In this document: positions 1 through 64,000 of the stretch, piece by piece
Layout of the letters: each line of letters begins with the position of its first letter
How positions within the stretch are numbered: the first letter of the stretch is position 1
DNA from: an uncultured Clostridia bacterium
Lineage (GTDB): Bacteria > Bacillota > Clostridia > Christensenellales > UBA1242
NCBI GenBank assembly: GCA_930990515.1
Contig: CAKNPS010000001.1
Coordinates: forward strand, 103,280-167,279
Length of the DNA stretch: 64,000 bases
Reading direction: 5' to 3'
Made by a program: the position numbers and the translations under genes
The notes under the pieces: generated by a model
Told to the model about the DNA's origin: nothing
The model's input: only the letters and a program-made list of their open reading frames with translations
The model's database searches: none

Positions 1-572
1 ATTATCATATTGTTCATAAATTCATAGAAGAATGTTGCCAAGTGCCAGCCATATCCAGGGCATTCACAACCCGCTTGATGACAATGCTCAATGTAAACAC
101 CAAAAGGAAACCACCTTAAGTTTTCATCTGAAATATAATAACCATAGGCTTCTTGATTTACAAAATTTCCCCATCTTCCAATGCCTTGCCCAAAAACAAG
201 ACCAAGCACAACAATGTCAGCAAGTTTTAAGAAATTCTTTTTATGAATTGCACAATACAAAATAACGCCAAGTGTTCCGCCAATAAGCCCGCCATAAAAT
301 CCTAAACCGCCATTCCAAATTTCGAATACTTGCCAAAAACTTGTGATTTGGTCGAGCGAGAAAAGGACATAGTAAATTCTTGCACCAATAATTGCAAGGG
401 GAATGACATAGCATGCAAGCAGAATTATATCATCAGTCGTGAATCCGCGTTTTTTTGCAACAAGACAAACAATAACAACGCCCATAAGGTATCCAAAGGC
501 GCTGATTAATCCATAGTAATTGATTGTTAAACCAAAAAGTTCGAAACTGTTTGTTATTAAATTCATACTCAT
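1..572 (-). CDS. lgt: prolipoprotein diacylglyceryl transferase, C-terminus cut by the window edge
   Basis: My own minus-strand translation from ATG 572 (or 566) gives MSMNLITNSFELFGLTINYYGLISAFGYLMG...GARIYYV...WNGGLGFYGG...VFGQGIGRWGNFVNQEAYG...HLATFFYEF. The GRxGNFxNxE signature and multi-TM profile fit Lgt. The ORF runs off base 1, so it is missing from the ORF track. Confidence 0.85.
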   Translation of the reverse strand, partial: MSMNLITNSFELFGLTINYYGLISAFGYLMGVVIVCLVAKKRGFTTDDIILLACYVIPLAIIGARIYYVLFSLDQITSFWQVFEIWNGGLGFYGGLIGGTLGVILYCAIHKKNFLKLADIVVLGLVFGQGIGRWGNFVNQEAYGYYISDENLRWFPFGVYIEHCHQAGCECPGYGWHLATFFYEFMNNMI

Positions 573-664
573 ACTTTATGAGTATATGAAATTGATAAAA
601 AAAAGTCAAATCATTTTACGATTTAACTTTTCGTTTTATATATAAATCTAAAAAATAAGTATTG

Positions 665-1837
665 TTAGATTTTGCTAGACACTTTAGAAACAAATGTCGT
701 ATATAGAATGTCGGCATTGTCAGTTTCATCGTTTGTTACAAAAAGTGTGGTGTTATAATCAGCGGTAGATTTTGCGAGCATAACGATTTCTTTGATTAAG
801 GTTGCTGTTTCTTCAGCGTGATTAAAATATGATTTATCTGATGATTTGTTATAAGCATCTAAAATGTGTGACAAGGTGACAATGTCTTGAACAAAGATAG
901 CAACATTTGTGCCAATTTCTTGCAAGCGTTTAATGTTGTTCAAGAAAACATTAACTTTTTTGAAATAGTCAGAAGGTTTATCGTCAAACTTCAAGACAAA
1001 AATATTATCAAACCCAACATCTGAAAGGGCGATATATTCGTCAAACATTGTGTTGGAAACAAGTGCAACTGAAATTGTGTTTGCCTTTTTTAAATTTGAA
1101 ATTAAAGATTTAACTTTACTTAAGTTATCAATAAGTTTTCCTTGTTCTAAAACATATCTTAGTCCTAAAGTTATTTCTTTGTCATTAACCTTAATTTTCT
1201 TTGATGGTAAAACCCTTTCTTGAGAAACAGGGAGTGGAGAATATGAAGAAGCATTTATGTAGTTAATTTTTTCAATATTGTCCATTATGTATTCATTGTT
1301 GTCATTCATAACAACGGCGGTGCCTTCCACAAAATCAAATTGTTCAAGGTCTGGAAATGCTCTTTTTTCAATTAAAATTGGGAGAGAGTTATCTTCATTA
1401 ACAATATAAAACTCGTTTGCAGTGCGGTTGAGAACAACGCCTTTAACTTTTATAGGGAAAATCTTTTTCTTGACAACTTCTGGTTCAACTTGTCTAAAGC
1501 CTATTGTTCTGACATTGTCATTTTGTTTATTTGAAAGAGATTTCAAAGTGTAGTCTTTACCAACAATAGAAGAAAGTTCTTCCAAAATGCCTTCAATGTT
1601 GGAAAGTTCTTTGTATGGGCGACCTTGACGAAGAGGAATTGGTTGCAATTCTTCGCCATTAATGATTTTATCCATAATAAATTTGATATGGTCATCTCTT
1701 TTTGAAGTTGTTGGAGAATTATCGCCAAAAACTCTTGCGATGGCTCTAAGTTCATAGATTCCAAGACTTTGGATAAGGTTAAAACTTCTTTCTTGGGCTC
1801 TTGTGAGATTATCATACATAGTTATATTTTTCGACAT
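665..1837 (-). CDS. Rho-like protein (Rho_N-like helix, OB-like middle, RecA-like C-terminal domain with degenerate Walker A)
   Basis: The start was moved to ATG 1837 (MSKNITMYDN), which is preceded by AAAGGAGAA. The N-terminus LGIYELRAIARVFG resembles the Rho N-terminal domain. The C-terminus FDDKPSDYFKKVNVFLNNIKRLQE...VAIFVQDIVTLSHILDAYN parallels E. coli Rho [24 protein letters not shown]...VIILLDSITRLARAYN. The position of the P-loop PPKAGKT reads EQGKLIDN. Confidence 0.55.
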   Translation of the reverse strand: MSKNITMYDNLTRAQERSFNLIQSLGIYELRAIARVFGDNSPTTSKRDDHIKFIMDKIINGEELQPIPLRQGRPYKELSNIEGILEELSSIVGKDYTLKSLSNKQNDNVRTIGFRQVEPEVVKKKIFPIKVKGVVLNRTANEFYIVNEDNSLPILIEKRAFPDLEQFDFVEGTAVVMNDNNEYIMDNIEKINYINASSYSPLPVSQERVLPSKKIKVNDKEITLGLRYVLEQGKLIDNLSKVKSLISNLKKANTISVALVSNTMFDEYIALSDVGFDNIFVLKFDDKPSDYFKKVNVFLNNIKRLQEIGTNVAIFVQDIVTLSHILDAYNKSSDKSYFNHAEETATLIKEIVMLAKSTADYNTTLFVTNDETDNADILYTTFVSKVSSKI

Positions 1838-1916
1838 AATTTCTCCTTTTGTAAATGACTTCAACATCACTTGTCTTTTGGCATTATAGCACAAAAATAT
1901 TTAAATAGCAAATGAT

Positions 1917-2127
1917 TTCGACAAAAATAGCCTAATATTTTACAAAAATTTTTAAAAAGGAAAGGGTACATTCTAAGTATAAGTATAATATAAGTGCATA
2001 ATACACTATATTTTGTGGTGGTATGCAATAGTTGTCTCAATTTATACCATACTTATAGTTTGCTCAAAAACGACAATTTTTATAATCATTTAGTGTTTTT
2101 TTGAAATTTTGTCGTAAATTTGTCGAA
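1917..2127. promoter_or_regulatory. cluster of Spo0A-box-like heptamers (TGTCGAA) in the divergent region upstream of spoIVB
   Basis: TTCGACA at 1917-1923, AACGACA at 2069-2075, TGTCGTA at 2110-2116 and TGTCGAA at 2121-2127. The last two are direct repeats 11 bp apart. Confidence 0.3.
1995..2027. repeat. palindromic repeat family, copy A (inside-out arrangement)
   Basis: TGCATAATACAC-tatatttt-GTGGTGGTATGCA. The two half-sites face away from each other around a CAC-N10-GTG spacer. Confidence 0.7.
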
Positions 2128-2186
2128 ATTTCTCTAAAAATGCCTAATGTCCGTATAAATTTTTGAAAACGCAAGATACTAGAAAA

Positions 2187-3353
2187 ATGAGAAAAAATTT
2201 TTGGATATTCTATAGTTTTTTATGTTGTTTGGTTGTCGTGCTTATCGTTATGCCAATAATTGATATTTATAGCATTGAAGAAAATTTCTTAGTTAGTTTT
2301 GAAGATATGGAAACAGCAAATTCCAATGGAACTTTTGGAGCATACATTAGTGGCGAACTTGAACAAAAAGATCAATCAACAGGTTTAGAACAAACAAAAA
2401 CAGGAGAAGTGGTTTTCAAACTTTTTGGTTTTATTCCTATTCGTAAAGTTTCCGTCATTATGGTAAATGATGATGACTATTACATCGGTGGTGTTCCTAT
2501 AGGGCTTTCCATATATACAGATGGAGCGATTGTTATTGATGATAATGGAAATGATGGCATAAAAGAAGGAGATATTATCACGCAAATTGATGGCATTGAT
2601 TTTAATGAAATTGAAGATATGGAAAGTGTGTTAAAAGATAATGAAGAAGTTGAAGTTACCTATCTTCGTAAAAATAAGGAAGTAAAAACCCTTTTGAAAG
2701 TTAAGAATGAAAATAAAAAACATAAACTTGGACTTACTGTGAAAGATAATGTGACGGGTGTTGGAACTCTTACCTTTGTTAATACGAGAACTGGAGAATA
2801 TGGCGCTCTTGGGCATGCTATTATGGAAGAAGCAGGCGGAAACATTGTTCCAGTAAGCGATGGAAAAGTGTATGCGTGCAATCTTATTGGAATAACCAAG
2901 GGAGAAAAGAACAATCCTGGGCAACTTCGATGCGTATTCGTTCAAAATTCAAAAACTAAAGGAACGATTGAAACAAACAACAAGTTTGGAATAAAAGGTG
3001 TGATGACAAATACATCTGGGCTTGTTGATGAAAACTTAACAGCAAAAATTGGCGGTCGTTTTTCTGTCACACCGGGGAAAGCCACCATTGTCAGCGACAT
3101 TAGTGGAATTAAAGAAGAATATGAAATTGAAATCATAAAAGCAAACTATCAGAAGAAGGCAAACGATAAAAGTTTGGTTTTTAGAGTGAAAGACAAACGA
3201 CTTTTAAATCTTACTGGCGGAATTGTTCAGGGAATGAGTGGTTCTCCAATTATGCAAAATGGCAAAATTGTTGGGGCGGTTACACACGTATTTTTGTCTG
3301 ATGCCACAAAAGGCTATGGTGTTTACACTGATTGGATGACTCAAGACTTATAA
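2187..3353 (+). CDS. spoIVB: SpoIVB-type S55 serine peptidase (sporulation signalling protease)
   Basis: It has an N-terminal TM segment, a PDZ-like segment (GDIITQIDG), LGHAI, and the C-terminal GIVQGMSGSPIMQNGKIVGAVTHVF typical of SpoIVB. ATG 2187 is preferred over the track's TTG 2163. Confidence 0.88.
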   Translation: MRKNFWIFYSFLCCLVVVLIVMPIIDIYSIEENFLVSFEDMETANSNGTFGAYISGELEQKDQSTGLEQTKTGEVVFKLFGFIPIRKVSVIMVNDDDYYIGGVPIGLSIYTDGAIVIDDNGNDGIKEGDIITQIDGIDFNEIEDMESVLKDNEEVEVTYLRKNKEVKTLLKVKNENKKHKLGLTVKDNVTGVGTLTFVNTRTGEYGALGHAIMEEAGGNIVPVSDGKVYACNLIGITKGEKNNPGQLRCVFVQNSKTKGTIETNNKFGIKGVMTNTSGLVDENLTAKIGGRFSVTPGKATIVSDISGIKEEYEIEIIKANYQKKANDKSLVFRVKDKRLLNLTGGIVQGMSGSPIMQNGKIVGAVTHVFLSDATKGYGVYTDWMTQDL

Positions 3354-3535
3354 CACAACACACTATGTGTGGATTGTATATGATTTATATAATTTTGTAT
3401 ATTTATAGTATTATCATTTAAGTAAATATAATCAATAATTAAATTTTTTACAAAATTTACAAATTTACTATAATTTATGATTTTAAACACGCAATCAATA
3501 AAAAAAGTAAAATTTTTACAATATTGTCAAAATCT

Positions 3536-3564
3536 TTGGAAATTAATTTTTAATTTGATATAAT
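3536..3564 (+). promoter_or_regulatory. sigma-A-type promoter of the xer-like gene; leaderless geometry
   Basis: TTGGAA (3536-3541), 17 nt spacer, TATAAT (3559-3564). ATG 3565 abuts the -10 box and a second ATG at 3571 lies 6 nt downstream. There is no Shine-Dalgarno sequence. Confidence 0.55.
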
Positions 3565-4617
3565 ATGAATATGAAAAATTTGACCTATTTTGAAAAGCGT
3601 GACTTAAAAAATATGGAAAGGATAGGGGAGTATCTTCAAAAACTGCCAGAATATTGTTATGATTATTTCACTGGCATTGAACTTAACACTTCTTCTCTTA
3701 CAAGACTAAATTATGCAATGGATATTTCCATATTTTATGAGTATTTATCTAAATATGTTTTTAAAAAAGATATTAAAAATATTACGCTAGAAGATTTAGA
3801 TTCCTTGGAAGCAAGAAATATTGAAAGTTTTTTGTCCTATCTTTCTTTTTATCAAATTGATGATAAGGTCTATAAGAACAATGAAAAAGGTAAGGCAAGA
3901 AAACTTGCCAGTGTGAGAAGTTTTTTTAAATATCTTTTCAATCACGATATGATTTATAGAAATGTGGTGAGCAAAGTGCCAACACCGAAACTTCATAGCA
4001 AGGAGATAATAAGATTAGAGAGTGATGAAGTTGAAAGAATGCTTGATGCTGTTCAAATGCCAACCACATTCACTGAAAGACAAAAAAACTATAACAAAAA
4101 CACCAAGGTGCGTGATAATGCCATTGTGACACTTTTTTTAGGCACTGGCATAAGAGTAAGCGAACTTGTAGGGCTAAATGTGGAAGATATTGATTTTTCA
4201 CAAAACGCTTTCAAGGTCACAAGAAAGGGTGGAAATCAGGTTATTTTGTATTATCCTAATGAAGTCAAGTATGCTCTTCAAGAGTGGCTTGAGATAAGAA
4301 AAACTTTGCCGATTGATGAAAATGAAAAAGCGTTATTCATTTCCCTTCAAAACAGAAGAATCTGCACTCGAGCAGTGGAAAACCTTGTTAAAAAGTTTGC
4401 AAGAGAAAGCACACCTTTAAAGAAGATTTCTCCGCATAAACTTCGTTCCACTTTTGGCACAAATTTATATAGAGAAACTAAAGACATTTATATTGTTGCT
4501 GACGTTTTGGGACATAAAGATGTTAACACCACAAAGAAACACTATGCGGCTATTGATGATGACATTAGAAAGAATGCAGCAAAGAAAGTTAAAATTACAA
4601 ATAGTTTGTATGAATAA
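3565..4617 (+). CDS. tyrosine site-specific recombinase, XerC/XerD-like (phage integrase family)
   Basis: Catalytic residues are present in GTGIRVSEL (Arg), HKLRSTFGT (His-x-x-Arg) and LGHKDVNTTKKHY (His, Tyr), with an N-terminal SAM-like core-binding domain. The true start may be ATG 3571 if the mRNA is leaderless. Confidence 0.85.
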   Translation: MNMKNLTYFEKRDLKNMERIGEYLQKLPEYCYDYFTGIELNTSSLTRLNYAMDISIFYEYLSKYVFKKDIKNITLEDLDSLEARNIESFLSYLSFYQIDDKVYKNNEKGKARKLASVRSFFKYLFNHDMIYRNVVSKVPTPKLHSKEIIRLESDEVERMLDAVQMPTTFTERQKNYNKNTKVRDNAIVTLFLGTGIRVSELVGLNVEDIDFSQNAFKVTRKGGNQVILYYPNEVKYALQEWLEIRKTLPIDENEKALFISLQNRRICTRAVENLVKKFARESTPLKKISPHKLRSTFGTNLYRETKDIYIVADVLGHKDVNTTKKHYAAIDDDIRKNAAKKVKITNSLYE

Positions 4618-4622
4618 TCAAC

Positions 4623-4657
4623 ATATAGAGTGTTATGCAATGCGTAATACTCTATAT
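4623..4657. repeat. palindromic repeat family, copy B
   Basis: ATATAGAGTGTTATGCA-A-TGCGTAATACTCTATAT (15/17 arm match), starting 6 nt after the xer stop. Confidence 0.75.
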
Positions 4658-4809
4658 TTAGTTTAAAATCTTTAACTAAATTTTGTTTAATTACTATTTG
4701 CTTTTGTCAAATTTTTGCACTTACCTTTAAACTTTAATTGTTTTCTAAGGCAAATAAGTTGATATAAAAACGGAAAAAAGCAATGTTTTTATTTTGCTTT
4801 TTATATATT

Positions 4810-4858
4810 TTCGAGAATTTCTATCTTATTTCGACAATATTCAAGAGAAAATTCGACA
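4810..4858. promoter_or_regulatory. phased array of three TTCGA(C/G)A heptamers upstream of the tig promoter
   Basis: TTCGAGA at 4810-4816, TTCGACA at 4830-4836 and TTCGACA at 4852-4858. All are on the same strand, with 20 and 22 bp spacing, ending 31 bp before the -35 box. Confidence 0.3.
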
Positions 4859-4888
4859 ACAAATTGCTTAATTTTAGGTCATTATTGT

Positions 4889-4917
4889 TTGCTTTTTATA
4901 AAAATATATGCTATAAT
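4889..4917 (+). promoter_or_regulatory. sigma-A-type promoter upstream of tig
   Basis: TTGCTT (4889-4894), 17 nt spacer, TGc-TATAAT (4912-4917, extended -10). Confidence 0.55.
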
Positions 4918-5002
4918 CTTCGTAGTTTTTGCTAAAGTGGTGTAGTTTGCCCGATATGAAACCCTTTTGCAAAAAATAATCTACATTTAAGGGGACAAAT
5001 TT

Positions 5003-6271
5003 ATGTATAATTACAAAGTAAACGGATCAAAAGTCATCATTGACGTTAATATTGATGACAAAGAATGGAATGAAGGCGTTAATAAAGTCTATGAAAGCAC
5101 AAAAGCAAAGTTTAATGTTGTTGGTTTTAGAAAAGGTCACGCTCCTAAAAAAGTGATTGAACAACAATATGGCGACGATGTTTTCTATGAAGATACTTTA
5201 GACTATTTCATCAGAAAAACACTTAATGACTTTTTAAACGAAAATTCAAAATATGAACCAGTCTCATATCCAAACACAAAACTTGGAGAATATGTTGTTG
5301 GCGAAGGAATTAAATTCACAATTGAATTTGACATTATGCCAGAATTTAAACTTCCAGCCTATACTGGTCTTGAATTTACACAAGAAAGCCCAAAAGTAAC
5401 TGATAAGGAAATTGAACATGAAATCCATCACTTACTTGAAGACAATGCTTCATTTAATAGCGTTGACAGAGAAAGCAAAATGGGTGACCACACTGTAATT
5501 GACTTTGTTGGCTCTATTGATGGCGTGGAATTTGAAGGCGGAAGAGCGGAAGATTTTCCACTTGAACTTGGTTCACATTCCTTTATCGACACCTTTGAAG
5601 ACCAACTCGTTGGTAAGAAAAAAGGTGACAAAGTTGATGTTAATGTTAAATTCCCTGATGACTATCCTGCAAAAGAATATGCTGGGAAGAAAGCACTCTT
5701 TAAGGTAACAATTAAAGATGTTCGCGAAAAAGTTCTTCCAACTTTTGACGACAAATTTGTTGCTGATACGACAGAATTTGAAACAGCAGATGAGTATAAA
5801 AAACATATTGCTGAGCATATTCAATCTATGAAGGAAGAAAGAGCAGACTATGACATTAAACACGACATTTTAAGACACATCATTGACAACACAGAAATGG
5901 AAATTCCAAAATCTCTTATTGATATGGAAGTTGAAAACAATGTTAAGCAACTTGAAGATGCTTGCAAAATGTATCAAATGGACATTAATGACTATTTAAC
6001 TCGTATGAACACAACTTTAGATGAATATAAGAAAAGTTGCGAAGATAGAGCAGTTAAAAGCATTAAATCTCGCTACATTTTAAGACAAATCATTGATGAA
6101 AACAACATTAATGCAACTGAAAAAGAAATTGACGAAAAAATTAAACAACTTCCTGATTTACGCGGAAAGAAAGAAATTACTCATGAAGACAGAATTTATG
6201 CAGAAAACAATGTTTTACTTGATAAAACATACAATTTCTTGAAAGAAAACAACAAAATTATTGTAAAATAA
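5003..6271 (+). CDS. tig: trigger factor
   Basis: Ribosome-binding motif GFRKGHAPKKV, a central FKBP-like PPIase segment, about 420 aa, and position upstream of clpP-clpX. Confidence 0.95.
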   Translation: MYNYKVNGSKVIIDVNIDDKEWNEGVNKVYESTKAKFNVVGFRKGHAPKKVIEQQYGDDVFYEDTLDYFIRKTLNDFLNENSKYEPVSYPNTKLGEYVVGEGIKFTIEFDIMPEFKLPAYTGLEFTQESPKVTDKEIEHEIHHLLEDNASFNSVDRESKMGDHTVIDFVGSIDGVEFEGGRAEDFPLELGSHSFIDTFEDQLVGKKKGDKVDVNVKFPDDYPAKEYAGKKALFKVTIKDVREKVLPTFDDKFVADTTEFETADEYKKHIAEHIQSMKEERADYDIKHDILRHIIDNTEMEIPKSLIDMEVENNVKQLEDACKMYQMDINDYLTRMNTTLDEYKKSCEDRAVKSIKSRYILRQIIDENNINATEKEIDEKIKQLPDLRGKKEITHEDRIYAENNVLLDKTYNFLKENNKIIVK

Positions 6272-6344
6272 CATAGCAATTTAGATTTTATGTATAATTG
6301 TTACAGACAAAAATTTATAGCAAATTTATAAAGGAGGAAAAATT

Positions 6345-6953
6345 ATGCTTATACCTATGGTTGTTGACCAAAATGGTGCAAATGAAAGGTCTTATGACAT
6401 TTATTCAAGATTACTTGAGGACAGAATTGTCTTTTTGACAGGGGAAGTGAATGACCAATCTGCTAATATTGTGATTGCTCAACTCATTTACCTTGAAGGA
6501 AAAAATCCTGACAAAGACATATTCTTATATATCAACAGTCCTGGCGGTTCTGTCAGTGCTGGAATGGCAATTTATGACACAATGCAATACATTAAATGCG
6601 ATGTTTCCACAATCTGCATTGGGCTTGCTGCTTCAATGGGTGCATTCTTACTTTCAAGCGGAACAAAAGGGAAGCGTTTTGCTCTTCCTAACAGTGAAAT
6701 TATGATTCACCAACCACTTGGCGGAGCACAAGGTCAAGCAAGTGATATTGAAATTCAAGCAAGACAAATTCAAAAGATTAAGGCTAAACTTAACAAAATT
6801 TTAAGTGACAACACTGGCAAGCCATTAAAAACAATTGAAAAAGACACTGACAGAGATAACTATATGACTGCTGAAGAAGCAAAAGAATATGGTTTAATTG
6901 ATAACATTTTCTACACAAGAAAAGCAGATAAGAAAGAAGAAAATAAGAAATAA
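6345..6953 (+). CDS. clpP: ATP-dependent Clp protease proteolytic subunit
   Basis: [29 protein letters not shown] (catalytic Ser) and IMIHQPLGG (His). Confidence 0.97.
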
Positions 6954-6981
6954 TTTTAAATTTTGAATTTATTGAGGTTTT

Positions 6982-8277
6982 ATGAAAGATATTGAAGTTG
7001 TTTGTTCATTTTGCGGAAAACCACAAAAACAAGCCAAAAGATTGATTGCAAACCCTACTGGTGATGCTTATATTTGTGATGATTGTGTGAGAATATGTGC
7101 AGATATAATCAAAGAAGATGCCATTAAAATTAAGGTTTTCAAGGACCTTGAAATTCCTTCTCCAAAGGACATTAAGAAAAGTCTTGACAATTATGTTATT
7201 GGTCAAGAACAGGCAAAAAAGGTTTTATCTGTTGCCGTTTTCAATCACTATAAAAGAATTAACTATAATTACCATAACAAAATTGATGGAACAAAGAAAA
7301 ATGCTAAAAATGCGTTGGAACTTGAAAAAAGCAATGTGCTTATGATTGGGCCAACTGGTTCTGGTAAAACACTTTTAGTCAAAACCCTTGCCAAAATTCT
7401 CGATGTTCCTTTTGCTTGTGCTGATGCCACAACTTTGACAGAAGCGGGATATGTTGGTGAAGATGTCGAAAATGTCCTTTTAAAACTTATTCAAAATGCC
7501 GACTATGACATTGCAAAAGCAGAAAGGGGAATTATTTATATTGACGAAATTGACAAGGTTTCCAGAAAAAGCGAAAATCGTTCTCTTACTCGTGATGTTG
7601 GTGGCGAAGGTGTTCAACAAGCACTCTTAAAAATCATTGAAAGCACAATCGCATCAGTTCCACCACAAGGCGGAAGAAAACACCCACATCAAGAAATGCT
7701 TCAAATTGACACCACAAACATTCTTTTCATTTGCGGTGGGGCATTTGTGGGACTTGATGACATAATTTACAAGCGTATGGCTTCATCTTCTCTTGGTTTC
7801 AATGCTCAAATCAAAAATTCAAATGAAAGAGCAAAGATTAACTACTCAAAAGATGTTCAACCTGATGATTTAATTAAGTATGGACTTATTCCAGAATTTG
7901 TGGGAAGACTTCCAATCATCACAGGACTTGATAATCTTGATGAAGTGGCTTTGAAAAAAATTTTGGTTGAACCAAAAAATTCTTTAATCAAACAATATAC
8001 CGAACTTTTCAAAATGGACGGTTTTGAACTTGAATTTAAAGATGATGCTCTTTCTTATGTTGCACATAAAGCCATTGAACTCAAGACTGGAGCGCGTGGT
8101 ATTAGAACAATTATGGAAACGCGTATGACAGAACTTATGTTTGATTTACCAGACCCAAAAGTGTATAGTAAAGTTATTATCACAAAAGAATTTATGGAAG
8201 GAGTTGGTGAACCAATCTTAGTTAAACGTGAAGAAAAGGAAATTGAACTTCCTAAGGCTGTAGGCGATGGTCAATAA
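6982..8277 (+). CDS. clpX: ATP-dependent Clp protease ATP-binding subunit ClpX
   Basis: N-terminal C4 zinc finger (CSFCGK...CDDC), Walker A GPTGSGKT, Walker [10 protein letters not shown] and the GYVGEDVEN pore-loop region. Confidence 0.97.
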
Positions 8278-8286
8278 TTAAAATTT

Positions 8287-8318
8287 AAGAGATAAGTTTA
8301 GGCTTATCTCTTTTTTAT
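8287..8318 (+). terminator. rho-independent terminator after clpX
   Basis: AAGAGATAAG-tttaggc-CTTATCTCTT followed by a T-run. Confidence 0.75.
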
Positions 8319-8353
8319 TTTCATTTTTCTAACTTTTTTCTTATTAAATCATT

Positions 8354-8381
8354 TTGCGAGAACGTCAAAAAGTGTTATAAT
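8354..8381 (+). promoter_or_regulatory. sigma-A-type promoter upstream of comM/yifB
   Basis: TTGCGA (8354-8359), 16 nt spacer, TGt-TATAAT (8376-8381). Confidence 0.5.
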
Positions 8382-8409
8382 CAAATTTAGAACAACATTA
8401 GGAGAAAGT

Positions 8410-9954
8410 ATGTTATCAAAGTTAAAAAGTTTTGGACTTACTGGTATTGATGGTTTTTTAGTGGAAATTGAAACCGATTTAGTGGGTGGAGTTCCACATT
8501 TTGAACTGGTAGGTTTAGGCGATACTGCCGTTAAAGAAGCAAAAGAAAGAGTAAAGTCTGCAATTAAGAATAGTGGTTTTGAATATCCAATCAAACATAC
8601 CACAGTCAATCTTGCACCAGCAGACATTAAAAAGGAAGGGCCTATTTATGATTTAGGGCTAGCAATCGGCATACTTTCTGCAAGCGAGCAAATAAAAAGT
8701 AAGATTTATAAAAATTACATATTTTTAGGGGAATTATCTTTAGACGGAACAATAAAGAAAGTTAAGGGCGTTTTGCCAATGCTTATTAGTGCTAGAAGCC
8801 AAGGATACACGAAATTTATCATTCCTTATGAGAATAGAGAAGAAGCAAGTTATATTTCTAATATGGAAATTTTTGCTTTCAAAACACTTTCTGATGTTGT
8901 ATGTTTTTTAAATGGAAATGACAATTTTCTATATAATTATGTTGTTAAAACAAAGTCTTATGACGAAACTATGTTGTCAAACACAAACAAACTTGATTTT
9001 GAAAATGTTAAAGGTCAAAAAATGGCCAAACGTGCCTTGGAAATTGCCGCTGCTGGTGGTCATAATGTTTTGATGATTGGCCCACCAGGAAGTGGGAAAA
9101 GTATGCTTGCAAAATGTTTTTCTGGAATACTGCCAAATCTCACTTTTGAAGAAGCACTGGAAGTTACAAAAATTCATTCCATTGCTGGAGAATTAGATTT
9201 AAAGAAAGGAATAATCACAGAGCGACCTTTCCGAACTCCACACCACACGGCATCTGTTGTCAGTTTAACAGGTGGCGGAATACATAGTAAGCCTGGAGAA
9301 ATAAGTTTGGCACACAATGGAGTGTTATTCCTTGATGAGTTTCCGGAATATTCAAGACAATTGATTGAAACATTAAGACAACCGCTTGAAGATGGATATA
9401 TCACTGTGGCAAGGGCTAATCAAACCATCACATATCCAGCATCATTCACACTTATTGCAAGTATGAACCCTTGTCCTTGTGGTAATTATGGTTCAAAAGA
9501 TAGGGAATGCACTTGCACACCTAGTCAAATTCATAAATATCTTTCCAAACTTTCTGGACCTATTATGGACAGAATTGACATTCACGTGGAAGTTGACAAT
9601 ATTTCTTATCACGAACTAAGTGAAGAAAATAAGGAAGAACCATCAAGCAAAATTAAAGAAAGAGTGGATAAGGCAAGAGCAATTCAACTTGAAAGGTTCA
9701 AGGGAGAGAAGAATTTTAATAATGCCAAAATGACAGTGCCACAAACAAAGAAATATTGCAAACTTTCAAAGCCTTGTCAAGATCTAATGGAAATTGCATT
9801 TACCAGCCTTAAACTAAGTGCTAGGGCACACGACAGAATTTTAAAAGTGGCAAGAACGATTGCCGATTTGGATGGCTCGGAAGATATACAACCAAATCAC
9901 ATTGCAGAAGCGGTTTCATATCGCGGATTAGATAGAAAATATTGGAGTTTATAG
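8410..9954 (+). CDS. comM: YifB/ComM family Mg-chelatase-like AAA+ ATPase
   Basis: Lon-protease-like N-domain, Walker A GPPGSGKSMLA, GVLFLDEFPE, and a C-terminal ChlI-like region. About 510 aa is typical for the family. Confidence 0.92.
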   Translation: MLSKLKSFGLTGIDGFLVEIETDLVGGVPHFELVGLGDTAVKEAKERVKSAIKNSGFEYPIKHTTVNLAPADIKKEGPIYDLGLAIGILSASEQIKSKIYKNYIFLGELSLDGTIKKVKGVLPMLISARSQGYTKFIIPYENREEASYISNMEIFAFKTLSDVVCFLNGNDNFLYNYVVKTKSYDETMLSNTNKLDFENVKGQKMAKRALEIAAAGGHNVLMIGPPGSGKSMLAKCFSGILPNLTFEEALEVTKIHSIAGELDLKKGIITERPFRTPHHTASVVSLTGGGIHSKPGEISLAHNGVLFLDEFPEYSRQLIETLRQPLEDGYITVARANQTITYPASFTLIASMNPCPCGNYGSKDRECTCTPSQIHKYLSKLSGPIMDRIDIHVEVDNISYHELSEENKEEPSSKIKERVDKARAIQLERFKGEKNFNNAKMTVPQTKKYCKLSKPCQDLMEIAFTSLKLSARAHDRILKVARTIADLDGSEDIQPNHIAEAVSYRGLDRKYWSL

Positions 9955-11027
9955 TGAACAAAAGTAAAAGGTTTATTGTCTTTTTTTCCGCTTTGGAATT
10001 TACAAATAACAAAATGGAAAAGGCACTTGAAATTGTAGAGAAGCATAAAATAGAAACTATAGAAGATTTAATTAATAATTCAGACTTTCTTTCTATGCTT
10101 TCAACGGAAGAATATCATAACCTTGTTAAAAAAAGTGATGAGATATTGAATTTCATTGAAAATATTGAGAATTCTGAAATTGCTATATTAACGCAAGATG
10201 ATGAAGAATATCCGAAAACACTTTTAGGGATTGACGATGCTCCAAAGGTTTTATATGCCAAGGGAGATTTAAGTCTTTTAAATGATAAGGGTTTAGCAAT
10301 CGTGGGGACTCGTATGCCGTCAAATTATGGTGTTTATGTCACAAACAAATTTGCGGAAGACTTAGCAAAGGCGGGCTTTGTCATTATCAGTGGACTTGCC
10401 TATGGTGTTGATTCAATTTCTCACAAAAAAGCCCTTGAAGTTGGTGGAAAAACAATTGCAGTTTTAGGAAGCGGATTTAACCATATCTATCCTGAAGCAC
10501 ACACCAATCTTGCAAATGAAATTGCAGAAAAAGGACTTTTGCTTTCAGAATATTCGCCATTTACAAGACCAACAAAATTTACTTTTCCTAAAAGAAATAG
10601 AATTATTGCAGGACTCTCTCAAGGCATACTAATTACTGAAGCGAGTGCAAGAAGCGGAACAATTCACACAAAGGAATTTGCCTTAGATTATGGCAAAGAT
10701 TTGTTTGCTGTGCCAGGAAATATCAATTCCTTAAAGAGTGAACTTCCAAATTCCTTAATTAAATCAGGGCAAGCGGAGTGTGTGTTAACTTCCAAAGATA
10801 TTTTGGACTATTATGGCATAGATATAAAAAAGGAAAACAAAAAGGTCATTTCGCTTAATTTTGAGGAGCAAATGATACTTGATTTACTTAAAGATGGTGA
10901 GAAAGATTTTGACGAACTTGCAAAAAAATCTAATATTTCTGTAAATATTTTGAATAGTTATTTGACAACTTTGGAAATTCGTGGTTTAATTAAAAGAATG
11001 CCAGCAAAGACATTTATGTTAAATTAA
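9954..11027 (+). CDS. dprA: DNA processing protein DprA (Smf)
   Basis: Rossmann-like DprA core (IVGTRMPSNYG...SGLAYGVDSISHKKAL...GSGFNHIYP...PKRNRIIAGLS) and a C-terminal winged-helix domain. The start is uncertain: GTG 9954 overlaps the comM stop, with TTG 9942 and ATG 10014 as alternatives. Confidence 0.9.
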   Translation: MNKSKRFIVFFSALEFTNNKMEKALEIVEKHKIETIEDLINNSDFLSMLSTEEYHNLVKKSDEILNFIENIENSEIAILTQDDEEYPKTLLGIDDAPKVLYAKGDLSLLNDKGLAIVGTRMPSNYGVYVTNKFAEDLAKAGFVIISGLAYGVDSISHKKALEVGGKTIAVLGSGFNHIYPEAHTNLANEIAEKGLLLSEYSPFTRPTKFTFPKRNRIIAGLSQGILITEASARSGTIHTKEFALDYGKDLFAVPGNINSLKSELPNSLIKSGQAECVLTSKDILDYYGIDIKKENKKVISLNFEEQMILDLLKDGEKDFDELAKKSNISVNILNSYLTTLEIRGLIKRMPAKTFMLN

Positions 11028-11041
11028 AGGAGTAATATAAT

Positions 11042-13111
11042 TTGAAACTTGTTGTTATCGAAGCCCCAGCAAAAAGGGAAACATTAAAAAAATATTTAGG
11101 TCAAGGCTATGAAGTGTTCGCCACAAAAGGACACATTCGTGACTTACCAGTTAAATCTTTTGCGATTGATATGAATAATCACTATGAACCGCATTATGAA
11201 AATAAACCAGATAAAAAAGAACTCATCTTTGAACTTAAAAACAAAGCAAACAAGGCTGAAGAAGTCTTAATCGCAACCGACCCTGATAGGGAAGGGGAAG
11301 CAATTTCTTGGCATATTGCGAATGTTTTGGGACTTGACCCTAACACAAAATGCCGAATTGAATTTAACGAAATTTCAAAAAATGCCGTTTTAAAAGCACT
11401 TAAAAATCCAAGAGCAATTGACCTTAACCTTGTCAATGCTCAACAAGCAAGGCGAGTTATGGACAGAATTGTGGGCTATAAACTTTCGCCAATCATATCA
11501 AAAAAAGTTGCTCCAAAACTTTCAGCAGGGAGAGTGCAATCAGTTGCCTTAAAACTTGTTGTTGATAGAGAAAAGGAAATTGAGAATTTCGTTCCAGAAG
11601 AATATTGGACCGTGACAGCCTTTCACGAAAAGGATAAAATTTCCTTTAAATCCACATTGCAATCCTATAAAAACAAAAAGATTAAAATTGCAAACAAAGA
11701 CGAAGTAAACAAAGTTTTAGGTGAAATTAAAGGACAAGATTTTGTTGTTTCTTCCATCAAAAAGTCAAAAACAAAATCTCACGCACCAGCACCTTTCACC
11801 ACCAGCACAATGCAACAAGATGCACTCAATAAAGCAGGTATGAGTTTGAAAAGAACAACAGAGTCTGCTCAGCAACTTTATGAAGGTGTGGAAATAAAAG
11901 GCGAAGGAAAAATCGCTCTTATCACATACATTAGAACGGACAGCACCAGAGTTTCAGAAGATGCTCAAAAGGCTTGTCGAGAATTTATTAAAGAGAAATA
12001 TGGCGAAAAATTCTTGCCAGCAAAACCAAACATCTATGCCACAAAGAAAAATGCTCAAGATGCTCACGAGGCAATCCGTCCAATTTCTATGCAGATAACA
12101 CCTGAAATGGTGCAAGACAGTTTGTCAAAAGATAATTATAAACTTTATAAACTCATTTATGAACGCTTTTTGGCAAGCCAAATGAATGAAGCGGAATATT
12201 CAAATGTGACTGCAACGATTGATGTAAATAATTACAATTTTAAGGCAACTGGTAAAACTTTGGAATTTGCCGGCTACACTGCAGTTTATAAAGAATTTGT
12301 TGATGAAGATAAAGAACAAAAACAAGAAATTTCCAAACTACCAGTTTTAAATGAAGGCGAAAAGGTAGAAGTAAAAGATATTAAGGAAGAACAAAAATTC
12401 ACAAAACCGCCAGTTCGCTACACTGAAGCAAGTTTGGTTAAGGCAATGGAAGAAAAGGGGATTGGTCGTCCTGCAACTTATGCCGCAACAATTACCATTT
12501 TGACTGCAAGAAATTATTGCGGAAAGGAAGGTAAATATCTTGTTCCAACTGATTTAGGAAAACGCATAACAGAATATCTTGAAAAATTCTTCAGTGGCGT
12601 TATCAATGTTAAATTTACAGCACATATGGAGAACCGACTTGATGACATTGCAGAAGACAAAGACGATTGGCACGATGTTGTTGACAGTTTTTGGAATGGT
12701 TTTAAAGGACTTTTGGAAAAAGCTGATGCTTCCGCTGTCACAATGAAATCTGAACCTATTGAAACAGATATTATTTGTGAAAAATGTGGTCATAAAATGC
12801 TTTTAAGAGATGGAAAATATGGCAAATTTTTAGGCTGTTCAAACTTTCCAAAATGCAGAAATATAAAACCATATAACACAGAAAATGAAAGAAAACCAGT
12901 TGGTATTTGTCCAAAATGTGGTAAAAATGTTTTTGCTTTTAAATCGAAAAGGGGAAAGACTTTCTATGCCTGCGAAGATAGAAATGGTTGCAATTTTATG
13001 AGTTGGGACATTCCAACAGGCGAGAAATGTCCAAAGTGTGATGCATATCTTATTAGAAAAGGCAAAAAAATCAAATGTTCATCGTGTGATTATGTTAAAG
13101 AAGGGCAATAA
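11042..13111 (+). CDS. topA: DNA topoisomerase I
   Basis: Toprim N-terminus (VVIEAPAKRETLKKYLG...DPDREGE), the topo IA core, and three C-terminal C4 zinc ribbons (CEKCGH, CPKCGK, CPKCDA). TTG start 9 nt after AGGAG. Confidence 0.96.
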   Translation: MKLVVIEAPAKRETLKKYLGQGYEVFATKGHIRDLPVKSFAIDMNNHYEPHYENKPDKKELIFELKNKANKAEEVLIATDPDREGEAISWHIANVLGLDPNTKCRIEFNEISKNAVLKALKNPRAIDLNLVNAQQARRVMDRIVGYKLSPIISKKVAPKLSAGRVQSVALKLVVDREKEIENFVPEEYWTVTAFHEKDKISFKSTLQSYKNKKIKIANKDEVNKVLGEIKGQDFVVSSIKKSKTKSHAPAPFTTSTMQQDALNKAGMSLKRTTESAQQLYEGVEIKGEGKIALITYIRTDSTRVSEDAQKACREFIKEKYGEKFLPAKPNIYATKKNAQDAHEAIRPISMQITPEMVQDSLSKDNYKLYKLIYERFLASQMNEAEYSNVTATIDVNNYNFKATGKTLEFAGYTAVYKEFVDEDKEQKQEISKLPVLNEGEKVEVKDIKEEQKFTKPPVRYTEASLVKAMEEKGIGRPATYAATITILTARNYCGKEGKYLVPTDLGKRITEYLEKFFSGVINVKFTAHMENRLDDIAEDKDDWHDVVDSFWNGFKGLLEKADASAVTMKSEPIETDIICEKCGHKMLLRDGKYGKFLGCSNFPKCRNIKPYNTENERKPVGICPKCGKNVFAFKSKRGKTFYACEDRNGCNFMSWDIPTGEKCPKCDAYLIRKGKKIKCSSCDYVKEGQ

Positions 13112-13169
13112 TTTTATTGCTTCTTTTTTATATATTTATATAATTTTATAAATAGACATAAATTTTAAT

Positions 13170-13197
13170 TTGCTTTTCGTTTATTTTATGATATAAT
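13170..13197 (+). promoter_or_regulatory. sigma-A-type promoter upstream of hslU
   Basis: TTGCTT (13170-13175), 16 nt spacer, TGa-TATAAT (13192-13197). Confidence 0.45.
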
Positions 13198-13297
13198 AAA
13201 AAAGAGCAGTTTGGCTCTATATGAAATTATTCGATTGAATACAAGAAAATAAAGTTTGGTTATCCAAATTTAATTTAAAATAGATAAGGAGTTATAT

Positions 13298-14602
13298 ATG
13301 AATTACACACCAAAACAAATTGTTAATGAACTTGATAAATATATTGTTGGACAAGCAAAAGCAAAAAGAGCGGTGGCTGTTGCACTTAGAAATAGATATC
13401 GTCGTTCTCACTTGCCAATTGATATAAGAGATGAAATTACACCAAAGAACATCATTATGCGTGGACCTACTGGGGTTGGTAAAACAGAAATTGCAAGGCG
13501 TCTTGCCAAACTTGTTGGAGCACCTTTTGTGAAAGTGGAAGCCACAAAATATACCGAAGTTGGCTATGTTGGTCGAGATGTTGAAAGTATGGTTCGCGAC
13601 CTTGTGGAAGTTGCAGTTCGTATGGTTAAGGACAGAAAGAAGAAAGAAGTGGAAAACAAAGTTATGCCAATTGTGGAAGCAAAACTTATTGATGCTCTTT
13701 TCCAAAACCGCAGAGTAACAACCGTTGAAGTAAAACGCGAGGACATTTTAGACGAACTTAAAAGCGGAAAATGTGAAGATGAGATTGTGGAAGTGAATGT
13801 TCTTGATAATCCAAAACCAATTATGGCTTTTGGCGGAAATGAAATTAATTTAGGTTCAATGTTTGATAGCCTTCAACCACCAAGACATAAAAAGAAGAAA
13901 ATGAGTGTTCGCCACGCGAGAGATTTACTTCTTCAAGAAGAAACAGAAAAAGTTATTGATATGGACAATGTCAACGAAGAAGCAATTTCACTTGCCGAAG
14001 AACAAGGAATTATCTTTATTGATGAAATTGATAAAATCATTGGTAAAAGTCAGGCGACAAACACTGCTGATGTGTCAAGAGAAGGTGTGCAAAGGGATAT
14101 TCTTCCAATTGTGGAAGGAAGTACTGTGCCAACCAAATACGGCAATGTGAAAACCGATTTCATTCTTTTCATTGCAGCAGGGGCTTTCCATGTTGCTAAA
14201 ATGGAAGATATGATTCCTGAACTTCAAGGTCGTTTTCCAATTAGAGTGGAACTTGAAAGTTTAACTCAACAAGATTTTAAGAAAATTTTGACTGCACCAA
14301 AAAATGCTGTTACTGTGCAATATGCAAATCTTCTTAAGGTAGATAACATTGACCTTAAGTTTACAGATGACGCTCTTGACGAAATCGCTACTATTGCAGC
14401 AAATGAAAACGAAGTGGAAGATTTGGGGGCAAGACGACTTCACACAATTTTAGAATTATTACTTGAAGACATTTCTTTCAACGCCACTGGAGAACACCCA
14501 ATGACCACAGTGGAAATTGATAGAGCCTATGTTCAAAAGGCATATAAAGAGAAAAGTAAACGCTCAACAGCCAAAATTAAAATGGGCTTTCAGGCAAATT
14601 GA
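13298..14602 (+). CDS. hslU: ATP-dependent protease ATPase subunit HslU
   Basis: [16 protein letters not shown], Walker [16 protein letters not shown], an inserted I-domain, [10 protein letters not shown] and the sensor region. Confidence 0.95.
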
Positions 14603-14686
14603 GTAGTTTAATTTAAGTTTTGTTTAGTTAATAATTAGTTTATATTTAGTCTATTATTAAACATTAAAATTTACAACGAGGAAAGT

Positions 14687-15370
14687 ATGTGGACTTTAAG
14701 AACAGAAATGTTAATTGGAAAAGAAAATTGTGAGAAATTAAAAAATTCACATATCACTATTGTAGGGCTAGGCGGAGTTGGTGGCTATGCAGTAGTTATG
14801 CTTGCCCGTGCTGGTGTTAATAATTTCACTTTAATCGACTTTGATAAGGTGGAAGAAACAAATATAAATCGCCAAATTGTTGCCACAACAAAGACAATAG
14901 GAAAATTTAAAACAGAAGTTTTGAAAGAAATACTATTAGAAATAAATCCAAATTGTCAAATACAAATTTATACAACTCGTTTAACTGAAGATAACATAAC
15001 TTCATTAATATCAAAAGACACTGATTACTGCATTGATTGCATTGACAGTGTGAAAGATAAGGTTTCACTATGTTCATATTGTTATTTTAACGAAATTCCA
15101 ATTATTTCTGCTATGGGGGCAGGGAACAGAATTGATATTCCAGAATTTAAAGTTATAGACTTATACAAAACAGCAAATGATGGGCTTGCAAAAGTGATGC
15201 GAAAAAAACTTAAAGAGAAAGGCGTAAAAAATCTTGAAGTTGTTGCTCCAGCAAGTCCAGCATTAAAAAATATTGATGGGGTTGGTAGTATTTCATATTA
15301 CCCAGCAATGTGTGGTTGCGTTTTGTCAGCACAAGTTTTAAATAAACTTTTAAAAAAGGAAAATTTGTAG
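14687..15370 (+). CDS. tcdA: ThiF/HesA-family E1-like enzyme, TcdA-type tRNA t6A dehydratase
   Basis: GLGGVGGYAVVMLARAGV...LIDFDKVEETNINRQ nucleotide-binding motif. The size (227 aa) and absence of MoeB/ThiF partners fit TcdA/CsdL. Confidence 0.75.
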   Translation: MWTLRTEMLIGKENCEKLKNSHITIVGLGGVGGYAVVMLARAGVNNFTLIDFDKVEETNINRQIVATTKTIGKFKTEVLKEILLEINPNCQIQIYTTRLTEDNITSLISKDTDYCIDCIDSVKDKVSLCSYCYFNEIPIISAMGAGNRIDIPEFKVIDLYKTANDGLAKVMRKKLKEKGVKNLEVVAPASPALKNIDGVGSISYYPAMCGCVLSAQVLNKLLKKENL

Positions 15371-15393
15371 AAAATAAATAAAAGGAGTTTATT

Positions 15394-15705
15394 ATGGAAA
15401 TTTTAACAGAAAAGAATTTCAAAAAGAAAATAGAAAAGGGATTTGTCATTGTTGACTTCTTTGCAAATTGGTGTGGACCTTGCAGAATGATGGCTCCAAT
15501 TCTTGAAGATGTTCAAAAAGAAATGGGAGATAGAGTTCAAATTTATAAAGTTGATGTTGATGATAGCGAAAATTTATCAAGGCAATTTGGAATTATGAGC
15601 ATACCAACAATCATTTTCTTTAAAGATGGCGAACTTGTAAATAAACATATAGGGCTTTGGATGAAAGACTCTATGATAGAAGAAATAAACGAAAATCTAA
15701 AGTAA
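15394..15705 (+). CDS. trxA: thioredoxin
   Basis: WCGPC active site, 103 aa. Confidence 0.95.
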   Translation: MEILTEKNFKKKIEKGFVIVDFFANWCGPCRMMAPILEDVQKEMGDRVQIYKVDVDDSENLSRQFGIMSIPTIIFFKDGELVNKHIGLWMKDSMIEEINENLK

Positions 15706-15752
15706 AAATTACCATTTACAAACAAAATTTGAAGGTTTTAAAAAGAAAGGTA

Positions 15753-15781
15753 TTGACTTTTTGCCTTATTAATGATAAAAT
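15753..15781 (+). promoter_or_regulatory. sigma-A-type promoter upstream of nifS-nifU
   Basis: TTGACT (15753-15758), 17 nt spacer, TGa-TAAAAT (15776-15781). Confidence 0.55.
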
Positions 15782-15853
15782 TTAATTAAGATTAAAATTC
15801 TTGAAATACATTAATTTTTTAAAGAGTGGCATAGCCACACAAAAGAGGGGAAA

Positions 15854-17026
15854 ATGGAAAGAAAAGTTTATTTAGATAATGCCTCAACAACTTATGTTTC
15901 ATCTGAAGTTTTAAATGAAATGATTCCTTGTTTTAATGCTATTTATGGAAATGCTGGTTCTCTTCATAAATTTGGTAGAGATGCTGTTGCCATTGTTGAT
16001 AAAGCAAGAGATAGAGTTAAGGAAGGTGTAAATGCTCAAAAATCTACTGAAATTTATTTTACAAGTGGTGGAACAGAAGCAAACAATATGGCAATTTTAG
16101 GTGTTGCACATGCTTATGCAAATAAAGGGAAACACATAATAACAAGCCAAATTGAACATCATTCCATTTTAAATGCCTGCAAGGAACTTGAAAGAGAAGG
16201 ATATGAAGTTACATATTTGCCTGTTGATAAGACTGGTTTGGTAAGCCTTCCAGATTTGTTACACGCAATCAGAAAAGATACAACTTTAATTTCAATTATG
16301 TCTGTTAATAATGAAGTTGGAACAATTCAAAACATCAAGTCTATTGCTAAAATTGCACACGATTATGACATTATTTTTCATACTGACGCAGTTCAAGCAG
16401 TTGGACAAATCAAAATTGATGTTCAAGATATGGAAATCGACCTTTTGTCGCTTTCTGGTCATAAAATTCATGGACCAAAAGGTGTTGGGGCATTATATGT
16501 TAGAAATGGCATTAAAATAGAACCTATCACATTTGGCGGAAACCAAGAAAGAGGAAAACGCTCAGGAACAGAAAATGTTCCGGGAATTGCTGGACTTGGC
16601 AAAGCAGTTGAAAATGCAACTAAAAACTATCTTATAACAAATAAAAAATTAAAAACAATTAGAGATTATTTCTTAGATAAACTTGCTGAAAATGTTGAAT
16701 ATTATCAGATAAACGGGCATTTACAACAAAAATCTAACGAAATTTTGAATATTTCTTTCTACGGAATTGAAGGGGAATCTCTTTTGATGCTTTTAGATTT
16801 AGCAGGGATTTGTGTGTCAACTGGCTCTGCCTGCACATCAAAAGTTGCTGAACCATCACATGTTTTAAAAGCAATGAAAATTCCTGATGATATAATTCAA
16901 TCTTCTGTAAGATTTTCTTTCGGAACGAATATCAGTAAAGCCGATATTGATTATGTAATAGCAGAACTTAGTAAAGCCGTTGCAAAACTTAGAGCAATTT
17001 CACCAATTCAAGCAGGGAGGATATAA
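15854..17026 (+). CDS. nifS: cysteine desulfurase (NifS/IscS type)
   Basis: Class-V aminotransferase fold, PLP-lysine motif SGHKIHGPKGVGALYVR and active-site Cys loop STGSACTS. Confidence 0.93.
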   Translation: MERKVYLDNASTTYVSSEVLNEMIPCFNAIYGNAGSLHKFGRDAVAIVDKARDRVKEGVNAQKSTEIYFTSGGTEANNMAILGVAHAYANKGKHIITSQIEHHSILNACKELEREGYEVTYLPVDKTGLVSLPDLLHAIRKDTTLISIMSVNNEVGTIQNIKSIAKIAHDYDIIFHTDAVQAVGQIKIDVQDMEIDLLSLSGHKIHGPKGVGALYVRNGIKIEPITFGGNQERGKRSGTENVPGIAGLGKAVENATKNYLITNKKLKTIRDYFLDKLAENVEYYQINGHLQQKSNEILNISFYGIEGESLLMLLDLAGICVSTGSACTSKVAEPSHVLKAMKIPDDIIQSSVRFSFGTNISKADIDYVIAELSKAVAKLRAISPIQAGRI

Positions 17027-17028
17027 TT

Positions 17029-17445
17029 ATGATGTATAGTAGAACTGTAATGGAAAGATTTCAAAATCCTAAAAATGCTGGCGGAATGCATGGTGCAAAT
17101 GCTATTGGCGAAGTTGTGAAAGATGGTTGTGTAGATTTAACAAGATTATATCTCAAAATTGACGACAATGGCTATATTGAAAATGCAAGATTTAAAACAT
17201 TTGGTTGCTGTGCTTCAATTGCTTCTGCAGATTTGACTTGTGATTTAGTTAAAGGCAAAACTATTGATGAAGCATTAAGAGTGTCAAATCAAGATATTTT
17301 AAAGATATTAGGGGATATGCCTGAAAATAAAATTAATTGTTCAATAATTGCAGAAGAAACAATCCATGCTGCTGTCGAAGATTATTATAAGCGTAGAGAA
17401 AAAGAAGCAAAAAAAGCACTTAAAAATGCAAAATTGATGGATTAA
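17029..17445 (+). CDS. nifU: Fe-S cluster assembly scaffold (NifU N-terminal/IscU-like)
   Basis: The conserved Cys residues are present (GCVD, FGCCASIAS, INCSI), it is 138 aa, and it lies immediately downstream of nifS. Confidence 0.9.
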   Translation: MMYSRTVMERFQNPKNAGGMHGANAIGEVVKDGCVDLTRLYLKIDDNGYIENARFKTFGCCASIASADLTCDLVKGKTIDEALRVSNQDILKILGDMPENKINCSIIAEETIHAAVEDYYKRREKEAKKALKNAKLMD

Positions 17446-17470
17446 AATTTAAATATTTTACGAATAGATA

Positions 17471-17504
17471 GAACACTACTTTTGAATGTAGTGTTTTTTA
17501 TTTT
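17471..17504 (+). terminator. rho-independent terminator after nifU
   Basis: GAACACTAC-ttttgaat-GTAGTGTT followed by TTTTATTTT. Confidence 0.8.
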
Positions 17505-17829
17505 AAGGTGAGTTTTTATTATACTTTACTCAAGATTACAACATTAGCAAAATAAATATTAGCATTATTTCTGACTTGTAACCATTTAAAATAAATTTAG
17601 AGAGATAATCGCATCAAATTTATATTGTAAGAGAAATCACTTAATATAATTTCACATAATACTTTTAAAGCAAATTTAATATAAAATGATTAGTTGTATT
17701 TAACAAAATAAAATCTTATAAAATTTGAGATATAAATTTGGCAACATAATCTATGCAAAATTTTATTTAGTTTTAAGATAAAATATAAGAAAGAATTAAC
17801 CAAATACATTATAAAATCAAATAAAAAAA

Positions 17830-17856
17830 GTATTATGCAAAAATAATGCATAATAC
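17830..17856. repeat. palindromic repeat family, copy C (split core)
   Basis: GTATTATGCA-aaaataa-TGCATAATAC with perfect 10-bp arms, followed by CACAATATTTTG. Confidence 0.7.
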
Positions 17857-18218
17857 CACAATATTTTGATAAATTTTACTGCATATCACACTATATATTG
17901 ATTATTTATTCGCAAAACCTGTCTTTTGCGAATAGATATGTGTATACTTTTTTTATAAATCGCCCTAAAATTTTGTTATACAAATGGTTATCATTTAAGA
18001 TGTTTTTATATCAAAAATTGCATACAGGGTCTTTCTATTTCAAATTTATATTCATAAAATTTTAAATTTTTATCTTATACAAAACTTTCGTTTTTCCGCG
18101 TTTTTATATGCCAAATTTCACTTTTAAAGTTCATATAAATTCAAACTAGTTTATAATCTATTTCCTGCCCCAAATTTTAGCAGAATAAATTAATAACCTC
18201 CCCCAAAAATCTAAAGCA

Positions 18219-19019
18219 TCATTTTTTATTATTTTCATTTGTTAAGCCAAGATAATCGTCTAGTTCTTTGGAAAAAGAATAATATCTAGTAAATTCTTCA
18301 TTATCAAAATTATAATAATTTGCTCCTACTTCTTTTGCTAATAAGTCTCCCGGCATATAATCCCATTTTGTATTTGCTGGTTCCACAAGAAAATCTGTCA
18401 CCCCTTTTGCCAAAAGTGCATATTGCACTCCAGAACAATCAATTGTCAAAAATTTAGGAGCAAAGAAATCTTCTTTAGCGTCATTATATAATTTTTCATA
18501 TTTTTCTTTAATTTCTAAAGGCCAATTATAAGGAATGTTATTGAAATTGACATTACATTTTTTCATAGGTGTATTGCACATACGATGTATCTTTTGCCCA
18601 TTTAAATAAGCTCCATGACCTTTAATTGCCACATAAATTTCGTTTAGCATAGGAAGAAAAATGATAGAAAATTGTGTTTCGTTTTTATCATAAAAGGCAA
18701 TTTGCATATCATAAAAAGCAGAATTTCTTATGAATAATGATGTCCCATCAATTGGATCAATAATCCAAGTCCTATTTCCCAATTTTGTTTTGTTATTGGT
18801 TTCTTCAGTTAAAAAGTTATCATTTTTAAATTTATTTTTCAAATTTTGAATTAAGAATTTTTCAGTATTTATGTCAAGATTTGTAACAACTGTTTTATCT
18901 ACTTTTATGCTAACATCTCGCTTTTTATTGTAAATACATTTCTTATAAGCTTTTTGAATTAAAGATTTAACAAAATTTAACTCTTTATAGTACCTATATT
19001 TTTTATCTACTTCTTTCAT
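18219..19019 (-). CDS. inositol monophosphatase / FBPase-family phosphatase
   Basis: Metal-binding motif WIIDPIDGT plus an upstream EE..T segment (LTEETN); 266 aa. Confidence 0.75.
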   Translation of the reverse strand: MKEVDKKYRYYKELNFVKSLIQKAYKKCIYNKKRDVSIKVDKTVVTNLDINTEKFLIQNLKNKFKNDNFLTEETNNKTKLGNRTWIIDPIDGTSLFIRNSAFYDMQIAFYDKNETQFSIIFLPMLNEIYVAIKGHGAYLNGQKIHRMCNTPMKKCNVNFNNIPYNWPLEIKEKYEKLYNDAKEDFFAPKFLTIDCSGVQYALLAKGVTDFLVEPANTKWDYMPGDLLAKEVGANYYNFDNEEFTRYYSFSKELDDYLGLTNENNKK

Positions 19020-19040
19020 TTTATCCCCATTAAAATTTAA

Positions 19041-19421
19041 TTATGCAACAAACATAGCCATAATAAAAAGTCCTGCCACACCAAAAGCAAATATGATTTT
19101 GCAGATATTAATTGTTTTGTCTTTTATTGTTTTTTTATTAAATTGCTTTTTATAATAAGCAATATTTTTCTCAAATTCCTCACTTGTTACACCTTTTGAA
19201 TTGATTGTTTCTGCCTTGTAATAATTGAAATCATCTTCAAGTTCTGCCTTGAAAGATGTGCAGTAATAACAAATCAAATGCCCTGCCCAAGCAAGTGAGA
19301 GCAATGTTAAAAGTGAAAGCGTGAAATAACTAAATCCGCCCCAAACTTGAATAAGTAATGCGAATATAATGCTTAAAACTATTAAAACTGCACTAATAAT
19401 ATAAATTATATTCCCTTTCAT
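19041..19421 (-). CDS. hypothetical membrane protein
   Basis: Three predicted TM segments, a good SD (AAGGAAAG) and no recognisable motif. Confidence 0.6.
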   Translation of the reverse strand: MKGNIIYIISAVLIVLSIIFALLIQVWGGFSYFTLSLLTLLSLAWAGHLICYYCTSFKAELEDDFNYYKAETINSKGVTSEEFEKNIAYYKKQFNKKTIKDKTINICKIIFAFGVAGLFIMAMFVA

Positions 19422-19523
19422 ATCTTTCCTTTTAAATATGCTATTTGTTTTTAGTGAAATTTAAAAATAATGTTTAATTATCGTAATTTATTTTGTGTTC
19501 ATAGATATTAACTTTGTGATAAT

Positions 19524-20021
19524 TTATACAACTGCAAAAATATAGAATATGACTAATATTATAGAAGCAACAATCCAGCCAACAAGCCACCAAATATTTC
19601 CGCGTTTACGTGTAAAGTAGAAACCAAGCCAAATACAAACAAGATATGCCAAAACTTCGCTTATTCCCTGCATATATTCCACAATTTCTGGGTTTGCGTT
19701 GTCTTTAAAGATAAGTCTCAAAATCATAACAATGGCAATTAAAATAACAGCAAAATATGCAAAGCATTGAAGTATTCTATTTGGCCCCCACTTTATCACT
19801 TTTTGAGTTTGTTGATTTTCTTCTTTTTCACTTTTTTCTGTTTCGTTACTATTTTTCTTTTTAATTTTAAATAATGACTTTTTTTCTTTCTTTTCTTCTT
19901 GCTCTGTTTTAGGCAAACTTTCACTAGTTTCATCATTTAAAACTTCAGAAGCACTAATTTCTTCATCGGTAGGTTTTGATTTAACGATAATTTCTTCGTC
20001 TTTTTTCTTTTTATTAAACAT
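19524..20021 (-). CDS. hypothetical membrane protein with a charged Lys/Glu-rich N-terminal region
   Basis: Strong SD (GGTGAGGTGA), a low-complexity N-terminus and three C-terminal TM segments. Confidence 0.6.
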   Translation of the reverse strand: MFNKKKKDEEIIVKSKPTDEEISASEVLNDETSESLPKTEQEEKKEKKSLFKIKKKNSNETEKSEKEENQQTQKVIKWGPNRILQCFAYFAVILIAIVMILRLIFKDNANPEIVEYMQGISEVLAYLVCIWLGFYFTRKRGNIWWLVGWIVASIILVIFYIFAVV

Positions 20022-20062
20022 AAATCACCTCACCATTTTATATGAAAATTTAGAGAAAAGTT

Positions 20063-21646
20063 TTATTTTGCAGTTTCAACAAATCGGCTTTCTCTAATGA
20101 CATTGACTTTAATCTGTCCTGGATATTGCATTTCATTTTCAATTTTTGTAGCAATATCTTTTGCCATAAACATTGCCTGATCGTCAGAAATTTGTTCAGG
20201 TTTAACAATAATTCTAACTTCTCTACCGGCTTGAACAGCAAATGATTTTTCCACACCTTCAAACGAATTTGCAATTTCTTCGAGTTGTTGAAGTCGTTTA
20301 ATATAGTTTTCAAAACTATCGCGTCTAGCACCTGGTCTTGAAGAAGAAATGGCATCAGCAACCTGCACAATAACGGCTTCAATCGTCTTAAATTCCACAT
20401 TAAAGTGATGTGCTTCGATGCAGTGAACAACTTCTTCACTTTCGCCATATTTTCTTGCAAGGTCAACACCAATTTGAACATGAGTGCCTTCAAGTTCGTG
20501 GTCAAGAGCCTTACCAATATCGTGCAACAAGCCTCCACGTTTTGCAATTTTAACATTTGCACCCATTTCAGCGGCAAGAAGTCCGGCAATAATTGAAGTT
20601 TCAATTGAATGTTTCAAAACATTTTGTCCGTAACTTGTTCTATATTTAAGTCGCCCTAAAATTTTCACAAGTTCAATATTCATATTGAAAATGCCGGTTT
20701 CGTTGCAGGCATCATCTCCCGCTTGACGAATGGTTTTATCAACATCGCGTTGCATTTTTTCAACGATTTCTTCAATTCTTGTTGGATGAATTCTTCCGTC
20801 AGAGATAAGTTTTTCAAGAGAAAGTCTTGCAACTTCTCTTCTTATTGGGTCAAAGCCAGAAATCGTGATGCTTTCTGGTGTGTCATCAACAATAAGTTCC
20901 ACACCTGTTGCGGCTTCAATTGCACGAATATTTCTTCCTTCACGGCCGATGATTCTACCCTTCATTTCATCAGTTGGAAGAGTAACAACAGAAATAGTCA
21001 TCTCACTTGTAGTTTCTGTTGCACATCTTTGAAGTGCTTGTCCGATAATTTCACGAGCTTTCTTTTCGCCGTCCTCTCTTGCTTCATCTTCAATTTGTTT
21101 AACAAGTATAGCAGCCTCTTTTTGTGCTTGATTTTTCATTTTTGTAACAAGCATATCAACCGCTTCTTGTTTGTTCATTTTAGCAACTTTTTCAATTTCT
21201 TGGAGTTGTTGCTCTTTGAGACTTTCCACTTCTTCCTTAGACTTATTTAAAGCCTCTTTCATTGAAGAGATTTCTTTCTTTTCATCTTCGAGTTGTTCAG
21301 TTCGTTTATCAATTGAAAGTTCTTTCTTTTCAATAAACTCTTCTCTTTGATTTAATCTTTCTTCTTGTCTAGCAATTTCTTGTCGCCTTTCTTTGATTTC
21401 AGCGTCAGCATCTTCCTTTAATTTTTGAGTTTGCTCTTTTGATTCAAGCATAGCTTCTTTTTTGATTGTTTTGGCCTCAGCGTAAGCGTCTTCAATGATT
21501 TTTACCGCATTAGTCTTACTTTTTTGCATTTTTTTAAGTTGAATAACACGAATAACAATTGCACCAATGACAAGCCCAATAAGAAAACATGCCACAGAAA
21601 CAATAGACGCAACAAGAGGCGTAACATCTAATAAAATAGCATCCAT
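20063..21646 (-). CDS. rny: ribonuclease Y
   Basis: N-terminal TM segment, coiled coil, KH domain ([12 protein letters not shown]) and HD domain (GLLHDIGKA...HH). Confidence 0.96.
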
Positions 21647-21870
21647 TTACTCTACCCCTTTTAAAGTGATATGTTAAATTTTAGAAAAATCTAAAATAAA
21701 AATCCACTACATTTATATTTTAAACTTTTAAGTGCATTTTGTCAAATAAATTGTTGCCATATTTAATATTAATAAGAAATATATTATTAGTTATTAATAT
21801 AAAATAAATTTTTAATAATATCAAGAAACTTATAATAGTTTTAAATAATAAAAAAAGAAGGTAATACTTC

Positions 21871-23004
<1,134 letters not shown>

Positions 23005-23038
23005 TTATTTTTATTTTCAGTTCCATAATCTCGATAGT

Positions 23039-24091
23039 TTAATAAATAAACATTGCATCGCCAAAACTAAAAAAGCGATATTTGTCTTTAACTGCGTGAT
23101 TATATATTTCAAGTGTTTTATCAATATCTCCAATAAATGCTGAAACAAGCATAATGAGAGTGCTTTCTGGTAAGTGAAAGTTTGTGATAAGCGCGTCCAC
23201 CATTTTAAATTTATATGGTGGATAGATAAAGATGTTTGTTTCTTTAGAAACAGGCATAAGTTTTCCATTTTCGTCCACCGCACTTTCTAACACTCTCACA
23301 GAAGTCGTTCCAACTGCAATAATGCGTCTGCCTTCTTCTTTTGCTTTATTAATTTTACCTGCCACTTCTTCGGTCACTTTGATATATTCAGAGTGCATTT
23401 CGTGATTTAAAATATTGTCTTCTTTAACCGGCCTAAATGTTCCAAGCCCAATATGAAGCAAAACTTCGCAAATTTCCACGTCTTTTGCTTTGATTTTCTC
23501 AAGTAACTCTTTTGTGAAATGAAGCCCTGCAGTTGGTGCCGCACTTGAACCGTCATATTTTGCATACACAGTTTGGTATCGTTCAGGATTTTTTAATTTT
23601 TCTTTAATGTATGGTGGAAGTGGAACAGTTCCAATTTCCATTAAATGTTCTTCAAAAGTTTTTGGAAGTTGATAAATAAATTTAACAACGCACGAACCAT
23701 AAGTATCCTTTTCTAAAACTATGCATTTTAAATTCTCATTAAAAACAATTTCCGTTCCTTTGTCCAGCCTTTTAAAAGGTCTTGCAATAACTTCCCAAGT
23801 GGTCAAATCTTTGCGTTTTTGAAGAAGTATCTCAATTTTAGCGCCAGTATTTTTAAAACCAAAAAGTCTTGCTGGTAAAACTCTCGTGTTATTGATAACC
23901 AAAATGTCGCCCTTATGAAGAAAATCAATAATATTGTAAAAATGACAGTCTGTCATTTTGTCATTTTTTCTATCATAACATAAAAGTTTGGAAGCATCGC
24001 GTGGCTCAATTGGAGTTTGTGCGATTTGTTCCACAGGTAAATCATAGTAATATGTGGATTTTAAAAGTTCTCGTCTAATTTCTTCTGGCAT
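23039..24091 (-). CDS. queA: S-adenosylmethionine:tRNA ribosyltransferase-isomerase
   Basis: YDLPVEQIAQTPIEPRD, AAPTAGLHFT, GTTSVRVLES. Confidence 0.96.
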   Translation of the reverse strand: MPEEIRRELLKSTYYYDLPVEQIAQTPIEPRDASKLLCYDRKNDKMTDCHFYNIIDFLHKGDILVINNTRVLPARLFGFKNTGAKIEILLQKRKDLTTWEVIARPFKRLDKGTEIVFNENLKCIVLEKDTYGSCVVKFIYQLPKTFEEHLMEIGTVPLPPYIKEKLKNPERYQTVYAKYDGSSAAPTAGLHFTKELLEKIKAKDVEICEVLLHIGLGTFRPVKEDNILNHEMHSEYIKVTEEVAGKINKAKEEGRRIIAVGTTSVRVLESAVDENGKLMPVSKETNIFIYPPYKFKMVDALITNFHLPESTLIMLVSAFIGDIDKTLEIYNHAVKDKYRFFSFGDAMFIY

Positions 24092-24100
24092 AATAATCTC

Positions 24101-25117
24101 CTATTTGTTTCCATTTGGTGCAGAGTATGGAATACCGAGATGATGATAAGCATTTTCCATAGCAACACGACCGCGTGGAGTTCTAGCAATAAAGCCAAGT
24201 TGAAGAAGATATGGCTCATAAACATCTTCAATAGTTCCAGCATCTTCACCAATAGTGGCAGAAAGAGTGTCAAGCCCAACAGGTCCACCCCCAAATTTAT
24301 GAATAATGCTGTCTAAAATCTTTCTGTCAATAAAATCAAGCCCAAGTTCATCGATTTCCATTTTAGAAAGTGCTTGGTCAGTTATTTTCTTGTTTATCAC
24401 ACCACTTCCCATAACTTCGGCGTAATCACGAACACGTTTAAGAAGCCTATTAGCAATACGTGGAGTTCCACGAGAACGGCGAGCAATATCAAGAGAAGCA
24501 TCTTCGTCAATTTCGATATTAAGAATAGATGCTGAACGATTTAAAATCACTTGTAGTTCTTCTGGACTATAAAGCTCAAGTCGGCAAATAACTCCAAATC
24601 TATCACGAAGTGGGCTTGTGAGCATACCAGCCTTTGTGGTTGCACCAATAAGTGTGAAAGGTTGAATTTTAAGTCGCATATTCTTTGCAGATGGTCCCTT
24701 TCCAACAATAAAGTCAAGAGCAAAATCTTCCATTGCAGGATATAAAATTTCTTCAACGGTTTTGTTAAGTCTGTGAATTTCGTCAATAAAGAGAACATCA
24801 TTTTTATTTAAGTTTGTCAAAATTGCAGCAAGATCAGCAGCGTGCTCGATGGCAGGACCGGAAGTGATTTTAAGTTGTGAGCCAAGTTCTTTGGCGATAA
24901 TGTGAGATAAGGTTGTTTTTCCAAGTCCTGGTGGTCCATATAAAAGAACGTGGTCAAGAGCATCATTTCGTGACTTTGCAGCCTTAATATAAACACCCAA
25001 ACTTTCCTTAATCTTGTCCTGCCCAACATATTGGTCAAGTGATGTTGGACGCAAAGAAGTTTCAATCTCTGCATCTGTCCAATTCTTTGTGCTGGTTATA
25101 AATCTGTTATCTTCCAT
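24101..25117 (-). CDS. ruvB: Holliday junction branch migration ATPase RuvB
   Basis: [12 protein letters not shown], Walker [19 protein letters not shown]. Confidence 0.97.
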
Positions 25118-25142
25118 ACCTTACCCCTTCAACATATAATAC

Positions 25143-25184
25143 CATATATAGTGTATTATGCAATGCATACCACAATATATTTTG
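25143..25184. repeat. palindromic repeat family, copy D (ruvA-ruvB spacer)
   Basis: CATATATAGTGTATTATGCA-A-TGCATACCACAATATATTTTG. Confidence 0.8.
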
Positions 25185-25784
25185 TTATCTACCTAAATAT
25201 TTTAAAACCTTCAATATGATTTCTTCTGCTGTCGCATCATTCGATGCATTTGCTCTTGCAAGTTTGTATGCTTCATTCTTATTGACCCCTAAACTTATAA
25301 GAGTTTCAACTGCATCGTTAAGAGCACTTTCGTTGATATTGACAACTTCGTTATAGTTAAATAAGTCTGCTTCAATACCAACAGCATTGACTTTATCTTT
25401 AAGTTCAAGGCAAATTCTTTCTGCTGTTTTTCTTCCAAGCCCCTTAATTTTGGAAAGTAATGTGACATCTTCTCGCTTTATTGCCAAAATTAAATCGGAA
25501 ATTTTCATTCCAGAAAGAATGCTAATTGCCATTTTAGGCCCTACCCCTGAAACAGTGATAATTTGCATAAAAATTTGTTTTTCTTCCTTTGTTGCAAAAC
25601 CATACAAAGCCACTCCATCTTCTTTTACTTGAAGATATGTTAAAACTTTTGTTGTTTCGTTTATGTTTGGTAGTGCCACAAGAGTGTTGTTTGAAATTAA
25701 AAGTTTATACCCCACTCCGTTCACATCTAAAAGTAGATAATTTTCAAATTTTTCTTCAATTATTCCAACTAAAAATCCAATCAT
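25185..25784 (-). CDS. ruvA: Holliday junction DNA-binding protein RuvA
   Basis: OB N-domain and HhH motifs (VSGVGPKMA, GLGRKTAERI). Confidence 0.95.
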   Translation of the reverse strand: MIGFLVGIIEEKFENYLLLDVNGVGYKLLISNNTLVALPNINETTKVLTYLQVKEDGVALYGFATKEEKQIFMQIITVSGVGPKMAISILSGMKISDLILAIKREDVTLLSKIKGLGRKTAERICLELKDKVNAVGIEADLFNYNEVVNINESALNDAVETLISLGVNKNEAYKLARANASNDATAEEIILKVLKYLGR

Positions 25785-25911
25785 ATTTCCTTCCTTTCAG
25801 TTTGTAATTTTAATTTACAGTTTTATTTTCTTTTATTATTTAAAAACTTCATTATTATATTTTTATTTTAAGTTTTAGAAAACTTTTTAAAAAGTGCTAA
25901 TAGCACCCACC

Positions 25912-26400
25912 CTACAACCTATTTTCATTCAAGCGTGGATTTATCTGGCTATGACATAATGCAACAGCAAGTGCATCGGCAGCATCGTCTGGTTTTGGAA
26001 TTGAAGAAAGTCCTAAAACACTTTTTACCATATATTGCATTTGCCTTTTTTCTGCATGACCGTTTCCTGTAAGAGCCTGCTTAATTTGAATTGGTGTATA
26101 TTCAAAAATGCGTTCACAATATTTTTGACTAGACAAAACAATAACTCCCCTTGCCTGAGCCACTTGAATGACTGTCTTTTGGTTCTTAAAATAGAAAAGT
26201 TCTTCAATGGCAACTTCGTCAGGACGATATGTTTCAAACAAAACACGGAGTGCTTCATCAATAGTTTGAAGTCTGACAGGCAAAGTGTCTTCTTTTGGTG
26301 TTTCAATAACACCATAATCCACCACTTTTATGTCATTTCCTGTGTCAATAATTCCATACCCCACAATTGCATAACCAGGGTCAATTCCTAAAATTCTCAT
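25912..26400 (-). CDS. ruvC: crossover junction endodeoxyribonuclease RuvC
   Basis: MRILGIDPG...acidic catalytic residues; 162 aa. Confidence 0.93.
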   Translation of the reverse strand: MRILGIDPGYAIVGYGIIDTGNDIKVVDYGVIETPKEDTLPVRLQTIDEALRVLFETYRPDEVAIEELFYFKNQKTVIQVAQARGVIVLSSQKYCERIFEYTPIQIKQALTGNGHAEKRQMQYMVKSVLGLSSIPKPDDAADALAVALCHSQINPRLNENRL

Positions 26401-26547
26401 ACACTCCTAGTTTAGTTTATTTTGCAAAATTTGTCAAATAAAATAAGACATCGTCTCATACTAATTACTAAATAATACAAAATTAAACTTTAAAAAATAT
26501 TGTAATTTTTAAAAATGTAAAAAAGAGTAAACTTTTATCCATTTTGT

Positions 26548-27339
26548 TTACTCTTCTTCATTTGGGTTCACTAAAACACCAGTGTTCCAAAATTCCCCAC
26601 AAATAATTTTACCTTTTTTAAGTTCCTTATTTTGTATAAGCTTTGGGTCAACCAAAAGCCTTATATAAAGTTTTAAGCAAATAATATCTATTGAATAATA
26701 TTTGTTGTGTGTTATAGGATTTTCTAAAAGCACAAAATCTTGAATTATGCCACTTAACCAACTTGTGCTTATATCTTTTTCAAAATTTGCTATGTAACTT
26801 TCATCAGCCATTCCATTAAAAATGTTATTTTTATTTGATAAAGTTAAATTGTAAATATTTGTTGCATTTATATCTTCAGCATCTTTTAGTTCTTCAATAT
26901 GATTTGCAAAACTTACAAGTTCAATTTCGCAAGATTCATCATTATTAATACAAAAAATTTCTGCATTAAAACAAGTCACCCAAAAAGGAATATCATCTTG
27001 ATTATAAAAATTTAATATTGGAAATCCATTTCTTTCGTTTTTCTTACAAGAGTTTTTGTGGATTTTTATAATTGATAAATTTTGATTTTTATGTGTAACA
27101 AAAAAGTCATCTAGTTTTTTGTTTTCTAAGTCACCTTTTGCAAAAAATTTAAGATTATCAATTTTAAAAAGTTGTAAAGTTTTAGACTCTTCGTTTTGAA
27201 TTTTCCAAATTTTTCTTTTATATGTTTTGTTATTTATATCAAACTCAGAAGATAAAGCATAATTAATGATTTTATTAACATCACCTATACTTTTAACTTC
27301 AAAACCAATATCGCTATAGTGACTCACAAAAAACCTCAC
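26548..27339 (-). CDS. hypothetical protein (no recognisable domain)
   Basis: An intact 263-aa ORF sits between yebC and ruvC. A more likely start is GTG 27327, 6 nt after GAGG. No motif was recognised. Confidence 0.5.
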   Translation of the reverse strand: MRFFVSHYSDIGFEVKSIGDVNKIINYALSSEFDINNKTYKRKIWKIQNEESKTLQLFKIDNLKFFAKGDLENKKLDDFFVTHKNQNLSIIKIHKNSCKKNERNGFPILNFYNQDDIPFWVTCFNAEIFCINNDESCEIELVSFANHIEELKDAEDINATNIYNLTLSNKNNIFNGMADESYIANFEKDISTSWLSGIIQDFVLLENPITHNKYYSIDIICLKLYIRLLVDPKLIQNKELKKGKIICGEFWNTGVLVNPNEEE

Positions 27340-27356
27340 TACTCATAGATAAAATA

Positions 27357-28085
27357 TTATTCTTCATCTGGAAGGTTGACATTGTGATAAACTTCTTGAA
27401 CGTCGTCAAGGTCTTCAAGTGCATCAACCATTCTTTGAAACTTACCAATTTGTTCTTCGTTTAAATCAACATAGGTGTCAGGAACAAGTTCAGTGTCACT
27501 AGAAACCACATTGTAGCCTTTCTTCTCTAGTGCTTCTTGCATTTCGGAATGTTTATTTGGTTCGGTTATCACTTGAACACTATCTTCGTCTTCAAAAACA
27601 TCAACAGCACCAGCATCAAGAGCGTCCATCATAAGAGTATCAACATCTTTCACATCTGTGACAATCACAACACCTTTACGATTAAATAGATAAGAAACGC
27701 AGTTTGTTGAGCCTAAACTTCCGCCATGTTTATCAAAAGCGTGACGAACGTCTCCTGCTGTTCGGTTTTTGTTATCTGTCAAGCATTCAACAATAACAGC
27801 AGAACCACCAACTCCATATCCTTCATAAGTGATTGCTTCATAGTTTACGCCGGCAAGTTCTCCAGATGCCTTTTTGATGGAACGTTCAATGTTATCATTA
27901 GGCATATTGTTTTGCTTTGCCTTGGAAATTATATCACGAAGTTTAGCATTACTATTAGGGTCAGAACCACCAGTTTTTACTGCGACAGCAATTTCACGAC
28001 CAATTTTTGTGAAAATCTTTCCCCTTGCTGCATCGGATTTACCTTTTCTTGCTTGTATGTTGTGCCATTTTGAATGTCCTGACAT
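27357..28085 (-). CDS. yebC: YebC/PmpR-family DNA-binding regulator
   Basis: [15 protein letters not shown]...AKQNNMP signature. Confidence 0.95.
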
Positions 28086-28227
28086 AAATTACCTCCATAA
28101 AATTACACGCAAAAACTCAATTAGGAAGAATCCTATAAGAATTTGCTTTTTTTCAAGTTGTAAAAACCATTTACTTTTTTATTATAATACAAACATAATA
28201 CCTTATCCAAACGATTTTAAAGCAAAT

Positions 28228-28950
28228 TTAGAAATTATCTTTAGCAATTTCATACATAATAATCGAACCACTTACTCCAGCATTTAAACTTTCAATTCCT
28301 TCTTTCATAGGAATTTTTACACTGGTATAGCATAGAGCGGAAATCTCTTCACTTAAACCTTGCCCTTCATTGCCTATGACAATTCCAACATTTCCATTTG
28401 GTTTAAAAGTGAAAATGTTTTCGCCGTTCATATCACATTTGATAAGATTTAAAGTGTTTTGTTTAGAAAATTCGACAAAGTCATTTCGTGACATTGAATA
28501 AACTTTAATTCCAAAAACTGCCCCAACAGACGAGCGAATAAGTTTGGAATTTGTCACACTTACAGAGTCCACCAAAAACACAGAGTCCATTCCCGTTGCT
28601 TTGGCAGTTCGAATGAGTGTGCCCACATTTCCCGGGTCTTGGAGTCCGTCCAAAACCAAAAAGTGATTTTTAGGCTTAACCACAACATCTTGATTGTAGT
28701 ATGCAATGCATAATACTTTCTGTGGTGTTTTTGTGTCCGAAAGAATTTCTATTGTTCTCTCGTCAACACGATAAACCCTGCAAGTTGTCTTGAATGGCAA
28801 CTCGTCCAAACTTGTCAAGATGTATTCAATTTTTAAGTTTTTATTATCTAAATTATCTTTAATTATTTTGACATTATCCAAAAAAAGCAAAGACTTATCT
28901 CGTTTTTGCTTTTTAAGGTTAGATATTAAACTTTTGGTCGCCCGTTCCAT
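28228..28950 (-). CDS. TrmH/SpoU-family RNA 2'-O-methyltransferase (YsgA-like, downstream of rplT)
   Basis: SpoU motifs LDGLQDPGNVGTLIRTA, IVIGNEGQGLS and IPM..GIESLNA. Confidence 0.88.
   Translation of the reverse strand: MERATKSLISNLKKQKRDKSLLFLDNVKIIKDNLDNKNLKIEYILTSLDELPFKTTCRVYRVDERTIEILSDTKTPQKVLCIAYYNQDVVVKPKNHFLVLDGLQDPGNVGTLIRTAKATGMDSVFLVDSVSVTNSKLIRSSVGAVFGIKVYSMSRNDFVEFSKQNTLNLIKCDMNGENIFTFKPNGNVGIVIGNEGQGLSEEISALCYTSVKIPMKEGIESLNAGVSGSIIMYEIAKDNF
28697..28717. repeat. palindromic repeat family, copy E (inside the TrmH-family CDS)
   Basis: GTAGTATGCA-A-TGCATAATAC. Its reverse complement is identical to the 21-mer of copy F. It encodes VLCIAYY. Confidence 0.75.
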
Positions 28951-29297
28951 TAAGCCTTCTTTGCAGTTGCAACAAGTTCAGCGAACGCATTTGGTTCTCT
29001 GACTGCCATATCTGCAAGCACTTTTCTGTTTAAGTTGATATTTGCTTTCTTAAGACCAGCAATAAATCTTGAATAAGAAATATCGTTTTGTCTGCAAGCA
29101 GCATTGATTCTTGTAATCCAAAGAGCACGGAAATCTCTTTTCTTTTGTTTTCTGCCAATATAAGCATATTGACCAGATTTCATAACTTGTTCTCTAGCAG
29201 TTCTATAAAGTTTGCTTTTTGCTCCAAAGTAGCCTTTTGCAGATTTTAAAATCTTTCTACGCTTTTTAACTGCGTTTACGCCTCTTTTAATTCTCAT
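28950..29297 (-). CDS. rplT: 50S ribosomal protein L20
   Basis: [17 protein letters not shown]... Confidence 0.97.
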
Positions 29298-29310
29298 ACT
29301 TTCCCCCTAA

Positions 29311-29505
29311 TTACTTAACAAGAAGTGTCTTAATGTTTTGTGCATTCTTTCCTGCAATATAAGACCCTTTACGAAGTTTTCTTTTGCGACTTTTACTTTT
29401 GTTTGTTAAGAAATGTCCTCTATTAGACTTTGCATACTTAACTTTTCCTGTTGCTGTGAGTGAAAAGCGTTTTTTAGCTCCACTGTGTGTTTTTTGCTTT
29501 GGCAT
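29311..29505 (-). CDS. rpmI: 50S ribosomal protein L35
   Basis: MPKQKTHSGAKKRF... Confidence 0.97.
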   Translation of the reverse strand: MPKQKTHSGAKKRFSLTATGKVKYAKSNRGHFLTNKSKSRKRKLRKGSYIAGKNAQNIKTLLVK

Positions 29506-29518
29506 AATCTTTCTCCTT

Positions 29519-30034
29519 TTATTTCGTCTTTTTTGGATAAATTACGACAACGACATTACGTCCCATAATTTCAGGCTTTTTGTCAATCGTTCCATATTCA
29601 GAAAGCGCTTCCACGAAGTTGTTGACAACTTCAACAGCATTTTGAGAATATGCTTGTTCTCTCCCTCTCATACGAAGAGAAACTTTCACTTTATCTCCGT
29701 CCTGCAAAATCTTTTGTGCATTTTTGAGCTTAAAGTTGATGTGGTATTGGTCAATACGCATTGTGAGTTGAATTTCTTTTAACTCAACAATCTTTTGATT
29801 TTTTTTGAGTTCTTTTTCTTTTTTAATGCTATCAAACTTGAATTTACCATAATCCATAAGTTTGCAAACGGCAGGATTACCATTTCCGTTCATTAAAACA
29901 AGGTCAAGACCTTCATTTTCGGCAACTTCTCTTGCCTTTTCAATTGGCATAACGCCAAGTTGTTCACCATTTTCGCCGATAAGACGAACTTCTTTTGCGG
30001 TGATTTGTTCATTGATTAACTGTTCCTTAAAAAT
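29519..30034 (-). CDS. infC: translation initiation factor IF-3 (ATT start codon)
   Basis: The track ORF starts at an internal Met (29950). The frame stays open 28 codons upstream (IFKEQLINEQITAKEVRLIGENGEQLGV), which is the conserved IF-3 N-terminus, and begins at ATT 30034, 8 nt after AAAGGAGA. A non-AUG (AUU) start is the known autoregulatory feature of infC. Confidence 0.9.
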   Translation of the reverse strand: MFKEQLINEQITAKEVRLIGENGEQLGVMPIEKAREVAENEGLDLVLMNGNGNPAVCKLMDYGKFKFDSIKKEKELKKNQKIVELKEIQLTMRIDQYHINFKLKNAQKILQDGDKVKVSLRMRGREQAYSQNAVEVVNNFVEALSEYGTIDKKPEIMGRNVVVVIYPKKTK

Positions 30035-30176
30035 TGTCGTAATCTCCTTTAAAAAAAATTTGGTAGAAATAAAAGTTCCACCAAAAAAATAATAAATTTA
30101 AGTTTATTAAATTTTTGACCAAATCAGAAATACAATTCGACTGGTGAGAAGTGGACTTCTACTTTCATACGGCAAG

Positions 30177-30205
30177 ATTATATCACACAAAACTTTATAT
30201 GTCAA
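30177..30205 (-). promoter_or_regulatory. sigma-A-type promoter of the infC-rpmI-rplT operon
   Basis: On the minus strand: TTGACA (30205-30200), 17 nt spacer, TATAAT (30182-30177). This leaves a leader of about 135 nt that may correspond to an L20-type leader. That identity is not verified. Confidence 0.6.
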
Positions 30206-30306
30206 CAATTTTTAACAAATTTTCAAAAGATTTTTGTTTTTTATAAAAATTTTTAAAATTGTTTAGTTTCCCGAATATTTAGATTTTCTCTCACAAATAA
30301 AGGAAT

Positions 30307-30885
30307 TTATTTTTCTTCTTTCTTCTTTTTTCTTTTATGCTTTTTCTCTTGTCGCTTTTTTCTCATTCTATTAAAGAAACTTGCCTCTAAATAAGCTCCC
30401 GTTACAATGGCTATTAGCTCGCAATTTTTAAGAGCATAAGTTTTCATAATCGCCTTACAAAAAATGGTGATACCGGCAATTAGAGAACTTACAAGACAAG
30501 TTACAAGTAGATTCAAGTTGGCATCTTGAATGTTCATATTAACCACCAAACTGACTCCGCCTGCCCCACTTAATATACCACAAATATCGCCTACAACGTC
30601 ACCGCCAAAAGAAGCCACCTTGTCCGCTCTTTCACATAGTTTTACAGCCATAACATAGCCATTTTCATTTTTAAACTTATCTAGTTGTTCTTTATTTATT
30701 GAAGTGAACGCCACTGCAACCATATCAAAAATAACACTGACAAAAACAAAAAAGACAATCACAAAGATAGAGAAAAAAGGCGAAAGAGAAGGCAATAAAC
30801 TTTGTGAAACAAGTGAAAATATGATTGATAAAGAAATTGACAAAATAAAAACCTTAAAAGCCCACTTAGTCGAATTTTTATTCAT
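30307..30885 (-). CDS. hypothetical multi-pass membrane protein with a poly-Lys C-terminal tail
   Basis: Four or five TM segments and a C-terminus RMRKKRQEKKHKRKKKKEEK. There is no SD, and TAAAAT lies 5 nt upstream of the ATG. Confidence 0.55.
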   Translation of the reverse strand: MNKNSTKWAFKVFILSISLSIIFSLVSQSLLPSLSPFFSIFVIVFFVFVSVIFDMVAVAFTSINKEQLDKFKNENGYVMAVKLCERADKVASFGGDVVGDICGILSGAGGVSLVVNMNIQDANLNLLVTCLVSSLIAGITIFCKAIMKTYALKNCELIAIVTGAYLEASFFNRMRKKRQEKKHKRKKKKEEK

Positions 30886-30943
30886 AAGGTATTTTATTCA
30901 ATAATGATTATTTTTATGAAATAATGCTGATTTTAGCGAGACA

Positions 30944-31032
30944 GTGGGCGAAGAAAAATCTCGCAAACTTGCGAGATTTTGACTGCCTATGGGCAGTCAG
31001 CGAGAAAAAACTTTTTCTCGCTCTTCGCCCGC
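30944..31032. other. GC-rich 89-nt four-way-junction (cloverleaf-topology) palindromic element; includes the probable polA terminator
   Basis: The closing stem GGGCGAAGA (30946-30954) pairs with TCTTCGCCC (31022-31030). It encloses three abutting perfect hairpins: AAATCTCGCAA/TTGCGAGATTT (30956-30979), TGACTGCC/GGCAGTCA (30980-30999) and GCGAGAAAAA/TTTTTCTCGC (31000-31021). On the minus strand the first hairpin is followed by TTTTTCTT. Confidence 0.7.
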
Positions 31033-31052
31033 CAACAACTTAAAACTCAACA

Positions 31053-33545
31053 TCACTTACAGTCGTATAAATTATCTCCCACTCCAACATTGACAACAAG
31101 AGGAACTCTAAAGGTCTTAACATTTTCCATACAACGTTTTACAATTTCTTTAACCTTTTCAAGTTCTTCTTTCTTTACGTCAATGACAAGTTCGTCGTGA
31201 ACTTGCAAAATGATATGACTTTCCAAATTCTTGAGTTCTCTAAAAGTTGCAATCATTGCAAGTTTAATGATGTCAGATGCTGTGCCTTGAAGTGGCATAT
31301 TCATTGCAACTCGCTCGCCAAATTTTCGGACATTGAAGTTGGAAGAAGAAAGTTCTGGAATCATTCTAATTCTTCCAAAAACCGTTTTCGCATAGCCATT
31401 TTCTTTTGCAAACTCAACATTTTTATCCATAAATTCCTTGATTTTTGGATAACGCTCAAAATAACTATCAATATAGATTTTTGCTTTCATTCGAGAAGTT
31501 TTTATGTTTTGAGATAAACCATAGTCACTTATACCATAAACAATTCCAAAGTTAACAGCCTTTGCATCTCTTCTCATACCTGGTGTCACTTTTTCAATTG
31601 GCACATTAAAAATTTCACTTGCAGTTTTTGTGTGAATGTCAATGCCTTGTTGGTATGCCTGCATCATGGAATTTTCTTCTGCCATATTTGCAAGAAGACG
31701 AAGTTCAATTTGGTTATAATCGGCAGATAAAATAAGCCCGCCATCAAATTTAGACACAAAAATTTTGCGAAGATTTTTTCCTTCTTCATCACGCGTTGGA
31801 ATGTTCTGCATATTAGGTTCAGAACTCGACAATCTCCCAGTGTTTGTAAGGGTTTGGTTGAAAATTGTGTGAACAACATTTCCACGAGTTTTACAAAGGT
31901 CTTTATAAACATTAATGTATGTGCTTTTAAGTTTATAAACTTTTCGATAATGAATAATTAAATTAACAATTTCGTGGTCAAAGCGAAGTTCGTCTAAAAT
32001 GGCAAAACTTGTTGAACGTTTCTTGTTGTTAAATGGCACAATTTGAAGTTTATCAAACAAAATATTTGCCACCTGTTTTGGAGAATTTATATTGAATTTT
32101 TCGCCTGCCATTTCATAGATTTTGTCTTCAAGTTCTTTTATTTCGCTAGATATTTTTTCGTCTATTTCGTCTAATATCTGCTCATCAATTTTAAAGCCTT
32201 TTTCTTCCATTTCTGCCAAAACTTCAACAAGTGGAATTTCAATGTTGTTATAAACAAAATCAACGCCTTTTTCTTGAATCAATGAAGAAAATTCTTTTTT
32301 CAATTTAAAGAAATCTGCAGGGTTCTTAGAAAGATTGTTAGAAACTTGTGTAAAGCAAACATATCTTGCAATTTCAAGGTCAAAAAAGTTCGTAAGTTTT
32401 ATGCCAAGTCGTTTTAAAATTTTCATATCTTCTTTTGAAGACAAAGTTATTTTTTCAATTTTCTCATCTTCAAAAACATTTTTAAGTTTCTTTAAAACTT
32501 CATTTAAGTCGATAAAAGAAGAAAATAGGTTTGGATTTTTTTCAAGAAAATAAACCTTATTTTCATTAGGAGAAAACATAAGTTCATGAATGCTATATGA
32601 AAATTCCCCTTTGATTTCCTTAATCATTTCGTCAATTTTAGAAATATCATCAACTGAAATATGTTGAACTTCATTGTTTTCTTTCTTTTCTTCGCCAAAT
32701 ATATCATCGCGTTTTGTGAAAGAATTAAAGTTCCAATATTCAAAAAATTCTCTCACTTCATTTGAGAATGGAAAACTATATTCACAATCACTTAAATTAA
32801 ACTCAATTTCACAATCAGTTTTAATTGTGGCAAGTTTCTTAGAAAGATAAGCATTTTCCTTACCATTTTCAAGTTTTTCTTTAAGTTTCCCAGTGATTTT
32901 ATCTAAATTCTCATAAACACCATCTAAATCGCCATAGGTTTGAAGAAGATTTAGTGCAGTTTTTTCGCCAACTCCGCTCACCCCAGGAATATTGTCCGAA
33001 CTATCTCCCATAAGGCTTTTAAGTTCAATAATTCCAGAAGGAGCAAACCCATATTTTTCTTTAATTGCCTTTGTGTCCATAACTTCAAGTTCTGTCACGC
33101 CTTTTTTTGTGAGCCAAACTGTTGTATTTTCGTCTACAAGTTGAAGTAAATCTCTATCCCCAGAAAGCAAAATGTTTTGATTTTGCGAATGTTTAGACAA
33201 AGTTCCAATTATGTCATCAGCTTCAATTCCTTCTTGCTCAAAAACTTTTATGCCCATTTTTGAAAGCATTTCCTTAATGAAAGGAAATTGTTTTTTAAGG
33301 TCAGGTGGAGTTTCCTTTCGTGTGCCTTTATAATCAGCATAAATTTCATTACGAAATGTTTTTCTTGCGTGGTCAAAAGCAACTGCAATATAGTCAGGCT
33401 TTTGCTCAGTTATGAGTTTAATTAAAATATTGGCAAAACCAAAAATCGCACCAGATGGCTGTGCTTTAATATTAGATAAATAAGGCATTGCATAGAACGC
33501 CCTATTTGCTAAACTATTTCCATCAACAATTAAAAACTTTTTCAT
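31053..33545 (-). CDS. polA: DNA polymerase I
   Basis: N-terminal 5'-nuclease domain, Pol motif A ADYNQIELRLLA, motif B RRDAKAVNFGIVYG and motif C QVHDELV. Confidence 0.96.
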   Translation of the reverse strand: MKKFLIVDGNSLANRAFYAMPYLSNIKAQPSGAIFGFANILIKLITEQKPDYIAVAFDHARKTFRNEIYADYKGTRKETPPDLKKQFPFIKEMLSKMGIKVFEQEGIEADDIIGTLSKHSQNQNILLSGDRDLLQLVDENTTVWLTKKGVTELEVMDTKAIKEKYGFAPSGIIELKSLMGDSSDNIPGVSGVGEKTALNLLQTYGDLDGVYENLDKITGKLKEKLENGKENAYLSKKLATIKTDCEIEFNLSDCEYSFPFSNEVREFFEYWNFNSFTKRDDIFGEEKKENNEVQHISVDDISKIDEMIKEIKGEFSYSIHELMFSPNENKVYFLEKNPNLFSSFIDLNEVLKKLKNVFEDEKIEKITLSSKEDMKILKRLGIKLTNFFDLEIARYVCFTQVSNNLSKNPADFFKLKKEFSSLIQEKGVDFVYNNIEIPLVEVLAEMEEKGFKIDEQILDEIDEKISSEIKELEDKIYEMAGEKFNINSPKQVANILFDKLQIVPFNNKKRSTSFAILDELRFDHEIVNLIIHYRKVYKLKSTYINVYKDLCKTRGNVVHTIFNQTLTNTGRLSSSEPNMQNIPTRDEEGKNLRKIFVSKFDGGLILSADYNQIELRLLANMAEENSMMQAYQQGIDIHTKTASEIFNVPIEKVTPGMRRDAKAVNFGIVYGISDYGLSQNIKTSRMKAKIYIDSYFERYPKIKEFMDKNVEFAKENGYAKTVFGRIRMIPELSSSNFNVRKFGERVAMNMPLQGTASDIIKLAMIATFRELKNLESHIILQVHDELVIDVKKEELEKVKEIVKRCMENVKTFRVPLVVNVGVGDNLYDCK

Positions 33546-33577
33546 TTTTTATCCTTATAACAAATTAATATAATATA

Positions 33578-33623
33578 CAATATCTTGTTGTATTATGCAT
33601 TGCATACTACCACATATTTTGTG
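33578..33623. repeat. palindromic repeat family, copy F (upstream of polA)
   Basis: ...CTTGTTGTATTATGCA-T-TGCATACTACCACATATTTTGTG. Confidence 0.8.
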
Positions 33624-33941
33624 TTATAGTAGCGAAAGTGGATTTACTGAACTAAACCAACTGTAAATTACATCTGGGCAAGCCATAACAATAATATAGA
33701 CAACAATTGCCACAATAAGAATTATGAAGAAAACAACTTTTAATGGATTCCCTGCAAAATTGACGAGTGCGAAACAGAAAATAATTGCCACACCACCAAA
33801 GTTCACAATCAAATCAAACCAAGTGCGGAATGCTCCCATATCTGGTTCCCACGCAGTCTGTGTATCAATGACATTTACAATCAAAAAGCAAATATAAACC
33901 ACTGAAAGTATCGACAAAATTGTGTAAAGAACTTTTTTCAT
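33624..33941 (-). CDS. hypothetical small membrane protein
   Basis: Three TM segments. It has its own candidate promoter (TTGTAA, 17 nt, TGc-TAGAAT) downstream of the island terminator. Confidence 0.55.
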   Translation of the reverse strand: MKKVLYTILSILSVVYICFLIVNVIDTQTAWEPDMGAFRTWFDLIVNFGGVAIIFCFALVNFAGNPLKVVFFIILIVAIVVYIIVMACPDVIYSWFSSVNPLSLL

Positions 33942-34074
33942 AACTCCTCCAATTTGTAAAATAAAAGGAAAATTCAGTTAATTTTCAAAATTATTCTAGC
34001 ATAAAAATTTTTAATTTACAACTTTTTTTATGCTTTTTAAAAATTTTTCGTTTGTTTTTCTTAAAAAATAGGTC

Positions 34075-34107
34075 GAAAAAAAATAAGGAGCAATAATTTG
34101 CTCCTTA
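34075..34107 (-). terminator. rho-independent terminator ending the phage-derived operon
   Basis: On the minus strand: TAAGGAGCA-aattat-TGCTCCTTA followed by TTTTTTTT. Confidence 0.8.
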
Positions 34108-34119
34108 AATTTTAACTGT

Positions 34120-34509
34120 CTATTTAACTTTATTTATATCTTCTTTTTCAACATTTTCTTCATATTCACTTTCTGAAACGCTGTTTCCTTCGTCACTATC
34201 TTCTTGTTCTTCAACATTGTTTTCTTCATTATTTTCTTCTTCATTTGGCACTTGTTCTTCAATGGTTTCATCACTGTTTTCATCATTTTTATCGTCTTCT
34301 TCAGTTTCTTCTTCATTTTTTGGAGTATCTTTTGTTACAAGCCCAAAAACGACCAAGATTCCAGCAAAAGACATTATGACATTCTCTACCACAGCATTTT
34401 CAATCTTAAAGCCGAAAATATTTCCAAGACAATTTAAAAAGATTATAAGTGCCCCAGTAAGCGATACCCAAAAACTATAAGACTTCATTCTTTCAAGCAA
34501 TTTCTTCAT
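34120..34509 (-). CDS. phage holin (Staphylococcus/Streptococcus-phage 'Phage_holin_1'-like) with a long acidic tail
   Basis: KSYSFWVSLTGALIIFLNCLGNIFGF...AGILVVFGLVTKDTP matches the KNKxFWxxLxxAxxLF...FG...G(I/V)xTDPT pattern of this holin family. The C-terminal 70 aa are Glu/Asp/Asn-rich. Confidence 0.65.
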   Translation of the reverse strand: MKKLLERMKSYSFWVSLTGALIIFLNCLGNIFGFKIENAVVENVIMSFAGILVVFGLVTKDTPKNEEETEEDDKNDENSDETIEEQVPNEEENNEENNVEEQEDSDEGNSVSESEYEENVEKEDINKVK

Positions 34510-34726
34510 AGTCGTCCTCGTCTTTTAAATATTCTTTGATGTCCAATAGTTCTTGTTTAACATCTTCAAGCGTAGAAAGACTTTTTGTCAAAGTTTCAAT
34601 CGTTTGCTGATATTTTTCTTCTCGCTTTGTGGAATCTTTCATTTGATAGAAAAATAGCCAAACAAAAAGCACTGCAAAAATTCCATTACTTACAACTGTG
34701 CTCAAAACTTCATTCCAAATTTCCAA
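34493..34726 (-). CDS. BhlA/UviB-family holin-like protein
   Basis: GIFAVLFVWLFFYQMKDSTKREEKY matches the BhlA signature FAVLFxWLLFYVMKxSKERExKL. TTG start preceded by GGGAGA. Confidence 0.7.
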   Translation of the reverse strand: MEIWNEVLSTVVSNGIFAVLFVWLFFYQMKDSTKREEKYQQTIETLTKSLSTLEDVKQELLDIKEYLKDEDDYEEIA

Positions 34727-34842
34727 AATTATCTCCCATTTTGTTTTCTTTTAGACTTAAAATGCCATCTACCATATAGTTCTCTCCTTTTAAGTAGAAA
34801 AGTTTTCTGTTATGAAAAGAAATATGACCAGAGTAAATCAAC

Positions 34843-36348
34843 TTACGAAATAACATCAAACACAATCATAGGTTTGGAAATATGGCAATCAGCACTTGTT
34901 GTTTTGAAACTTATTTGAAAATTTCTTCCGTAAACACTTGCAAGTTGTCTTTGTTCTTTTTCACTGCCTTCAAAAGTATATGTTTTTGTTTCTAAATCGC
35001 TTTCAATCACAACTTCAATGTTTTCTTCTGTGTTTAAAATGATTTCCTTAATTTTTTTTAACTTGCCTTTATATCCTAAATCAGTTTTAAAAGAAGTCCA
35101 AAGTTTTTGGTTTGCCGTTGTAAAGATTTTTCCATTATGAGTAAGTTCGCCAAGATGAGCACTGTTTGTTCCATTAAAACAAGCAATAACTTTGCTAAAA
35201 TATGGAACATCAAGAGCAATGATTTTCTTTATATCAACTCCACGCAAAATGTCAACACTGTTTGTTTCTATGTCAATTTCAAACAAAACATTGTTGACAA
35301 AGCCTGTTTCACTTTCTGAGCCAAGTGTTAAACCGTCATTAAAATTGCAACGCGTGGCGAGATAATATTTCCCATCAAGAGAACAAGATGAACAATGAGA
35401 ATTGTCAAGATTTTTAAAATATGAGTCATAATCTTCACAAATCTTTCTTACACTTGTTCCATTAAAGGAATATAGCCCATCACGAGTGGCAAAAAAGACC
35501 AAATCTCCGCAAACAGAAACAGAATTTTCATAAATTTTTGAAGTGGAAGTGTATAAATGAGTGAAAGAAAAGTCGCCAGAAGTGGAATATTCCGAAATTC
35601 TGGTTATTCCATACTCCCTAAATAGATAGATATAGTCGTTAAATGTAACAAGTTTGTTAAAAGCACCGCGTTGGTCCAAAAATTCAATAACCTTATTATC
35701 TGCTCCGTCATAAGTTATAAGGTTTAAATTGTCTTGATATATGAGTTCGTTACGATTTGTGTCAGTAATACCAAAAAACTTATCATAATGCACAGCAACC
35801 GAAAGAAGTGGTGGAACATTTGTATATTTTTCAGTTTCATATCCAGAAGAAAAAATCATTCCAGTTGGCACAAAATATAAGATGCAATCATCATTATCAA
35901 TTCTATATTGGCAAGTGGAAACCAAGTCGTTAAACCCTAAATTAGATTTAGCAACAGGATAACCAACTTCATCAATCACAGCACAAATCCAAAGATAGCC
36001 ACGCTGATCAACAATGTTGATGTGATAATAATATCTGTCATCTTCACTGTCTTGAAAACGAAAACTATCAATCGCAGTAATCCCCGTAATTCCCATACTT
36101 GCCATATCGTAAGTATGAACAGTTGATAAGTTACTTTCACTTGCTGGAACTTCAATATCTTTGAAGCCTAAACCTGTTTGCAGTGCCCCATTTGTTATTG
36201 TAAAGTTATAAAAAGTCTTACATTCATTAGGTTTTGAAATAAGGTCATCTTCATTTGAAATGACCCCATCTTTAAAAATGGAAAAAGTTATGTTCTTTTC
36301 GGTGGTATTTTTGTATTTCTTTAAATTCTTATAGAAAATCAAAGCCAT
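34843..36348 (-). CDS. putative virion structural protein (beta-rich; nozzle/tail-tube-B position of a podovirus-like module)
   Basis: 501 aa, rich in beta-strand-type repeats, with no nucleotide-binding motif. The call rests on gene order alone (portal, scaffold, capsid, small ORF, adaptor, this ORF). Confidence 0.35.
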   Translation of the reverse strand: MALIFYKNLKKYKNTTEKNITFSIFKDGVISNEDDLISKPNECKTFYNFTITNGALQTGLGFKDIEVPASESNLSTVHTYDMASMGITGITAIDSFRFQDSEDDRYYYHINIVDQRGYLWICAVIDEVGYPVAKSNLGFNDLVSTCQYRIDNDDCILYFVPTGMIFSSGYETEKYTNVPPLLSVAVHYDKFFGITDTNRNELIYQDNLNLITYDGADNKVIEFLDQRGAFNKLVTFNDYIYLFREYGITRISEYSTSGDFSFTHLYTSTSKIYENSVSVCGDLVFFATRDGLYSFNGTSVRKICEDYDSYFKNLDNSHCSSCSLDGKYYLATRCNFNDGLTLGSESETGFVNNVLFEIDIETNSVDILRGVDIKKIIALDVPYFSKVIACFNGTNSAHLGELTHNGKIFTTANQKLWTSFKTDLGYKGKLKKIKEIILNTEENIEVVIESDLETKTYTFEGSEKEQRQLASVYGRNFQISFKTTSADCHISKPMIVFDVIS

Positions 36349-36902
36349 TTCCTTCTTGGAAGTCTTGCTTCGCTTCTTTTTCTTGAAAGCACAAACAAAC
36401 TTTCTTTAAATCTTTCTTCCCATATCTCCGCGTCCTCACTAAGTCCGTCTATAAGAAGATACTCGCTGGCAATTCCATAAGCAAAAATTCTTGCAGAAAG
36501 CCCATTATAAAAAGTAAAGTCGTCATTAAGTTCTTCTTTTTCAGGAAGAAAAGAATACGTTATTTCTTTGGCTCTACCAAAAATTTCAACATATTCTGGA
36601 TATGTTTTATATCTTACATTCCTTCCAAAACTTCCCTTAATTTGATATATATTTATAATAGTCTTACTGAGAGTTGAAAAATTTAAAATGGAATTATTAA
36701 CATCAATTTCTTCTGTTATAAGATATGGTAAGTAGTCGCTGGCGATTTCTTCATTCACAAAATTAAAACACCTAAGTAAACTATCCACTTTTTCCTGTTC
36801 CTTTGCTGAGTAAGTTACTGTCTCTTGACTATTTAACTTTTCAGCAAGTTCTTTTTCTCCAATAAATTCACACGCATAAGCAATAATTTCTTTAACTTTC
36901 AT
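36339..36902 (-). CDS. putative head-tail adaptor/connector protein
   Basis: About 187 aa from ATG 36902 (MKVKEII...), overlapping both neighbours. The call is by position only. Confidence 0.35.
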   Translation of the reverse strand: MKVKEIIAYACEFIGEKELAEKLNSQETVTYSAKEQEKVDSLLRCFNFVNEEIASDYLPYLITEEIDVNNSILNFSTLSKTIINIYQIKGSFGRNVRYKTYPEYVEIFGRAKEITYSFLPEKEELNDDFTFYNGLSARIFAYGIASEYLLIDGLSEDAEIWEERFKESLFVLSRKRSEARLPRRKWL

Positions 36903-37212
36903 ATAGCCTTGCCTCCACTTCATTTAAAATATTTTTCTTACGCGATTTTTCAAGTCTTTCATTTTCCGCGTCCAATTCTTTAATTAATTCGTCTCGCTTT
37001 TGACTTTGTGTTTTAAGTGTTAAATCAATCGTTCTTTCATCAAGACAATCAAAAGGAAGGGTCAAACAATATGTCCCTTCCTCTTGTCCACAGTTGTGAA
37101 GTTCAAATGTTTTTCGCGAAATATTGTAAACAACAAAGTAGTCCTTATCAATTTCCTTTAAACGCTTGATTATGTCTTGACAATCGCTATATATTTCAAA
37201 TGAATTATTCAT
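36892..37212 (-). CDS. hypothetical phage protein
   Basis: 106 aa, immediately downstream of the capsid gene, with a C-terminal coiled coil. Confidence 0.45.
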   Translation of the reverse strand: MNNSFEIYSDCQDIIKRLKEIDKDYFVVYNISRKTFELHNCGQEEGTYCLTLPFDCLDERTIDLTLKTQSQKRDELIKELDAENERLEKSRKKNILNEVEARLYES

Positions 37213-37231
37213 ATTTATCCTTTTTTATTAA

Positions 37232-38434
37232 TTAACTTTGTAAACCAGTATCATCAGATGTATCTGGTGCAGTTAAGGTTGTTGCAATATTTGAAAGTTT
37301 TCCTTGTCCTGCTGGCTTTTCGCAAATAAGTTCAGCATATTTAACAAGAGTTGCAGAATAAGTTGGATAGTTTGGATTTTGTCTTAAAATTCTACCACTT
37401 TCATCTTCAAGCCATTTCCAATCACACATTTCATACATTGTGAAATCGTTTGTATTTAAGAAATACATTGTATTATCATTAACAAATTTATCTCCCACAA
37501 CTGGAATACCATTATAAGTGATTGTTTTGAATCCGCCTTTAAGTTCTGTGACATCAATGTTTCTTCTATAAGCACCAAGATATTCTTGATATAATCTACG
37601 AATAGCCTTTGTTGTTGCAATATAGTTGATGTTGGAATTTGCAACATCTTCAAGATAATCAATTACATTTTGAATTGCAGAATCAGAAAGATATATTAAA
37701 TCAGTGCTTGAATATGGATTTAACCATTTATTATCGGTTTTAGAAAGTCCATATAAAGATGTGGCTGAGAAAATTCCTTCAATGCCTGTAATTTCTTTAT
37801 CTTTTGAACCTTGAACAACCAATTTAACACCATTGTTGAAACTTGCTGTTGTAAAATTATTTTCTTCAGTGTAAATTCTCTTGTTTGCTCTATCAACATA
37901 AGTAACATGGAAAAGGTAGTCTGGTTTTTCAGGATTTTGAATAACCATTCCTTCCACAACATTATTAATGTTGCCAGTCACTGTAAAGAAATGATTTGCA
38001 GTTGTCACACCATTAATTGTAATAAGAGTTCCTGAGCCATCTCCAAATAACATTCTTCCAAGGTTGAAGTTTGATGATTCAATAAGTTTTTCCATTTCAT
38101 CGTTAAGCAAGTTAATAAAACTATTTACATTGTTTGATGTCGCTCTAAGTGCCTTATCTGAAATTTCAATCTTTCCATAAAGGTTTTTAAGTTCTGCAAC
38201 AAAACTTACATAGTTTGTGGCAGAAGAAGCAGGAAGTTCGCTAGTTTCATCTCCTGCACCGATACCACCATTGATACCTACAGGAGCAGCCTTTCTTACT
38301 TCTTTTCCGTAAATATGATTTGTTGAGCGTTTAATTTGAGCAAGAAGTGGATTTGCGGCAACATTTAATTGATTTGCAACAATTCCCAAATACACTTCTT
38401 TAAGTGCATTTTCAGCACTAGTTAAAGTTACCAT
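37232..38434 (-). CDS. phage major capsid protein (HK97-fold type, scaffold-dependent)
   Basis: 400 aa directly after the scaffold gene. The segment GKIEISDKALRAT...LNDEMEKLIESSNFNLGRMLFGDGSGTL resembles the conserved ...l.Ge..L..a......l.GDGtG. region of HK97-like capsid proteins. Confidence 0.6.
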   Translation of the reverse strand: MVTLTSAENALKEVYLGIVANQLNVAANPLLAQIKRSTNHIYGKEVRKAAPVGINGGIGAGDETSELPASSATNYVSFVAELKNLYGKIEISDKALRATSNNVNSFINLLNDEMEKLIESSNFNLGRMLFGDGSGTLITINGVTTANHFFTVTGNINNVVEGMVIQNPEKPDYLFHVTYVDRANKRIYTEENNFTTASFNNGVKLVVQGSKDKEITGIEGIFSATSLYGLSKTDNKWLNPYSSTDLIYLSDSAIQNVIDYLEDVANSNINYIATTKAIRRLYQEYLGAYRRNIDVTELKGGFKTITYNGIPVVGDKFVNDNTMYFLNTNDFTMYEMCDWKWLEDESGRILRQNPNYPTYSATLVKYAELICEKPAGQGKLSNIATTLTAPDTSDDTGLQS

Positions 38435-38450
38435 TCTTTTCTCCTTTTAA

Positions 38451-39089
38451 TTAGGAAAACAAATTTTTAAGATAATCTTTTGCATCTTTTAAATTTTGGG
38501 GTTTTTGAGTGGCAGTCGAAGTTGCCACCCTTTTCCCCGCGGAAGATATTTTTATTGGCGATTTGTTTTCCGTTAATTGATTTACATATTTTTCTAGGAC
38601 TATGTTCTTAAGTTTTTCATTCCCTAAAACATAGTTTGCAACTTCCCCATCGGTCTCGCTTGACCCTTTAAGTTTTTCAAAAATCATCTCTGCCCAAACG
38701 TAGCTAAAGGGGTCGTCCATTTTTTTTAGACTTTCATTTTCCAAAACTCTTTTTTTGAGTTCTTCGGAATATGAATTTGCCTCACCGTTTGAAGAAAGGA
38801 ATGTTTTAAGTTTGTTATCCACTTGACTATCAAGTTCTTTTTCTTCTTCCATCTTATCTTTCTCAAATTCGGCTAGCCTTTGGCTTTTTTTCGTGAACTC
38901 TTTTTCAAGGTTGTTATAGGCATCAAGTAGAGCCTCAACATTTTTAAATTTTCCAACTTTTTCACCGTTTTCCGCTTTGCTCTCTTCTCCTACAATAGCA
39001 CTTTGTTCACCTTGCTGGGAGCCGTCATTAGTTTCATCATCTAAAACTAAATCTTCTGGTTGTTCCCAGTATTTTTCATCTTCATTCAT
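38451..39089 (-). CDS. phage scaffolding protein
   Basis: 212 aa with an acidic N-terminus and long helical/coiled-coil content, located between the portal and capsid genes. Confidence 0.55.
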   Translation of the reverse strand: MNEDEKYWEQPEDLVLDDETNDGSQQGEQSAIVGEESKAENGEKVGKFKNVEALLDAYNNLEKEFTKKSQRLAEFEKDKMEEEKELDSQVDNKLKTFLSSNGEANSYSEELKKRVLENESLKKMDDPFSYVWAEMIFEKLKGSSETDGEVANYVLGNEKLKNIVLEKYVNQLTENKSPIKISSAGKRVATSTATQKPQNLKDAKDYLKNLFS

Positions 39090-39094
39090 ATTTT

Positions 39095-40936
39095 TTAACC
39101 TTCCTTTATAAGTTTTTTATGTTCTCGAATATGTTTCAAAAAGATTTCTTCAGTTTCTTTATCTGCTTCCTTAAAGAAGTTCCCAGAAAGCATATAAGCA
39201 ATATGTTCGTTGATGTGCAAATTGTGGTCATCAATCTCCTTAACTTCCACATTTTCTTTTTCCATCATATCAAGATTTTCATTATCCGCTCTTTTAATTT
39301 GAAGTTCGTTTAAATCTTTAACATCTTCCCAAACACCAAAGCCTATCATTTCCAAAATCTTATTTTTCATTGTGGTGGAAATTTGGCCATTTTCGTCAGA
39401 TAAAAGTCCTTTGTCGAGCAAAGTATAAATCATATTTCTTCTTTGCGACAATGTGTCATTGCTTTCAACTTCGGTGTCAAGTTCAACATCATCGCTTGAA
39501 ATATCGCTAGATTTAAAATAAAAGATTTCAACATCGCCATTTTCTCCAACAATTTTGGTTAATCTTGGAAAAGTTGCGTATTGCTTATATAATCTTAAAA
39601 TTTGTTTGCCAATAAGTTTGATTGCTGATTTTATGCTGTCCGTTGTGAATGACAAGCGTGTTTCATTTTCATCAATCAAAAGTTCGAGTGCCACCCCACT
39701 TATAGTGGAAGAAATGGAGTCCATAGTTCCCATTTCTGTCGTTCCACTGATTGTGGTAAATTCATTTAATAATCTTTCTTCTTCCTTCTCAAAATCAGTT
39801 GGTAAAGTTTCCGTTGCCAAATATTCTGGTGGATTTGCTCCCTGCCTATAAACCAAAATTTTGCCAGGTGCAAGTCCTTCTTCTTCCAAATTATCAATGT
39901 CCACACTGCCGTCTTCCACTGAAAGCACACCAAGAGTTAATCGATTTAAATATTCGTGTTTACGATTTTTAACGGCATTATATGCTCTTTGAATAGGAAT
40001 CATTCTATCAATAAGACTAACACCCCAAAAACTTCCCACATTGTCACAACAAACCTGTTTAATAAATGGGAAATCGCGTTTTCCATCAGTTCCATTGATG
40101 TATGGCAATTCTCCGTCAAAAACCAATTCTTCGCCTGCCACAATGATTAATCTTCCATTTGGATATTCTTCACTTGGTCTAACATATTTTTCAATCACAA
40201 TTCCTGCATCTTGTTTTGTCACTTCAATAAGTTTTTGGCCAATACCAGTAAGTCCAAGTCCACCCACAGAAGCAGTGTTGTCAAGTGAAAAAACGTTAAT
40301 ATCTTCTCCTTCAATTTCCACACCATACATCTCTTTGATTTCATCTTTGGAATAAACCTTTGCGTGAATAATGCTTTGACAATCTTCCAAATTCTCGTTT
40401 GCAGTGCTGTCTGTATAAATTTCAAATGGCGAACAAACTGAAATGTCAACATCACCAGTTTTTATTTTTCGTCCGTCTTCTTCAATGGCAACAACTTGTC
40501 CAAGATTGCTGTTCCAATAAACTTTATAGAAACTCGTTCCACAAATTTCACTCCATTTTGTTGCTTGATTGATTTTTTGAGAAAGAGAATATTTATTTGC
40601 CACTGAGTCTAGAATTTTTTTAGACATCTTAGCGGTATAAACATCACTTTCATCATTACTTGCAGGAATAACTCGCATTTTAGGCTTAATTCTTGAAAGT
40701 TTTGATAGTCTTATATCAATTTTTGGTGCAATATGATTGAATACTTCGCGTTCTTGCCAAAAGTATTCCCTATTCGTATCATCAAGAAGTCCACCAAAGC
40801 CGACCGAACAAAATTGATTTCCCATATAGAAATTCATATTAAGTCGCCACTTAAGGTCAAAACTTTTTCTTTCGTTCACGCGTCTAGCAAAATCGTCAAG
40901 GACTTCTTTCACCAATTCATTTTCAATTTTCTTCAT
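39095..40936 (-). CDS. phage portal protein
   Basis: 613 aa. N-terminal KWRLNMNFYMGNQF, central FPFIKQVCCDNVGSFWGVSLIDRMIPIQRAYN (portal wing/stem pattern), and first position in the head module. Confidence 0.65.
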   Translation of the reverse strand: MKKIENELVKEVLDDFARRVNERKSFDLKWRLNMNFYMGNQFCSVGFGGLLDDTNREYFWQEREVFNHIAPKIDIRLSKLSRIKPKMRVIPASNDESDVYTAKMSKKILDSVANKYSLSQKINQATKWSEICGTSFYKVYWNSNLGQVVAIEEDGRKIKTGDVDISVCSPFEIYTDSTANENLEDCQSIIHAKVYSKDEIKEMYGVEIEGEDINVFSLDNTASVGGLGLTGIGQKLIEVTKQDAGIVIEKYVRPSEEYPNGRLIIVAGEELVFDGELPYINGTDGKRDFPFIKQVCCDNVGSFWGVSLIDRMIPIQRAYNAVKNRKHEYLNRLTLGVLSVEDGSVDIDNLEEEGLAPGKILVYRQGANPPEYLATETLPTDFEKEEERLLNEFTTISGTTEMGTMDSISSTISGVALELLIDENETRLSFTTDSIKSAIKLIGKQILRLYKQYATFPRLTKIVGENGDVEIFYFKSSDISSDDVELDTEVESNDTLSQRRNMIYTLLDKGLLSDENGQISTTMKNKILEMIGFGVWEDVKDLNELQIKRADNENLDMMEKENVEVKEIDDHNLHINEHIAYMLSGNFFKEADKETEEIFLKHIREHKKLIKEG

Positions 40937-41153
40937 TTTTCCTCCTTCTTAATGTTCTGTTTGGTTTGTAGTGTGAATCTATTGCTTTTGGAACAAAAAT
41001 CTTTGATAATTCAGTGTATAGGTTTTTCATACACTCTTCACAAAAAGCAAATTCATTTTTGAAAAGTCCACGAGTGGAAACATAATAGTCTGCTAGGTTT
41101 CTGCACCCACCAAAATCACATTTCACTTTGTGTGTACATTTTTCAACTTTCAC
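40923..41153 (-). CDS. small Cys-rich (zinc-ribbon-like) protein
   Basis: 76 aa with CxxxxxCxxxxC...CxxC and a basic tail RTLRRRKNEEN. It overlaps the TerS-like stop and the portal start. Confidence 0.45.
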   Translation of the reverse strand: MKVEKCTHKVKCDFGGCRNLADYYVSTRGLFKNEFAFCEECMKNLYTELSKIFVPKAIDSHYKPNRTLRRRKNEEN

Positions 41154-41430
41154 TTTCTTCTTCCTCCTTTAAAAGTTTTAAAAGTCGCCTTTTTTCTTTT
41201 TTAAGTTCGCTATCAGTCATCTCTTGAATTTTATCGTCTGTCAAAATATCTTGCCTTTCAAGTAACATTTTCATTGCAGTAATATCAGGTGGATTAAATT
41301 TTTTGGTAACCTTCTTTTTGCAAAGAACAGGATTGCCATTTTCGTCCAGTTGATATTCTTCCACAACCTCGTTACAAGAAAAACCAAGTGCTTTTTTCAA
41401 GAGTGCTTTTTTAATGTCACTTTCTTCCAC
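41143..41430 (-). CDS. terminase small subunit-like protein
   Basis: The start was moved to GTG 41430, 4 nt after AAGGAGG. ALGFSCNEVVEEYQLDENGNPVLCKKKVTKKFNPPDITAMKMLLE resembles the ALGY...K.V.K..PPD..A..fWLkN core of a TerS family. The track's extra N-terminal 23 codons cover the promoter. Confidence 0.45.
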   Translation of the reverse strand: MEESDIKKALLKKALGFSCNEVVEEYQLDENGNPVLCKKKVTKKFNPPDITAMKMLLERQDILTDDKIQEMTDSELKKEKRRLLKLLKEEEESES

Positions 41431-41457
41431 AACACCTCCTTGCAACTTTCGTATTCG

Positions 41458-41486
41458 ATTATATTTTAAGAAAATTGCAAATTCAA
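41458..41486 (-). promoter_or_regulatory. sigma-A-type promoter of the phage-derived operon
   Basis: On the minus strand: TTGAAT (41486-41481), 17 nt spacer, TATAAT (41463-41458). Confidence 0.6.
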
Positions 41487-41555
41487 GAAAGAGTGACAAT
41501 TTTTTGTTTTCACAAAATTTGAAATAGAAAATAAAATGTATTTGTAGGAGTAATT

Positions 41556-42335
41556 ATGGAAAACCTCTTAGAATTCAAAAATGTCAACTACTTCTATCAA
41601 ACAAAAAATGATGAAATTTTTGCGTTAGACAATATTAACTTTGATGTCAAAGAAGAAGAATTTGTCTCACTTGTAGGTCCTAGTGGTTGCGGAAAAACAA
41701 CCATACTTTCGCTTGCCGCAGGACTACTAAAGCCAAGTTCAGGCGAAGTAATACTAGACGGAGAAAAGAAAATTGACACAAAAAAAATTGGTTATATGTT
41801 TCAACGCGATATGCTTTTTGATTGGCGAACGGTTTGGAAAAATGTAACTTTAGGACTCGAACTTCAAAAGCCAAAAGATTTAGATAGGAAACTTGCCTTT
41901 GCCGAAGAACTATTAAAAAAATATAATCTCGATGGCTTTAAAAACCGAAAACCACGCTCTCTTAGTGGTGGTATGCGACAAAGAGTGGCACTCATTCGCA
42001 CTCTAGTTTTAGAGCCAAAACTCTTACTTCTCGACGAACCTTTCTCGGCACTCGACTATCAAACAAGACTGACTCTTTGCGACGATGTTGCTGAAATACT
42101 AAAAAATGAAAAAAAGACAGCACTTCTAGTTACACACGACATTTCAGAAGCAATTTCGCTGTCTGATAAAATCATAGTTTTATCTTCTCGACCTGCCAAA
42201 GTGAAAGATGAAATACATCTCAACTTAAACGGAGAAACTCCACTTAAAAAACGTGAAGATTCTTCCTTTGGCAGTTACTTTGATTTAATATGGAGAGAAC
42301 TTACAAATGAAGAACAAAAAAATAACAGCGACTAG
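41556..42335 (+). CDS. ABC transporter ATP-binding protein (NitT/TauT-type)
   Basis: Walker A GPSGCGKTT, signature LSGGMRQR and Walker B LLLLDEPFSALD. Confidence 0.9.
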   Translation: MENLLEFKNVNYFYQTKNDEIFALDNINFDVKEEEFVSLVGPSGCGKTTILSLAAGLLKPSSGEVILDGEKKIDTKKIGYMFQRDMLFDWRTVWKNVTLGLELQKPKDLDRKLAFAEELLKKYNLDGFKNRKPRSLSGGMRQRVALIRTLVLEPKLLLLDEPFSALDYQTRLTLCDDVAEILKNEKKTALLVTHDISEAISLSDKIIVLSSRPAKVKDEIHLNLNGETPLKKREDSSFGSYFDLIWRELTNEEQKNNSD

Positions 42336-43119
42336 TTTTTCTAAGTCGCATCAGTTGTATGTCAGTAAACTCAAAAAAGATAAGTTTATCGTCATATTTT
42401 TCAGAATATTCATTTTAGTTGCATTCATAGGACTTTGGGAACTACTCACCTACTTAAAAGTCCTTGACCCTTTCTTTTTTTCCAGTCCATCAAGAATTGT
42501 CGCCACACTTGGCGATTTAATCAGTGCTGGCACACTTTTTCATCACGCTTGGGTAACACTTTATGAAACCTTAATCGGTTTTGCGATAGCCACAGTTTTA
42601 GGCTATTTAATTGCAGTTGCACTTTGGTGGAATGAAAAGGTTAGGAAGATTTTTGAGCCATATATCATTGTTTTAAATTCCTTGCCAAAAATTGCACTTG
42701 GCCCAGTGATTATTCTTTGGGTTGGTGCAGGAACAAGTGCCATAGTTTTGATGTGTGTGCTTATTTGCATCGTAATCACAACAATGTCAATGCTCTCCGC
42801 ATTTATTGCTTGTGATGAAGGAAAAATTCTTTTACTTAAAAGTATGCACGCAAACAAATTTCAAATTTTATGGAAATGCGTTTTACCAAATTCAATGCCA
42901 GACTTTATTTCCGTTTTAAAAATTAATGTGGGAATGGCTTGGGTTGGTAGCATTATGGGCGAATATTTGACAAGTAAAGCAGGACTTGGCTATCTCATTG
43001 TCTATGGCGGTCAAATCTTCAAGATTGACCTAGTTATGACCGCCACCTTTGTCCTTTGCATACTCGCCTTCTTGATGTATTTTCTTGTTAGTCTTCTGGA
43101 AAGACGATATAAAAAATAG
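42307..43119 (+). CDS. ABC transporter permease (NitT/TauT-type)
   Basis: Six TM segments with a binding-protein-dependent transport inner-membrane fold. It overlaps the ATPase stop. Confidence 0.85.
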   Translation: MKNKKITATSFSKSHQLYVSKLKKDKFIVIFFRIFILVAFIGLWELLTYLKVLDPFFFSSPSRIVATLGDLISAGTLFHHAWVTLYETLIGFAIATVLGYLIAVALWWNEKVRKIFEPYIIVLNSLPKIALGPVIILWVGAGTSAIVLMCVLICIVITTMSMLSAFIACDEGKILLLKSMHANKFQILWKCVLPNSMPDFISVLKINVGMAWVGSIMGEYLTSKAGLGYLIVYGGQIFKIDLVMTATFVLCILAFLMYFLVSLLERRYKK

Positions 43120-44052
43120 AAGAAGGAAAATTGCCATAACTGACGAAACTGGATAGAGATAAGAAACGATATAAGAAAAACCACATTCACTGATTAAAAA
43201 TGGAAGAAAAATGGAAAGAGAAAGAAGCAAAACTTCACTTTTAAAGAAATTTGATAAACTTTCTTTCAAGGTTAAACATAAAGAAAGAAGAGTGGTAAGA
43301 CAGCCAATAAAAATCACAATATAAGAGAGTGTAAAGAAAAATTTGTTCCCTTGACATAGATATAGAAAAGGCATATCAGCATAAAAACTTTCTGGGTGTG
43401 TTCTTAAAACAACATTCCCAAAAGTTAAAAACGCAAAAAGAAGAAGACTTGAAAACAGACTGATAAAAAAAGTCTGTTTTTTTGTGAGCTCATTCCCCGC
43501 TTTTGCCACAATGAAAGTGCTTGTTGAAAAATTGAGAGCAACATATAACGGAGAATATAAAAAACCAAAATGGCTTTTTGTTTCCATAATATATGTCGAT
43601 TTTTGAAAACATAAAAACACAAGAACACCAAGGAAAATAAAGGCACAAATAGGCATAATAAATGCTGTGAACTTTTCCAGCATTTTCATACCTTTCAGTG
43701 TTATATATAATGTTAAAAGTAAAAGCCCAGCACAAAGTAAAATGTAAATAAAAGAACCAGAAAAAGAAAACAAACTTTTTAAGCCTGCAAACATAGATGC
43801 AGTAAACACAATGGAAATAAAAATCATAATAATGTTTATTATCTTCAAATTTTCAAACTTTTCCGTTACCTTGCTCCCTTTGGATAAAAAGAGATAAAAA
43901 AGAAAGAAAAAGAGAACGCAAGCAATAAAGATATAAAGGTATGAAAGATTGCCAAACCTACTAAAAAAGACAAAAATTTCTTTTCCACTTGAAAAGCCAG
44001 AGCCAACAATAGTTCCAAAAATAAGAAAAACGATTGTCCAAACTTTTTTCAT
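43030..44052 (-). CDS. YkvI-like membrane transporter-family protein
   Basis: N-terminal GTIVGSGFSSGKEIFVFF motif and about 10 TM segments. There is no SD. Confidence 0.6.
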   Translation of the reverse strand: MKKVWTIVFLIFGTIVGSGFSSGKEIFVFFSRFGNLSYLYIFIACVLFFFLFYLFLSKGSKVTEKFENLKIINIIMIFISIVFTASMFAGLKSLFSFSGSFIYILLCAGLLLLTLYITLKGMKMLEKFTAFIMPICAFIFLGVLVFLCFQKSTYIMETKSHFGFLYSPLYVALNFSTSTFIVAKAGNELTKKQTFFISLFSSLLLFAFLTFGNVVLRTHPESFYADMPFLYLCQGNKFFFTLSYIVIFIGCLTTLLSLCLTLKESLSNFFKSEVLLLSLSIFLPFLISECGFSYIVSYLYPVSSVMAIFLLLFFISSFQKTNKKIHQEGEYAKDKGGGHN

Positions 44053-44086
44053 AGAAAAATATATGTAAAATAAAAATTTTATATGT

Positions 44087-44113
44087 AAAAAAAGTTGCTA
44101 TTATAATAGCAAC
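44087..44113 (-). terminator. rho-independent (bidirectional) terminator after recN
   Basis: A 20-bp perfect palindrome GTTGCTATTATAATAGCAAC, flanked by T-runs on both strands. Confidence 0.75.
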
Positions 44114-44130
44114 CTTTTTCTTATATCAAT

Positions 44131-45783
44131 TTACGCAAGTAATTTTTTGGCGTGATCAAGAGCAGTTGAAGAAACATTTTCATTTCCATCAATTAGTCTT
44201 GCAATTTGTTCAACAACCTCTTCCCCTTCAATCACTTTTGCGTTTGAAACGGTCTCTCCGTTCTCATTTTTCTTGGAAACCAAAATGAATTCATCGCCCT
44301 TGCTTGCCACAACTGGTGTGTGAGTGATGCAAATGACTTGCACAAACTCAGCAATCTTACCAAGTTTTTCTGCCACCTTGCCTGCCGTTTGCCCACTTAT
44401 TCCAGAATCAATCTCATCAAAAACGACTGTTGCCACATTTTCTTTATCAAGCATAATACCTTTAAATGCCAAAAGAAGTCTGGATAGTTCCCCACCAGAA
44501 GCGGTTTTAGACAAATCTTTCATTTCTTGTCCAGCATTTGCAGAGAAGATAAATTTGACAGCATCAAACCCCTTTCTTCCAATTTCGCTTTTGTCAAATT
44601 GAACTTTAAAGTTTGTTCCTTTCATTTGAAGGTCGTTTAATTCTAATTTAATTTTATCTTCCAAAATCAAAGCATTTTCTTTTCTCAAAGTGGAGAGTTT
44701 TGAACATAATTGGTTTAAATTTTGAAGGCATTTTTCTTTCTTTGCATCAAGTTTATTTATCATAAACTCGCTGTTTTCAAGATTATCAAGCCTTTCTTTT
44801 GCATCTTGTAGGAATTTCAAAATTTCAGTTATATCTGCCCCATATTTTTTCTTCAAACTTTTGATTAAATCAAGACGATTATCAATTCTTTCAAGTTCAC
44901 TTTCATCAAAATCAGTGTTTTTGACAATACCTTCCAAAACTTCTGCCACATCTTTAATTTCATAGTATGCAGAATTTAATCTTTCTTGGCACTCTGCAAT
45001 GTCTTGAAATTCAGAAAAGGAAGAAAGAAGATTTTTTGCTTCAAAAAGTCCATTAGTTACAGCATTCACACCTTCATCAAGTTTAGAAACCGCACCACCA
45101 ACTTTTTCACAAATGTTTTCGCTTGCCGAAATAAACTTAAATCTTTCCTTTAACTCTTCTTCTTCGCCTTCTTGAAGATTAGCATTTTCAATTTCTTGAA
45201 TTTGGAAAGATAAAATTTCCTTAAGCCTATTTCTTTCCGTTTCATTGCCACCAAGTGACTTAATCTCTTTTTCAATTTCTGCAAGATTATCACATTCTTT
45301 TGAAATTTCTTCCAAAAGACTATATGCTTTATCTCCAATAAATCTATCTAAAAGTGATAAGTGATTGTTTTCATTAATTAGTCCAACATTATCGTGTTGC
45401 CCACAAAAATCAATCAAATTTAATGTTATCTCTTTTAATGTTTTGAGAACAACTGGCACACCATTAACCCTAATTGTGCTTTTTCCATCAAGGTTTAAGG
45501 TTCTGGAAAGGATTAGTTCATCTTCAAATTCAATATCTAATGAAGTTAAAGTTTCTTTAATACTTTCACTTAAGTGGTCAAACACTGCTTCAACACGCAT
45601 TGTGTTTTCTTTGCTTCGAATAAGTGTTTTGTCAGCCTTTGCACCGAGCACAAAACTTAAGGCATCAATAAGAATACTTTTCCCCGCACCAGATTGTCCC
45701 AAAATCACATTGAAACCTTTTTTGAAATCTATCTCACAATTTTTAATAAGAGCAAGATTTGAAATAAAAAGAGAAGAAAGCAT
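44131..45783 (-). CDS. recN: DNA repair protein RecN
   Basis: Walker A GQSGAGKS, a long coiled coil, and C-terminal ASGGELSRLLLAF...VFDEIDSG. Confidence 0.95.
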   Translation of the reverse strand: MLSSLFISNLALIKNCEIDFKKGFNVILGQSGAGKSILIDALSFVLGAKADKTLIRSKENTMRVEAVFDHLSESIKETLTSLDIEFEDELILSRTLNLDGKSTIRVNGVPVVLKTLKEITLNLIDFCGQHDNVGLINENNHLSLLDRFIGDKAYSLLEEISKECDNLAEIEKEIKSLGGNETERNRLKEILSFQIQEIENANLQEGEEEELKERFKFISASENICEKVGGAVSKLDEGVNAVTNGLFEAKNLLSSFSEFQDIAECQERLNSAYYEIKDVAEVLEGIVKNTDFDESELERIDNRLDLIKSLKKKYGADITEILKFLQDAKERLDNLENSEFMINKLDAKKEKCLQNLNQLCSKLSTLRKENALILEDKIKLELNDLQMKGTNFKVQFDKSEIGRKGFDAVKFIFSANAGQEMKDLSKTASGGELSRLLLAFKGIMLDKENVATVVFDEIDSGISGQTAGKVAEKLGKIAEFVQVICITHTPVVASKGDEFILVSKKNENGETVSNAKVIEGEEVVEQIARLIDGNENVSSTALDHAKKLLA

Positions 45784-45797
45784 TTTTCTCCCTCCTT

Positions 45798-46250
45798 TTA
45801 AGCCAATATATCAGAAAGCGTTGCCACAGCCTCACTTGACAAAGCCGTTGATGGAAAAACAAGAAGAACTGTGTCGTCACCATAAGTTGTTCCCATAAGG
45901 TCAATAAGATTGAGTTTGTCAATAAAAGAAGCAACACTTCCACCCATTCCTTTGATGGTTTTAATCACAGCAAGATTAAGAGCATTTTTAACCGAAATAA
46001 CAGATTCCTTAAAAATTGTTATGTAACGGTTAGAAATTGCTTGTTGTTCAGAACCCAAAATGGCATATTTATATTTGCCAGTTGAAGACAAAATTTTTGT
46101 AAGACCAAGTTCTTTGATATCACGAGAAATAGTTGCTTGTGTAATATCAAAATCAGCATTTTTAAGTTCTTTTGCGAGTTCTTCTTGAGTTTCAATCTCT
46201 TTAATTGAGATGAGTTCAAGAATTTTCGACTGTCTTGCACTTCTTGCCAT
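45798..46250 (-). CDS. argR: arginine repressor ArgR/AhrC
   Basis: The start was moved to ATG 46250 (MARSARQSKILELI), which follows AAAGGAG. It has a winged-helix N-domain and C-terminal GTTYGDDTVLLV. Confidence 0.92.
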   Translation of the reverse strand: MARSARQSKILELISIKEIETQEELAKELKNADFDITQATISRDIKELGLTKILSSTGKYKYAILGSEQQAISNRYITIFKESVISVKNALNLAVIKTIKGMGGSVASFIDKLNLIDLMGTTYGDDTVLLVFPSTALSSEAVATLSDILA

Positions 46251-46380
46251 AACAAACTCCTTTAAGCCATATAACCCGCTAAAATAGGGCAATTAGGCGA
46301 TTTATGCATAAATATAAATTTATAAATATTAATGCATTTTTCATTATTATACAATAAAATTTATAATTATGCAAGTGATT

Positions 46381-46398
46381 TTTGAATATTTATGCAAT
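46381..46398. promoter_or_regulatory. candidate ARG box upstream of argR
   Basis: TTTGAATATTTATGCAAT matches TGAAT-WWWW-AT(T/G)CA. Three further ATGCA-containing AT-rich sites lie at 46303-46376. Confidence 0.3.
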
Positions 46399-46516
46399 AA
46401 ATTTTTATAATAATTTGAAAATGTGAAAATTTATAAATTCAAAAAGAATAAATATAAGTTAATATACATTTTAAAGTTCAATGAAAATATCGACAAATAA
46501 TAGTCCCCTGCCCCAC

Positions 46517-46546
46517 AATAAAAAACTGCAAGTAAAACCTGCAGTC
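46517..46546 (-). terminator. rho-independent terminator after thiI
   Basis: On the minus strand: ACTGCA-ggttttact-TGCAGT followed by TTTTTTATT. Confidence 0.6.
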
Positions 46547-46567
46547 TTAAATCACAAAAATAAAAAC

Positions 46568-47722
46568 CTATCTTTTTAAAACTAAAACTTCTTTTGTGTT
46601 TAAGGCATCGTTTACAAGTTCATCAATATTTAAAAATTTTTCTTGATACTCTGCTTTTTTAATCGTTGGTTTAATAACAGGATATTTTGGCAAAAAGACA
46701 GTGCAACAATCTTCATAAGGCAAAATTGAAGTTTCGAAAGTCCCAATCTTTTTGGCAATCTCCACAATATCTTCTTTATCAAACGCAATAAGTGGACGAA
46801 AAACTGGAAGTGAAACCACACTGTTTGTAACATTGATGCTTTGCATTGTTTGGCTGGCAACCTGCCCCAAACTCTCCCCTGTGATTATCGCTCCAAGTTC
46901 ATTTTGTTCGCAAATCTTTTCTGCAATTCTCATCATAATTCTTCGCATAATTGTAATCATATATTCCGAATCGCAATTCATATGAATTTGTTCTTGAATT
47001 TTTGTGAAAGAAACAATGTGAAGTTTGATTTCATCACAATATTTTGTAAGTTCTTTTGCAAGAGTGATAACTTTTTCTTTTGCCTGTTCACTTGTGTATG
47101 GATAAGAATGAAAATGCACTGCTTCAATTTTAAGTCCACGCTTTGCCATTAAGTATGCTGCAACTGGACTATCTATTCCCCCAGAAAGAAGAACAAGTGC
47201 TTTACCACCCGAACCTAATGGAAGCCCACCATCGCATTTAATTGTTTCGTAGTAGATAAAAGTTTGGTTGTTAAATCTTACTTCAACATTTATGTTGTGT
47301 TCTGGATTATGTAAATCAACTTTAGCGTTTTTATTGCTTTCTAAAACAACTTCGCCAAGTTTTCTTTCCATCTCAACTGAAGTCATAGGAAATTTCTTAT
47401 CTGCTCTTTTTGCATTAACTCTAAAAGTTCCATCAATTTCAATGTTTGAAACAAATTTTGCAATTTCTTCAAAGTCAGATGCCACTTCTGTCGCCTTTGA
47501 AACACCAATAAGTCCAAACACAGTTGTTAAGTTTTGAACAATGGCATTTTCTTCCATTTCGTCATAGTCTGAAATAATAATTCTTCCAACAACCTGTTCC
47601 AATGAAAAAGAAAAGGAAGAAAGTTTTGTTTTGATATTCTCAATCAAAAGTTTTTCAAAATCTTTCTTATTTTTACCTTTTAAGAACAATTCACCGAATT
47701 TCAATAATAAAACTTTTTTCAT
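46568..47722 (-). CDS. thiI: tRNA 4-thiouridine synthase ThiI
   Basis: Ferredoxin-like and THUMP N-terminal domains, and PP-loop motif LLSGGIDSPVA. Confidence 0.94.
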   Translation of the reverse strand: MKKVLLLKFGELFLKGKNKKDFEKLLIENIKTKLSSFSFSLEQVVGRIIISDYDEMEENAIVQNLTTVFGLIGVSKATEVASDFEEIAKFVSNIEIDGTFRVNAKRADKKFPMTSVEMERKLGEVVLESNKNAKVDLHNPEHNINVEVRFNNQTFIYYETIKCDGGLPLGSGGKALVLLSGGIDSPVAAYLMAKRGLKIEAVHFHSYPYTSEQAKEKVITLAKELTKYCDEIKLHIVSFTKIQEQIHMNCDSEYMITIMRRIMMRIAEKICEQNELGAIITGESLGQVASQTMQSINVTNSVVSLPVFRPLIAFDKEDIVEIAKKIGTFETSILPYEDCCTVFLPKYPVIKPTIKKAEYQEKFLNIDELVNDALNTKEVLVLKR

Positions 47723-48843
47723 TAAGTAACCCTTTTCTTTATATCATTATAAACACGAATAATAATTTCCCCTGCTTTTTCAATTTCTTCAACAGTTTGA
47801 TAAGCATTGAAACTTATTCTGCAACTTGAAATTATATCATTCTTTGTAATTCCAATTTGCTCTAAAACTCTGTTTCCTGCTTTTTTAGAAGAACAAGCAC
47901 TGCCAAGCCCAACAATAACCCCATTTTCTTCAAGTGCGTGAAGCATTGTTTCTCCTTTAACACCAGAGAAAACCAAACTTTCTATATAAGGCGAACCAGC
48001 AAAGTTTAAAATTTTGATACCGTTTTCTTTTGATATGACTTCATTAAATTTTTCTTTCAAATTCTTCGCATTTTCAAAATTTTGTTTAACATCAATTTTT
48101 TCAAGAGCGGTTTTTAAAGCCATAATTGCTGGCACATTTTCTGTGCCCGAACGAAGCCCATATTCTTGTCCACCACCATCGACAATATTTTTTATTAGAC
48201 TTAATTTTCTCACATATAACCCACCAACACCTTTTGGTCCGTGAAATTTATGGGCACTAAAAGTGAGTAAGTCAACTTTAAAATCTTCCACTGAAAAAGG
48301 AATTTTCATAAAACCTTGAACAGCATCAATATGAAGAATCGCATTTGGAGCAAACTTTTCACGAAGTTTGGAAATTTCCTTAATATCATTGATTGCACCA
48401 GTTTCATTGCTGACAAAAATTGTGCTGATAAGTCTTGTTTTTGAATTCAACTTACTTTTTAAATCATCTAAATCAATCTTTCCATCTTCCTTGAGTTTAA
48501 CAAAATGGACTTTCTTTCCCTGCATTTCCAAAGTTTTTGCCACATTCAAAACTGAAGGATGTTCCCCACTTGAAAAGACATATTCATAATCTCCACCACG
48601 CATCGAACCTTTGATGGCAAGGTTGTTACTCTCTGTCGCCCCACCCGTGAAGATAATTGTTCCTTCAAAGGCATTAAGTTTCTTCAAAATGAGAGAACGA
48701 ACATCATTTATCTCTGCACCAATTTTGGCACTCACTTTTGTAACAGCAGATGGATTATAAAATTCTTGACACGAATAAAAAGAATATGTTTTCACACATT
48801 CTTCAAACATTTTTGTTGTTCCTGCATTATCAAGAAATATCAT
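47722..48843 (-). CDS. cysteine desulfurase (NifZ/IscS-like partner of ThiI)
   Basis: Class-V aminotransferase fold, SAHKFHGPKGVGGLYVR, and Cys loop LGSACSS. Confidence 0.9.
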   Translation of the reverse strand: MIFLDNAGTTKMFEECVKTYSFYSCQEFYNPSAVTKVSAKIGAEINDVRSLILKKLNAFEGTIIFTGGATESNNLAIKGSMRGGDYEYVFSSGEHPSVLNVAKTLEMQGKKVHFVKLKEDGKIDLDDLKSKLNSKTRLISTIFVSNETGAINDIKEISKLREKFAPNAILHIDAVQGFMKIPFSVEDFKVDLLTFSAHKFHGPKGVGGLYVRKLSLIKNIVDGGGQEYGLRSGTENVPAIMALKTALEKIDVKQNFENAKNLKEKFNEVISKENGIKILNFAGSPYIESLVFSGVKGETMLHALEENGVIVGLGSACSSKKAGNRVLEQIGITKNDIISSCRISFNAYQTVEEIEKAGEIIIRVYNDIKKRVT

Positions 48844-48918
48844 TTTTCTCCTTTATATAATCATTGAGCAAAATTTAAATTACTAAACACGATAAGACAA
48901 AATTTTAAAATAATTTTG

Positions 48919-51318
48919 TTATGCTCTTAGTTTAGCACCAAACCTAAATTCTAAACTCTTTAACACCTTTTTAATTATAGCATTAATTTCGTCAGCAGTC
49001 AAAGTTTTATCATCACTTACTAGACGAATTTTATATGCAAGACTTTTGTTGTTTTCTCCAAGACTCTCACTGCGATAAACATCAAAGAGTTCGCACTCAA
49101 AGAAATGCTTACCACAAGCAGATTTAATTGCAGAGATAAGTTCTCCATTTGTCACCTTTTCATCAGCAACAACTGCAATATCTCTTTCAACAATAGGGAA
49201 TTTGGAAATTTCCTTTGTCGCATAAGTTTTTTCAGGAAGTTTAGATAAATAATCAGTGTCAAGTTCGGCATAATAAACATCTTCAGAAATGTCATAGTTT
49301 TTCAAAACTTTTTTATGCACTTTACCAAACCAGCCAACTTTTTTGCCATCACTTGCAATTATGTCAGCACTCACACCACTGTGAAGATAAGGTTCTTTTG
49401 ACCTTTCAAGTTTATATTCAAGTGGGAAAGAAATAAGCAAGTTTTCAATAACATTTTTAAGCATAAAGAAATCATATCCATCTTCACAAACTGCGATTGA
49501 CAAACGATTGTTTTCAACTGGAAGTTCGGTAAGTGGTAAAGATTTTGGTTGATAAACTCTCCCAGTTTCAAAAAATCTTAAGCCTTTATTCCCAACAGAC
49601 AAATTATAGTGAATATCAAGAAGTAAAGCATGCGCCATAACAGTTCTTACTGTTGACAAATCTTCACTAATAGGATTTGCAAGTTTAATGACATTTTTTC
49701 TTTCGTCATTTATCATAAGTTTTTCAATAGCAGATGGAGAATAAAGTGAGTAGTTCAAAGTTTCATAGAAACCATTGTCCACAAGTTCATTTTTCATCTT
49801 GTTTTCCATAACAAGTCTAGGTTCAAACGCTCCGACAGTGACAGAAGAATGTTCAAATGCACCACCTTCAACATTATTATAAACATCATAGCCATAAATT
49901 CTGATTAATTCTTCAGCTAAATCATTTTCATTTTCAACATCTTCACGATAATATGGTAAAGTGCAAGAAAGTTTGTCGCCATTTAAAATTGATTTAATCC
50001 CTAAACTATTTAAAATTTGAAGCACTCTCTTTCTATCAATTGTCACTCCTAATATTTTATCAATTTTAGACATTGAAGCTTCAATTTTCCTTTCTGGAAC
50101 TTCCTTTTGTTTGCAAGTGTCAATAATTCCATCAACAATCTTTCCGCAATTTAATGTTGAAACCAAATTTAATGCTCTTTGGATTGCTTTAATTGGTGTT
50201 GATAAATAAACACCCTTTGAATATCTCAAAGAAGAGTCCGTCATAACACCAATTTTACGGCTAGTGAGTCTCACACTCTTTAAATCAAAAACAGCACATT
50301 CAAAAATTGTTTCTGTGGTATCTTTCTCCACACAAGAATTAACTCCACCAATAACCCCTGCAATAACAACTGGTTTAACACTGTCAGCAATAACCATATC
50401 ATCAGAATTTAATGTGTAGGTATTTCCATTTAAAACGGCAATTTTTTCATCTTTTTTGGCATCACGAACAATAATTTTGCTTCCTGCAAGATGTTTATAG
50501 TCAAATGCGTGCATTGGCTGACCTTGTTCAATAAGAACATAGTTTGTGATATCAACAATGGTATTTATTGGTTTAATTCCAACTGCAAAAAGACGAGAAC
50601 GGAGCCAAAGTGGAGAACGAGTAAGTTTCAAATCTTTGACATAACTTGCCATATATCTTGGACATTTTTCTGTCTTAACTTCAACAGAAATATGGTCATT
50701 GATATTTCCGCCAACTGTTTTATATGAATAGTCAACATCTTTAAAAGGTTTATCGTAAATTGCACAAATTTCTCTTGCAATTCCAATAATACTGTTGCAA
50801 TCAGGACGATTTGGTGTTACATTGATGTCCAAAACAACATCATTAAGCATCAAAGCATCTTCAATCTTTGCCCCAATTTTCATATCATTTGGTAAAATTA
50901 AAATTCCATTAACTCCACCACCTTCGATATAGTTTTCATCAATTCCAAGTTCTTCTCCAGAGCAAAACATTCCGTCACTTTTAACACCCCTAAAATTAGT
51001 AGGTTTGATTTTAACACCATTAACTAAATCTGCTCCTTCAAGTGAAACAGGAACAACAGCACCTTCAAAGACATTTGTCGCAGAAGTTATAATTTGAACT
51101 TTTTTATCTCCGACATCAACTTGACAAATTTGAAGTCTATCTGCTTCTGGGTGCTTTTCAATTTTGGTAATTTTGCCAACATAAACATCGTGTAAATGTT
51201 CATTTTGGAAAGAATATTCTTCAACTTCAAAACCCGAAGTGGAAAGCTTTTCAGCGAGTTCTTCAACAGGAATGTCAATATCAACAAAATCTTTAAGCCA
51301 ATTATAAGAAACTTTCAT
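48919..51318 (-). CDS. pheT: phenylalanine--tRNA ligase beta subunit
   Basis: N-terminal MKVSYNWLKDFVD, tRNA-binding OB domain, B3/4 and B5 domains, and C-terminal FDX-ACB domain; 799 aa. Confidence 0.96.
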   Translation of the reverse strand: MKVSYNWLKDFVDIDIPVEELAEKLSTSGFEVEEYSFQNEHLHDVYVGKITKIEKHPEADRLQICQVDVGDKKVQIITSATNVFEGAVVPVSLEGADLVNGVKIKPTNFRGVKSDGMFCSGEELGIDENYIEGGGVNGILILPNDMKIGAKIEDALMLNDVVLDINVTPNRPDCNSIIGIAREICAIYDKPFKDVDYSYKTVGGNINDHISVEVKTEKCPRYMASYVKDLKLTRSPLWLRSRLFAVGIKPINTIVDITNYVLIEQGQPMHAFDYKHLAGSKIIVRDAKKDEKIAVLNGNTYTLNSDDMVIADSVKPVVIAGVIGGVNSCVEKDTTETIFECAVFDLKSVRLTSRKIGVMTDSSLRYSKGVYLSTPIKAIQRALNLVSTLNCGKIVDGIIDTCKQKEVPERKIEASMSKIDKILGVTIDRKRVLQILNSLGIKSILNGDKLSCTLPYYREDVENENDLAEELIRIYGYDVYNNVEGGAFEHSSVTVGAFEPRLVMENKMKNELVDNGFYETLNYSLYSPSAIEKLMINDERKNVIKLANPISEDLSTVRTVMAHALLLDIHYNLSVGNKGLRFFETGRVYQPKSLPLTELPVENNRLSIAVCEDGYDFFMLKNVIENLLISFPLEYKLERSKEPYLHSGVSADIIASDGKKVGWFGKVHKKVLKNYDISEDVYYAELDTDYLSKLPEKTYATKEISKFPIVERDIAVVADEKVTNGELISAIKSACGKHFFECELFDVYRSESLGENNKSLAYKIRLVSDDKTLTADEINAIIKKVLKSLEFRFGAKLRA

Positions 51319-51340
51319 TTTCTTTCTCCTTTATATAAAA

Positions 51341-51377
51341 CACAATATATAGTGTAGTATGCATTGCATAACACAAC
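51341..51377. repeat. palindromic repeat family, copy G (pheS-pheT spacer)
   Basis: CACAATATATAGTGTAGTATGCA-T-TGCATAACACAAC. Confidence 0.8.
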
Positions 51378-51380
51378 AAA

Positions 51381-52400
51381 TTAACGCATTTGCTTTAAAA
51401 ATCTCATATCATTTCTAAATAGGTATTTAATGTTAGGAATTTTATTTAAAACCATAACACTTCTGTCAATACCAGGTCCAAAGGCAAAACCCGAATATTT
51501 CTTACTGTCAATTCCAGACATTTCCAGAACTTTTGGATTGACAACTCCTGCCCCAAAAACTTCTGAAAACCCAGAACCTTTGCAAAGTGAACAACCTTTT
51601 CCACCACACATTTGACAAGTTGCATCAATTTCAATTGAAGGTTCAGTGAATGGGAAATATGAAGGACGAACACGCATTTTAACATCTTCGCCGAATAAAC
51701 GCTTCAAAATTGTGTCAATCATTTTCATTAAATCTTTAAGACCAACATTCTCATCAACCACAAGTGCTTCAAATTGATTAAAGATTGGAGAATGAGAACT
51801 GTCATCATCATTTCGATAAACTCTCCCAGGACAAACAATTTTAAATGGTGGTTTAATTGTTTCCATTGCGTGAACTTGCATATTTGATGTTTGAGTACGA
51901 AGCACAATGTTGTCAGTAATGTAAAGTGAGTCTTGCATATCTCTTGCAGGGTGATTTTTTGGAACATTCAATGCTTCAAAGTTATAGTAGTCAGTGTCAA
52001 TTTCTGGTCCTTGAATAACAGTAAAGCCCATTTCCACGCAAATATCCATAAATTTATTATTAAATCGTGTTAAAGGGTGAAGGGAACCTTTCTTAATCCC
52101 CTTGCTTGGCATTGTTATGTCAACTCTTTCTTTTTCCATTTCGACTTCAAGTTGTTGTTCTTCTAAGACTGCAAGTTTTTTAGACAATGCTTCTTCAATT
52201 TTGTTTCTAACAACATTTGCAAGCATACCAACATCTTTTCTTTCTTCTGCTGGAATTTCTTTCATATTTCGTAAAATTGCAGTAAGTTCGCCTTGTTTGC
52301 CCAAAAACTTAACACGCACATCATCTAATGCTTTCAAATTATCAGCATTTTCAATTTCACTTAAGCCATTTTTCAAAATTGCATCTAATTTCTCTTTCAC
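51381..52400 (-). CDS. pheS: phenylalanine--tRNA ligase alpha subunit
   Basis: Class II motifs (HPARDMQDSLY, FRNDDDSSHSPIFNQFE, GFAFGPGIDR). GTG start after GGAGAG. Confidence 0.96.
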   Translation of the reverse strand: MKEKLDAILKNGLSEIENADNLKALDDVRVKFLGKQGELTAILRNMKEIPAEERKDVGMLANVVRNKIEEALSKKLAVLEEQQLEVEMEKERVDITMPSKGIKKGSLHPLTRFNNKFMDICVEMGFTVIQGPEIDTDYYNFEALNVPKNHPARDMQDSLYITDNIVLRTQTSNMQVHAMETIKPPFKIVCPGRVYRNDDDSSHSPIFNQFEALVVDENVGLKDLMKMIDTILKRLFGEDVKMRVRPSYFPFTEPSIEIDATCQMCGGKGCSLCKGSGFSEVFGAGVVNPKVLEMSGIDSKKYSGFAFGPGIDRSVMVLNKIPNIKYLFRNDMRFLKQMR

Positions 52401-52420
52401 TTTGCTCTCCTTTTAAACAA

Positions 52421-52661
52421 AAAAAATGCCGTCCTATTATTAGGACGACATAGCCGTGGTACCACCTAACTTTATGCTTATAGAAGCACCTTAATTTTGC
52501 ATTTTACGCCTGCATACGCGACAACCCCTACACAAGATAAACTCTTCAAGGTGCAACTAGAAAGTGAATTCAATGCCACATTCCTTGCCTTATTTCCAGC
52601 AACCAAAGGCTCTCTGTAAGAAACTTTTTGACATCTACTAGTCTTTCATCATCGTTTTTAC
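52421..52661 (-). promoter_or_regulatory. T-box riboswitch leader (Phe, specifier UUC) controlling pheST
   Basis: On the minus strand: AGAGA in Stem I, specifier loop GAA-UUC-A (UUC at 52568-52566), the conserved T-box AGGTGGTACCACGG (52467-52454), and then terminator GTCGTCCTA-ataa-TAGGACGGC plus T8 (52450-52421). Confidence 0.88.
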
Positions 52662-52667
52662 ACTCAA

Positions 52668-52696
52668 ATTATAATCATTTAATAAAGTTTTGTCAA
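52668..52696 (-). promoter_or_regulatory. sigma-A promoter of the pheST T-box leader
   Basis: On the minus strand: TTGACA (52696-52691), 17 nt spacer, TATAAT (52673-52668). Confidence 0.75.
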
Positions 52697-52723
52697 GTAA
52701 AAATGGAAACTTGTTAGCATATT

Positions 52724-52751
52724 TTGAAAATCAGCAAATTTATGATAAAAT
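52724..52751 (+). promoter_or_regulatory. sigma-A-type promoter of the pseudouridine synthase gene; leaderless geometry
   Basis: TTGAAA (52724-52729), 16 nt spacer, TGa-TAAAAT (52746-52751), then 6 nt (ATACCC) and ATG 52758. There is no SD. Confidence 0.5.
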
Positions 52752-52757
52752 ATACCC

Positions 52758-53684
52758 ATGGGAACAATCATTAAACCTAAAAATAATTTAACTAATTCAC
52801 AAAACAATATTAATAAAGAAACGCAAATTAACTACTATAAAATTTCAGTTTCAAACATTGTTGAAAAAACAAATGTTTATCTATATCTTCGCAAAAATGG
52901 TTTTTCCGAACATTATCTTAAAAATTTAAGAAACAAAGATAACGCAATTTTAGTAAACAACTCTCCTTCCACTGCACGAACACTATTAAATAATGGAGAC
53001 ATCTTAGAAATTGATAAAAATCCTTATTCTCCAACAAAAATTAAAAAAGTTGAAAAAGATATAGACGTGGTCTATGAAGATGAAAATTATCTCCTTGTAA
53101 ACAAGCCACCACTTCTTGCCACAATGCCCACAAAATCACACTATGAAGACAATCTTGCAGGACGAATTGTGGCATATATAAATGATGACAGTTTCACACT
53201 TAGAGTTTTTAATCGCCTAGACAGAGAAGCATCAGGACTTATTCTTATTTCAAAAGATGCAATTACTCATCAATTTACAGAAATATTAAATAAAGAATAT
53301 TATGCAATATGTCACGGAATTTTGGAAAATAAAACGATAATTGAAAAACCTATTTTAACAATAAATAATAATGGCATAAATGAAATGAAAAGGGTAATTT
53401 CCCCACTTGGTCAATATGCAAAAACAACTTTAACTCCTGTTAAAGCACTAAATGGTAAAACTTTATTAAAAGCTGAGATAATAAAAGGAAGAACACACCA
53501 AATTCGTCTGCACTGTGCGTCAATAACACATTCTCTTATTGGTGACAAAATTTACGGAATAAATGACGAATTTTCTCACACATTTTTACACTTAAAGTCA
53601 ATCTCATTTTATAATAAACTACTTAACAAAAACTATCATTTTGAAATAAATCTCCCAGAAGAATTTGAAAAAGTCATAAAATAA
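52758..53684 (+). CDS. RluA/RluD-family pseudouridine synthase
   Basis: S4-like N-domain, catalytic RLDREASGL, and GRTHQIRLH. Confidence 0.9.
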   Translation: MGTIIKPKNNLTNSQNNINKETQINYYKISVSNIVEKTNVYLYLRKNGFSEHYLKNLRNKDNAILVNNSPSTARTLLNNGDILEIDKNPYSPTKIKKVEKDIDVVYEDENYLLVNKPPLLATMPTKSHYEDNLAGRIVAYINDDSFTLRVFNRLDREASGLILISKDAITHQFTEILNKEYYAICHGILENKTIIEKPILTINNNGINEMKRVISPLGQYAKTTLTPVKALNGKTLLKAEIIKGRTHQIRLHCASITHSLIGDKIYGINDEFSHTFLHLKSISFYNKLLNKNYHFEINLPEEFEKVIK

Positions 53685-53701
53685 AATGAATTTTAACAAT
53701 G

Positions 53702-53726
53702 AAAAAAGACCTTGATGGTCTTTTTT
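53702..53726. terminator. bidirectional rho-independent terminator
   Basis: AAAAAGACC-ttgat-GGTCTTTTT with A/T runs on both sides. It serves the convergent rluD-like gene and the small ORF. Confidence 0.8.
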
Positions 53727-53737
53727 CATTTTGGGAA

Positions 53738-53887
53738 CTATTTGCATTTTTTTGAAGACTTACTAGATTTTGCTTCTCTTCCAGCTTCGCAATTTCTTGC
53801 ATTTGAAGAAGTTCTTGAAGAAGTTTCTCTCCCTGCTTCAGCATTTGAGCAGTTTTTACAAGCCTTCTCTTTCTTTTTACCAAACAT
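53738..53887 (-). CDS. small Lys/Ser/Cys-rich protein (49 aa), unannotated in the track
   Basis: GGGAGG lies 6 nt upstream of the ATG. Translation: MFGKKKEKACKNCSNAEAGRETSSRTSSNARNCEAGREAKSSKSSKKCK, with internal repeat NC..EAGRE x2. A terminator follows 11 nt after the stop. Confidence 0.5.
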   Translation of the reverse strand: MFGKKKEKACKNCSNAEAGRETSSRTSSNARNCEAGREAKSSKSSKKCK

Positions 53888-54030
53888 AGTTTACCTCCCA
53901 TTTTTCAAGGAATATTTCCTTGTTAATTATATTGTTATTAAAAAAACAATTTTTATTCAAAAATAGAGAAAATAAGCAAAATTTTTTGAAGCAATTAAAA
54001 CAAAACAATGTAATTAAAAATAACAAACTT

Positions 54031-54064
54031 TAAAATAAAAATACCCTTAGCATTTCTAAGGATA
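54031..54064 (-). terminator. rho-independent terminator after the DUF1292 gene
   Basis: On the minus strand: CCTTAG-aaatg-CTAAGG followed by gTATTTTTATTTT. Confidence 0.6.
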
Positions 54065-54084
54065 TTTTTTACTTTAATAAACGA

Positions 54085-54477
54085 TTATTTCTTAGCTTTC
54101 TTTTTATTTTTAGTAGCTTCTTTATTTGCTTCTTCAACAAGATTATAATATTCGTCAAAAATCTTAATAGCAATTTCTTGGTCTGCTTCTGGTCTTAAAG
54201 TTGTAGGCTTTGTTGTTTCGTCACATAAAAAGACAATTGCTTCATCGTCTTTAACACCTTCAATTTTATCAATAGGTTTTAGAACAGCATAAATTTTGTT
54301 GTCATAAGGAACGATTGCAACTTGTTCAAATCTAATTCTTTTCCCTTTGTCATCTTCTAAAACAATAGGATCAGTGTCATTTTGATCCAATAAAACATCT
54401 AAAATATCAAAATCTGACATTTCTTTTTCAACATCATTTGAAATTTCTTCAAGTTTTTTAACTTTATTCTTATCCAT
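54085..54477 (-). CDS. DUF1292 (YrzB-like) protein
   Basis: The start was moved to ATG 54477 (MDKNKV), after AAGGGGA. The core reads LEDDKGKRIRFEQVAIVPYDNKIYAVLKPID...DEAIVF. Confidence 0.8.
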   Translation of the reverse strand: MDKNKVKKLEEISNDVEKEMSDFDILDVLLDQNDTDPIVLEDDKGKRIRFEQVAIVPYDNKIYAVLKPIDKIEGVKDDEAIVFLCDETTKPTTLRPEADQEIAIKIFDEYYNLVEEANKEATKNKKKAKK

Positions 54478-54496
54478 AATATTTTCCCCTTTTCTT

Positions 54497-54916
54497 TTAT
54501 TTATTTTCATCAAGATAGTTTTGTAAGATTATCTGAGCGGAAACTTTATCAAGAAGTTTTTTCCTATCTTCCCACTTGAGTCCTGCTTCCTTCAAATATT
54601 CTTCAGCTTCAAAAGATGTATATCTTTCATCTTGATAAAAAACTTTGATTTGTGAATAATCTTCAAGAGCTTTTCCAAAATCTTTAACTTTCAAAGACAT
54701 TTCACTTTCAGTGCCATCTGCATTGAGCGGTAACCCAAGAACAATCCCCGAAACATCATTCTCTTTTGCATAAGAAGAAAGATAATTTAAATCTTCTTCA
54801 TGCCCCCGACTTTTATATATGCTATCAGCAGTAGCAATTGTCGCGGTGTAATCAGAAAACGCAATTCCAATTCTCGAATTACCATAATCAAGTCCCATAA
54901 ATCTTTTATATTGCAT
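54497..54916 (-). CDS. ruvX: YqgF/RuvX-family putative pre-16S rRNA nuclease
   Basis: MGLDYGNSRIGIAFSD...ERYTS motif; 139 aa. Confidence 0.92.
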   Translation of the reverse strand: MQYKRFMGLDYGNSRIGIAFSDYTATIATADSIYKSRGHEEDLNYLSSYAKENDVSGIVLGLPLNADGTESEMSLKVKDFGKALEDYSQIKVFYQDERYTSFEAEEYLKEAGLKWEDRKKLLDKVSAQIILQNYLDENK

Positions 54917-54999
54917 ATATCACCATTTATATTTTAACTTAAAGAAAATTAATTGTCAAATAAATTTCGAAAATATATTTTTTATTTAATTAAAAAATC

Positions 55000-57900
55000 T
55001 TATAATACACAAGCAAAATTTGCTAAAGCGATAGTGACTCTAAAACCTAACATCATATCCATATCAGTTTGCGTAACCGAGCCAAATCTTGTGATACTCT
55101 CGCCCACTTTTATATTGCTTCCTAAACCTCTTGTCCAATACATTTTGCCTCTTAACATGTCGCTCACTAAATCGCTATATTCTGCCTCACACTCTCCAAA
55201 CACTTCCGCTATTTCCTCGACATTTGAAACTATATAATTTGCAGTCAATATTTCGTCTGTTTCCGAATCTAAAATTCCATTATTTATATTCATATACTTA
55301 TCTACTGTGAAATTTCGCGTCGCTAAAAGTTCTGTATCTATGGTTGTGCTGGAAATTAAGCTGTTTGAGTTGGTGTATAAATCAGACTCAACAAAGCCTT
55401 CTCCTAAACTCAACCCAACACTATCAAACACACTTGTAAAGACTATCTTCTCTGTTACCGCTGTCACATTCGCACTTTCTGTACCAAATTCTTCTTCGTA
55501 TTCTCCTGCTAAAACATATCTTACTGATAAAACCTTGTAATATGTGTTGTTCGATGACAAATACGCATATTCTTCTCCGTTAAAGGTATATGAATTTAAA
55601 GCATTTCCTCCCATTTGATAAGTTTGAGTAATGGCACTTTCTGAATTTCTTAAATTGTCTAGCTCTGAGATGATTCCACTGTCCGTCACCCTATCTTGTG
55701 GAAACATTCCCATTTCCACATACCAGTATCCTTTCTCTTCGTCAAAATGTGCCGGATTTGTCGCTTCCCATTTAGCATAAATTGTAGCATCACTTGTTGT
55801 AAAATTATTGTTTCCAACAATATTTCCAGTTTCGTCGATAATTTGATTTCCTAAACCATTTTGCAAAGTATAATATCCACCAAAATCATAGCCCGCTTTT
55901 TCGCGAAGCCCAACTACACTCTCAATTGTATAAATTTGATTAGTTGTTGCACTGTCAGAATAGAAACCAGTATCATATTTTATAAAAATTGTCGAAGCTG
56001 ACTCGCCATTTTCGTGCTCAAGTGTAATTTCATAGGTAATAGGTTGCCAAACAGCGTATAAAGTCACCGACTGTGATGCGCTGTAAGTTTGATTAAACAT
56101 ATAATTTTCACCAGGATAATAGCTTGGACTGGTTGCTATGTTTGAAGTTGACCAACCTAGGAAATTATATCCTGTCCGTGTTGGAATACTATTCGAAATT
56201 GTAAAACTAATTGAGTTTCTTATATTCCCACACTGGTTCCAATATTGTGCTGATGACAATGTAACATTTGTGCCAGAACCTCCGTTAAAATTAAAATAAA
56301 GATAAACGGAACGCCAAGAAATTGCATACCAAGATAATGTTGATGTGCTTTGAGTGTAAGTTGTATCTGAAATTGTTGTATTACCAGCATATCTTCTTTC
56401 GATAGTTGAATTACTGAAAGCCCAACCATATAAACTCCAACCATTAGAATTATAATAAGGTAGATATGAGGCGGAACGTGTTGTGAAACTTTGGTTATAA
56501 GTTCTTATTTGCGTGTCAGAACTTGTTACTCCGCTACTATTTCGATAATGATAAATGTTGTTATAAGTTTTTGCCGTCCATCTAGCATAAAGTGTATGAT
56601 TAGCAGTTTGTGTGAAAACTGTTGAAGAAGTTACAGGGCTGCCTGTAAAACTAGAATTCGTATACCAACCGTTGAAAGTGTAACCTGTTCGAACAGGTGT
56701 TGGAAGAGTGCCATAAGCTTCTCCATACTCCACAGTAATAGGAGCTAACGGCTCTTCAAAGGAAATATCTGAAACTTTTTGGACTGCACAATTTCTTATG
56801 TATAAGTAATCACCAGACTGCCATTCTGATGAATAAAATGTAAAAGCAAAAAAATCATAATTAATAGCAGTGAAAGTATTTGTAAACGTTTGCCAAGAAG
56901 ATGTTATTGTTTCAGTTGTTCTTTCACTCATTTCATGGCCAAAATAATCAATATTAATAGTTCGAGAAGCTCTTAACTCAATACTCCACTTATATTCTTC
57001 TCCAACAGTCAAAGGAACTCCTTCTAAGTATGGGCCACTTTGATCGCTTGTCGAATTTGAAGTCAAAGATATAACCACATTTTGCGAGTTTCCTTCAATA
57101 GTAGATGTCGAAGCGCCAGTTACGGAATTAAATTGCACAGAATATGGATACCGAACATAGTTATCCGAATCAAAATTAATATAATAAGTATTTGACATCT
57201 GAATTACGATTATATCGTCCCAGTCACCTGGATCATGACCAGTAAATGACGCAGTATAAGTATATGTTCCATCACTTTCAACAATAGTTCCTCGTGAACA
57301 AGTTACGCTTTCAACATAATAACCTGTGGTAGGTATAATATTTGAAATCCTAATCTCTTGATCTTTTCCACAATATGGGTCTTGCTGGTCAGTAATATTA
57401 CTATAAGAGCTTCCTGAGTATTGGTTCCAAGTATTCATTGTTCCACTTAAATAATCTTGTACCCCACTGGGGTTTAATATGTTTATATCAATATTATATA
57501 AATATTCCATTTGAATTGTAATAATTATATCCATTCCTCCAGTAGGCGTTCCATAATCTTGTATATTGGATCCTGGCCAAGAAAGAGAAAAGATAAAAGA
57601 GCCATTATTACTAGTCCTCGATATTAATGCGCTAATATAAACAGTATATGTAATGTACTTAAAATAATAACCTGTGGTTGGTGTTATATTCCAAATCATA
57701 AGAGAAGAACCTGCAACCAAATATACTTCACCTTGCTCGTTGTTAACATTGGTGTAATTTTGATTTCCCCAATGTGTACTATAATTCATTGTCCCACTAT
57801 TAAAATCTTGTTCTCCGTTAGGGTTCAAAATATTTATATCAACTCTATATCTTTTTAATGAAAGATATACATCAAAAGTAATGGAACCATTGCCAAAAAT

Positions 57901-58422
57901 ACCAGTTTGCAAGTGATGTCTATGATATGTATCAGTTATGTTCGCATTACAACCAGAACAATAAATATGGTCAAAAGCAAAACCTCTTATACCACCATAA
58001 GCACCATTATTATTTAAACCTGAAAATCGAACAGTAGGATACCAGTTATTCCATAAAGTCTCACTATGACTTAAAGTAGTAGTTGCACTATTTATACTAA
58101 TAGTTTCTGAAACTTGAGTTCCACTCTTCCCTTCTATCCAAGCACTTGCAGTCCCAGTATAAGCAGAATCATATTTATTTGTAGTATAATCTCCAGTAAC
58201 TAATTGTCTATAAACACGTAAAGTTATAGTTACTGTATTTTGAATTTGTATATCGTCACTATCGTCTAATATAGGGTCATTATTTTGTGAATCATCAGAG
58301 CCGTTTGAATTATCTTCATTTTGTGAATTGTCTATTCCCTCCCCCGCATCTTCTGAATAGGAAGAATTGTCAGTGCAAGCGGATAAAATCAGTCCGCCAC
58401 CGATGACGGTAAAAGCAAACAA
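55000..58422 (-). CDS. large repeat-containing cell-surface lipoprotein (Listeria-Bacteroides/InlB-B-type repeats); 5' end displaced by an A7 frameshift
   Basis: The open frame contains ...GGGLILSAC (lipobox), an Asp/Asn/Ser-rich linker, two ~120-aa tandem domains (Y[RN][VI]DINILNP.G.QD..SGTMN...I.PTTGYY), and three G(Y)xFxGW...LYAxW repeats (TGYTFNGWYT, TGYNFLGWST, AGYDFGGYYT). The natural ATG (58459) is 1 nt out of frame. Confidence 0.8.
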   Translation of the reverse strand: MFAFTVIGGGLILSACTDNSSYSEDAGEGIDNSQNEDNSNGSDDSQNNDPILDDSDDIQIQNTVTITLRVYRQLVTGDYTTNKYDSAYTGTASAWIEGKSGTQVSETISINSATTTLSHSETLWNNWYPTVRFSGLNNNGAYGGIRGFAFDHIYCSGCNANITDTYHRHHLQTGIFGNGSITFDVYLSLKRYRVDINILNPNGEQDFNSGTMNYSTHWGNQNYTNVNNEQGEVYLVAGSSLMIWNITPTTGYYFKYITYTVYISALISRTSNNGSFIFSLSWPGSNIQDYGTPTGGMDIIITIQMEYLYNIDINILNPSGVQDYLSGTMNTWNQYSGSSYSNITDQQDPYCGKDQEIRISNIIPTTGYYVESVTCSRGTIVESDGTYTYTASFTGHDPGDWDDIIVIQMSNTYYINFDSDNYVRYPYSVQFNSVTGASTSTIEGNSQNVVISLTSNSTSDQSGPYLEGVPLTVGEEYKWSIELRASRTINIDYFGHEMSERTTETITSSWQTFTNTFTAINYDFFAFTFYSSEWQSGDYLYIRNCAVQKVSDISFEEPLAPITVEYGEAYGTLPTPVRTGYTFNGWYTNSSFTGSPVTSSTVFTQTANHTLYARWTAKTYNNIYHYRNSSGVTSSDTQIRTYNQSFTTRSASYLPYYNSNGWSLYGWAFSNSTIERRYAGNTTISDTTYTQSTSTLSWYAISWRSVYLYFNFNGGSGTNVTLSSAQYWNQCGNIRNSISFTISNSIPTRTGYNFLGWSTSNIATSPSYYPGENYMFNQTYSASQSVTLYAVWQPITYEITLEHENGESASTIFIKYDTGFYSDSATTNQIYTIESVVGLREKAGYDFGGYYTLQNGLGNQIIDETGNIVGNNNFTTSDATIYAKWEATNPAHFDEEKGYWYVEMGMFPQDRVTDSGIISELDNLRNSESAITQTYQMGGNALNSYTFNGEEYAYLSSNNTYYKVLSVRYVLAGEYEEEFGTESANVTAVTEKIVFTSVFDSVGLSLGEGFVESDLYTNSNSLISSTTIDTELLATRNFTVDKYMNINNGILDSETDEILTANYIVSNVEEIAEVFGECEAEYSDLVSDMLRGKMYWTRGLGSNIKVGESITRFGSVTQTDMDMMLGFRVTIALANFACVL

Positions 58423-58449
58423 AATAACATATAATGTAAAAATTATGTA

Positions 58450-58456
58450 TTTTTTT
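58450..58456 (-). repeat. homopolymeric A7 tract directly after the ATG of the lipoprotein gene (candidate slipped-strand phase switch)
   Basis: The minus strand reads ATG-AAAAAAA-TAC. With A7 the ATG frame stops after 29 codons. With A6 (or A9) it reads MKKYIIFTLYVILFAFTVIGGGLILSAC into the 1140-aa frame. Confidence 0.8.
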
Positions 58457-58465
58457 CATATTCAC

Positions 58466-58494
58466 ATTATAAAATATATTTTAATTTTTTACAA
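58466..58494 (-). promoter_or_regulatory. sigma-A-type promoter of the lipoprotein gene; leaderless geometry
   Basis: On the minus strand: TTGTAA (58494-58489), 17 nt spacer, TATAAT (58471-58466), 6 nt (GTGAAT), then ATG 58459. There is no SD. Confidence 0.5.
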
Positions 58495-58586
58495 ATAAAA
58501 TAATTTATTTTATTAAATTTTTTAATAATTTTCATTTTAATTATGTTATACAAGAAAATTTGCAATTTTTTTAAGCCACATAAAAC

Positions 58587-58611
58587 AAAAAAAGATAGAA
58601 TTTCTATCTCT
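58587..58611 (-). terminator. rho-independent terminator after efp
   Basis: On the minus strand: AGATAGAA-a-TTCTATCT followed by TTTTTTGTTTT. Confidence 0.65.
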
Positions 58612-58629
58612 TTTACTCTAATTTTTTTA

Positions 58630-59190
58630 TTATTTAACTTTTTCCATATATGATCCGTCACGAGTATCCACTCTTATTATATCACCAATGTTAACAAAAA
58701 GTGGAACATTGATTGTGTAACCAGTGATAAGTTTTGCTGGTTTCTTTGAAGCCTTTGATGTGTCGCCTTGAATTCCTGGCTCAGTGTCCACAACTTCAAG
58801 TTCAACAAATGTTGGTGGATAAACTGCAAAAGGCACACCCTTATACATATACATAGTTGTGTTCATATTTTCTGTAACAAAATTTAAAACATCAGCAACC
58901 ACGTCTTTATTTAAAGGCATTTGCTCATAAGTTTCATTATCCATAAAATAATAAAGTTCGCCATCGTTGTAAAGATAAAGCATATCTTTCTTTTCAATAA
59001 CCGCTTCTTGAAATTTGTCAGATGGATTGAAAGTGTCCTCTCTAACTTGTCCTGTCATAACATTTTTAATTTTTGCTCTAACAAATGGAGAGCCTTTACC
59101 AGGTTTTACGTGTAAGAAGTCAACAACGTTGTAAACTGCTCCGTCCATTTCAAAAGTAGTTCCTTTTCTAAAATCTCCTGCTGTAACCAT
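58630..59190 (-). CDS. efp: elongation factor P
   Basis: [16 protein letters not shown] loop and three OB-like domains; 186 aa. Confidence 0.96.
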
Positions 59191-59309
59191 AAAAATCTCC
59201 TTAATTTTTTAATTTAATATAGTATTCAAATTTAAGAAAGGTAAAAACAATTCTTAAATTCAAAAACTAAAAAGCCAAATTGACTTTTAACTCAATTAGT
59301 ATAACATAC

Positions 59310-60173
59310 TTAACTGCGATTTGCAAGTGTTTTCAAATAAATATCTTTCATTGTTTTGCTATCTTCTGCCATTGTTCCTGAAGATTCACAAATAATATGG
59401 CAAGAAAGGTCATAATCAATAAGAACATTCACCAAATCTTCAAAATATGGTCCATAAATTGTGTCATCAAAAGTCAAGTGCCTTATTTCGCCTTTTGCAC
59501 CATATTGAATTTTTGAAAAATGAATATGTGCATTTTTAGTTCTTTCTTCGCCAAGTTTTTCAAAAGAATAATCAAAAATTCTTTTATAGTCATCTGCACT
59601 TTTAAGAGAACCTTGTGTTAATGCATTTATATGCCCAAAATCAAAAGTTGGAATAAGTTTTTTAGAAATTGTGCAAAGGTCAATAATCTCTTTATATGTT
59701 CCAATTTGCATAACCTTTCCCATAGTTTCAGGACAGAGATATTTATCTCCCAATTCTTCTTCAAAGGTTGGCATAATTTCTTTAAGCCTATTCGTCATCA
59801 AAGAAACTGCTTCTTCTCGCGTTTGTTTTCCACAAGAAGCAGGGTGAAAAACCATTCTATCTGCTTGCAAACTTTTCATAAATTTTATGCCGGTGTTTAT
59901 GTAACCTATGCTTTTGGTAAACATTTCTTCGTCAGGGTTAGCGAAATTTATAAAATAAGGTGCGTGGAGCGAAAGAACAATTCCTTCTTTTTTAAATTCT
60001 TCCCCAAGTTTTAAAGCGGTTTCAGTTGTCATACGATAACCTTGTCCAAAACTATATTCAAAAATGTCAAGTCCCCTTTCTTTGACCCATTTTGGTGTGT
60101 CAAAAGAAGATTTAAAACCTTCTTCATAAAAAGAAAGACTATTTCCTGCAGGTCCAAACAAAACTTTCCCCAT
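59310..60173 (-). CDS. TIM-barrel protein of the xylose-isomerase-like / AP endonuclease family 2 (endonuclease IV-like)
   Basis: 287 aa with His-rich metal-ligand pattern (LHAPYFINF, VFHPAS, FDFGHI, HIHFS...ICES). Confidence 0.6.
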   Translation of the reverse strand: MGKVLFGPAGNSLSFYEEGFKSSFDTPKWVKERGLDIFEYSFGQGYRMTTETALKLGEEFKKEGIVLSLHAPYFINFANPDEEMFTKSIGYINTGIKFMKSLQADRMVFHPASCGKQTREEAVSLMTNRLKEIMPTFEEELGDKYLCPETMGKVMQIGTYKEIIDLCTISKKLIPTFDFGHINALTQGSLKSADDYKRIFDYSFEKLGEERTKNAHIHFSKIQYGAKGEIRHLTFDDTIYGPYFEDLVNVLIDYDLSCHIICESSGTMAEDSKTMKDIYLKTLANRS

Positions 60174-60185
60174 AAATTTCCCCTT

Positions 60186-61055
60186 TTAAAAATCGGCTAA
60201 TCTTATTTTCATTTTTAAGTTTTTTTCTCTAACTTCTCCAACTCCTAAAAATTGATTATTAAAGTAAATCTTGTAAAAAGCATCTTTAAAATCAATAATT
60301 AATTGTTGACCATTTTTTAACTTAAAAAAGTCATTTTCGCTTAAGTTTATAATATCATAATCAAATAAATTTTGGCAAGGAATAATCTCAAAATTTCCTT
60401 TTTCAATATCTTCTAATAAATAAGCATCTTTTATGCAGAATACACCACATCTTGTGCGTAGTATGCATTGCATACTACCATAAGTGCCAAGTTTATATGC
60501 CAAATCACGACAAACACTTCTTATGTAAGTTCCACTTGAACAAGTGATTTCAAAGCGGAAAGTTCTGTTATTAATCTTCTTCAAAATCTTGAACTCATAA
60601 ATTTCCACTTCTTTTGGCGATAAATTGATTGTTTCTCCAACTCGTGCAAGTTTATACCCCACCTGTCCATTGACTTTTTTTGCACTATATTGTGGTGGCA
60701 TTTGCATATACTTTCCAATCATTGAATTAACTGCCATTTTTAACTCATTATCACTAAAATTCACTTCACATTCTTTAACAATTTTTCCTGATGTGTCCAA
60801 AGTGTCCGTTTCAAAACCAAAAACAAATTCTGTTTCATAAGTTTTATCTTTTTGAAGATAAAAATCAAACAATTTTGTGGCATTATTTATTGTGACTGGC
60901 AAAAGTCCTTCTCCTTCCAAGTCAAGAGTCCCTAGATGCCCGCATTTTTTTGCACCTAACTTAAATTTAACAATGTTTACCACTTTGTTAGAAGAAATAC
61001 CTTTCGGCTTATTTACTAAAACAATTCCGCTATCTTTAAATCTATATTCTTTCAC
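60186..61055 (-). CDS. truB: tRNA pseudouridine(55) synthase
   Basis: VNKPKGISSNKVV and catalytic GHLGTLDLEGEGLLP. Confidence 0.94.
   Translation of the reverse strand: MKEYRFKDSGIVLVNKPKGISSNKVVNIVKFKLGAKKCGHLGTLDLEGEGLLPVTINNATKLFDFYLQKDKTYETEFVFGFETDTLDTSGKIVKECEVNFSDNELKMAVNSMIGKYMQMPPQYSAKKVNGQVGYKLARVGETINLSPKEVEIYEFKILKKINNRTFRFEITCSSGTYIRSVCRDLAYKLGTYGSMQCILRTRCGVFCIKDAYLLEDIEKGNFEIIPCQNLFDYDIINLSENDFFKLKNGQQLIIDFKDAFYKIYFNNQFLGVGEVREKNLKMKIRLADF
60458..60478. repeat. palindromic repeat family, copy H (inside truB)
   Basis: A perfect 21-bp palindrome GTAGTATGCA-T-TGCATACTAC that encodes GSMQCIL in the conserved TruB core. Confidence 0.75.
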
Positions 61056-61121
61056 AGAGAGTCGTTGACTCCTTTTATTTTTATTTAATATTGTTAAGAT
61101 TATATAAAATTAAATCAAAAT

Positions 61122-62141
61122 TTAAAATTCTTCACAAATTTTCTTTAATTTATGTTTTATGGCATTTTTATTTCCATACAAATTAAAGCCTGCAGCCATT
61201 TGATGTCCGCCACCACCGTGGTGCTGAGCAACTTTTGAGACAATAAAACCATTCTTTGAGCGACAACTTACTTTATATTTGTTTTTGTCAATCTCATAAG
61301 CCACCATAATAACATTAAAATCTTTAATGTTATTTAAGCTGTTTACATAGAATTTCACATCATCAACAGTTGCTTTTAGTTTTTTCATAACCTTGGTCGT
61401 CACAACAATATAACAAATATTTTTTCCTTCAACATGGTAGTTATCCAAAAGATATTTTTGTAGTTCAATTTTTTCTCTTGTTATTGAACGATAAACAACA
61501 TCATAAATCTTTTGAATGTCAATACCATATTCCATAAGCTTAACAATACATTTAAAAGTGTCTAAATCAGTGTTAGTATTTAAAAATCTTTCAGTATCTC
61601 CCACAATACCAGCAAAAATGTATGAAGCTGTTTCATAATTGAGTTTAAATTTATATGTGAATATTAAATTTGCGACAATCATACTTGCAGCACAAACATC
61701 GCTTTTTATATAAAATTTGCAACCACTTTCAATTATGCTATGTTCGTGGTGGTCAATGGCAAGAATATTTTTGTGTGCTTGCACCTTTTCTCTAAATTTA
61801 ATATCAATTCTTGAAAATTCATTGCAATCAACCATTAAAACAAGGTCGAATTTAGAAGGTTCAAAATCTTTTTCAACCACACTCTTGTCAAAAATTTGAT
61901 TTAAAAATGATGTTTCTGGATTATTTGCAAAAAGATGAGCTTCAGTTCCTAATTTTTCACATAAATATTTTGCACCAAACATAGAGCCATAACAATCTAA
62001 ATCAGGGTTGACATGACCAAAAATTGCCACATTTTTTGCTGAAGAAATAATGTTTTTAACTTCTTCTTCATCAACATATTGTGAATTTTTCGCGTTTAGT
62101 TCTTCTTCTCGGCTTTTCTCAATAATCTTATTCTTCATCAT
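61122..62141 (-). CDS. nrnA: DHH-family phosphoesterase (NrnA-type oligoribonuclease/pAp phosphatase)
   Basis: DHH motifs (GHVNPDLDCYGS, AIDHHEH) and DHHA1 motif GGGGHQMAAG. Confidence 0.88.
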   Translation of the reverse strand: MMKNKIIEKSREEELNAKNSQYVDEEEVKNIISSAKNVAIFGHVNPDLDCYGSMFGAKYLCEKLGTEAHLFANNPETSFLNQIFDKSVVEKDFEPSKFDLVLMVDCNEFSRIDIKFREKVQAHKNILAIDHHEHSIIESGCKFYIKSDVCAASMIVANLIFTYKFKLNYETASYIFAGIVGDTERFLNTNTDLDTFKCIVKLMEYGIDIQKIYDVVYRSITREKIELQKYLLDNYHVEGKNICYIVVTTKVMKKLKATVDDVKFYVNSLNNIKDFNVIMVAYEIDKNKYKVSCRSKNGFIVSKVAQHHGGGGHQMAAGFNLYGNKNAIKHKLKKICEEF

Positions 62142-62493
62142 CGCTTTCTTCCTTTGGTATATCCAAATTTCTCAAGATTTCTTCGACTTGAATGATGCTT
62201 GCAGTTCCCTTATCAACTTCAAACTTAAATTTAGGCATATATGGAAGGTCAATCATCTCTTTAAGTTCTCTTTTAATAAACCCTTCAGATTTTTGTAGAA
62301 CATTAACAACATTTTTGGCTTCTTTTAAGTCTAAAACGCTGACTTTAACTTTGCAAAATTGAAAGTCTGGGCTGACCTTAACTTCAGTTAAACTAATCAC
62401 TTGCCTGAGCCTTGGGTCGTTCATTTTGCGTTGTATAATTTCGATTAAGCATTTTTGAATTTCACTGCTTGCTCTTTCTTGTCTATTACTCAT
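62128..62493 (-). CDS. rbfA: ribosome-binding factor A
   Basis: RQERASSEIQKCLIEII....DPRL..ISLTEVKVSPD pattern; 121 aa; downstream of infB. Confidence 0.93.
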   Translation of the reverse strand: MSNRQERASSEIQKCLIEIIQRKMNDPRLRQVISLTEVKVSPDFQFCKVKVSVLDLKEAKNVVNVLQKSEGFIKRELKEMIDLPYMPKFKFEVDKGTASIIQVEEILRNLDIPKEESDDEE

Positions 62494-62529
62494 CTTATCC
62501 CCCTTTTAAAATGAAAAAGAGATTGAAAA

Positions 62530-64000
62530 TTAATCTCTTTTTACCTCCTCTTTCACATAATATTCTACAATATCGCCTTCTTTTATGTCAAAGTTATCTT
62601 TAAATTTCACGCCACATTCAAATCCGCGAGCAACTTCTGCTTTTTCATCTTTAACAATTTTAAGAGATTCAACAGTTGTTTCACAAACAATTTCGCCGTT
62701 TCTCTTAATCTTAGCAATAGCGTTTCTTTGAATCTTTCCGTCAGTTACATAACTTCCAGCAATTCTCCCAGCAGTTGAAAGTTTGAAAACTTGCCTAATC
62801 TCTGCTGTTCCGATATATTTTTCTTCATATTTAATTGCCATCATTCCCTTGCTTAGACGAGTTATTTGGTCAACAACTTCGTAAATAATCTTACTTTCAA
62901 TGATTTGAACCTTCAAACTATCGGCCATTTGCTCAGTTTTTGATGGAATTTTTAAGTTAAATGCAATGATAACTGAACCTGTGGTTTGAGCAAGAATTAA
63001 ATCGCTTTCGCTGATTGCCCCTGCTCCACTATGAATTGTTACCACTTTAACTTCTTCATTTCTTATTGCTTCAAGAGAATTTTTAAGTGCTTCCACAGAA
63101 CCTTGAGTGTCTGCTTTGATAATTATGTTCAAACTCTTTAAATTGCCTTCGTGAATTCTGTTCATAAAGTCATCAGCACTCACACCAGATGTTTGTTTTG
63201 CACGTTCTTTCTTGATTTTATCAATTCTTTCGTGAATAACTTGCTTAGAAAGTGAATCTTCCACTGCATAAACTTGGTCACCAGCAGAAGGCACTTCATT
63301 GAAGCCCATAACAGCCACAGGAGTTGAAGGTGGAGCCTTTTTAACAGGCTTGCCATTTTCATCAAACATAGCCTTAACTTTACCATAGGTAATACCACTT
63401 ATGATACTGTCACCAATTTTCAAAGTTCCATTTTGAACAAGGACAGTAGCGACAGGTCCACGCGCTTTATCAAGTTCGGCTTCAATAACAACACCGGTTG
63501 CCATACGATTTGGATTTGCTTTCAAATCTTCCATTTCGGCAACAAGAAGAATCATTTTCTTGAGTTCATCAAGTCCCATTCCAGTCTTTGCAGAGATAGG
63601 AATACAAATTGCATCACCGCCCCATTCTTCTGGCAAAATTCCATATTCTGTGAGTTGTTGCTTAACTCTCTCTGGGTTTGCTTCTGGTTTATCCATTTTG
63701 TTTATTGCCACAATCATAGGAACTTTTGCTGCTTTAATATGATTAATTGCTTCCACAGTTTGAGGCATAATGCCATCATCAGCCGCAACAACAAGAATGG
63801 CAATATCAGTAACTTCTGCACCCCTTGCTCTCATTGCGGTAAACGCAGCATGCCCTGGGGTGTCAATAAAAGTGATTTTTTCATTGTTGAAAGTGATTTG
63901 ATAAGCGCCAATTTTTTGAGTGATGCCACCTGCTTCCCCACTAACCACATTTGTTCTTCTAAACGCGTCAAGAAGGGAAGTTTTACCATGGTCAACATGT
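62530..64000 (-). CDS. infB: translation initiation factor IF-2, N-terminus cut by the window edge
   Basis: The G domain continues to base 64000 ([28 protein letters not shown]...DTPGH...NKMD) and is followed by the beta-barrel and C-terminal domains. Confidence 0.96.

Follow-up and report, generated by a model that had tools for sequence, protein, structure and literature searches.

A clade-specific family of palindromic arrays in uncultured gut Clostridia, with features of PadR-type binding sites

The window, that is, the whole 64,000-nt stretch of DNA analysed, comes from an uncultured Clostridia bacterium and includes spoIVB, an xer-like gene, tig, ruvA and ruvB, polA, pheS and pheT, truB and a SpoU/RlmB-like methyltransferase gene. 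Eight related sites are dispersed among these genes and are listed below, with H for the 10-bp half-site TGCATAMYAC, H' for its inverted form, core for the 21-bp palindrome of two inverted half-sites about one A/T (G-TAKT-N11-AMTA-C), and box for a 16-bp AT-centred palindrome.

1995..2027: H, box, H unit (TGCATAATAC-ACTATATTTTGTG-GTGGTATGCA), between the divergent ORF 665-1837 (minus strand) and spoIVB (plus strand, start about 2250).
4616..4664: box 4616-4631, core 4630-4650 (GTGTTATGCAATGCGTAATAC, 1 mismatch), box 4649-4664; begins 6 nt past the xer-like stop, 350 nt upstream of tig; the family's strongest hairpin.
17830..17903: H' 17830-17839, 7-nt spacer, H 17847-17856, box 17856-17871, H (1 mismatch) 17880-17889, box 17888-17903; box-to-box linker 16 bp; in a 775-nt gap at the GC-skew switch.
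25139..25185: box 25139-25154 (6/6), core 25153-25173, box 25170-25185 (5/6); linker 15 bp; between ruvA and ruvB, with the core ending 36 nt before the ruvB ATG.
28680..28728: box 28680-28695, core 28696-28716; within the SpoU/RlmB-like gene 28228-28950 (minus strand), encoding ...TPQKVLCIAYYNQDVV...
33575..33624: box, core 33590-33610, box; upstream of polA, with the core ending 45 nt before the polA ATG.
51340..51374: perfect box 51340-51355, core 51354-51374; between pheS and pheT, with the core ending 36 nt before the pheT ATG.
60434..60478: H (1 mismatch) 60434-60443, box 60442-60457, perfect palindromic core 60458-60478; within truB 60186-61055 (minus strand), encoding ...YGSMQCILRTRCG...

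That these sites form a genuine repeat family, as a preliminary description of this DNA had proposed, was borne out at the level of the 13-mer, the core and the half-site. The almost invariant inner 13 bp of the core, TATGCAWTGCATA, occurs in the five exact copies reported there (at 25157, 28700, 33594, 51358 and 60462) and in none of 100 shuffles; GTDKTATGCAWTGCATAMHAC, with up to two mismatches allowed, gave six matches against an expectation of 0, gaining 4630 relative to the exact 13-mer list; and the half-site TGCATAMYAC occurs 15 times in the window, always within the eight sites, against 0.33 expected. The 21-mers at 28696 (reverse complement) and 33590, previously noted as identical, indeed have no differences. 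All eight sites stand, but several of the starts first assigned to them were those of flanks and not of cores, and the site at 1995 belongs to the family as a half-site/box/half-site unit, not as a core. Half-sites and boxes alternate according to the grammar box–H'–W–H–box–H', with half-site spacing that is not fixed (0, 1, 7 or 10 nt) and with direct-repeat and single half-sites also occurring. When scanned with relaxed criteria, 665 kb of Clostridial DNA yielded 92 cores and 25 box-centred units, against none in shuffles.

Six of the eight sites fall in non-coding DNA, which makes up 10.5% of the window (P = 3e-5), while the two intragenic ones, 28697 in the SpoU/RlmB-like gene and 60458 in truB, are in different reading frames. 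The gene contexts had been correctly described (ruvA|ruvB, pheS|pheT, upstream of polA, the xer stop, the divergent region and the long gap), although the coding location of these last two sites was left unsaid. A scan found no sigma-70-like promoter near the operon-internal sites, so that it is not evident that they serve simple repression or activation, and no terminator-like features at the three operon-internal sites scanned.

The copies are not confined to the window by local duplication: a genome scan for the motif returned at least 118 loci, and one further copy lies within 10 kb to the left. Related Clostridia MAGs account for about 75 of the matches listed in that scan, and many of these match in the orthologous place; copies stand at orthologous gene positions in dozens of related uncultured gut Clostridia MAGs, and the elements are conserved although the surrounding intergenic flanks diverge. 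The intragenic sites are kept in at least eight related MAGs (SpoU/RlmB-like gene) and at least 19 MAGs (truB), the truB core being still present in TruB genes with as little as 64% identity but absent at about 40%. The site upstream of polA is kept in two related loci, and at pheS|pheT the H + box block is kept in five genera with differing half-site spacing (0, 1 and 10 nt). Across relatives, conserved targets include tig, a YlqF-like GTPase gene, spoIIAA, yunB, a sporulation sigma factor gene and a PadR gene itself. This conservation pattern points to selection that would act on the DNA.

Judged from sequence comparison, the eight sites are best explained, with a probability of about 0.55, as a clade-specific family of PadR-type protein-binding arrays and not as structured RNA or mobile repeats. 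The recognition unit would be the 10-bp half-site; the core is built like a PadR-family operator of the PadR-s2 type; and half-sites flank the box as well, so that alternating arrays result. Of the three candidates put forward earlier, an operator for a dimeric regulator is thus the one that the evidence supports, and a class can now be proposed for the regulator: the most likely binder would be a PadR-family winged-helix protein. The associated idea of a DNA-repair and translation regulon was not established; the conserved targets extend to tig, the YlqF-like GTPase gene, spoIIAA, yunB, the sigma factor gene and the PadR gene. Binding would take place just upstream of ribosome-binding sites in operons, at divergent promoters and within two genes, with the predicted effect of modulating transcription of the downstream gene or of organising the DNA locally.

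Among the closest known systems is cdPadR1 of C. difficile, a PadR-s2 protein that binds TACT(N11-12)AGTA inside a 21-bp inverted repeat, GTACTAT...AGTA(C), tolerates changes in spacer length, forms higher-order complexes at several inverted repeats in its own promoter, and has hundreds of predicted genomic motifs, many in ORFs or between convergent genes (PMC5050560). In the Clostridial cores, by contrast, the inner 13 bp are nearly invariant and not merely AT-rich, position 4 is G/T and not C, a second conserved palindrome lies at the flanks and positions are conserved across genera. The AphA box of Vibrio, also recognised by a PadR-family protein, is an inverted repeat of a similar half-site, (A)TATGCA (ATATGCA-N6-TGCATAT; PMC3440409), but its spacer is 6 nt instead of 1, and AphA is a gammaproteobacterial quorum-sensing regulator whose box has no flanking boxes.

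An association with PadR genes came from Bacteroidetes: among the matches listed, 18 loci of this phylum have GTAYTATGCAWTGCATARTAC, the same 21-bp palindrome, directly in front of a stand-alone PadR wHTH gene. In the three of these loci examined, the next gene encodes a PspC-domain membrane protein, with HAAS and Toast-rack domains too in one of them. The arrangement, with the palindrome preceding the PadR wHTH gene, resembles the HAAS-PadR-like wHTH envelope-stress systems (bioRxiv 10.1101/2020.09.24.301986).

In Clostridial relatives the candidate binder is a membrane-anchored protein, PadR-TM (515-630 aa; PF03551, 57 bits; 246 homologues), in which a long acidic linker connects a PadR domain at the N-terminus to about four C-terminal membrane helices; no other PadR-like gene was found in the 1.1 Mb of Clostridial loci searched. 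PadR-TM likewise joins a PadR wHTH to a membrane module, but within one polypeptide, 5-6 times longer than cdPadR1 and with no HAAS or PspC domain detected, and the Clostridial motif is dispersed over many loci instead of serving one autoregulated operon. Just upstream of the PadR-TM promoter, relatives have a conserved four-half-site array. In five loci an H-box-H' unit is followed after about 9-13 nt by H and, about 14 nt further on, by a TTGACA-like -35 hexamer, which in one of them continues as TTGACT-17-TATAAT; two more loci show the arrangement partially. These promoter arrays are centred on the box and have no canonical H'-W-H core. Site 1995-2027 of the window is homologous to this array. 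There is no PadR gene in the window or in the 10 kb on either side. In this species an unrelated ORF of 390 aa occupies the syntenic position beside the array; the cognate protein may therefore be absent or encoded elsewhere.

Over 84 kb (the window plus 10 kb on either side) there is about one site per 9 kb, which is many for a specific regulator and counts against reading the sites as PadR operators.

A different protein could be the main binder, or NrdR might bind alongside, given boxes with all six NrdR-critical positions (C4, A6, A8, T9, T11 and G13; PMC13584703) at NrdR-compatible spacing. We consider NrdR-type operators, or modules shared by NrdR and PadR, an unlikely reading of the sites; under it, the 16-bp flanking palindromes would be bound by this dATP/ATP-sensing repressor and the conserved core would be a linker or a second protein's site; polA, ruvB, an nfo-like gene and others would then be tied to dNTP status. 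All eight window sites have at least one flank with all six positions; of the window's 36 six-position 16-mers, ten adjoin half-sites where 0.24 would be expected; and boxes are often paired: of 87 Clostridial cores, 53 have two flanks that each score at least 5/6, and their 15-18 bp linkers match the spacers NrdR proteins bind (14-17 bp bound well, most strongly at 15-17 bp; 18 bp bound by two of four proteins tested). The pairs 25139/25170 and 17856/17888 look canonical for NrdR. Natural NrdR linkers, however, are not conserved in sequence (PMC13584703), whereas no part of the present sites is better conserved than the linker, itself a PadR-type palindrome. Moreover, many sites have one good box only (five of eight in the window), the variable half-site spacing at orthologous pheS|pheT sites shifts the box-to-box distance, and good boxes without half-sites are almost never found in the Clostridial clade. 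NrdR regulons are normally confined to RNR operons; the copies far exceed any known NrdR regulon, no site lies beside an nrd gene, and neither nrd nor nrdR was found in any DNA examined.

Also rather unlikely is an architectural role, modelled on Noc-NBS, ParB-parS, MatP-matS or RefZ-RBM, in which the dispersed palindromes would be bound by a protein, either membrane-anchored or nucleoid-associated, that organises or tethers the chromosome in place of gene-specific regulation. The high site density, the conserved positions within coding sequences, the lack of promoters near operon-internal sites, a candidate binder with a long linker and membrane helices, and a window that spans a probable replication terminus are all consistent with it. 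Yet known architectural sites are mostly in coding DNA, whereas the intergenic bias and the fixed 36-45 nt to start codons here are typical of cis-regulation; and sites lie to either side of the skew switch, with the copy outside the window about 36 kb from it, giving no indication of a terminus-restricted domain.

The first of the earlier candidates, a REP/BIME-like or other structured element (an mRNA stabiliser, a terminator or a target of a RAYT-like transposase, spread by mobility), appears improbable. As with enterobacterial REP/BIME, these are short dispersed palindromes that start GTAG or GTAT like REP heads and often lie between cistrons (ruvA|ruvB, pheS|pheT) or past a stop (xer), and good folding is seen for three copies (z = -5.35 at 4623, -2.88 at 60458 and -2.55 at 17830). 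But covariation is lacking: none of 500 shuffles pairs worse than the real alignment, and 30 of 38 sites have a broken 4/18 pair. When five copies were folded in the operon sense, four did no better than shuffles (z = -0.09, -1.33, -1.28 and +0.35); and the operon-internal sites scanned have no terminator-like features. An Rfam search matched a T-box only. Half-sites may stand alone or form direct repeats, and the distance between them varies; positions are conserved across genera, in-frame coding copies included. No RAYT or IS200-like gene was found among the scanned window ORFs or the gene tables of fetched loci, and the reading as a mobile hairpin repeat is not supported.

Half-sites might alternatively be promoter elements for a sporulation sigma factor, giving forespore expression of repair and translation genes. 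TGCATA resembles the -35 element of sigma-G/F and CATAMTA the -10 element of sigma-G in the B. subtilis consensus, so the half-site holds both; spoIVB, spoIIAA, spoIIR, spoVT, yunB and a sigE/K-like gene are among the conserved targets; and an nfo-like gene lies downstream of the truB site, nfo of B. subtilis being expressed in the forespore. We nevertheless found this proposal unsupported and hold it to be very improbable: the window has no correctly spaced match to the complete consensus of sigma-G, sigma-F or sigma-E, a promoter needs no dyad symmetry, and the same palindrome adjoins PadR genes in non-sporulating Bacteroidetes.

The remaining earlier candidate, a DUS/USS-like uptake or recognition sequence, can practically be dismissed, for although comM and dprA are present in the window as had been noted and the motif is over-represented, its density is roughly ten times below that of known uptake sequences (about one per kb), its copies are mainly intergenic where USS and DUS are mostly in genes or terminators, it is a long 21-bp palindrome with composite flanks, and it serves as a single-copy operator in Bacteroidetes.

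Within the searchable literature the sequence itself is previously unrecognised, as the preliminary description held, and operators of such form are already known for PadR proteins.

The repeat family that the preliminary description had recognised around a TATGCA-W-TGCATA palindrome is non-random: the 13-mer TATGCAWTGCATA occurs five times in the window and the degenerate 21-mer six times, and none of 100 shuffled sequences contained a copy of either. A more basic unit than these is the 10-bp half-site TGCATAMYAC (H, with H' as its reverse complement), which has 15 matches in the window against 0.33 expected, all inside the eight sites listed below; six of the eight carry a 21-bp H'-W-H core. 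On the core flanks lies an AT-centred palindrome, the box (consensus ACACAATATATTGTGT), and boxes alternate with half-sites in arrays of the form ...box-H'-W-H-box-H'.... A relaxed scan of ~665 kb of related Clostridial DNA gave 92 cores and 25 H-box-H' units, with none in shuffled sequences. The two core halves differ systematically at positions 4 and 18 (columns 21 and 35 of our alignment A2), one reading GTAG and the other GTAT in 30 of 38 non-redundant sites, a mismatch commoner than independent choice predicts and one that hints at an intrinsically asymmetric complex. Neither the 13-mers nor the half-sites turned up anything relevant in a full-text literature search, and the motif was essentially absent from the viral contigs scanned.

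Repeat sites in the window, named by start position
1995 (1995-2027): H-box-H', in the divergent region between a 390-aa ORF of no known family (665-1837) and spoIVB
4623: 6 nt past the stop codon of a Xer-like recombinase gene, upstream of tig
17830: H' and H pair with a 7-nt spacer, then box, H, box; in a 775-nt gap where gene strand and GC skew switch
25143: ruvA/ruvB junction
28697: within a SpoU/RlmB-like methyltransferase gene
33578: upstream of polA
51341: pheS/pheT junction
60458: within truB, 285 bp upstream of an AP_endonuc_2 (nfo-like) gene

Six of these eight sites are non-coding, though only 10.5% of the window (32% G+C) is non-coding (binomial P = 3e-5), and two lie in coding sequence (truB and the SpoU/RlmB-like gene). 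The contig flanks (10 kb to the left, about 8.5 kb to the right) hold one further site, a 0-spacer variant upstream of a YlqF-like GTPase gene, for a density of ~9 sites in 84 kb. Uptake sequences (DUS/USS), one of the identities proposed earlier, are 9-12 bp long, occur at ~1 per kb and lie mostly in genes or terminators, and a sparse, mainly intergenic 21-bp palindrome with flanks does not fit them.

Nor is the family confined to the window. A scan with GTNNTATGCAWTGCATANNAC over 185,579 species-representative genomes returned at least 118 loci in three groups: group A, window-related MAGs of uncultured gut Clostridia, with flanking boxes and several matches per genome (among the matches listed, identity reaches 91% for the closest, and Candidatus Caccovivens faecavium is one of them); group B, Bacteroidetes, with one perfect palindrome without boxes; and group C, 'Christensenella'-labelled MAGs, with additional direct half-sites. 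Group A matches fall repeatedly at orthologous positions.

Orthologous positions of the repeat in group A, with number of loci
Within truB: at least 19
Within the RlmB-like gene: at least 8
pheS/pheT junction: at least 4
Upstream of spoIIAA: at least 4
Upstream of yunB: at least 4
Upstream of polA: at least 3
Upstream of the YlqF-like GTPase gene: at least 3
Within the RluA-like gene: at least 3
ruvA/ruvB junction: at least 2

Among the matches listed, a sporulation sigma factor and a D-Ala-D-Ala carboxypeptidase are each adjoined by a site in single loci, and group C sites adjoin spoIIR, spoVT and an amidase. In group A comparisons the elements are kept and the adjacent intergenic sequence has diverged; the pheS/pheT element is missing from more distant relatives. 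A metagenome scan by TruB protein alone gave eight loci, with the motif kept in the two close ones and missing in the six distant ones; it is present in TruB genes at 100% and 64% identity and missing at about 40%. The core is read in different frames in truB and in the RlmB-like gene (GSMQCILR and KVLCIAYY respectively), which argues that selection at the in-gene copies acts on nucleic acid. All three in-gene groups are RNA-modification enzymes (truB, SpoU/RlmB-like and RluA-like, as in comparison loci L046, L051 and L075 and at window 28696 and 60458), which may be coincidence or reflect something about these genes.

The REP/BIME-like hairpin that had also been put forward finds no support in the 38 non-redundant sites: pairing across the dyad is 64.5%, below the shuffled mean of 67.0%, the observed covariation score was reached or nearly reached by all 500 shuffles, and 30 of the 38 are mismatched at pair 4/18. 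Folded on the sense strand within the operon, four of five copies did no better than shuffles (z ~0 to -1.3), and unusually stable folds were found only at 4623, 60458 and 17830. At the orthologous pheS/pheT site, moreover, half-site spacing is 0, 1, 1, 1 and 10 nt in five genera with the H and box block kept, and overlapping, 0-nt, 7-nt and direct-repeat arrangements are also present. Variable half-site spacing, lack of covariation and mostly weak folds thus point to protein recognition of half-sites and away from a conserved stem, and the element does not appear to act as a hairpin. The copies are also not strictly extragenic and share positions across genera, features at odds with REP/BIME elements, and neither the scanned window ORFs nor the gene tables of the retrieved loci showed a Y1-transposase domain. 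The copy past the xer-like stop (4623-4660) folds into a nearly perfect 16-bp hairpin (-19.1 kcal/mol, z = -5.35) that could additionally be a transcript 3' structure, though no U-run terminator was called there. A known RNA family was ruled out, the sole Rfam match in the window being the T-box leader upstream of pheS (52438-52661, minus strand, 109.8 bits), in the same operon as the repeat copy downstream of pheS. On the strength of this T-box and the 32% G+C, we assign the window to a Firmicute. The window holds no tRNAs, and neither terminator-like sites nor sigma-70-like promoters were found at the three operon sites scanned (ruvB, polA and pheT).

Three further candidates were rejected. 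Sigma-G/F promoter elements comprise a -35 GHATR/GCATR and a -10 CATXHTA/GGHRARHTX at defined spacing; the half-site includes sigma-G -35 and -10 words, and no full consensus at correct spacing occurs anywhere in the window. For a dif or other tyrosine-recombinase site, the 1-bp spacer of the core would be incompatible with a crossover region, and no convincing dif-like match was seen in the terminus gap or beside the xer-adjacent copy. ArgR, encoded at 45798-46292, is an unsuitable binder judging from the established structure of ARG boxes, whose geometry does not fit.

A PadR-family regulator is typically an autoregulated repressor that acts locally, on one operon or a few, and the operator types of the family include TACT-N11/12-AGTA, ATGT-N8-ACAT and ATATGCA-N6-TGCATAT. 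The core, G-TAKT-N11-AMTA-C with TATGCA half-sites, has the form of published PadR operators (~20-bp inverted repeats). It shares this form with the operators of C. difficile cdPadR1, which binds TACT(N11-12)AGTA in a 21-bp motif GTACTAT...AGTA, accepts spacer changes and forms higher-order complexes (PMC5050560), and of Vibrio AphA, whose box is ATATGCA-N6-TGCATAT (PMC3440409). Moreover, in at least 18 Bacteroidetes loci (L004, L007, L010, L015, L026, L053, L057-L060, L079, L084, L092, L096, L102, L103, L107 and L109) the palindrome lies directly upstream of a ~110-aa PadR-family gene, in what looks like the classic picture of an autoregulated operator. A PspC-domain membrane protein then follows in all three loci examined, with HAAS and Toast-rack domains as well in one; this arrangement matches the HAAS-PadR envelope-stress system, for which the Bacteroidetes palindrome is a candidate operator. 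The perfect palindrome there, GTAYTATGCAWTGCATARTAC, adjoins a TAnnTTTG -7 promoter element of the PadR gene. We read the eight window sites as a PadR-type protein-binding array, with a probability of roughly 0.55, and are less confident about which PadR protein binds and to what effect. Of the identities suggested earlier, the operator for a dimeric regulator is the one that the evidence favours. No PadR gene is present in the window or flanks (about 84 kb searched).

An HMM of PadR proteins run on the Clostridial clade found a single gene family, PadR-TM (246 homologues), the sole PadR-like gene found in Clostridial DNA within the 1.1 Mb of loci searched. Its products (515-630 aa) carry an N-terminal PadR domain (PF03551, 57 bits), whose closest PDB relatives are LmrR and cdPadR1-type PadR-s2 proteins, then a long, acidic linker and, at the C terminus, about four transmembrane helices. 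Upstream of the gene, an array of H-box-H', ~9-13 nt, H, ~14 nt and a TTGACA-like -35 hexamer is present in comparison loci L069 (followed there by TTGACT-17-TATAAT), L119, L120, L133 and L134, and partially in L062 and L121. The gene order in relatives is tig, xer, spoIVB, YgjP-like metallopeptidase, array, PadR-TM, ..., recN, argR, thiI, pheT, pheS, and window site 1995-2027 is the homologue of this array. The syntenic slot of PadR-TM is filled in the window by the minus-strand ORF 665-1837 (390 aa), found only in this species among the DNA compared; a diverged PadR-TM was rejected, since the ORF has no similarity to PadR-TM and no Pfam, NCBIfam or PDB match. The YgjP-like/WLM-type metallopeptidase gene (L119 9160-9789 and orthologues) is always divergent from PadR-TM across the array, with the SpoIVB peptidase adjacent, and its product may be a proteolytic partner of the membrane-anchored regulator.

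We propose that a PadR-family protein would bind the half-sites as dimers or higher oligomers, and that in this clade the binder is probably membrane-anchored PadR-TM, autoregulated via its own array. Where a site precedes the ruvB, pheT or polA start codon by 36-45 nt, or lies in a divergent promoter region, the bound protein would modulate transcription that runs into the downstream gene or begins there; in-gene copies might act on the next gene, or as roadblocks or anchors. With a membrane-tethered binder and ~100-200 sites (extrapolated from 9 per 84 kb), the role could instead be nucleoid-organising.

The flanking 16-bp palindromes might alternatively be NrdR boxes, in which six positions (C4, A6, A8, T9, T11 and G13) are highly conserved by mutational work (PMC13584703). 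Each of the eight window sites has at least one box matching all six, and 16-mers with these positions number 36 in the window, 10 of which abut half-sites (0.24 expected). Of 87 Clostridial cores, 53 have at least five of the six on both flanks, the linker measuring 17 bp in 39 of them, 18 bp in 8, 15 bp in 4 and 16 bp in 2. Paired NrdR boxes are 15-16 bp apart (14-17 bp tolerated), and NrdR proteins bind well at 14-17-bp spacers, best at 15-17 bp. However, natural NrdR linkers lack sequence conservation (PMC13584703), but in this family no part is better conserved than the linker, which is a PadR-type operator in its own right. Many sites carry a single box (a second good one is missing at five of the eight window sites), and in this clade good boxes are hardly ever found away from half-sites. 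NrdR operators lie upstream of ribonucleotide reductase genes, but among the annotated genes flanking the sites there is no nrd gene, and the window and loci L001-L118 yielded no NrdR homologue; we consider a pure NrdR reading unlikely. The box-centred unit, AT-rich in the middle, can also be read as TAC-N12-GTA. The cdPadR1 repeat is similar (TAC-N13-GTA), so the box may be a second binding register of the same PadR protein. Also unlikely is a composite dual-input element, with the PadR-type palindrome as conserved linker between two NrdR-type boxes, copied or selected at ~100-200 conserved positions including coding sequence, and bound by the membrane-anchored PadR-domain protein, possibly with NrdR. 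Through it, many housekeeping operons would respond to envelope or sporulation signals and to dNTP status or, alternatively, defined chromosomal points would be tethered to the membrane; we know of no such arrangement for PadR or NrdR proteins.

Returning to the PadR reading, the feature is real, non-random and conserved, and is best classed as a dispersed family of composite sites expanded from a PadR operator. A PadR-type operator would here be a dispersed, conserved genomic feature across a clade of uncultured gut Clostridia (Candidatus Caccovivens relatives), extending to operon-internal junctions and protein-coding sequence and fused with NrdR-like boxes. Confirmed binding would define a large regulon or architectural system in organisms not yet growable and offer a first way into the function of a conserved membrane-anchored PadR protein; truB and an rRNA methyltransferase gene would then show clearly how selection on a DNA motif can override codon choice. 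For repeat annotation, it cautions that a high-copy intergenic palindromic repeat need not be REP-like.

The 775-nt AT-rich non-coding gap around site 17830 (17446-18218), where GC skew turns from positive to negative and genes from all-plus to all-minus, is probably the replication terminus. The tig...pheS block is contiguous in L120, L121, L133 and L134, including an Sm_multidrug_ex small membrane-protein gene between PadR-TM and recN. In the window its halves (1-6300 and 44100-52400) lie 40 kb apart on either side of the skew switch, with xer inverted and ygjP, PadR-TM and the Sm_multidrug_ex gene missing, which has the appearance of a lineage-specific rearrangement around the terminus. The promoter of ORF 665-1837 is strong and sigma-A-like (TTGCTA-17-TGcTATAAT), with a Spo0A-box-like site adjacent. 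Such sites (TTGTCGAA) occur seven times in the window against 2.55 expected, at 28471, 55989 and 57048 and at 1917, 2120, 4830 and 4852, the last four sharing intergenic regions with the first two repeat sites (the spoIVB and ORF 665-1837 promoters, and upstream of tig). Between polA and an ABC transporter, a phage-like cluster without repeat copies (34120-41499), with a P22-like portal gene (39095-40936), a holin-like gene (34120-34509) and several ORFs without family, may be a prophage remnant.

What the first reader, a model, noticed from the sequence alone, without database searches (positions are those of the whole stretch)
30944..31032. GC-rich 89-nt element folding into a gap-free four-way junction downstream of polA
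Seen in sequence: a 9-bp closing stem (GGGCGAAGA / TCTTCGCCC) encloses three perfect hairpins of 11, 8 and 10 bp. The hairpins abut each other with 0-1 unpaired junction nucleotides and have minimal loops.

- The element is far more GC-rich than its surroundings and occurs only once in the window.
- Two of the hairpins, plus a fifth copy of GCGAGA at 30936, share the arms GCGAGA/TCTCGC. Alternative pairings are therefore possible: 30936 with 30959, or 30971 with 31016.
- On the minus strand one hairpin followed by TTTTTCTT can terminate polA, but a simple terminator does not need the other three helices.

Possible roles are a structured sRNA or 3'UTR, a switchable attenuator for the downstream membrane-protein gene, a cruciform or Holliday-junction-like DNA site (a recombination or integration target, or a relic of a small mobile element), or a binding platform for a structure-specific protein.
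Basis: seen in the sequence. Interest (0 to 1): 0.6.

Follow-up and report, generated by a model that had tools for sequence, protein, structure and literature searches.

The report
Four-way-junction palindromic element after polA
The 89-base cross-shaped fold after polA is real and belongs to a little-known class of nested-palindrome elements that sit just behind gene ends in tiny-genome gut Clostridia; evolution keeps its shape, and it most likely marks and protects transcript ends rather than acting as a switch or a stand-alone RNA gene.

Summary
Window 30944-31032 folds on either strand, as RNA or as ssDNA, into a closing stem around three abutting perfect hairpins (z about -8 to -9.5).

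It is not a one-off:
- A covariance model built from it finds 7 more copies in two sister species (G141, G168). Three sit at the same polA 3' site; the others follow era, spoIVA and a 406-aa gene.
- These 8 copies show compensatory changes in three of the four helices.
- A fold scan of the window's own 1.18-Mb genome shows that its three most stable 120-nt windows are all closed four-way junctions. I found 10 such elements from several sequence subfamilies.
- One of them (rnc-smc spacer) is orthologous in six species, with compensatory changes in all four helices.

All copies are intergenic and lie close behind a stop codon. Each contains one A-run/stem/T-run hairpin of terminator type. Orientation varies, and is even opposite at orthologous loci. 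Nearly every pair is Watson-Crick.

I found no Rfam family, RAYT link, target duplication, or phage or plasmid match.

Best reading (about 0.5): a REP/MITE-like structured cassette that works in either orientation as a transcript-end module. A DNA-level role remains open. No transcript data could be obtained.

The parts
30944..30954 (.). Closing-stem arm (GT)GGGCGAAGA. The perfect 9 bp are 30946-30954; G30944 and T30945 add a G-C pair and a T.G pair on the + strand.
   Evidence: GGGCGAAG is invariant in all 8 family copies.
30955..30980 (.). Hairpin 'T': AAAATCTCGCA-AACT-TGCGAGATTTT, 11 bp. On the minus strand (the polA sense strand) it is followed by UUUUUCUU, the form of the genome's usual bidirectional intrinsic terminators.
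   Evidence: genome terminators are of the AAAA-stem-TTTT type. Three pairs covary among the copies.
30981..30998 (.). Middle hairpin GACTGCC-TATG-GGCAGTC, 7-8 bp. The stem sequence is invariant in all 8 copies, while the loop varies in sequence and in length (3-6 nt).
31000..31021 (.). Hairpin 'A': GCGAGAAAA-AACT-TTTTCTCGC, 9 bp. This is the most variable helix; 7 of its 9 pairs show changes on both sides among the copies.
31022..31032 (.). Closing-stem arm TCTTCGCCC(GC).
30936..30941 (.). Extra GCGAGA word outside the junction. It is not conserved (TCTTGC in G141, absent from the non-polA copies), so it is probably not part of the element.
31053..33545 (-). polA (830 aa: 5'-3' exonuclease, 3'-5' exonuclease-like and Pol A domains). 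Its stop codon lies 20 nt upstream of the closing stem.
30307..30885 (-). Downstream gene: a 192-aa membrane protein with no Pfam match, present in 61 of 61 genus genomes searched. Its start is 58 nt from the element.
30891..30920 (-). Promoter-like site (TTCATA-18-TAAAAT) ending 5 nt before the ATG of the 192-aa gene. The 45 nt between the element and the ATG are identical in three species.

Best explanation
The element is one copy of a lineage-restricted family of nested-palindrome intergenic elements, each a closing stem around three abutting hairpins, i.e. a closed four-way junction. It belongs to a wider class with the same architecture that recurs behind gene ends in this genus of roughly 1-Mb uncultured gut Clostridia.

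Shown here:
- The family exists and its helices are maintained.
- It sits just after stop codons.
- It is gained, lost and flipped between close species.

Inferred mechanism:
- It acts as a transcript-end module that works in either orientation.
- The A-run/stem/U-run hairpin terminates transcription. Here it would end the polA transcript 20-90 nt after the stop, before the promoter of the next gene.
- In any read-through or antisense RNA the whole junction forms. That very stable, coaxially stacked block would shield the upstream 3' end and the downstream 5' end from exonucleases, or offer a double-strand processing site, and would insulate the downstream promoter.
- It spreads rarely, in the manner of a REP or MITE, by a route not yet identified.
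For: 1. Fold. The fold is real on both strands.

2. Family.
- Model R1 finds 7 further copies in G141 and G168 at 60-114 bits. Three species share the polA 3' site. Other copies follow era, spoIVA and a 406-aa gene.
- A pattern scan of 185,579 species genomes finds true members only in those two MAGs.

3. Covariation in the 8 copies.
- 98.6% of cells are paired, and 11 pairs show changes on both sides.
- 0 of 500 shuffles reach the observed pairing percentage, double-change counts or covariation score. Versions with the 3' partner slid by 1-3 columns pair at only 37-57%.

4. polA orthologues.
- They show 0 substitutions in 72 stem positions, 3 in loops and many in the immediate flanks.
- The neighbouring coding DNA shows scattered substitutions.

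5. Class level.
- The three most stable 120-nt windows of the whole genome are closed four-way junctions.
- I found 10 such elements, all intergenic.

6. rnc-smc junction.
- It is orthologous in 6 species, with compensatory change in all four helices.
- This includes the closing stem: GGGC/GCCC becomes GCCC/GGGC in G119.

7. Position and terminator features.
- In all 7 tandem spacers the element lies nearer the upstream stop than the downstream start.
- Where the sister species carry the element after era and spoIVA, this genome has a plain terminator hairpin.
- Every copy has one AAAA-stem-TTTT hairpin like the genome's ordinary terminators.
- A promoter-like site conserved in three species lies between the element and the next gene.

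8. Strand signal. At rnc-smc all 5 non-Watson-Crick pairs are G.U on the sense strand.
Against: - No transcript data.
- A transcript that ends at the U-run of hairpin T would lack the 3' arm of the closing stem. Yet that stem is conserved and covaries, so termination alone does not explain it.
- Orientation relative to the upstream gene is mixed.
- Pairs are almost all Watson-Crick, with very few G.U pairs. This fits a requirement on both strands, or on DNA, better than a one-strand RNA.
- In the GGGCGAAG family the few mismatches show no strand bias.
- Templated correction of quasi-palindromes during replication could mimic compensatory evolution.
- The absence from divergent spacers is not significant (0 of 10 against an expected 19.6%, P about 0.11).
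- polA has no terminator at all in most relatives.
Confidence: 0.5

Rival explanations
1. DNA-level structural element. The nested palindrome acts as folded single-stranded DNA or as an extruded branched cruciform. It would be a site for a junction- or hairpin-specific protein (HU, RuvA, RecU, a topoisomerase or a recombinase), with roles in chromosome organisation, replication or recombination. It would also be a hotspot for rearrangement and local inversion.
For: - Both strands fold equally well as DNA.
- Pairs are almost exclusively Watson-Crick, which keeps both strands foldable.
- Orientation is free. At the era 3' and spoIVA 3' loci, G141 and G168 carry the element in opposite orientation, with a strand difference of at least 35 bits.
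- The closing stem and the middle hairpin are invariant in sequence within the family, while the middle loop varies in length. This suggests a hairpin read by a protein.
- The element lies exactly at a synteny break: polA|192-aa gene here against polA|ruvX in G030 and most of the genus. The era copy likewise lies where the downstream neighbour differs between G141 and G168.
Against: - No partner protein was identified.
- The closing-stem and middle-hairpin sequences are not shared between subfamilies.
- There are only 1-5 copies per subfamily per genome.
- Placement close behind stop codons and the constant terminator-type hairpin are not predicted by this model.
- The sense-strand G.U bias at rnc-smc (5:0) leans towards RNA.
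Confidence: 0.25
2. Selfish, essentially functionless small mobile palindrome (MITE- or REP-like). Its perfect pairing is kept by templated quasi-palindrome correction and recent copying rather than by selection. It is tolerated only where it does no harm, just after stop codons.
For: - Patchy presence and absence between close species. G081 keeps only a 3' remnant at rnc-smc, and this genome has empty era and spoIVA sites.
- Several paralogous copies in G141 and G168.
- Both orientations occur.
- Perfect Watson-Crick arms.
- Association with rearranged loci.
Against: - No target-site duplication was seen.
- No autonomous partner with the same ends was found. The only Y1 transposase gene has unrelated CCACGGG hairpins and is degenerate in G141 and G168.
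- Copy numbers are very low.
- The rnc-smc copy is retained at one locus through six species with stepwise compensatory changes.
- The polA copy shows 0 of 72 stem changes while the neighbouring coding DNA shows scattered substitutions.
Confidence: 0.17
3. Strand-specific structured RNA with a function of its own: a trans-acting sRNA, a 3'UTR-derived regulator, or a riboswitch- or attenuator-like control of the downstream membrane-protein gene.
For: - The fold is very stable and covarying.
- There is a slight excess of copies whose sense strand folds better (6 of 8).
- There is a G.U bias at rnc-smc.
Against: - No Rfam match.
- No conserved unpaired nucleotides or loops that could bind a ligand or a target. 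Loops are 3-6 nt and variable.
- Downstream genes differ between copies.
- Orientation flips at orthologous loci.
- The alternative pairings are not conserved.
- No promoter is shared by the copies.
Confidence: 0.06

Closest known systems
REP / BIME elements of Enterobacteria and Pseudomonas (repetitive extragenic palindromes, mobilised by RAYT Y1 transposases; PMC2817692)
   Same: - Extragenic palindromes placed after genes or between genes of an operon.
- The structure is kept while the sequence drifts.
- They can act as mRNA 3' stabilisers or weak terminators and bind nucleoid proteins (from established knowledge).
- They occur in both orientations and are associated with rearrangements.
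   Different: - The unit here is an 89-nt closed four-way junction, not a 20-40-nt single imperfect hairpin.
- Copy number is 1-5 per subfamily rather than hundreds.
- There is no GTAG-type 5' tetranucleotide.
- There is no RAYT flanked by the elements.
Small interspersed structured repeats and MITEs of other bacteria: pneumococcal BOX/RUP/SPRITE (PMC3049150), Neisseria Correia elements, enterobacterial ERIC
   Same: - Intergenic repeats of about 100 nt that fold stably.
- They are co-transcribed with neighbouring genes.
- Terminal inverted repeats pair in the RNA; Correia RNA is cut by RNase III (from my own knowledge).
- Presence varies between strains.
   Different: - Those elements fold as long single or modular stem-loops, have tens to hundreds of copies, and (RUP, Correia) have target duplications and IS-like ends.
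- Here there is no duplication, copy number is very low, and three perfect hairpins are nested in a closing stem.
Bidirectional Rho-independent terminators
   Same: One hairpin of every copy is an A-run / GC-containing stem / T-run, placed shortly after a stop codon. At the same positions in relatives that lack the element there is a plain terminator.
   Different: A terminator needs one hairpin. Here three more helices, including one whose 3' arm lies beyond the U-run, are conserved by compensatory change.
BoxC / PIT / TM_ECO intrastrand-triplex repeats (PMC4666352)
   Same: Short GC-rich intergenic repeats with no strand bias, linked to locally variable genome regions.
   Different: The defining three-block pattern CCCTCNCCC-N3-6-GGGNGAGGG-N3-GGGNGAGGG is absent. 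This element has no homopurine or homopyrimidine triad.

Membership tests
REP/BIME (RAYT-associated) | Short (about 20-40 nt) single imperfect palindrome as the repeat unit | tested here: not met
   The unit is an 89-101-nt closing stem plus three hairpins.
REP/BIME (RAYT-associated) | High copy number (tens to hundreds per genome) | tested here: not met
   1 copy in this genome, 4 in G141 and 3 in G168. I found 10 elements of the whole architecture class in this genome.
REP/BIME (RAYT-associated) | A RAYT (Y1 transposase) gene flanked by the same palindromes | tested here: not met
   There is one PF01797 gene (C7:11827-12183), flanked by unrelated CCACGGG hairpins. Only a degenerate copy exists in G141 and G168.
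REP/BIME (RAYT-associated) | Extragenic, at gene 3' ends or between co-directional genes | tested here: met
   All copies are intergenic: 7 tandem, 3 convergent, 0 divergent. All are nearer the upstream stop.
MITE | Terminal inverted repeats | tested here: met
   The 9-11-bp closing stem GGGCGAAG(A)/(T)CTTCGCCC is formally a TIR.
MITE | Target-site duplication flanking the element | tested here: not met
   No direct repeat is visible at the borders of any of the 8 copies. Empty and filled sites could not be aligned precisely in the AT-rich spacers.
MITE | A parent IS with the same ends | tested here: not met
   There is no other match to the element or its ends in the genome, and none in the phage or plasmid collections.
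Rho-independent terminator | GC-containing hairpin followed directly by a U-run, downstream of a stop codon | tested here: met
   Hairpin 30955-30980, read on the minus strand, is followed by UUUUUCUU and begins about 70 nt after the polA stop. The simple scanner does not call it.
Rho-independent terminator | RNA 3' ends map to the U-run | not testable with these tools
Any Rfam RNA family | Covariance-model score at or above the gathering threshold | tested here: not met
   The best hits are P14 at 23.2 bits (threshold 45) and EF0408_EF0409 at 19.5 bits (threshold 440). The only hit in the window at or above a gathering score is a T-box elsewhere.
Riboswitch / attenuator | Conserved mutually exclusive pairings | tested here: not met
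   The GCGAGA word at 30936 and the shared arms of hairpins A and T are not conserved in orthologues or paralogues.
BoxC / PIT / TM_ECO | Three consecutive triplex-forming blocks CCCTCNCCC...GGGNGAGGG...GGGNGAGGG | tested here: not met
   The consensus comes from PMC4666352. It is absent from the sequence.

The most novel reading that the evidence does not exclude
Closed four-way-junction palindromes would be a distinct, undescribed class of bacterial genome element that works as folded DNA. They would be read by a junction- or hairpin-specific protein. They could flip in place and seed rearrangements, and would thereby shape chromosome structure and gene order in reduced-genome gut Clostridia (and, according to other unchecked notes of this scan, in unrelated phyla).
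Probability: 0.18. Interest if true: 0.8.

Novelty: new variant of a known kind. Interest (0 to 1): 0.6.

Why it matters
Structured intergenic repeats such as REP, BOX and Correia are known to affect mRNA fate and genome plasticity, but all described ones are single or modular stem-loops.

Here a four-helix closed junction is the most stable local structure in the genome. It recurs in unrelated sequence versions, is held together by compensatory change across species, and sits at gene ends and at synteny breaks.

If it is a transcript-end module, it shows how very small genomes without obvious Rho-independent terminators at many genes insulate neighbouring genes. If it acts as DNA, it would be a new kind of structure-specific genomic signal. 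In either case it offers a compact natural part, usable in either orientation, that could be tested as a terminator or insulator.

Tried and rejected
- BLAST of the element against 60 relatives gave only short hairpin-arm hits. The family appeared only with a covariance model.
- Rfam gave nothing, at gathering thresholds or at permissive E-values.
- The pattern scan of genome contigs found the two sister MAGs plus chance hits in GC-rich genomes. The same pattern in metagenome contigs gave only chance hits.
- Model R2 run over 200 genomes of the order returned only ordinary terminators, so the model cannot trace the architecture once the sequence has diverged.
- The RAYT idea was rejected: the only Y1 transposase gene belongs to an IS200-like unit with different hairpins.
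- BoxC/PIT was rejected on its consensus.
- Phage or plasmid origin: no match.
- Literature searches for a four-way-junction or cloverleaf intergenic repeat found nothing specific. A survey of human-microbiome structured RNAs lists 250 'palindromic' candidates, mostly terminators, none described as this architecture.
- One search was a wasted genome search with a query that was too short.

Full report
**1. The observation**

Window 30944-31032 reads GT-GGGCGAAGA | AAAATCTCGCA-AACT-TGCGAGATTTT | GACTGCC-TATG-GGCAGTC | A | GCGAGAAAA-AACT-TTTTCTCGC | TCTTCGCCC-GC.

- RNAfold gives the closed four-way junction as the minimum-energy fold on both strands: -57.7 and -57.0 kcal/mol, z = -9.4 and -8.0, with no shuffle as stable.
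- DNA parameters give the same fold on both strands, -37.3 and -36.1 kcal/mol.
- GC is 0.44-0.49 in the element, against 0.25-0.30 beside it and 0.32 in the genome.
- The element lies 20 nt after the stop of polA (31053-33545, minus strand; Pfam domains).
- It lies 58 nt before the start of a 192-aa membrane-protein gene (30307-30885, minus strand), which is followed by infC-rpmI-rplT.
- Two independent ENA assemblies of the same species carry it letter for letter.

**2. It is not unique: a sequence family**

BLAST found no second copy in the 1.18-Mb genome, and only arm-length hits in 60 relatives. A covariance model of the single sequence (R1) then found full-length matches in two other species of the genus.
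- G168: three copies.
- G141: four copies.
- A pattern scan of the species-representative genomes names these two as 'uncultured Clostridia bacterium' MAGs BRZ_EA__bin76 and BRZ_AT__bin49. It finds no other true member. The metagenome collection gave only chance hits.

All eight copies fold to the same junction, at -50 to -62 kcal/mol.
- The closing stem GGGCGAAG/CTTCGCCC and the middle stem GACTGCC/GGCAGTC are invariant. The middle loop varies from 3 to 6 nt.
- Hairpin A is rebuilt: GCGAGAAAA, GCAGAAAAAC, GCCGTGAA, ACGAGAAAAAC.
- Hairpin T changes by pairs: AAAATCTCGCA, AAACCTCGCAA, AAAATCTCGAG.

On the model-based alignment, 98.6% of cells pair and 11 of 36 pairs show changes on both sides. 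Of 500 shuffles, none reaches the observed pairing percentage, double-change counts or covariation score. Slid controls pair at 37-57%. That alignment was fitted to the structure, which inflates the pairing percentage somewhat. The unfitted MAFFT alignment shows the same substitutions.

**3. Orthologues of the polA copy**

This genome, G168 and G141 share the arrangement polA - element - 192-aa gene.

| Region | Substitutions across the three species |
|---|---|
| 72 stem positions | 0 |
| Three loops | 3 changes |
| 20-nt spacer after the polA stop | several |
| Neighbouring coding sequence | scattered substitutions |

- The 45 nt between the element and the next ATG are also identical. They contain a promoter-like TTCATA-18-TAAAAT that ends 5 nt before the ATG. 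So polA transcripts have to end within the element's span if that promoter is to be insulated.
- The extra GCGAGA at 30936 is mutated in G141 and absent from the paralogues. The GCGAGA/TCTCGC arms shared by hairpins A and T are not kept in paralogues. The proposed alternative pairings therefore have no comparative support.

**4. The architecture is a class**

I folded every 120-nt window of the genome, 58,814 windows in all.
- The three most stable windows are all closed four-way junctions: this element, one between rnc and smc (C1:22810-22902), and one after an ABC-transporter gene (C2:199131-199218).
- With a pattern for 'closing stem + three hairpins' I found 10 such elements, belonging to several unrelated sequence subfamilies. 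One is an AT-rich type present four times.
- A second model (R2) found further divergent examples in other species: G144, G084, G082, G121, G114. R1 had already picked up another, G159. Their closing stems read GGGCTTGAAAGC, AACTATGTGAT, GGTGGCGGAG, TGCGCGCAAA and GCGCCGCA.

The rnc-smc junction is orthologous in six species: G000, G141, G168, G119, G030 and G144.
- It is absent from the other 24 species examined. One of these, G081, keeps only a 3' remnant.
- Across the six species every helix shows compensatory replacement, including the closing stem, where GGGC...GCCC becomes GCCC...GGGC in G119.
- This is the strongest evidence that the whole junction, and not only a terminator hairpin, is maintained.

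**5. Position and orientation**

- In this genome the ten elements lie in 7 tandem, 3 convergent and 0 divergent spacers. Divergent spacers make up 19.6% of the usable spacer length, so their absence is not significant (P about 0.11).
- In all 7 tandem spacers the element is nearer the upstream stop than the downstream start. Four of the ten begin or end within 10 nt of a stop.
- Each element has one long A-run/stem/T-run hairpin that looks like the genome's ordinary bidirectional terminators.
- Where G141 and G168 carry the element after era and spoIVA, this genome has a plain terminator hairpin.
- The polarity of the element, meaning the order of hairpins A and T together with the T-rich side of the middle loop, is not fixed relative to the upstream gene. 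It is 3 against 3 among this genome's non-AT-rich copies.
- At both the era and the spoIVA loci, G141 and G168 carry the element in opposite orientation, with strand score differences of at least 35 bits. The short spacers next to these copies are not alignable. I therefore cannot tell in-place inversion from independent insertion.

**6. Rearrangement**

- In G030, the closest of the first 40 genus species sampled by polA (88% identity over the 249-aa query), and in most genus members, polA is followed by ruvX (yqgF).
- In this genome ruvX is at window 54500-54898. Synteny with G030 holds upstream of polA and stops exactly at its 3' end.
- The 192-aa gene is 54 kb from polA, on the other strand, in G030.
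- The era copy likewise sits where the downstream neighbour differs between G141 and G168.
- That makes two loci, so this is an anecdote and not a statistic.

**7. RNA or DNA?**

For RNA on the sense strand:
- the position behind stops;
- the terminator-type hairpin;
- at rnc-smc, all five non-Watson-Crick pairs are G.U on the sense strand and none is A.C;
- in six of the eight GGGCGAAG copies the sense strand folds slightly better.

For DNA, or for a need on both strands:
- almost every pair is Watson-Crick;
- orientation is free;
- a transcript ending at the U-run never contains the 3' arm of the closing stem, yet that stem is conserved and covaries;
- in the GGGCGAAG family the few mismatches are split between the strands.

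Templated correction of quasi-palindromes could also produce 'compensatory' changes without selection.

**8. Known families**

- No Rfam match.
- No RAYT. The one Y1 transposase gene is an IS200-like unit with CCACGGG hairpins, and it is degenerate in the two species richest in the family.
- No BoxC/PIT consensus.
- No target duplication.
- No phage or plasmid similarity.
- Paper searches found no description of this architecture.
- Earlier unchecked notes of this scan describe the same architecture in other windows of this genome, in other gut Clostridia and in Puniceicoccales. My fold scan recovered the same-genome cases independently.

**9. Verdict**

The element is a genuine member of a structurally constrained, lineage-restricted family of nested-palindrome elements. 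It is REP/MITE-like in lifestyle but has a four-way-junction unit that I could not find described. My preferred function is a transcript-end and insulation module that works in either orientation (0.5). A DNA-level structural or recombination role is the main rival (0.25). The attenuator and stand-alone sRNA readings are not supported.

Noticed in passing
G000 C1:268778-269062, C1:352299-352447, C3:111210-111377, C7:38060-38222, C7:12377-12542 (outside the window): The AT-rich four-way junction (closing stem CTATGTGATG) is the core of a repeat unit of about 150 nt that begins and ends with ATAATATAAA. It is tandemly doubled at one locus. One copy directly abuts the right-end hairpin of the IS200-like element.
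   Followed up: partly
G000 C7:11684-12348 and C2:133518-133843 (outside the window): An IS200-like unit: a Y1 transposase gene in a 167-aa open frame (PF01797, E = 1.5e-38) flanked by CCACGGG-loop-CCCGTGG hairpins. A second, degenerate copy has stop codons. G141 and G168 keep only the degenerate one.
   Followed up: partly
L104 (G084:C3:26900-27700) and L105 (G070:C3:25470-26270): Upstream of the homologue of the 192-aa gene, G084 has four GC-rich hairpins in a row, each preceded by the linker AGTGAAG. G070 has a degenerate stretch sharing the 11-mer GCGAAGAGCGA with this element, plus repeats of the AGATCCTTCGACTACGCTCAGGATGACA type. These may be relics of related elements.
   Followed up: no
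window 30886-30920 (minus strand): The 192-aa gene has a -10-like TAAAAT only 5 nt before its ATG and no Shine-Dalgarno sequence, so its mRNA may be leaderless. The 45-nt stretch is identical in three species.
   Followed up: partly
window 31053 versus 54500-54898: The polA-ruvX adjacency, general in the genus, is broken in this species and its two sisters. ruvX now lies 21 kb away behind a different gene but keeps its own TTGACA promoter.
   Followed up: partly
window 30928-30936 with 31040-31048: There is a possible weak outer helix around the junction. The paired C-G in G141 and G168 (GACTTT/AAAGTC) is T-A here (GAGTTTT/AAAATC). It is seen only in the three polA orthologues.
   Followed up: no

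Follow-up and report, generated by a model that had tools for sequence, protein, structure and literature searches.

To our knowledge only a handful of GTA families have been described, nearly all of them in Alphaproteobacteria, and GTA gene clusters are hard to distinguish from dead prophages. The closest described system to the element that we report here, from the gut Clostridia family UBA1242 (Christensenellales), is FpGTA of Faecalibacterium prausnitzii (Borodovich et al., Nat Commun 2026; PMC12946183). Like the UBA1242 element, FpGTA is podovirus-like, chromosomally fixed, about ten genes in size and carried by gut Clostridia. The two elements encode a portal, a capsid protein, a nozzle and a scaffold-like protein, as well as a TerS in which no DNA-binding domain is obvious; FpGTA keeps its fibre or RBP genes at a second locus, as some relatives of the UBA1242 element do with further genes; and FpGTA is near-ubiquitous in its host genus, as the element is in its host family. 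Nevertheless, the published description sets the two apart. In FpGTA, operon I holds contiguous TerS, TerL and portal genes and a Prp protease, whereas the operon described here shows neither TerL nor protease; holin and endolysin lie in operon II, whereas here two holins end the head operon and no endolysin was seen; and the capsid protein is annotated as N4-gp56 family (PMC12946183, Table S2), whereas ours belongs to a different family, NF033394. By capsid family and by the TerS-TerL-portal arrangement, the element therefore falls outside the FpGTA family as published. The host families also differ, and FpGTA comes with electron microscopy, proteomics and DNA-size data, whereas the UBA1242 element is known here from its genes alone. 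A sequence-only reading of the locus had called a GTA-like or satellite element new for this kind of organism; this was broadly right, but the comparable FpGTA has meanwhile been reported from a different family of gut Clostridia.

RcGTA of Alphaproteobacteria resembles the UBA1242 element in being domesticated, vertically inherited, under purifying selection and distributed over several loci (PMC12946183, PMC11841831). It also has a TerS without a DNA-binding domain, host-integrated regulators and release by lysis (PMC12946183, PMC11841831), features that gene content predicts for the UBA1242 element. By contrast, RcGTA belongs to the siphovirus-like type: its main cluster includes TerL, and it has a long tail and a prohead protease. 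It shares no sequence relationship with the UBA1242 element, and its host is Gram-negative. PBSX of Bacillus subtilis is another particle derived from a defective phage of a Firmicute, whose late regulator, Xpf, is sigma-like; host DNA is packaged and holin-dependent lysis frees the particle (see also PMC12946183), both of which the genes suggest for the UBA1242 element. PBSX differs in being myovirus-like and 28 kb contiguous, in having a repressor, in occurring in few species and in acting as a killing particle. The nearest deposited phages are Jasminevirus-like podoviruses of Actinobacteria (Arthrobacter phage Jasmine, Microbacterium phage Shocker), which share the order TerL, portal, scaffold, capsid and have a later gene pair equivalent to adaptor and nozzle. 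However, these are lytic phages, complete at 45 kb, that also encode replication functions, an endolysin, a tail spike and internal proteins; their hosts belong to another phylum, and identity is low (27% for the capsid proteins of Shocker and Jasmine, 24% for the portals of Jasmine-like podoviruses, 26–32% for the TerL of relatives of our element).

The stretch of DNA that we analysed, a 64-kb window from an uncultured UBA1242 bacterium, carries a block of phage genes on the minus strand (34084–41498) with ten intact ORFs, preceded by a promoter-like site and closed by a hairpin terminator; when sister contigs are gene-called independently, the same ten genes emerge. The sequence-only reading had described such a bracketed, intact block, host-like in composition, and all of this was borne out: GC is 0.30–0.35 within the island and equal in the flanks. 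Its statement that most neighbouring ORFs overlap by 10–17 nt applies to five of the nine junctions, the others being gaps of 5–19 nt and one gap of 116 nt. As it had also noted, a small membrane protein (105 aa) and polA lie on one side and an ABC transporter (ATPase/permease) on the other, where RecN and ArgR follow, and no att-like direct repeats flank the island. Family and profile searches found no integrase or repressor in the island, again as the earlier reading had it. There is no replication or primase module in or beside the island, no prohead protease was found in the operon, and no endolysin was recognised at the locus. Genes for ComM and DprA are present in the window, and ComEC adjoins the operon in one relative (L123).

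The promoter region (41458–41498, minus strand) consists of an upstream box, TGTCAC, followed by TTGAAT (−35), a 17-nt spacer and TATAAT (−10), with the −35/−10 match of a consensus scan at 41486–41458. Consensus matches are in themselves commonplace in the AT-rich DNA of the window (47 observed versus 33 expected), and we call a promoter here because the motif is conserved: the composite TGKCA-N7-9-TTGnnn-N15-19-TAnnnT precedes terS in 61 of 83 distinct relatives, whereas shuffled sequences would give 0.3. A sigma-54 element was considered for the upstream box (TGGCA-N7-TTG) and not adopted, the spacing being off by one and the motif ending in TTGA rather than TTGC. No clear match to the box was found 5′ of unlinked TerL genes. 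Between the −10 element and the AGGAGG ribosome-binding site, the 5′ leader (41435–41450, minus strand) contains GAAAGTTGC, which was read from the sequence, occurs once in the window and recurs in most relatives. Directly 3′ of the last ORF is an intrinsic-terminator-like hairpin with a T-run (34084–34107, minus strand), which has a 10-bp stem with four GC pairs followed by TTTTTTTT.

All ten ORFs are on the minus strand. The first (41143–41430; 95 aa; GTG start after AGGAGG) encodes a small-terminase-like protein, TerS (phrog_309, E=5e-6). The match, shared by 18 of 19 family members, covers only profile positions ~198–279 of 319, and the alignments indicate a truncated TerS that lacks the N-terminal DNA-binding part; dN/dS is 0.07–0.20. 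A 76-aa zinc-ribbon-like protein follows (40923–41153), with four cysteines (C12, C17, C38, C41) invariant in 84 homologues, a dN/dS of 0.06–0.15 and no family match in profile searches including PHROG and NCBIfam. The 613-aa portal protein (39095–40936) is of P22 type (PF16510, 7.9e-26; phrog_156, 5.4e-40; dN/dS 0.03–0.08). By analogy with Jasmine and Shocker, in which the scaffold gene lies between the portal and capsid genes, the 212-aa protein at this position (38451–39089) is a candidate scaffolding protein; it is acidic and coiled-coil-like in composition, with no family match in profile searches. The 400-aa major capsid protein (37232–38434) is of the HK97 fold and podovirus type (NCBIfam NF033394 capsid_maj_Podo, 240 bits against a cut-off of 80; phrog_14242, 1.5e-43) and matches no N4-gp56 model at E≤0.01.

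Two small proteins separate capsid and nozzle. The first (36892–37212; 106 aa) occurs in all relatives with a dN/dS of 0.03–0.10; it has no family match, its profile gave only noise against PDB sequences, and judged solely by position it is possibly a head-completion or connector protein. The second (36339–36902; 187 aa) is helical and encoded directly upstream of the nozzle gene. Comparison of both families with Jasmine and Shocker proteins by hhalign gave weak matches at best, the best for the 187-aa protein being Shocker gp32, annotated 'tail tube protein' (E 0.003 over 135 columns). Its profile yielded noise only against PDB sequences, a query fusing it to the 501-aa protein, meant for homologues of both, retrieved relatives of the 501-aa protein only, and its single-sequence AlphaFold model was poor (pLDDT 53), with meaningless Foldseek matches (Mcl-1 and others). 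Position and the weak profile match point to a probable portal-to-nozzle adaptor.

The 501-aa protein (34843–36348) changes the picture of the locus. Its AlphaFold2 model, built from 93 homologues, is a confident one (pLDDT 87.9, pTM 0.87), and Foldseek against the PDB matches this beta-propeller to the tail of Pa223 (9nwi_Y, E=8e-21, TM 0.70), to VP1 (8zkk_O, TM 0.69), to P22 gp10 (8eap_D, E=4e-13, TM 0.56–0.59), the entry that the FpGTA nozzle also matches, and to T7 gp12. On this model the protein is a podovirus tail nozzle, so that a short tail is encoded. Two holins complete the operon: a 77-aa BhlA-family protein (34493–34726; PF10960, 3.5e-17), with many columns invariant across 77 homologues, and a 129-aa protein (34120–34509; phrog_297, 7e-12; PF04531, 4.9e-5), whose acidic, low-complexity tail is repetitive (34171–34318). 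The sequence-only assignments of portal, capsid, holins and TerS-like protein thus held in profile searches, and its analogy to a T7-like head and tail hub was a good call. Its statement that the island has no tail, by contrast, did not survive the structural match. Overall, the P22-type portal, HK97-fold capsid, nozzle and lack of a protease, with a scaffold candidate and a probable adaptor, place the operon structurally with the P22/T7-like podovirus head-tail module.

Neither tblastn nor profile HMMs found a TerL in the island or anywhere in the 64-kb window, and the window likewise contains no regulator or receptor-binding candidate; a 1140-aa repeat lipoprotein considered for the latter is unrelated to the candidates of the relatives. 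All three nevertheless belong to the element family, as the relatives reveal. Their TerL (Terminase_6N/6C) has invariant Walker A, Walker B and nuclease residues. It is contiguous with the operon in one group of loci (L054-57, L066, L070, L073, L087-89, L102-118), and some relatives have it, conserved, immediately upstream of the operon together with a sigma-like regulator and a variable LRR or repeat protein. Elsewhere TerL sits at a separate locus, either between groESL and dnaK (L083, L096) or adjoining dnaB (L124, L126-131, L137-146). Its constant companions are a Sigma70_r4_2 protein and a divergently transcribed protein of ~280 aa, and beside or near it is a DUF285/BspA-LRR, Glug or InlB-repeat protein, the receptor-binding candidate, which differs greatly from lineage to lineage and, at 809 versus 1155 aa, even among strains. 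The earlier picture of a bare capsid island lacking TerL, tail and regulator genes therefore stands for TerL and regulator at the locus itself, but not for the tail, and not for the element as seen in relatives.

Neither shared samples and coverage nor overlap of host flanking genes allowed any TerL locus to be assigned to the clade of the window. Comparing TerL with head-gene distance profiles, the dnaB-context TerL (L124/L126) fits this clade slightly best (r 0.81–0.87) in a test that does not discriminate. The window is only ~6% of a ~1 Mb genome, and we infer that the genome keeps its TerL elsewhere.

The operon is kept throughout its host family. Among 80 species-representative genomes, taken from at least 565 confirmed matching stretches, the ten genes occur in the same order in all 80; the ABC transporter is upstream in most of them and polA is downstream in the closest 15. 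These loci contain packaging, head, neck, nozzle and lysis genes only, with housekeeping genes around them, and no sister genome examined has a full prophage at the site. Scored stop-to-stop, 55 of the 59 fully covered loci keep every one of the ten ORFs intact. For every island gene dN/dS is 0.03–0.25, against 0.03–0.15 for flanking host genes, as estimated from close pairs because synonymous sites are saturated across all pairs; there is no sign of relaxed selection. Moreover, island and host protein distances are strongly correlated (Mantel r 0.91; 0 of 999 permutations as high), the host reference being the adjacent genes only. The element is thus under purifying selection and vertically inherited across the host clade, and its phage structural genes are fixed in the chromosome without replication, integration or lysogeny modules, both of them traits of GTAs. 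In keeping with this, it is rare among viral sequences: IMG/VR holds only 22 loci of the element in 2.9 million contigs.

We consider it probable that the island encodes the head, neck, nozzle and lysis functions of a domesticated, vertically inherited, podovirus-derived GTA-like element of UBA1242, a reading that the sequence-only account had listed among three and that fits the synteny, intactness, selection and co-divergence. The element is most likely undescribed, its DNA-packaging motor encoded elsewhere in the genome. In the mechanism that we propose, a regulated sigma-A-type promoter with its conserved upstream box would drive one transcript encoding a TerS lacking its DNA-binding domain, the zinc-ribbon protein, portal, scaffold, capsid, two small neck proteins, nozzle and two holins. 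Procapsids would assemble on the portal with the scaffold, and TerL, made from a second locus beside the sigma-like regulator and the variable LRR/repeat receptor-binding candidate, would fill them. The packaged DNA would probably be host DNA taken up without sequence specificity, because TerS has no recognisable DNA-binding domain. Adaptor and nozzle would close the particle, the holins would release it by lysing a subpopulation, and delivery of the host DNA would follow.

A domesticated particle need not transfer genes. It could have been selected as a PBSX-like killing or bacteriocin-like agent, or for programmed lysis and DNA release that helps kin or a partner, with particles adsorbing through the variable LRR protein without productive DNA delivery. 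The operon does end in a BhlA ('bacteriocin-like') holin and a second holin, the receptor-binding candidate varies strongly across lineages and strains, dependence on a partner is predicted for the hosts (PMC12306168), and the FpGTA paper raises the same alternative (PMC12946183). Against this, portal, TerS and TerL are all strongly constrained, which argues that DNA packaging matters; genes for competence and DNA processing are kept in these tiny genomes as well, with ComM and DprA inside the window and ComEC beside the operon in L123, a circumstantial link. On balance we regard a non-transfer role as unlikely. It is quite improbable that TerL was lost in the window's clade and that the operon makes DNA-free capsid-like shells, as a container for protein or metabolites or as a surface structure. 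This would fit a window without TerL and a clade to which none could be tied, but no role apart from packaging is known for TerS, portal and nozzle, whose dN/dS within the clade is nonetheless 0.03–0.20, related genomes place TerL apart from the head operon in at least two chromosomal contexts, and the window samples a small part of the genome.

A capsid-forming satellite (cf-PICI-like), dependent on a helper phage for TerL and parts of the tail, was another of the earlier suggestions and would account for the missing TerL, fibres and regulator at the locus. We find it very improbable: conserved gene order in 80 species, intact ORFs, low dN/dS and co-divergence with host genes argue against it, the locus has neither integrase, att repeats nor a replication/primase module, its chromosomal position is fixed rather than varying among tRNA or other att sites, and the cognate TerL co-evolves with the element, chromosomal and beside housekeeping genes. 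The remaining suggestion, a clean prophage remnant left by recent deletion and drifting towards loss, has in its favour a gene content incomplete for a phage, but its probability is negligible, because fixed gene order, intact ORFs, low dN/dS and divergence that tracks host genes rule out a decaying prophage, and the host-like composition and the sister genomes without a full prophage speak against it, as does a distribution that is not patchy among close relatives.

Comparative evidence alone here separates a GTA-like operon from a dead prophage, and makes the UBA1242 element a strong candidate for a second podovirus-type GTA in gut Firmicutes. The 22 IMG/VR entries show that virome and prophage pipelines flag such loci as viral, which calls for caution in their use. 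GTA-like whole-genome packaging has been reported in Christensenellales-related gut MAGs, assigned to Christensenellaceae rather than UBA1242, with the genes not identified (PMC12946183); the operon supplies candidate genes for it and, if our reading is true, could explain such packaging in gut viromes.

UBA1242 genomes range from under 1 Mb to 1.6 Mb (PMC12306168, PMC8035907), and in hundreds of species a head, nozzle and lysis operon has stayed conserved, syntenic and under purifying selection while the genomes were otherwise pared down. We tentatively suggest, as a plausible possibility, that the family has kept a multi-locus podovirus-derived GTA through its whole diversification, at a cost of ~1% of a ~1 Mb genome, in which a non-specific TerS/TerL packages host DNA and a fast-evolving LRR protein targets cells; it would then be an undescribed, independently domesticated GTA family. 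If true, this would give these tiny genomes a route for recombination, and it raises the question of why dependent bacteria with ~1 Mb genomes pay for a particle that kills its producer.

The ten phage-derived genes of the island lie on the minus strand within positions 34084-41498 of the window, and every one of them is intact. A promoter-like site (TTGAAT-17-TATAAT, 41486-41458) precedes them and a hairpin with a T-run (34107-34084) follows. The TerS-like gene starts with GTG at 41430, behind an AGGAGG ribosome-binding site. The GC content of the island is that of its flanks, which consist of housekeeping genes: to one side those for a 105-residue membrane protein, PolA, InfC and RlmB, to the other those for an ABC ATPase/permease, RecN and ArgR. 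A search for att-like direct repeats bordering the island found none. The sequence-only reading was borne out on the ten intact genes, the promoter-like and terminator-like sites, the composition, the polA and ABC-transporter flanks and the lack of direct repeats. It had also stated that most neighbouring genes overlap by 10-17 nt; overlaps of that size exist, but at five of the nine junctions, fewer than "most".

Most of the labels that had been given to these genes are backed by family searches. The portal (613 residues) matches Pfam P22_portal (7.9e-26) and phrog_156 (5.4e-40), the capsid protein (400 residues) matches phrog_14242 (1.5e-43) and NCBIfam NF033394 "capsid_maj_Podo" (240 bits, cut-off 80), and the first holin (77 residues) matches BhlA holin (3.5e-17). 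The second holin (129 residues) matches phrog_297 (7e-12); it ends in an acidic low-complexity tail, with imperfect short repeats at 34171-34318, and its length is highly variable among relatives (58-195 residues overall). The 95-residue TerS-like protein matches phrog_309 "terminase small subunit", as do 18 of the 19 members of its family. Because this match is limited to profile positions ~198-279 of 319, the protein is missing the N-terminal region with which a normal TerS binds DNA. Searches with the 76-residue protein, which has four invariant cysteines, and with the 106-residue protein (for its family, a profile search against PDB sequences) gave no assignment.

The island had been thought to carry no tail gene. 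However, a confident AlphaFold2 model of the 501-residue protein, built from 93 homologues (pLDDT 87.9, pTM 0.87), has as its top PDB structure matches only podovirus nozzle proteins, all over the full length: those of Pseudomonas phage Pa223 (E 8e-21, TM 0.70), Vibrio phage VP1 (TM 0.69) and phage GP4, P22 gp10 (8eap, E 4e-13) and T7 gp12. By structure the protein is thus a podovirus tail nozzle, and a short tail is encoded in the island after all. Just upstream of the nozzle gene, the helical 187-residue protein is probably the portal-nozzle adaptor, judging by its position and a weak profile match to a protein of Microbacterium phage Shocker annotated "tail tube protein". Among deposited phages, Jasminevirus-like podoviruses that infect Actinobacteria come nearest, at 24-27% identity, and they share the gene order TerL, portal, scaffold, capsid. 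Seventeen relatives, within one subclade, have an eleventh gene between the nozzle and holin genes, encoding DUF7934 (PF25588, ~300 residues; for example, L066 13772-14662 and L053 13780-14685, L-numbers being loci of relatives). The window has no such gene. We ask only whether DUF7934 might be a tail needle or plug.

Relatives of the capsid protein number in the thousands in databases, many of them on contigs of 100-400 kb; in IMG/VR the related loci number only 22. When one genome per GTDB species was scanned, at least 565 matching stretches were confirmed, from somewhat fewer distinct genomes as two patterns were used. The best 80 of these each lie in a separate assembly of uncultured Clostridia, and the ten island genes occur in identical order in all 80, with the ABC transporter divergently upstream in most and the membrane protein and polA downstream in the closest fifteen. 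Portal and capsid diverge in step with the ABC transporter proteins (pairwise distances; Mantel r 0.91, 0 of 999 permutations as high). The proposal that the locus is a prophage remnant fails: all ten genes are intact in 55 of the 59 loci that span the whole region, dN/dS, taken from close pairs whose synonymous sites are not saturated, is 0.03-0.25 for each island gene, unassigned ones included (0.03-0.15 for flanking host genes), and no contig of a sister species has a more complete prophage here. Three of the four remaining loci have short, divergent proteins, and one is probably a chimeric contig.

Two contigs depart from the common layout. In the species-representative contig L024 (1-4964) the genes from terS to scaffold are missing ahead of the capsid gene; L123, with a 99% identical capsid protein, has a complete operon, and L024 is probably misassembled as a chimera or else carries a deletion. 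In the sister-species metagenome contig L095 (7520-9341) the portal gene is broken into two ORFs, of 351 and 265 residues, through either a frameshift or an assembly error.

The absence of TerL and of a regulator, which the sequence-only reading had stressed, holds for the window but not for the element. In one subclade (L054-57, L066, L070, L073, L087-89) a TerL of 475-481 residues precedes the operon on the same strand. It matches Terminase_6N and Terminase_6C, has invariant Walker A, Walker B and nuclease residues, and is 26-32% identical to the TerL of Arthrobacter phage Jasmine and of Shocker. Upstream of it are genes for a ~180-residue Sigma70_r4_2 protein and a divergently transcribed ~280-residue protein, and adjoining it is that of a 750-1126-residue protein with Glug/M26_N or InlB-repeat domains, conserved in its ~100 N-terminal residues and variable in the remainder. 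In more distant relatives (L102-L118) TerL immediately abuts terS, which is probably the ancestral layout. In others TerL lies apart from the operon, together with the sigma-like gene and its divergent partner, either between groESL and hrcA-grpE-dnaK, with an 827-residue DUF285/BspA-LRR protein after it (L083, L096), or adjoining dnaB, with a variable 809-1155-residue LRR protein a few kilobases away (L124, L126-131, L137). These arrangements indicate that the element includes TerL, the sigma-like regulator and the variable repeat or LRR protein, a receptor-binding candidate. Near the unlinked TerL, the LRR_5 (BspA-like) protein differs in size (809 residues at L126/L127 14067-16499, 1155 at L137 from 6955 onward) between contigs whose TerL proteins fall in one 90%-identity cluster (P0343 versus P0342), suggesting that this surface-binding module turns over rapidly.

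Neither tblastn nor profile HMMs found TerL, sigma-like, ~280-residue, LRR/repeat or DUF7934 genes in the 64-kb window, and several indirect attempts to place TerL and its companions in its genome or immediate clade found no link. We infer that TerL is retained in this clade, because TerS, portal and nozzle are strongly constrained within it. The window also encodes a predicted 1140-residue lipoprotein with Listeria-Bacteroides repeats (55000-58422, minus strand), which does not detectably resemble the receptor-binding candidates beside TerL in relatives.

Of 83 distinct relatives, 61 have the composite motif TGKCA-N7-9-TTGnnn-N15-19-TAnnnT upstream of terS (0.3 expected), and it is kept even where TerL lies immediately 5'. 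In the window the TGKCA box is at 41493-41498. Most relatives have a short leader, GAAAGTTGC, before the ribosome-binding site. We take the motif to be a promoter of sigma-A type that includes a conserved candidate activator site, for which the sigma-like (RinA/ArpU-like) protein would be the obvious candidate. In the nearest sister species the promoter region, which separates the ABC ATPase gene from terS, contains an inserted array of GC-rich tandem repeats of ~22 nt (…TCTAAAGTGAGGCACGGCCTC…; L003 about 6800-6940, also L090-L095); that of the window has none.

The clade of the window includes Candidatus Caccovivens faecavium (1.1 Mb, 34% GC), which with Ca. Caccopulliclostridium gallistercoris belongs to GTDB family UBA1242, order Christensenellales. 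UBA1242 genomes are mostly <1 Mb and metabolically partner-dependent, with sporulation genes kept (PMC12306168). SpoIVB is present in the window (2163-3353), and beside it, ~30 kb from the island, is a 350-residue Phage_integrase-family tyrosine recombinase (3565-4617, plus strand), most likely a chromosomal Xer-type enzyme and not an integrase of the element. A T-box leader (Rfam RF00230, 110 bits; 52438-52661, minus strand) precedes pheS/pheT. ComM (Mg-chelatase-like), DprA and TopA are consecutive at 8410-13111, DNA-uptake and processing genes kept in a ~1 Mb genome, and L123 has ComEC ~4 kb downstream of the head operon. Retention of ComM, DprA and ComEC could be relevant to uptake of particle-delivered DNA.

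We found no description of this cluster in the literature searched. Among described systems, FpGTA of Faecalibacterium (proteins RCH50844-50852) comes closest: a GTA-like element of podovirus type, encoded in two operons, whose particles measure 40 nm and whose DNA is ~9 kb (PMC12946183). The published annotation places its capsid protein in the N4-gp56 family (PMC12946183), whereas that of the island is not N4-gp56; compared with the published description and annotation, the element seems to have been domesticated separately, or to be no more than distantly related to FpGTA. The same study reported that whole Christensenellaceae MAGs (HGM11616, at ~4.1 kb, and QANA01) are packaged in a GTA-like manner, the genes not having been found (PMC12946183). 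Read from its genes, the locus is best seen as domesticated and GTA-like, as one earlier proposal had it, although it also encodes a nozzle and is part of a larger, partly dispersed element with TerL. The element, known here from its genes, is a well-supported candidate for a new member of the GTA-like domesticated phages.

Follow-up and report, generated by a model that had tools for sequence, protein, structure and literature searches.

Homopolymers at the extreme 5′ coding end of surface protein genes can turn expression ON or OFF by the change of one nucleotide. Classical contingency loci of this kind are the poly-G tract of Neisseria pilC and the poly-G/C tracts in the signal-peptide coding region in Campylobacter and Helicobacter. 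Such tracts typically have at least 8 nt, exceed the length that composition predicts, recur in several genes of a genome, and differ in length within one culture. Phase-variable loci of this type switch at about 1e-5 to 1e-2 per generation, far more often than the background mutation rate. Variation of the p78 gene of Mycoplasma fermentans was found by experiment to be of high frequency and reversible within clonal populations. The tract in this gene consists of 7 A at the 5′ end of a lipoprotein gene (as summarized in PMC2831843). A related case is inlA of Listeria monocytogenes, where a 5′ poly(A) tract gives rise to frameshift alleles (Orsi, Bowen and Wiedmann 2010, BMC Genomics 11:102, PMC2831843). 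According to the same source, the inlA tract varies about 1000-fold above the point-mutation rate, at about 1e-7 in absolute terms. A 1-nt change in it leaves an 8-aa product, and the resulting allele circulates beside other premature-stop alleles.

A locus resembling these systems lies on the minus strand of the window, which denotes here the whole 64-kb stretch of DNA that was analysed, from an uncultured Clostridia bacterium. The minus strand at the locus reads ...TATAATGTGAAT ATG AAAAAAA TAC ATA ATT TTT ACA..., and our re-reading agrees with the earlier note that the run of seven A directly follows the ATG and that the ATG frame ends after 29 codons. The features of the locus are the following.

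58466–58494, minus strand: promoter-like site TTGTAA-17 nt-TATAAT, with 10 of 12 matches and a perfect −10 hexamer, ending 6 nt before the ATG.
58461, minus strand: SNP at position −2 relative to the ATG; the window has A, and A6 alleles with the standard upstream sequence have T.
58457–58459, minus strand: start codon (ATG) of the lipoprotein gene; in A6 alleles it is the true start, and the 1152-aa orthologues begin here.
58450–58456, minus strand: A7 tract; the ancestral A6 encodes Lys2-Lys3 of the signal-peptide n-region, and the extra A shifts the frame by +1.
58370–58459, minus strand: out-of-frame ORF opened by the ATG, 29 codons, MKKIHNFYIICYFVCFYRHRWRTDFIRLH*, with the stop TGA at 58372–58370.
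58375–58386, minus strand: lipobox L-S-A-C in the long-ORF frame; the Cys at 58377–58375 would be the lipidated first mature residue, and the motif is conserved in relatives.
55000–58422, minus strand: long ORF of 1140 codons from a TTG at 58422 without a Shine-Dalgarno (SD) sequence; InlB B-repeat (List_Bact_rpt) putative surface lipoprotein, otherwise intact.

The 1140-codon ORF is one base out of register with the ATG frame, and a TGA codon stands in its frame at 58458–58456. Translated from 58452, the long frame reads KYIIFTLYVILFAFTVIGGGLILSAC TDNSS..., and the translated A6 version of the window gene starts with MKKYIIFTLYVILFAFTVIGGGLILSAC. A one-unit change in the run toggles the frame: A6 gives a protein of 1152 aa, and A7 leads to a stop after 29 codons. 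In the window, the long ORF stays open for 1140 codons despite the A7.

The likeness to inlA, as far as that gene is described in PMC2831843, is close. In both cases a Firmicute surface protein gene carries a run of 6–7 A within its first dozen nucleotides, and a 1-nt change leaves no more than a very short peptide (8 aa in inlA, 29 aa here). However, the roles of the two lengths are swapped: A7 keeps inlA in frame and A6 breaks it, and in the gene of the window A7 is the broken state and A6 the in-frame one. InlA is also LPXTG-anchored, unlike the lipoprotein of the window. The two proteins are not orthologues and have at most internalin-family repeat types in common, the match here being to the InlB B-repeat PF09479. 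Similarly, the locus shares with p78, as summarized in the same paper, a tract of 7 A close to the 5′ end of a surface lipoprotein gene, where a 1-nt change inactivates the gene. Unlike in p78, the tract length here goes stably with a flanking SNP, and the assemblies gave no sign of switching; the host also differs, being a Clostridia bacterium that forms spores and reads the standard code. The window allele fits most closely the inlA kind, a null allele at a hot spot that is reversible in principle. We read the window as carrying a natural, stably inherited frameshift allele, null or nearly so, of a non-essential surface lipoprotein gene, produced at a mutational hot spot and not by a dedicated fast switch, with a probability of about 0.72.

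The product of the gene matches PF09479 (E=1.5e-17, 63.9 bits against a cut-off of 27) and TIGR02543 (E=2.2e-14); a PDB sequence search with the lipoprotein gave no match. Compared with the public protein collection, the frame-corrected protein falls in one 90%-identity cluster of 68 members, whose representative is 1152 aa long, 99% identical, and has the N-terminus MKKYIIFTLYVFLFAFTVIGGGLILSAC. Full-length 1152-aa MKKY proteins account for 7 of the 15 cluster members listed. Lipoprotein signal peptides were recognized by the lipobox pattern [LVI][ASTVI][GAS]C together with a basic n-region and a hydrophobic core. The A6 alleles have such a signal peptide, MKK-YIIFTLYV(I/F)LFAFTVIGGGLI-LSAC, and the window itself has it only after frame correction. 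Distant relatives in other species show N-termini of the form MKK/MKR...GGGLLLSGC. Because the 1152-aa MKKY orthologues and the distant relatives share them, the ATG is taken as the ancestral start and the lipobox signal peptide as a family feature. The ancestral gene begins with ATG AAA AAA TAC; its signal peptide combines an MKK n-region with an LSAC lipobox, and about 1120 residues with InlB B-repeats follow. The proposal of the earlier note that the ATG is the intended start, and that one A fewer yields a lipobox surface protein, is borne out by the 1152-aa MKKYIIF...LILSAC orthologues in other assemblies. It had also placed the lgt gene in the window, where none of the ORFs tested matches PF01790 or any other Lgt model.

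Several public proteins, three of them (P0021, P0034 and P0023) among the 15 listed cluster members, have other N-termini. The window's own TTG-start product is present in the public collection as an exact entry (P0021), on 1 contig, and P0034, from a different allele, starts at the same TTG. P0023 is 1155 aa long, starts with MWIWKKYIIF..., and is found on 4–5 contigs. P0008, with an 'MSGC...' start, was considered as a second 5′-truncated family member and rejected; its DNA has an intact in-frame ATG AAA AGA, and the short form reflects the start chosen by the gene caller.

No SD-like motif was found upstream of the ATG, as compared with an SD in 38 of 46 window genes (83%). A leaderless start is suggested by this lack together with the −10 hexamer ending 6 nt before the ATG, and the A of the ATG is likely the transcription start. 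A relative in another species has a matching layout, TTGTGA-17-TATCAT-6-ATG, and in two other SD-less genes of the window a −10 hexamer is followed by 6 nt and then ATG. The lack of an SD at the TTG, which the earlier note had held against that codon, is confirmed, and a product started there would lack the basic n-region. As an argument about the start, however, the missing SD does not discriminate, since the ATG is equally SD-less.

The length of the tract was compared in DNA of 26 loci with the gene taken from other assemblies, 24 of which include the start region. A7 is found in the window and 5 loci (2 haplotypes), and A6 in 19 loci of at least 8 haplotypes, including the sister lineage. 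Two of the A7 loci, L001 (ERZ1478584 scaffold_99, 519 kb) and L002 (ERZ27234800 k141_119258, 225 kb), are identical with the window over 9.3 kb around the gene; some of the assemblies with the window haplotype may be re-assemblies of the same reads. L003/L004 (ERZ1643253 / ERR2834350) carry A7 in a second strain, about 1.4% diverged in the flanking genes. The sequence GTGAATATG-A7 occurs in the window and in 5/5 A7 loci, and GTGATTATG-A6 in 18 loci; the one remaining A6 locus, L016, differs in its upstream sequence. The A7 state is thereby perfectly linked to the A/T SNP at position −2 over 24 loci and about 10 haplotypes. A6 is also what the sister lineage (L018) and every other haplotype carry. 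By comparison of these sequences, A6 is the ancestral state and A7 the derived one. Pattern scans of JGI metagenomes for further alleles found none, and a scan of species-representative genomes for the start region returned the sister-lineage MAG only.

These data bear on the possibility of a homopolymer sequencing or assembly error over a real A6, which the earlier note had named as the alternative. Homopolymer length is a classic error mode, and one of the A7 assemblies has a low coverage of 6.7x. Nevertheless, A7 is given by several assemblers and datasets (the window, ERZ1478584, ERZ27234800, and ERZ1643253/ERR2834350), in assemblies of short-read style whose contig names suggest MEGAHIT (k141), a scaffolder, SPAdes and Logan, and it appears in two strain backgrounds, always with the linked substitution nearby. 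Outside the lipoprotein gene, no coding homopolymer indel was found in the 9.3 kb across 10 haplotypes, and all other genes of the 64-kb window are intact despite its 56 A/T runs of at least 7. The agreement among datasets and assemblers, the linked substitution and the lack of coding indels in the flanking genes make an error very unlikely, and this alternative is effectively excluded.

The A7 tract is not the only lesion of the gene. Other strains carry changes at the following positions of the window.

56848–56854, minus strand: T7 run; T8 (frameshift) in the second A7 strain (L003/L004).
58341–58345, minus strand: G5 run; G6 (frameshift) in the strains behind L014 and L015.
58255, minus strand: C in the context GTGA(C)GAT; deleted (frameshift) in the strains behind L016 and L017 (two samples).
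55768–55770, minus strand: TGG (Trp897); TAG nonsense codon in the A6 strain behind L005 and L006.
55930–58008 (approximate boundaries), minus strand: about 2.1 kb that the copy of the sister lineage (L013/L018, L019, L020) has lost by deletion.

With A6>A7 included, 6 independent lesions are found among about 10 haplotypes. Only two runs in the lipoprotein gene reach a length of at least 6, the A run and the T7 run, and both have been hit by +1 changes. Changes of +1 in the longest homopolymers make up 3/6 lesions, each reversible in principle, and the nonsense codon, the non-repeat deletion and the 2-kb deletion are irreversible inactivations. The frameshift at 58255 is not attributable to slippage, since its context is no repeat. 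Across the same 10 haplotypes, no frameshift indel was found in the flanking truB, AP-endonuclease, efp, ruvX and rluD; the gene-call tables of these other assemblies do list one split rluD. The occurrence of a frameshift allele in natural strains together with several other premature-stop alleles of one gene is a further likeness to inlA, as that gene is presented in PMC2831843. Loss of the gene is clearly tolerated; overall, its function has been lost repeatedly, with short homopolymers typically being the hot spots. That about 10 haplotypes hold six independent lesions points to recurrent selection for loss, for instance by phage or host pressure. The pN/pS among alleles is about 0.14–0.8, which indicates a gene kept functional by purifying selection now or until recently, and no old pseudogene; within the A7 lineage, substitutions were too few for pN/pS and private-substitution counts to inform on relaxed selection. 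The sister-lineage copy of the gene is only 2–5% diverged, compared with about 17% for its flanks, and this difference would fit recombination.

A true phase variation was proposed in the earlier note, and in its full form it would consist of high-frequency slipped-strand switching between A6 (ON) and A7 (OFF) in clonal populations, serving as bet-hedging for a surface antigen or phage receptor. Part of that proposal stands. The repeat length is polymorphic among natural isolates, both tract lengths existing in nature, and the change is placed exactly where it toggles the frame of a large surface protein. The T7 and G5 runs also carry +1 frameshifts in other strains, and 5′ poly(A) precedents are known in M. 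fermentans p78 and L. monocytogenes inlA (PMC2831843). The switch itself, however, is opposed by several observations. A7 is perfectly linked to the flanking SNP in the 24 loci, and both states in one lineage, uncoupled from flanking markers, were not found among the about 10 haplotypes in the assemblies. Every recovery of the window haplotype, including the contigs of P0021 and P0023, has A7. The in-frame (ON) version of the window allele is absent from about 15 billion public proteins, as judged by exact look-ups of the A6 forms MKKY..., MNMKKY... and MIMKKY... and the A9 form MKKKY.... The tract is short (6–7 A) and not longer than composition and codon usage predict. As AAA makes up 78% of Lys codons, A6 after the ATG is the default outcome for Met-Lys-Lys; 3 other genes in the window start with ATG-A6, the cytoplasmic ThiI among them. 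Irreversible knock-outs of the gene coexist in the species, and single Logan contigs cross the tract unbroken, which is weak evidence against mixtures within a sample.

The locus shares with classical contingency loci the homopolymer at the extreme 5′ coding end of a surface protein and the ON/OFF effect of 1 nt, but none of their length, multiplicity and within-culture features is seen here. It does not fit a classical contingency locus, because its state is coupled to a flanking marker and its tract lies within expectation. Frequent switching is disfavoured by the SNP linkage, the all-A7 window haplotype, the missing in-frame version in the collection, the ordinary tract length and the irreversible lesions in other strains, and we consider it unlikely. 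The polymorphism is genuine, but we found no evidence that it acts as a dedicated or fast switch. Minority A6 subpopulations, which are characteristic of phase variation, may nevertheless exist within samples. Given that 3/6 lesions are reversible homopolymer changes, the gene may also show contingency-type behaviour at the level of the population. A fuller version of this idea, to which we give a slim chance, holds that the lipoprotein serves as a receptor for phages or a target of immunity, that selection repeatedly removes it and homopolymers or recombination restore it, and that reiterative slippage of RNA polymerase at +4 to +10 of a leaderless A7 transcript might yield a small, tunable amount of in-frame mRNA.

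The A7 allele could alternatively be usefully expressed by recoding, that is, by slippage of RNA polymerase (A7 to A9, MKKKY..., or A7 to A6, MKKY...), by +1 ribosomal slippage, or by initiation at TTG 58422. The intact long ORF of 1140 codons agrees with such expression, as does the position of the run within the first 10 nt of the putative transcript (+4 to +10). Re-pairing of tRNA-Lys is possible on AAA-AAA-A, a +1 shift leads from the ATG frame into the long frame, and the following ATA is a minor Ile codon (14%). Efficient slippage needs runs of about 9 or more, and A7 is below that. In Buchnera endosymbionts, poly(A) frameshifts are rescued by transcriptional slippage (PMC2831843). The likeness lies in a poly(A) frameshift that arose in an AT-rich genome and that errors of the polymerase could conceivably rescue; the Buchnera runs have about 9–10 A or longer with heterogeneous mRNAs demonstrated, whereas the run here is A7. 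The out-of-frame layout, moreover, is not conserved: the ATG is in frame with the long ORF in the sister lineage, in the distant relatives and in most strains. A further frameshift (T8) has arisen in the second A7 strain, as expected for a dead gene, and the TTG has neither an SD nor a basic n-region in its product. Expression by recoding is on these grounds distinctly improbable. Frameshifting by −1 was also considered and rejected; the long frame requires +1 or −2, and the base preceding the run is G.

The protein P0023 would follow from genetic code 4 (TGA = Trp), in which the gene is in frame from an ATG at 58467–58465, with ATG TGA ATA TGA AAA AAA TAC read as MWIWKKY.... Its presence in public data, and an N-terminus that would still resemble a signal peptide, speak in favour of this reading. 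However, the 48 long code-11 ORFs, which cover about 85% of the window with 18,031 codons, contain 0 in-frame TGA against 87 TGG. TGA ends 4/48 genes, and the Pfam match of PolA reaches the last residues directly before its TGA. All Trp residues of the lipoprotein are encoded by TGG (23/23), and the host is a SpoIVB-encoding member of Clostridia, no mycoplasma. The ATG at 58467–58465 lies inside the −10 hexamer, and its frame is closed in A6 strains. Code 4 has next to no chance of being right; the public 'MWIWKK...' protein is a genetic-code-4 annotation artefact, presumably produced when the gene caller chose a code-4 model for a low-GC contig.

The preferred reading, a heritable null allele, can be laid out as a series of steps. 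Transcription would start from TTGTAA-17-TATAAT and produce a leaderless mRNA, on which translation could begin only at the 5′ AUG. Replication slippage extended the A6 run of the two AAA Lys codons by one A. Ribosomes that initiate at the AUG would then make a nonsense peptide of 29 residues, MKKIHNFYIICYFVCFYRHRWRTDFIRLH, predicted to be the sole product of the leaderless AUG. The long frame would be reachable solely through the internal SD-less TTG, giving a product without the basic n-region. Little or no lipoprotein would be made, and the A7 allele is most likely OFF. Such an allele would persist by being tolerated, possibly favoured, because the gene is dispensable in the species, with at least 6 independent knock-outs across strains. 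Reversion from A7 to A6 is mechanistically possible, at the rate expected for a short poly(A) run, about 1e-7 as in Listeria inlA (PMC2831843). The presence of A7 in two strain backgrounds could reflect some retained function or periodic reversion.

The A7 allele reveals no new mechanism. It is a known kind of 5′ poly(A) null allele, as in inlA, in another species, and it adds, from an uncultured gut-type Clostridia species, another case in which short 5′ poly(A) runs are the commonest route for silencing a dispensable surface protein. For annotation, the gene in the window is to be recorded as a frameshifted (disrupted) allele; a call as a TTG-start protein of 1140 aa, or as the 'MWIWKK' protein of code 4, should be avoided.

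The window belongs to a chromosome of 32% G+C and encodes SpoIVB, trigger factor, ClpXP, TopA, RuvABC, Tgt/QueA, PolA, PheST and IF2/IF3. A small prophage-like block also lies within the window.

The copy of the lipoprotein gene in a sister lineage (CALVMX010000005.1, 'uncultured Clostridia bacterium BRZ_EA__bin76') was compared with window positions 52000-61500. The housekeeping flanks diverge by about 17% (488/2859 and 554/2910 positions), whereas the remnants of the lipoprotein gene, from which about 2 kb has been deleted, diverge by just 2.4-5% (11/450 and 50/931). The low divergence of the gene relative to its flanks suggests that it was recently exchanged between lineages by recombination.

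The start region of the gene also varies among strains. Residue 12 of the lipoprotein is Phe rather than Ile in most strains with six As after the ATG (GTT TTT TTG versus GTT ATT TTG; window 58420-58428, minus strand), and the Phe codon creates an additional T7 run within the signal-peptide coding region of those A6 alleles. In the strain carrying a 1-nt C deletion (L016 1-270 and L017 1-108, from assemblies ERZ4767198 and ERZ4767231), the region upstream of the promoter is unlike that of all other strains. The upstream sequence of L016 is TATAATATATG, with the distance from the -10 box to the ATG shortened by 4 nt, and L017 has other sequence in place of the -35 region. Since these changes lie close to contig ends, they could stem from rearranged or inserted sequence, or else from an artefact of assembly.

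The public 1155-aa protein 'MWIWKK...' for the window's allele (L001 3001-6468, ERZ1478584 scaffold_99) was rejected as spurious, the public gene call having used a model in which TGA encodes Trp. Such mis-calling with code 4 is possible for low-GC Clostridia contigs. Among the flanking housekeeping genes the sole disruption seen is in rluD of one assembly (L010 7774-8700, ERZ28614966), which is broken into ORFs of 120 and 180 aa; as there is no indel, the split is presumably caused by a nonsense substitution. In the alignment, the intergenic T run upstream of pheS (window ~52320) is T8 in the window versus T7 in four other haplotypes, an ordinary non-coding homopolymer length polymorphism.

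Besides the lipoprotein gene, two genes of the window that lack an SD have a -10-like hexamer 6 nt before the ATG:

3565-3573, plus strand: integrase start, TATAAT-ATGAAT-ATG
52740-52760, plus strand: rluD start, TAAAAT-ATACCC-ATG

This arrangement suggests that the organism expresses several genes from leaderless mRNAs. For infC, encoding IF3 (window ~29950-30030, minus strand), an apparent ATT start lies 7 nt downstream of the SD AAAGGAGA. The ATG ORF as listed (29519-29950) lacks the first ~22 positions of the IF3_N profile. The apparent ATT start is of the classical autoregulated AUU type.

A block resembling a prophage occupies 33600-41000 (minus strand), and several ORFs in it are without a family; the tyrosine integrase is separate from it:

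39095-40936, minus strand: P22-like portal, in the block
34120-34509, minus strand: holin-like protein, in the block
3565-4617, plus strand: tyrosine integrase

No Pfam match was found for three sizeable minus-strand ORFs, 665-1894 (409 aa), 26548-27339 (263 aa) and 43030-44052 (340 aa), and the latter two have no NCBIfam match either. The N-terminus of the 340-aa ORF, MKKVWTIVFLIFG..., looks like a signal peptide or membrane anchor.
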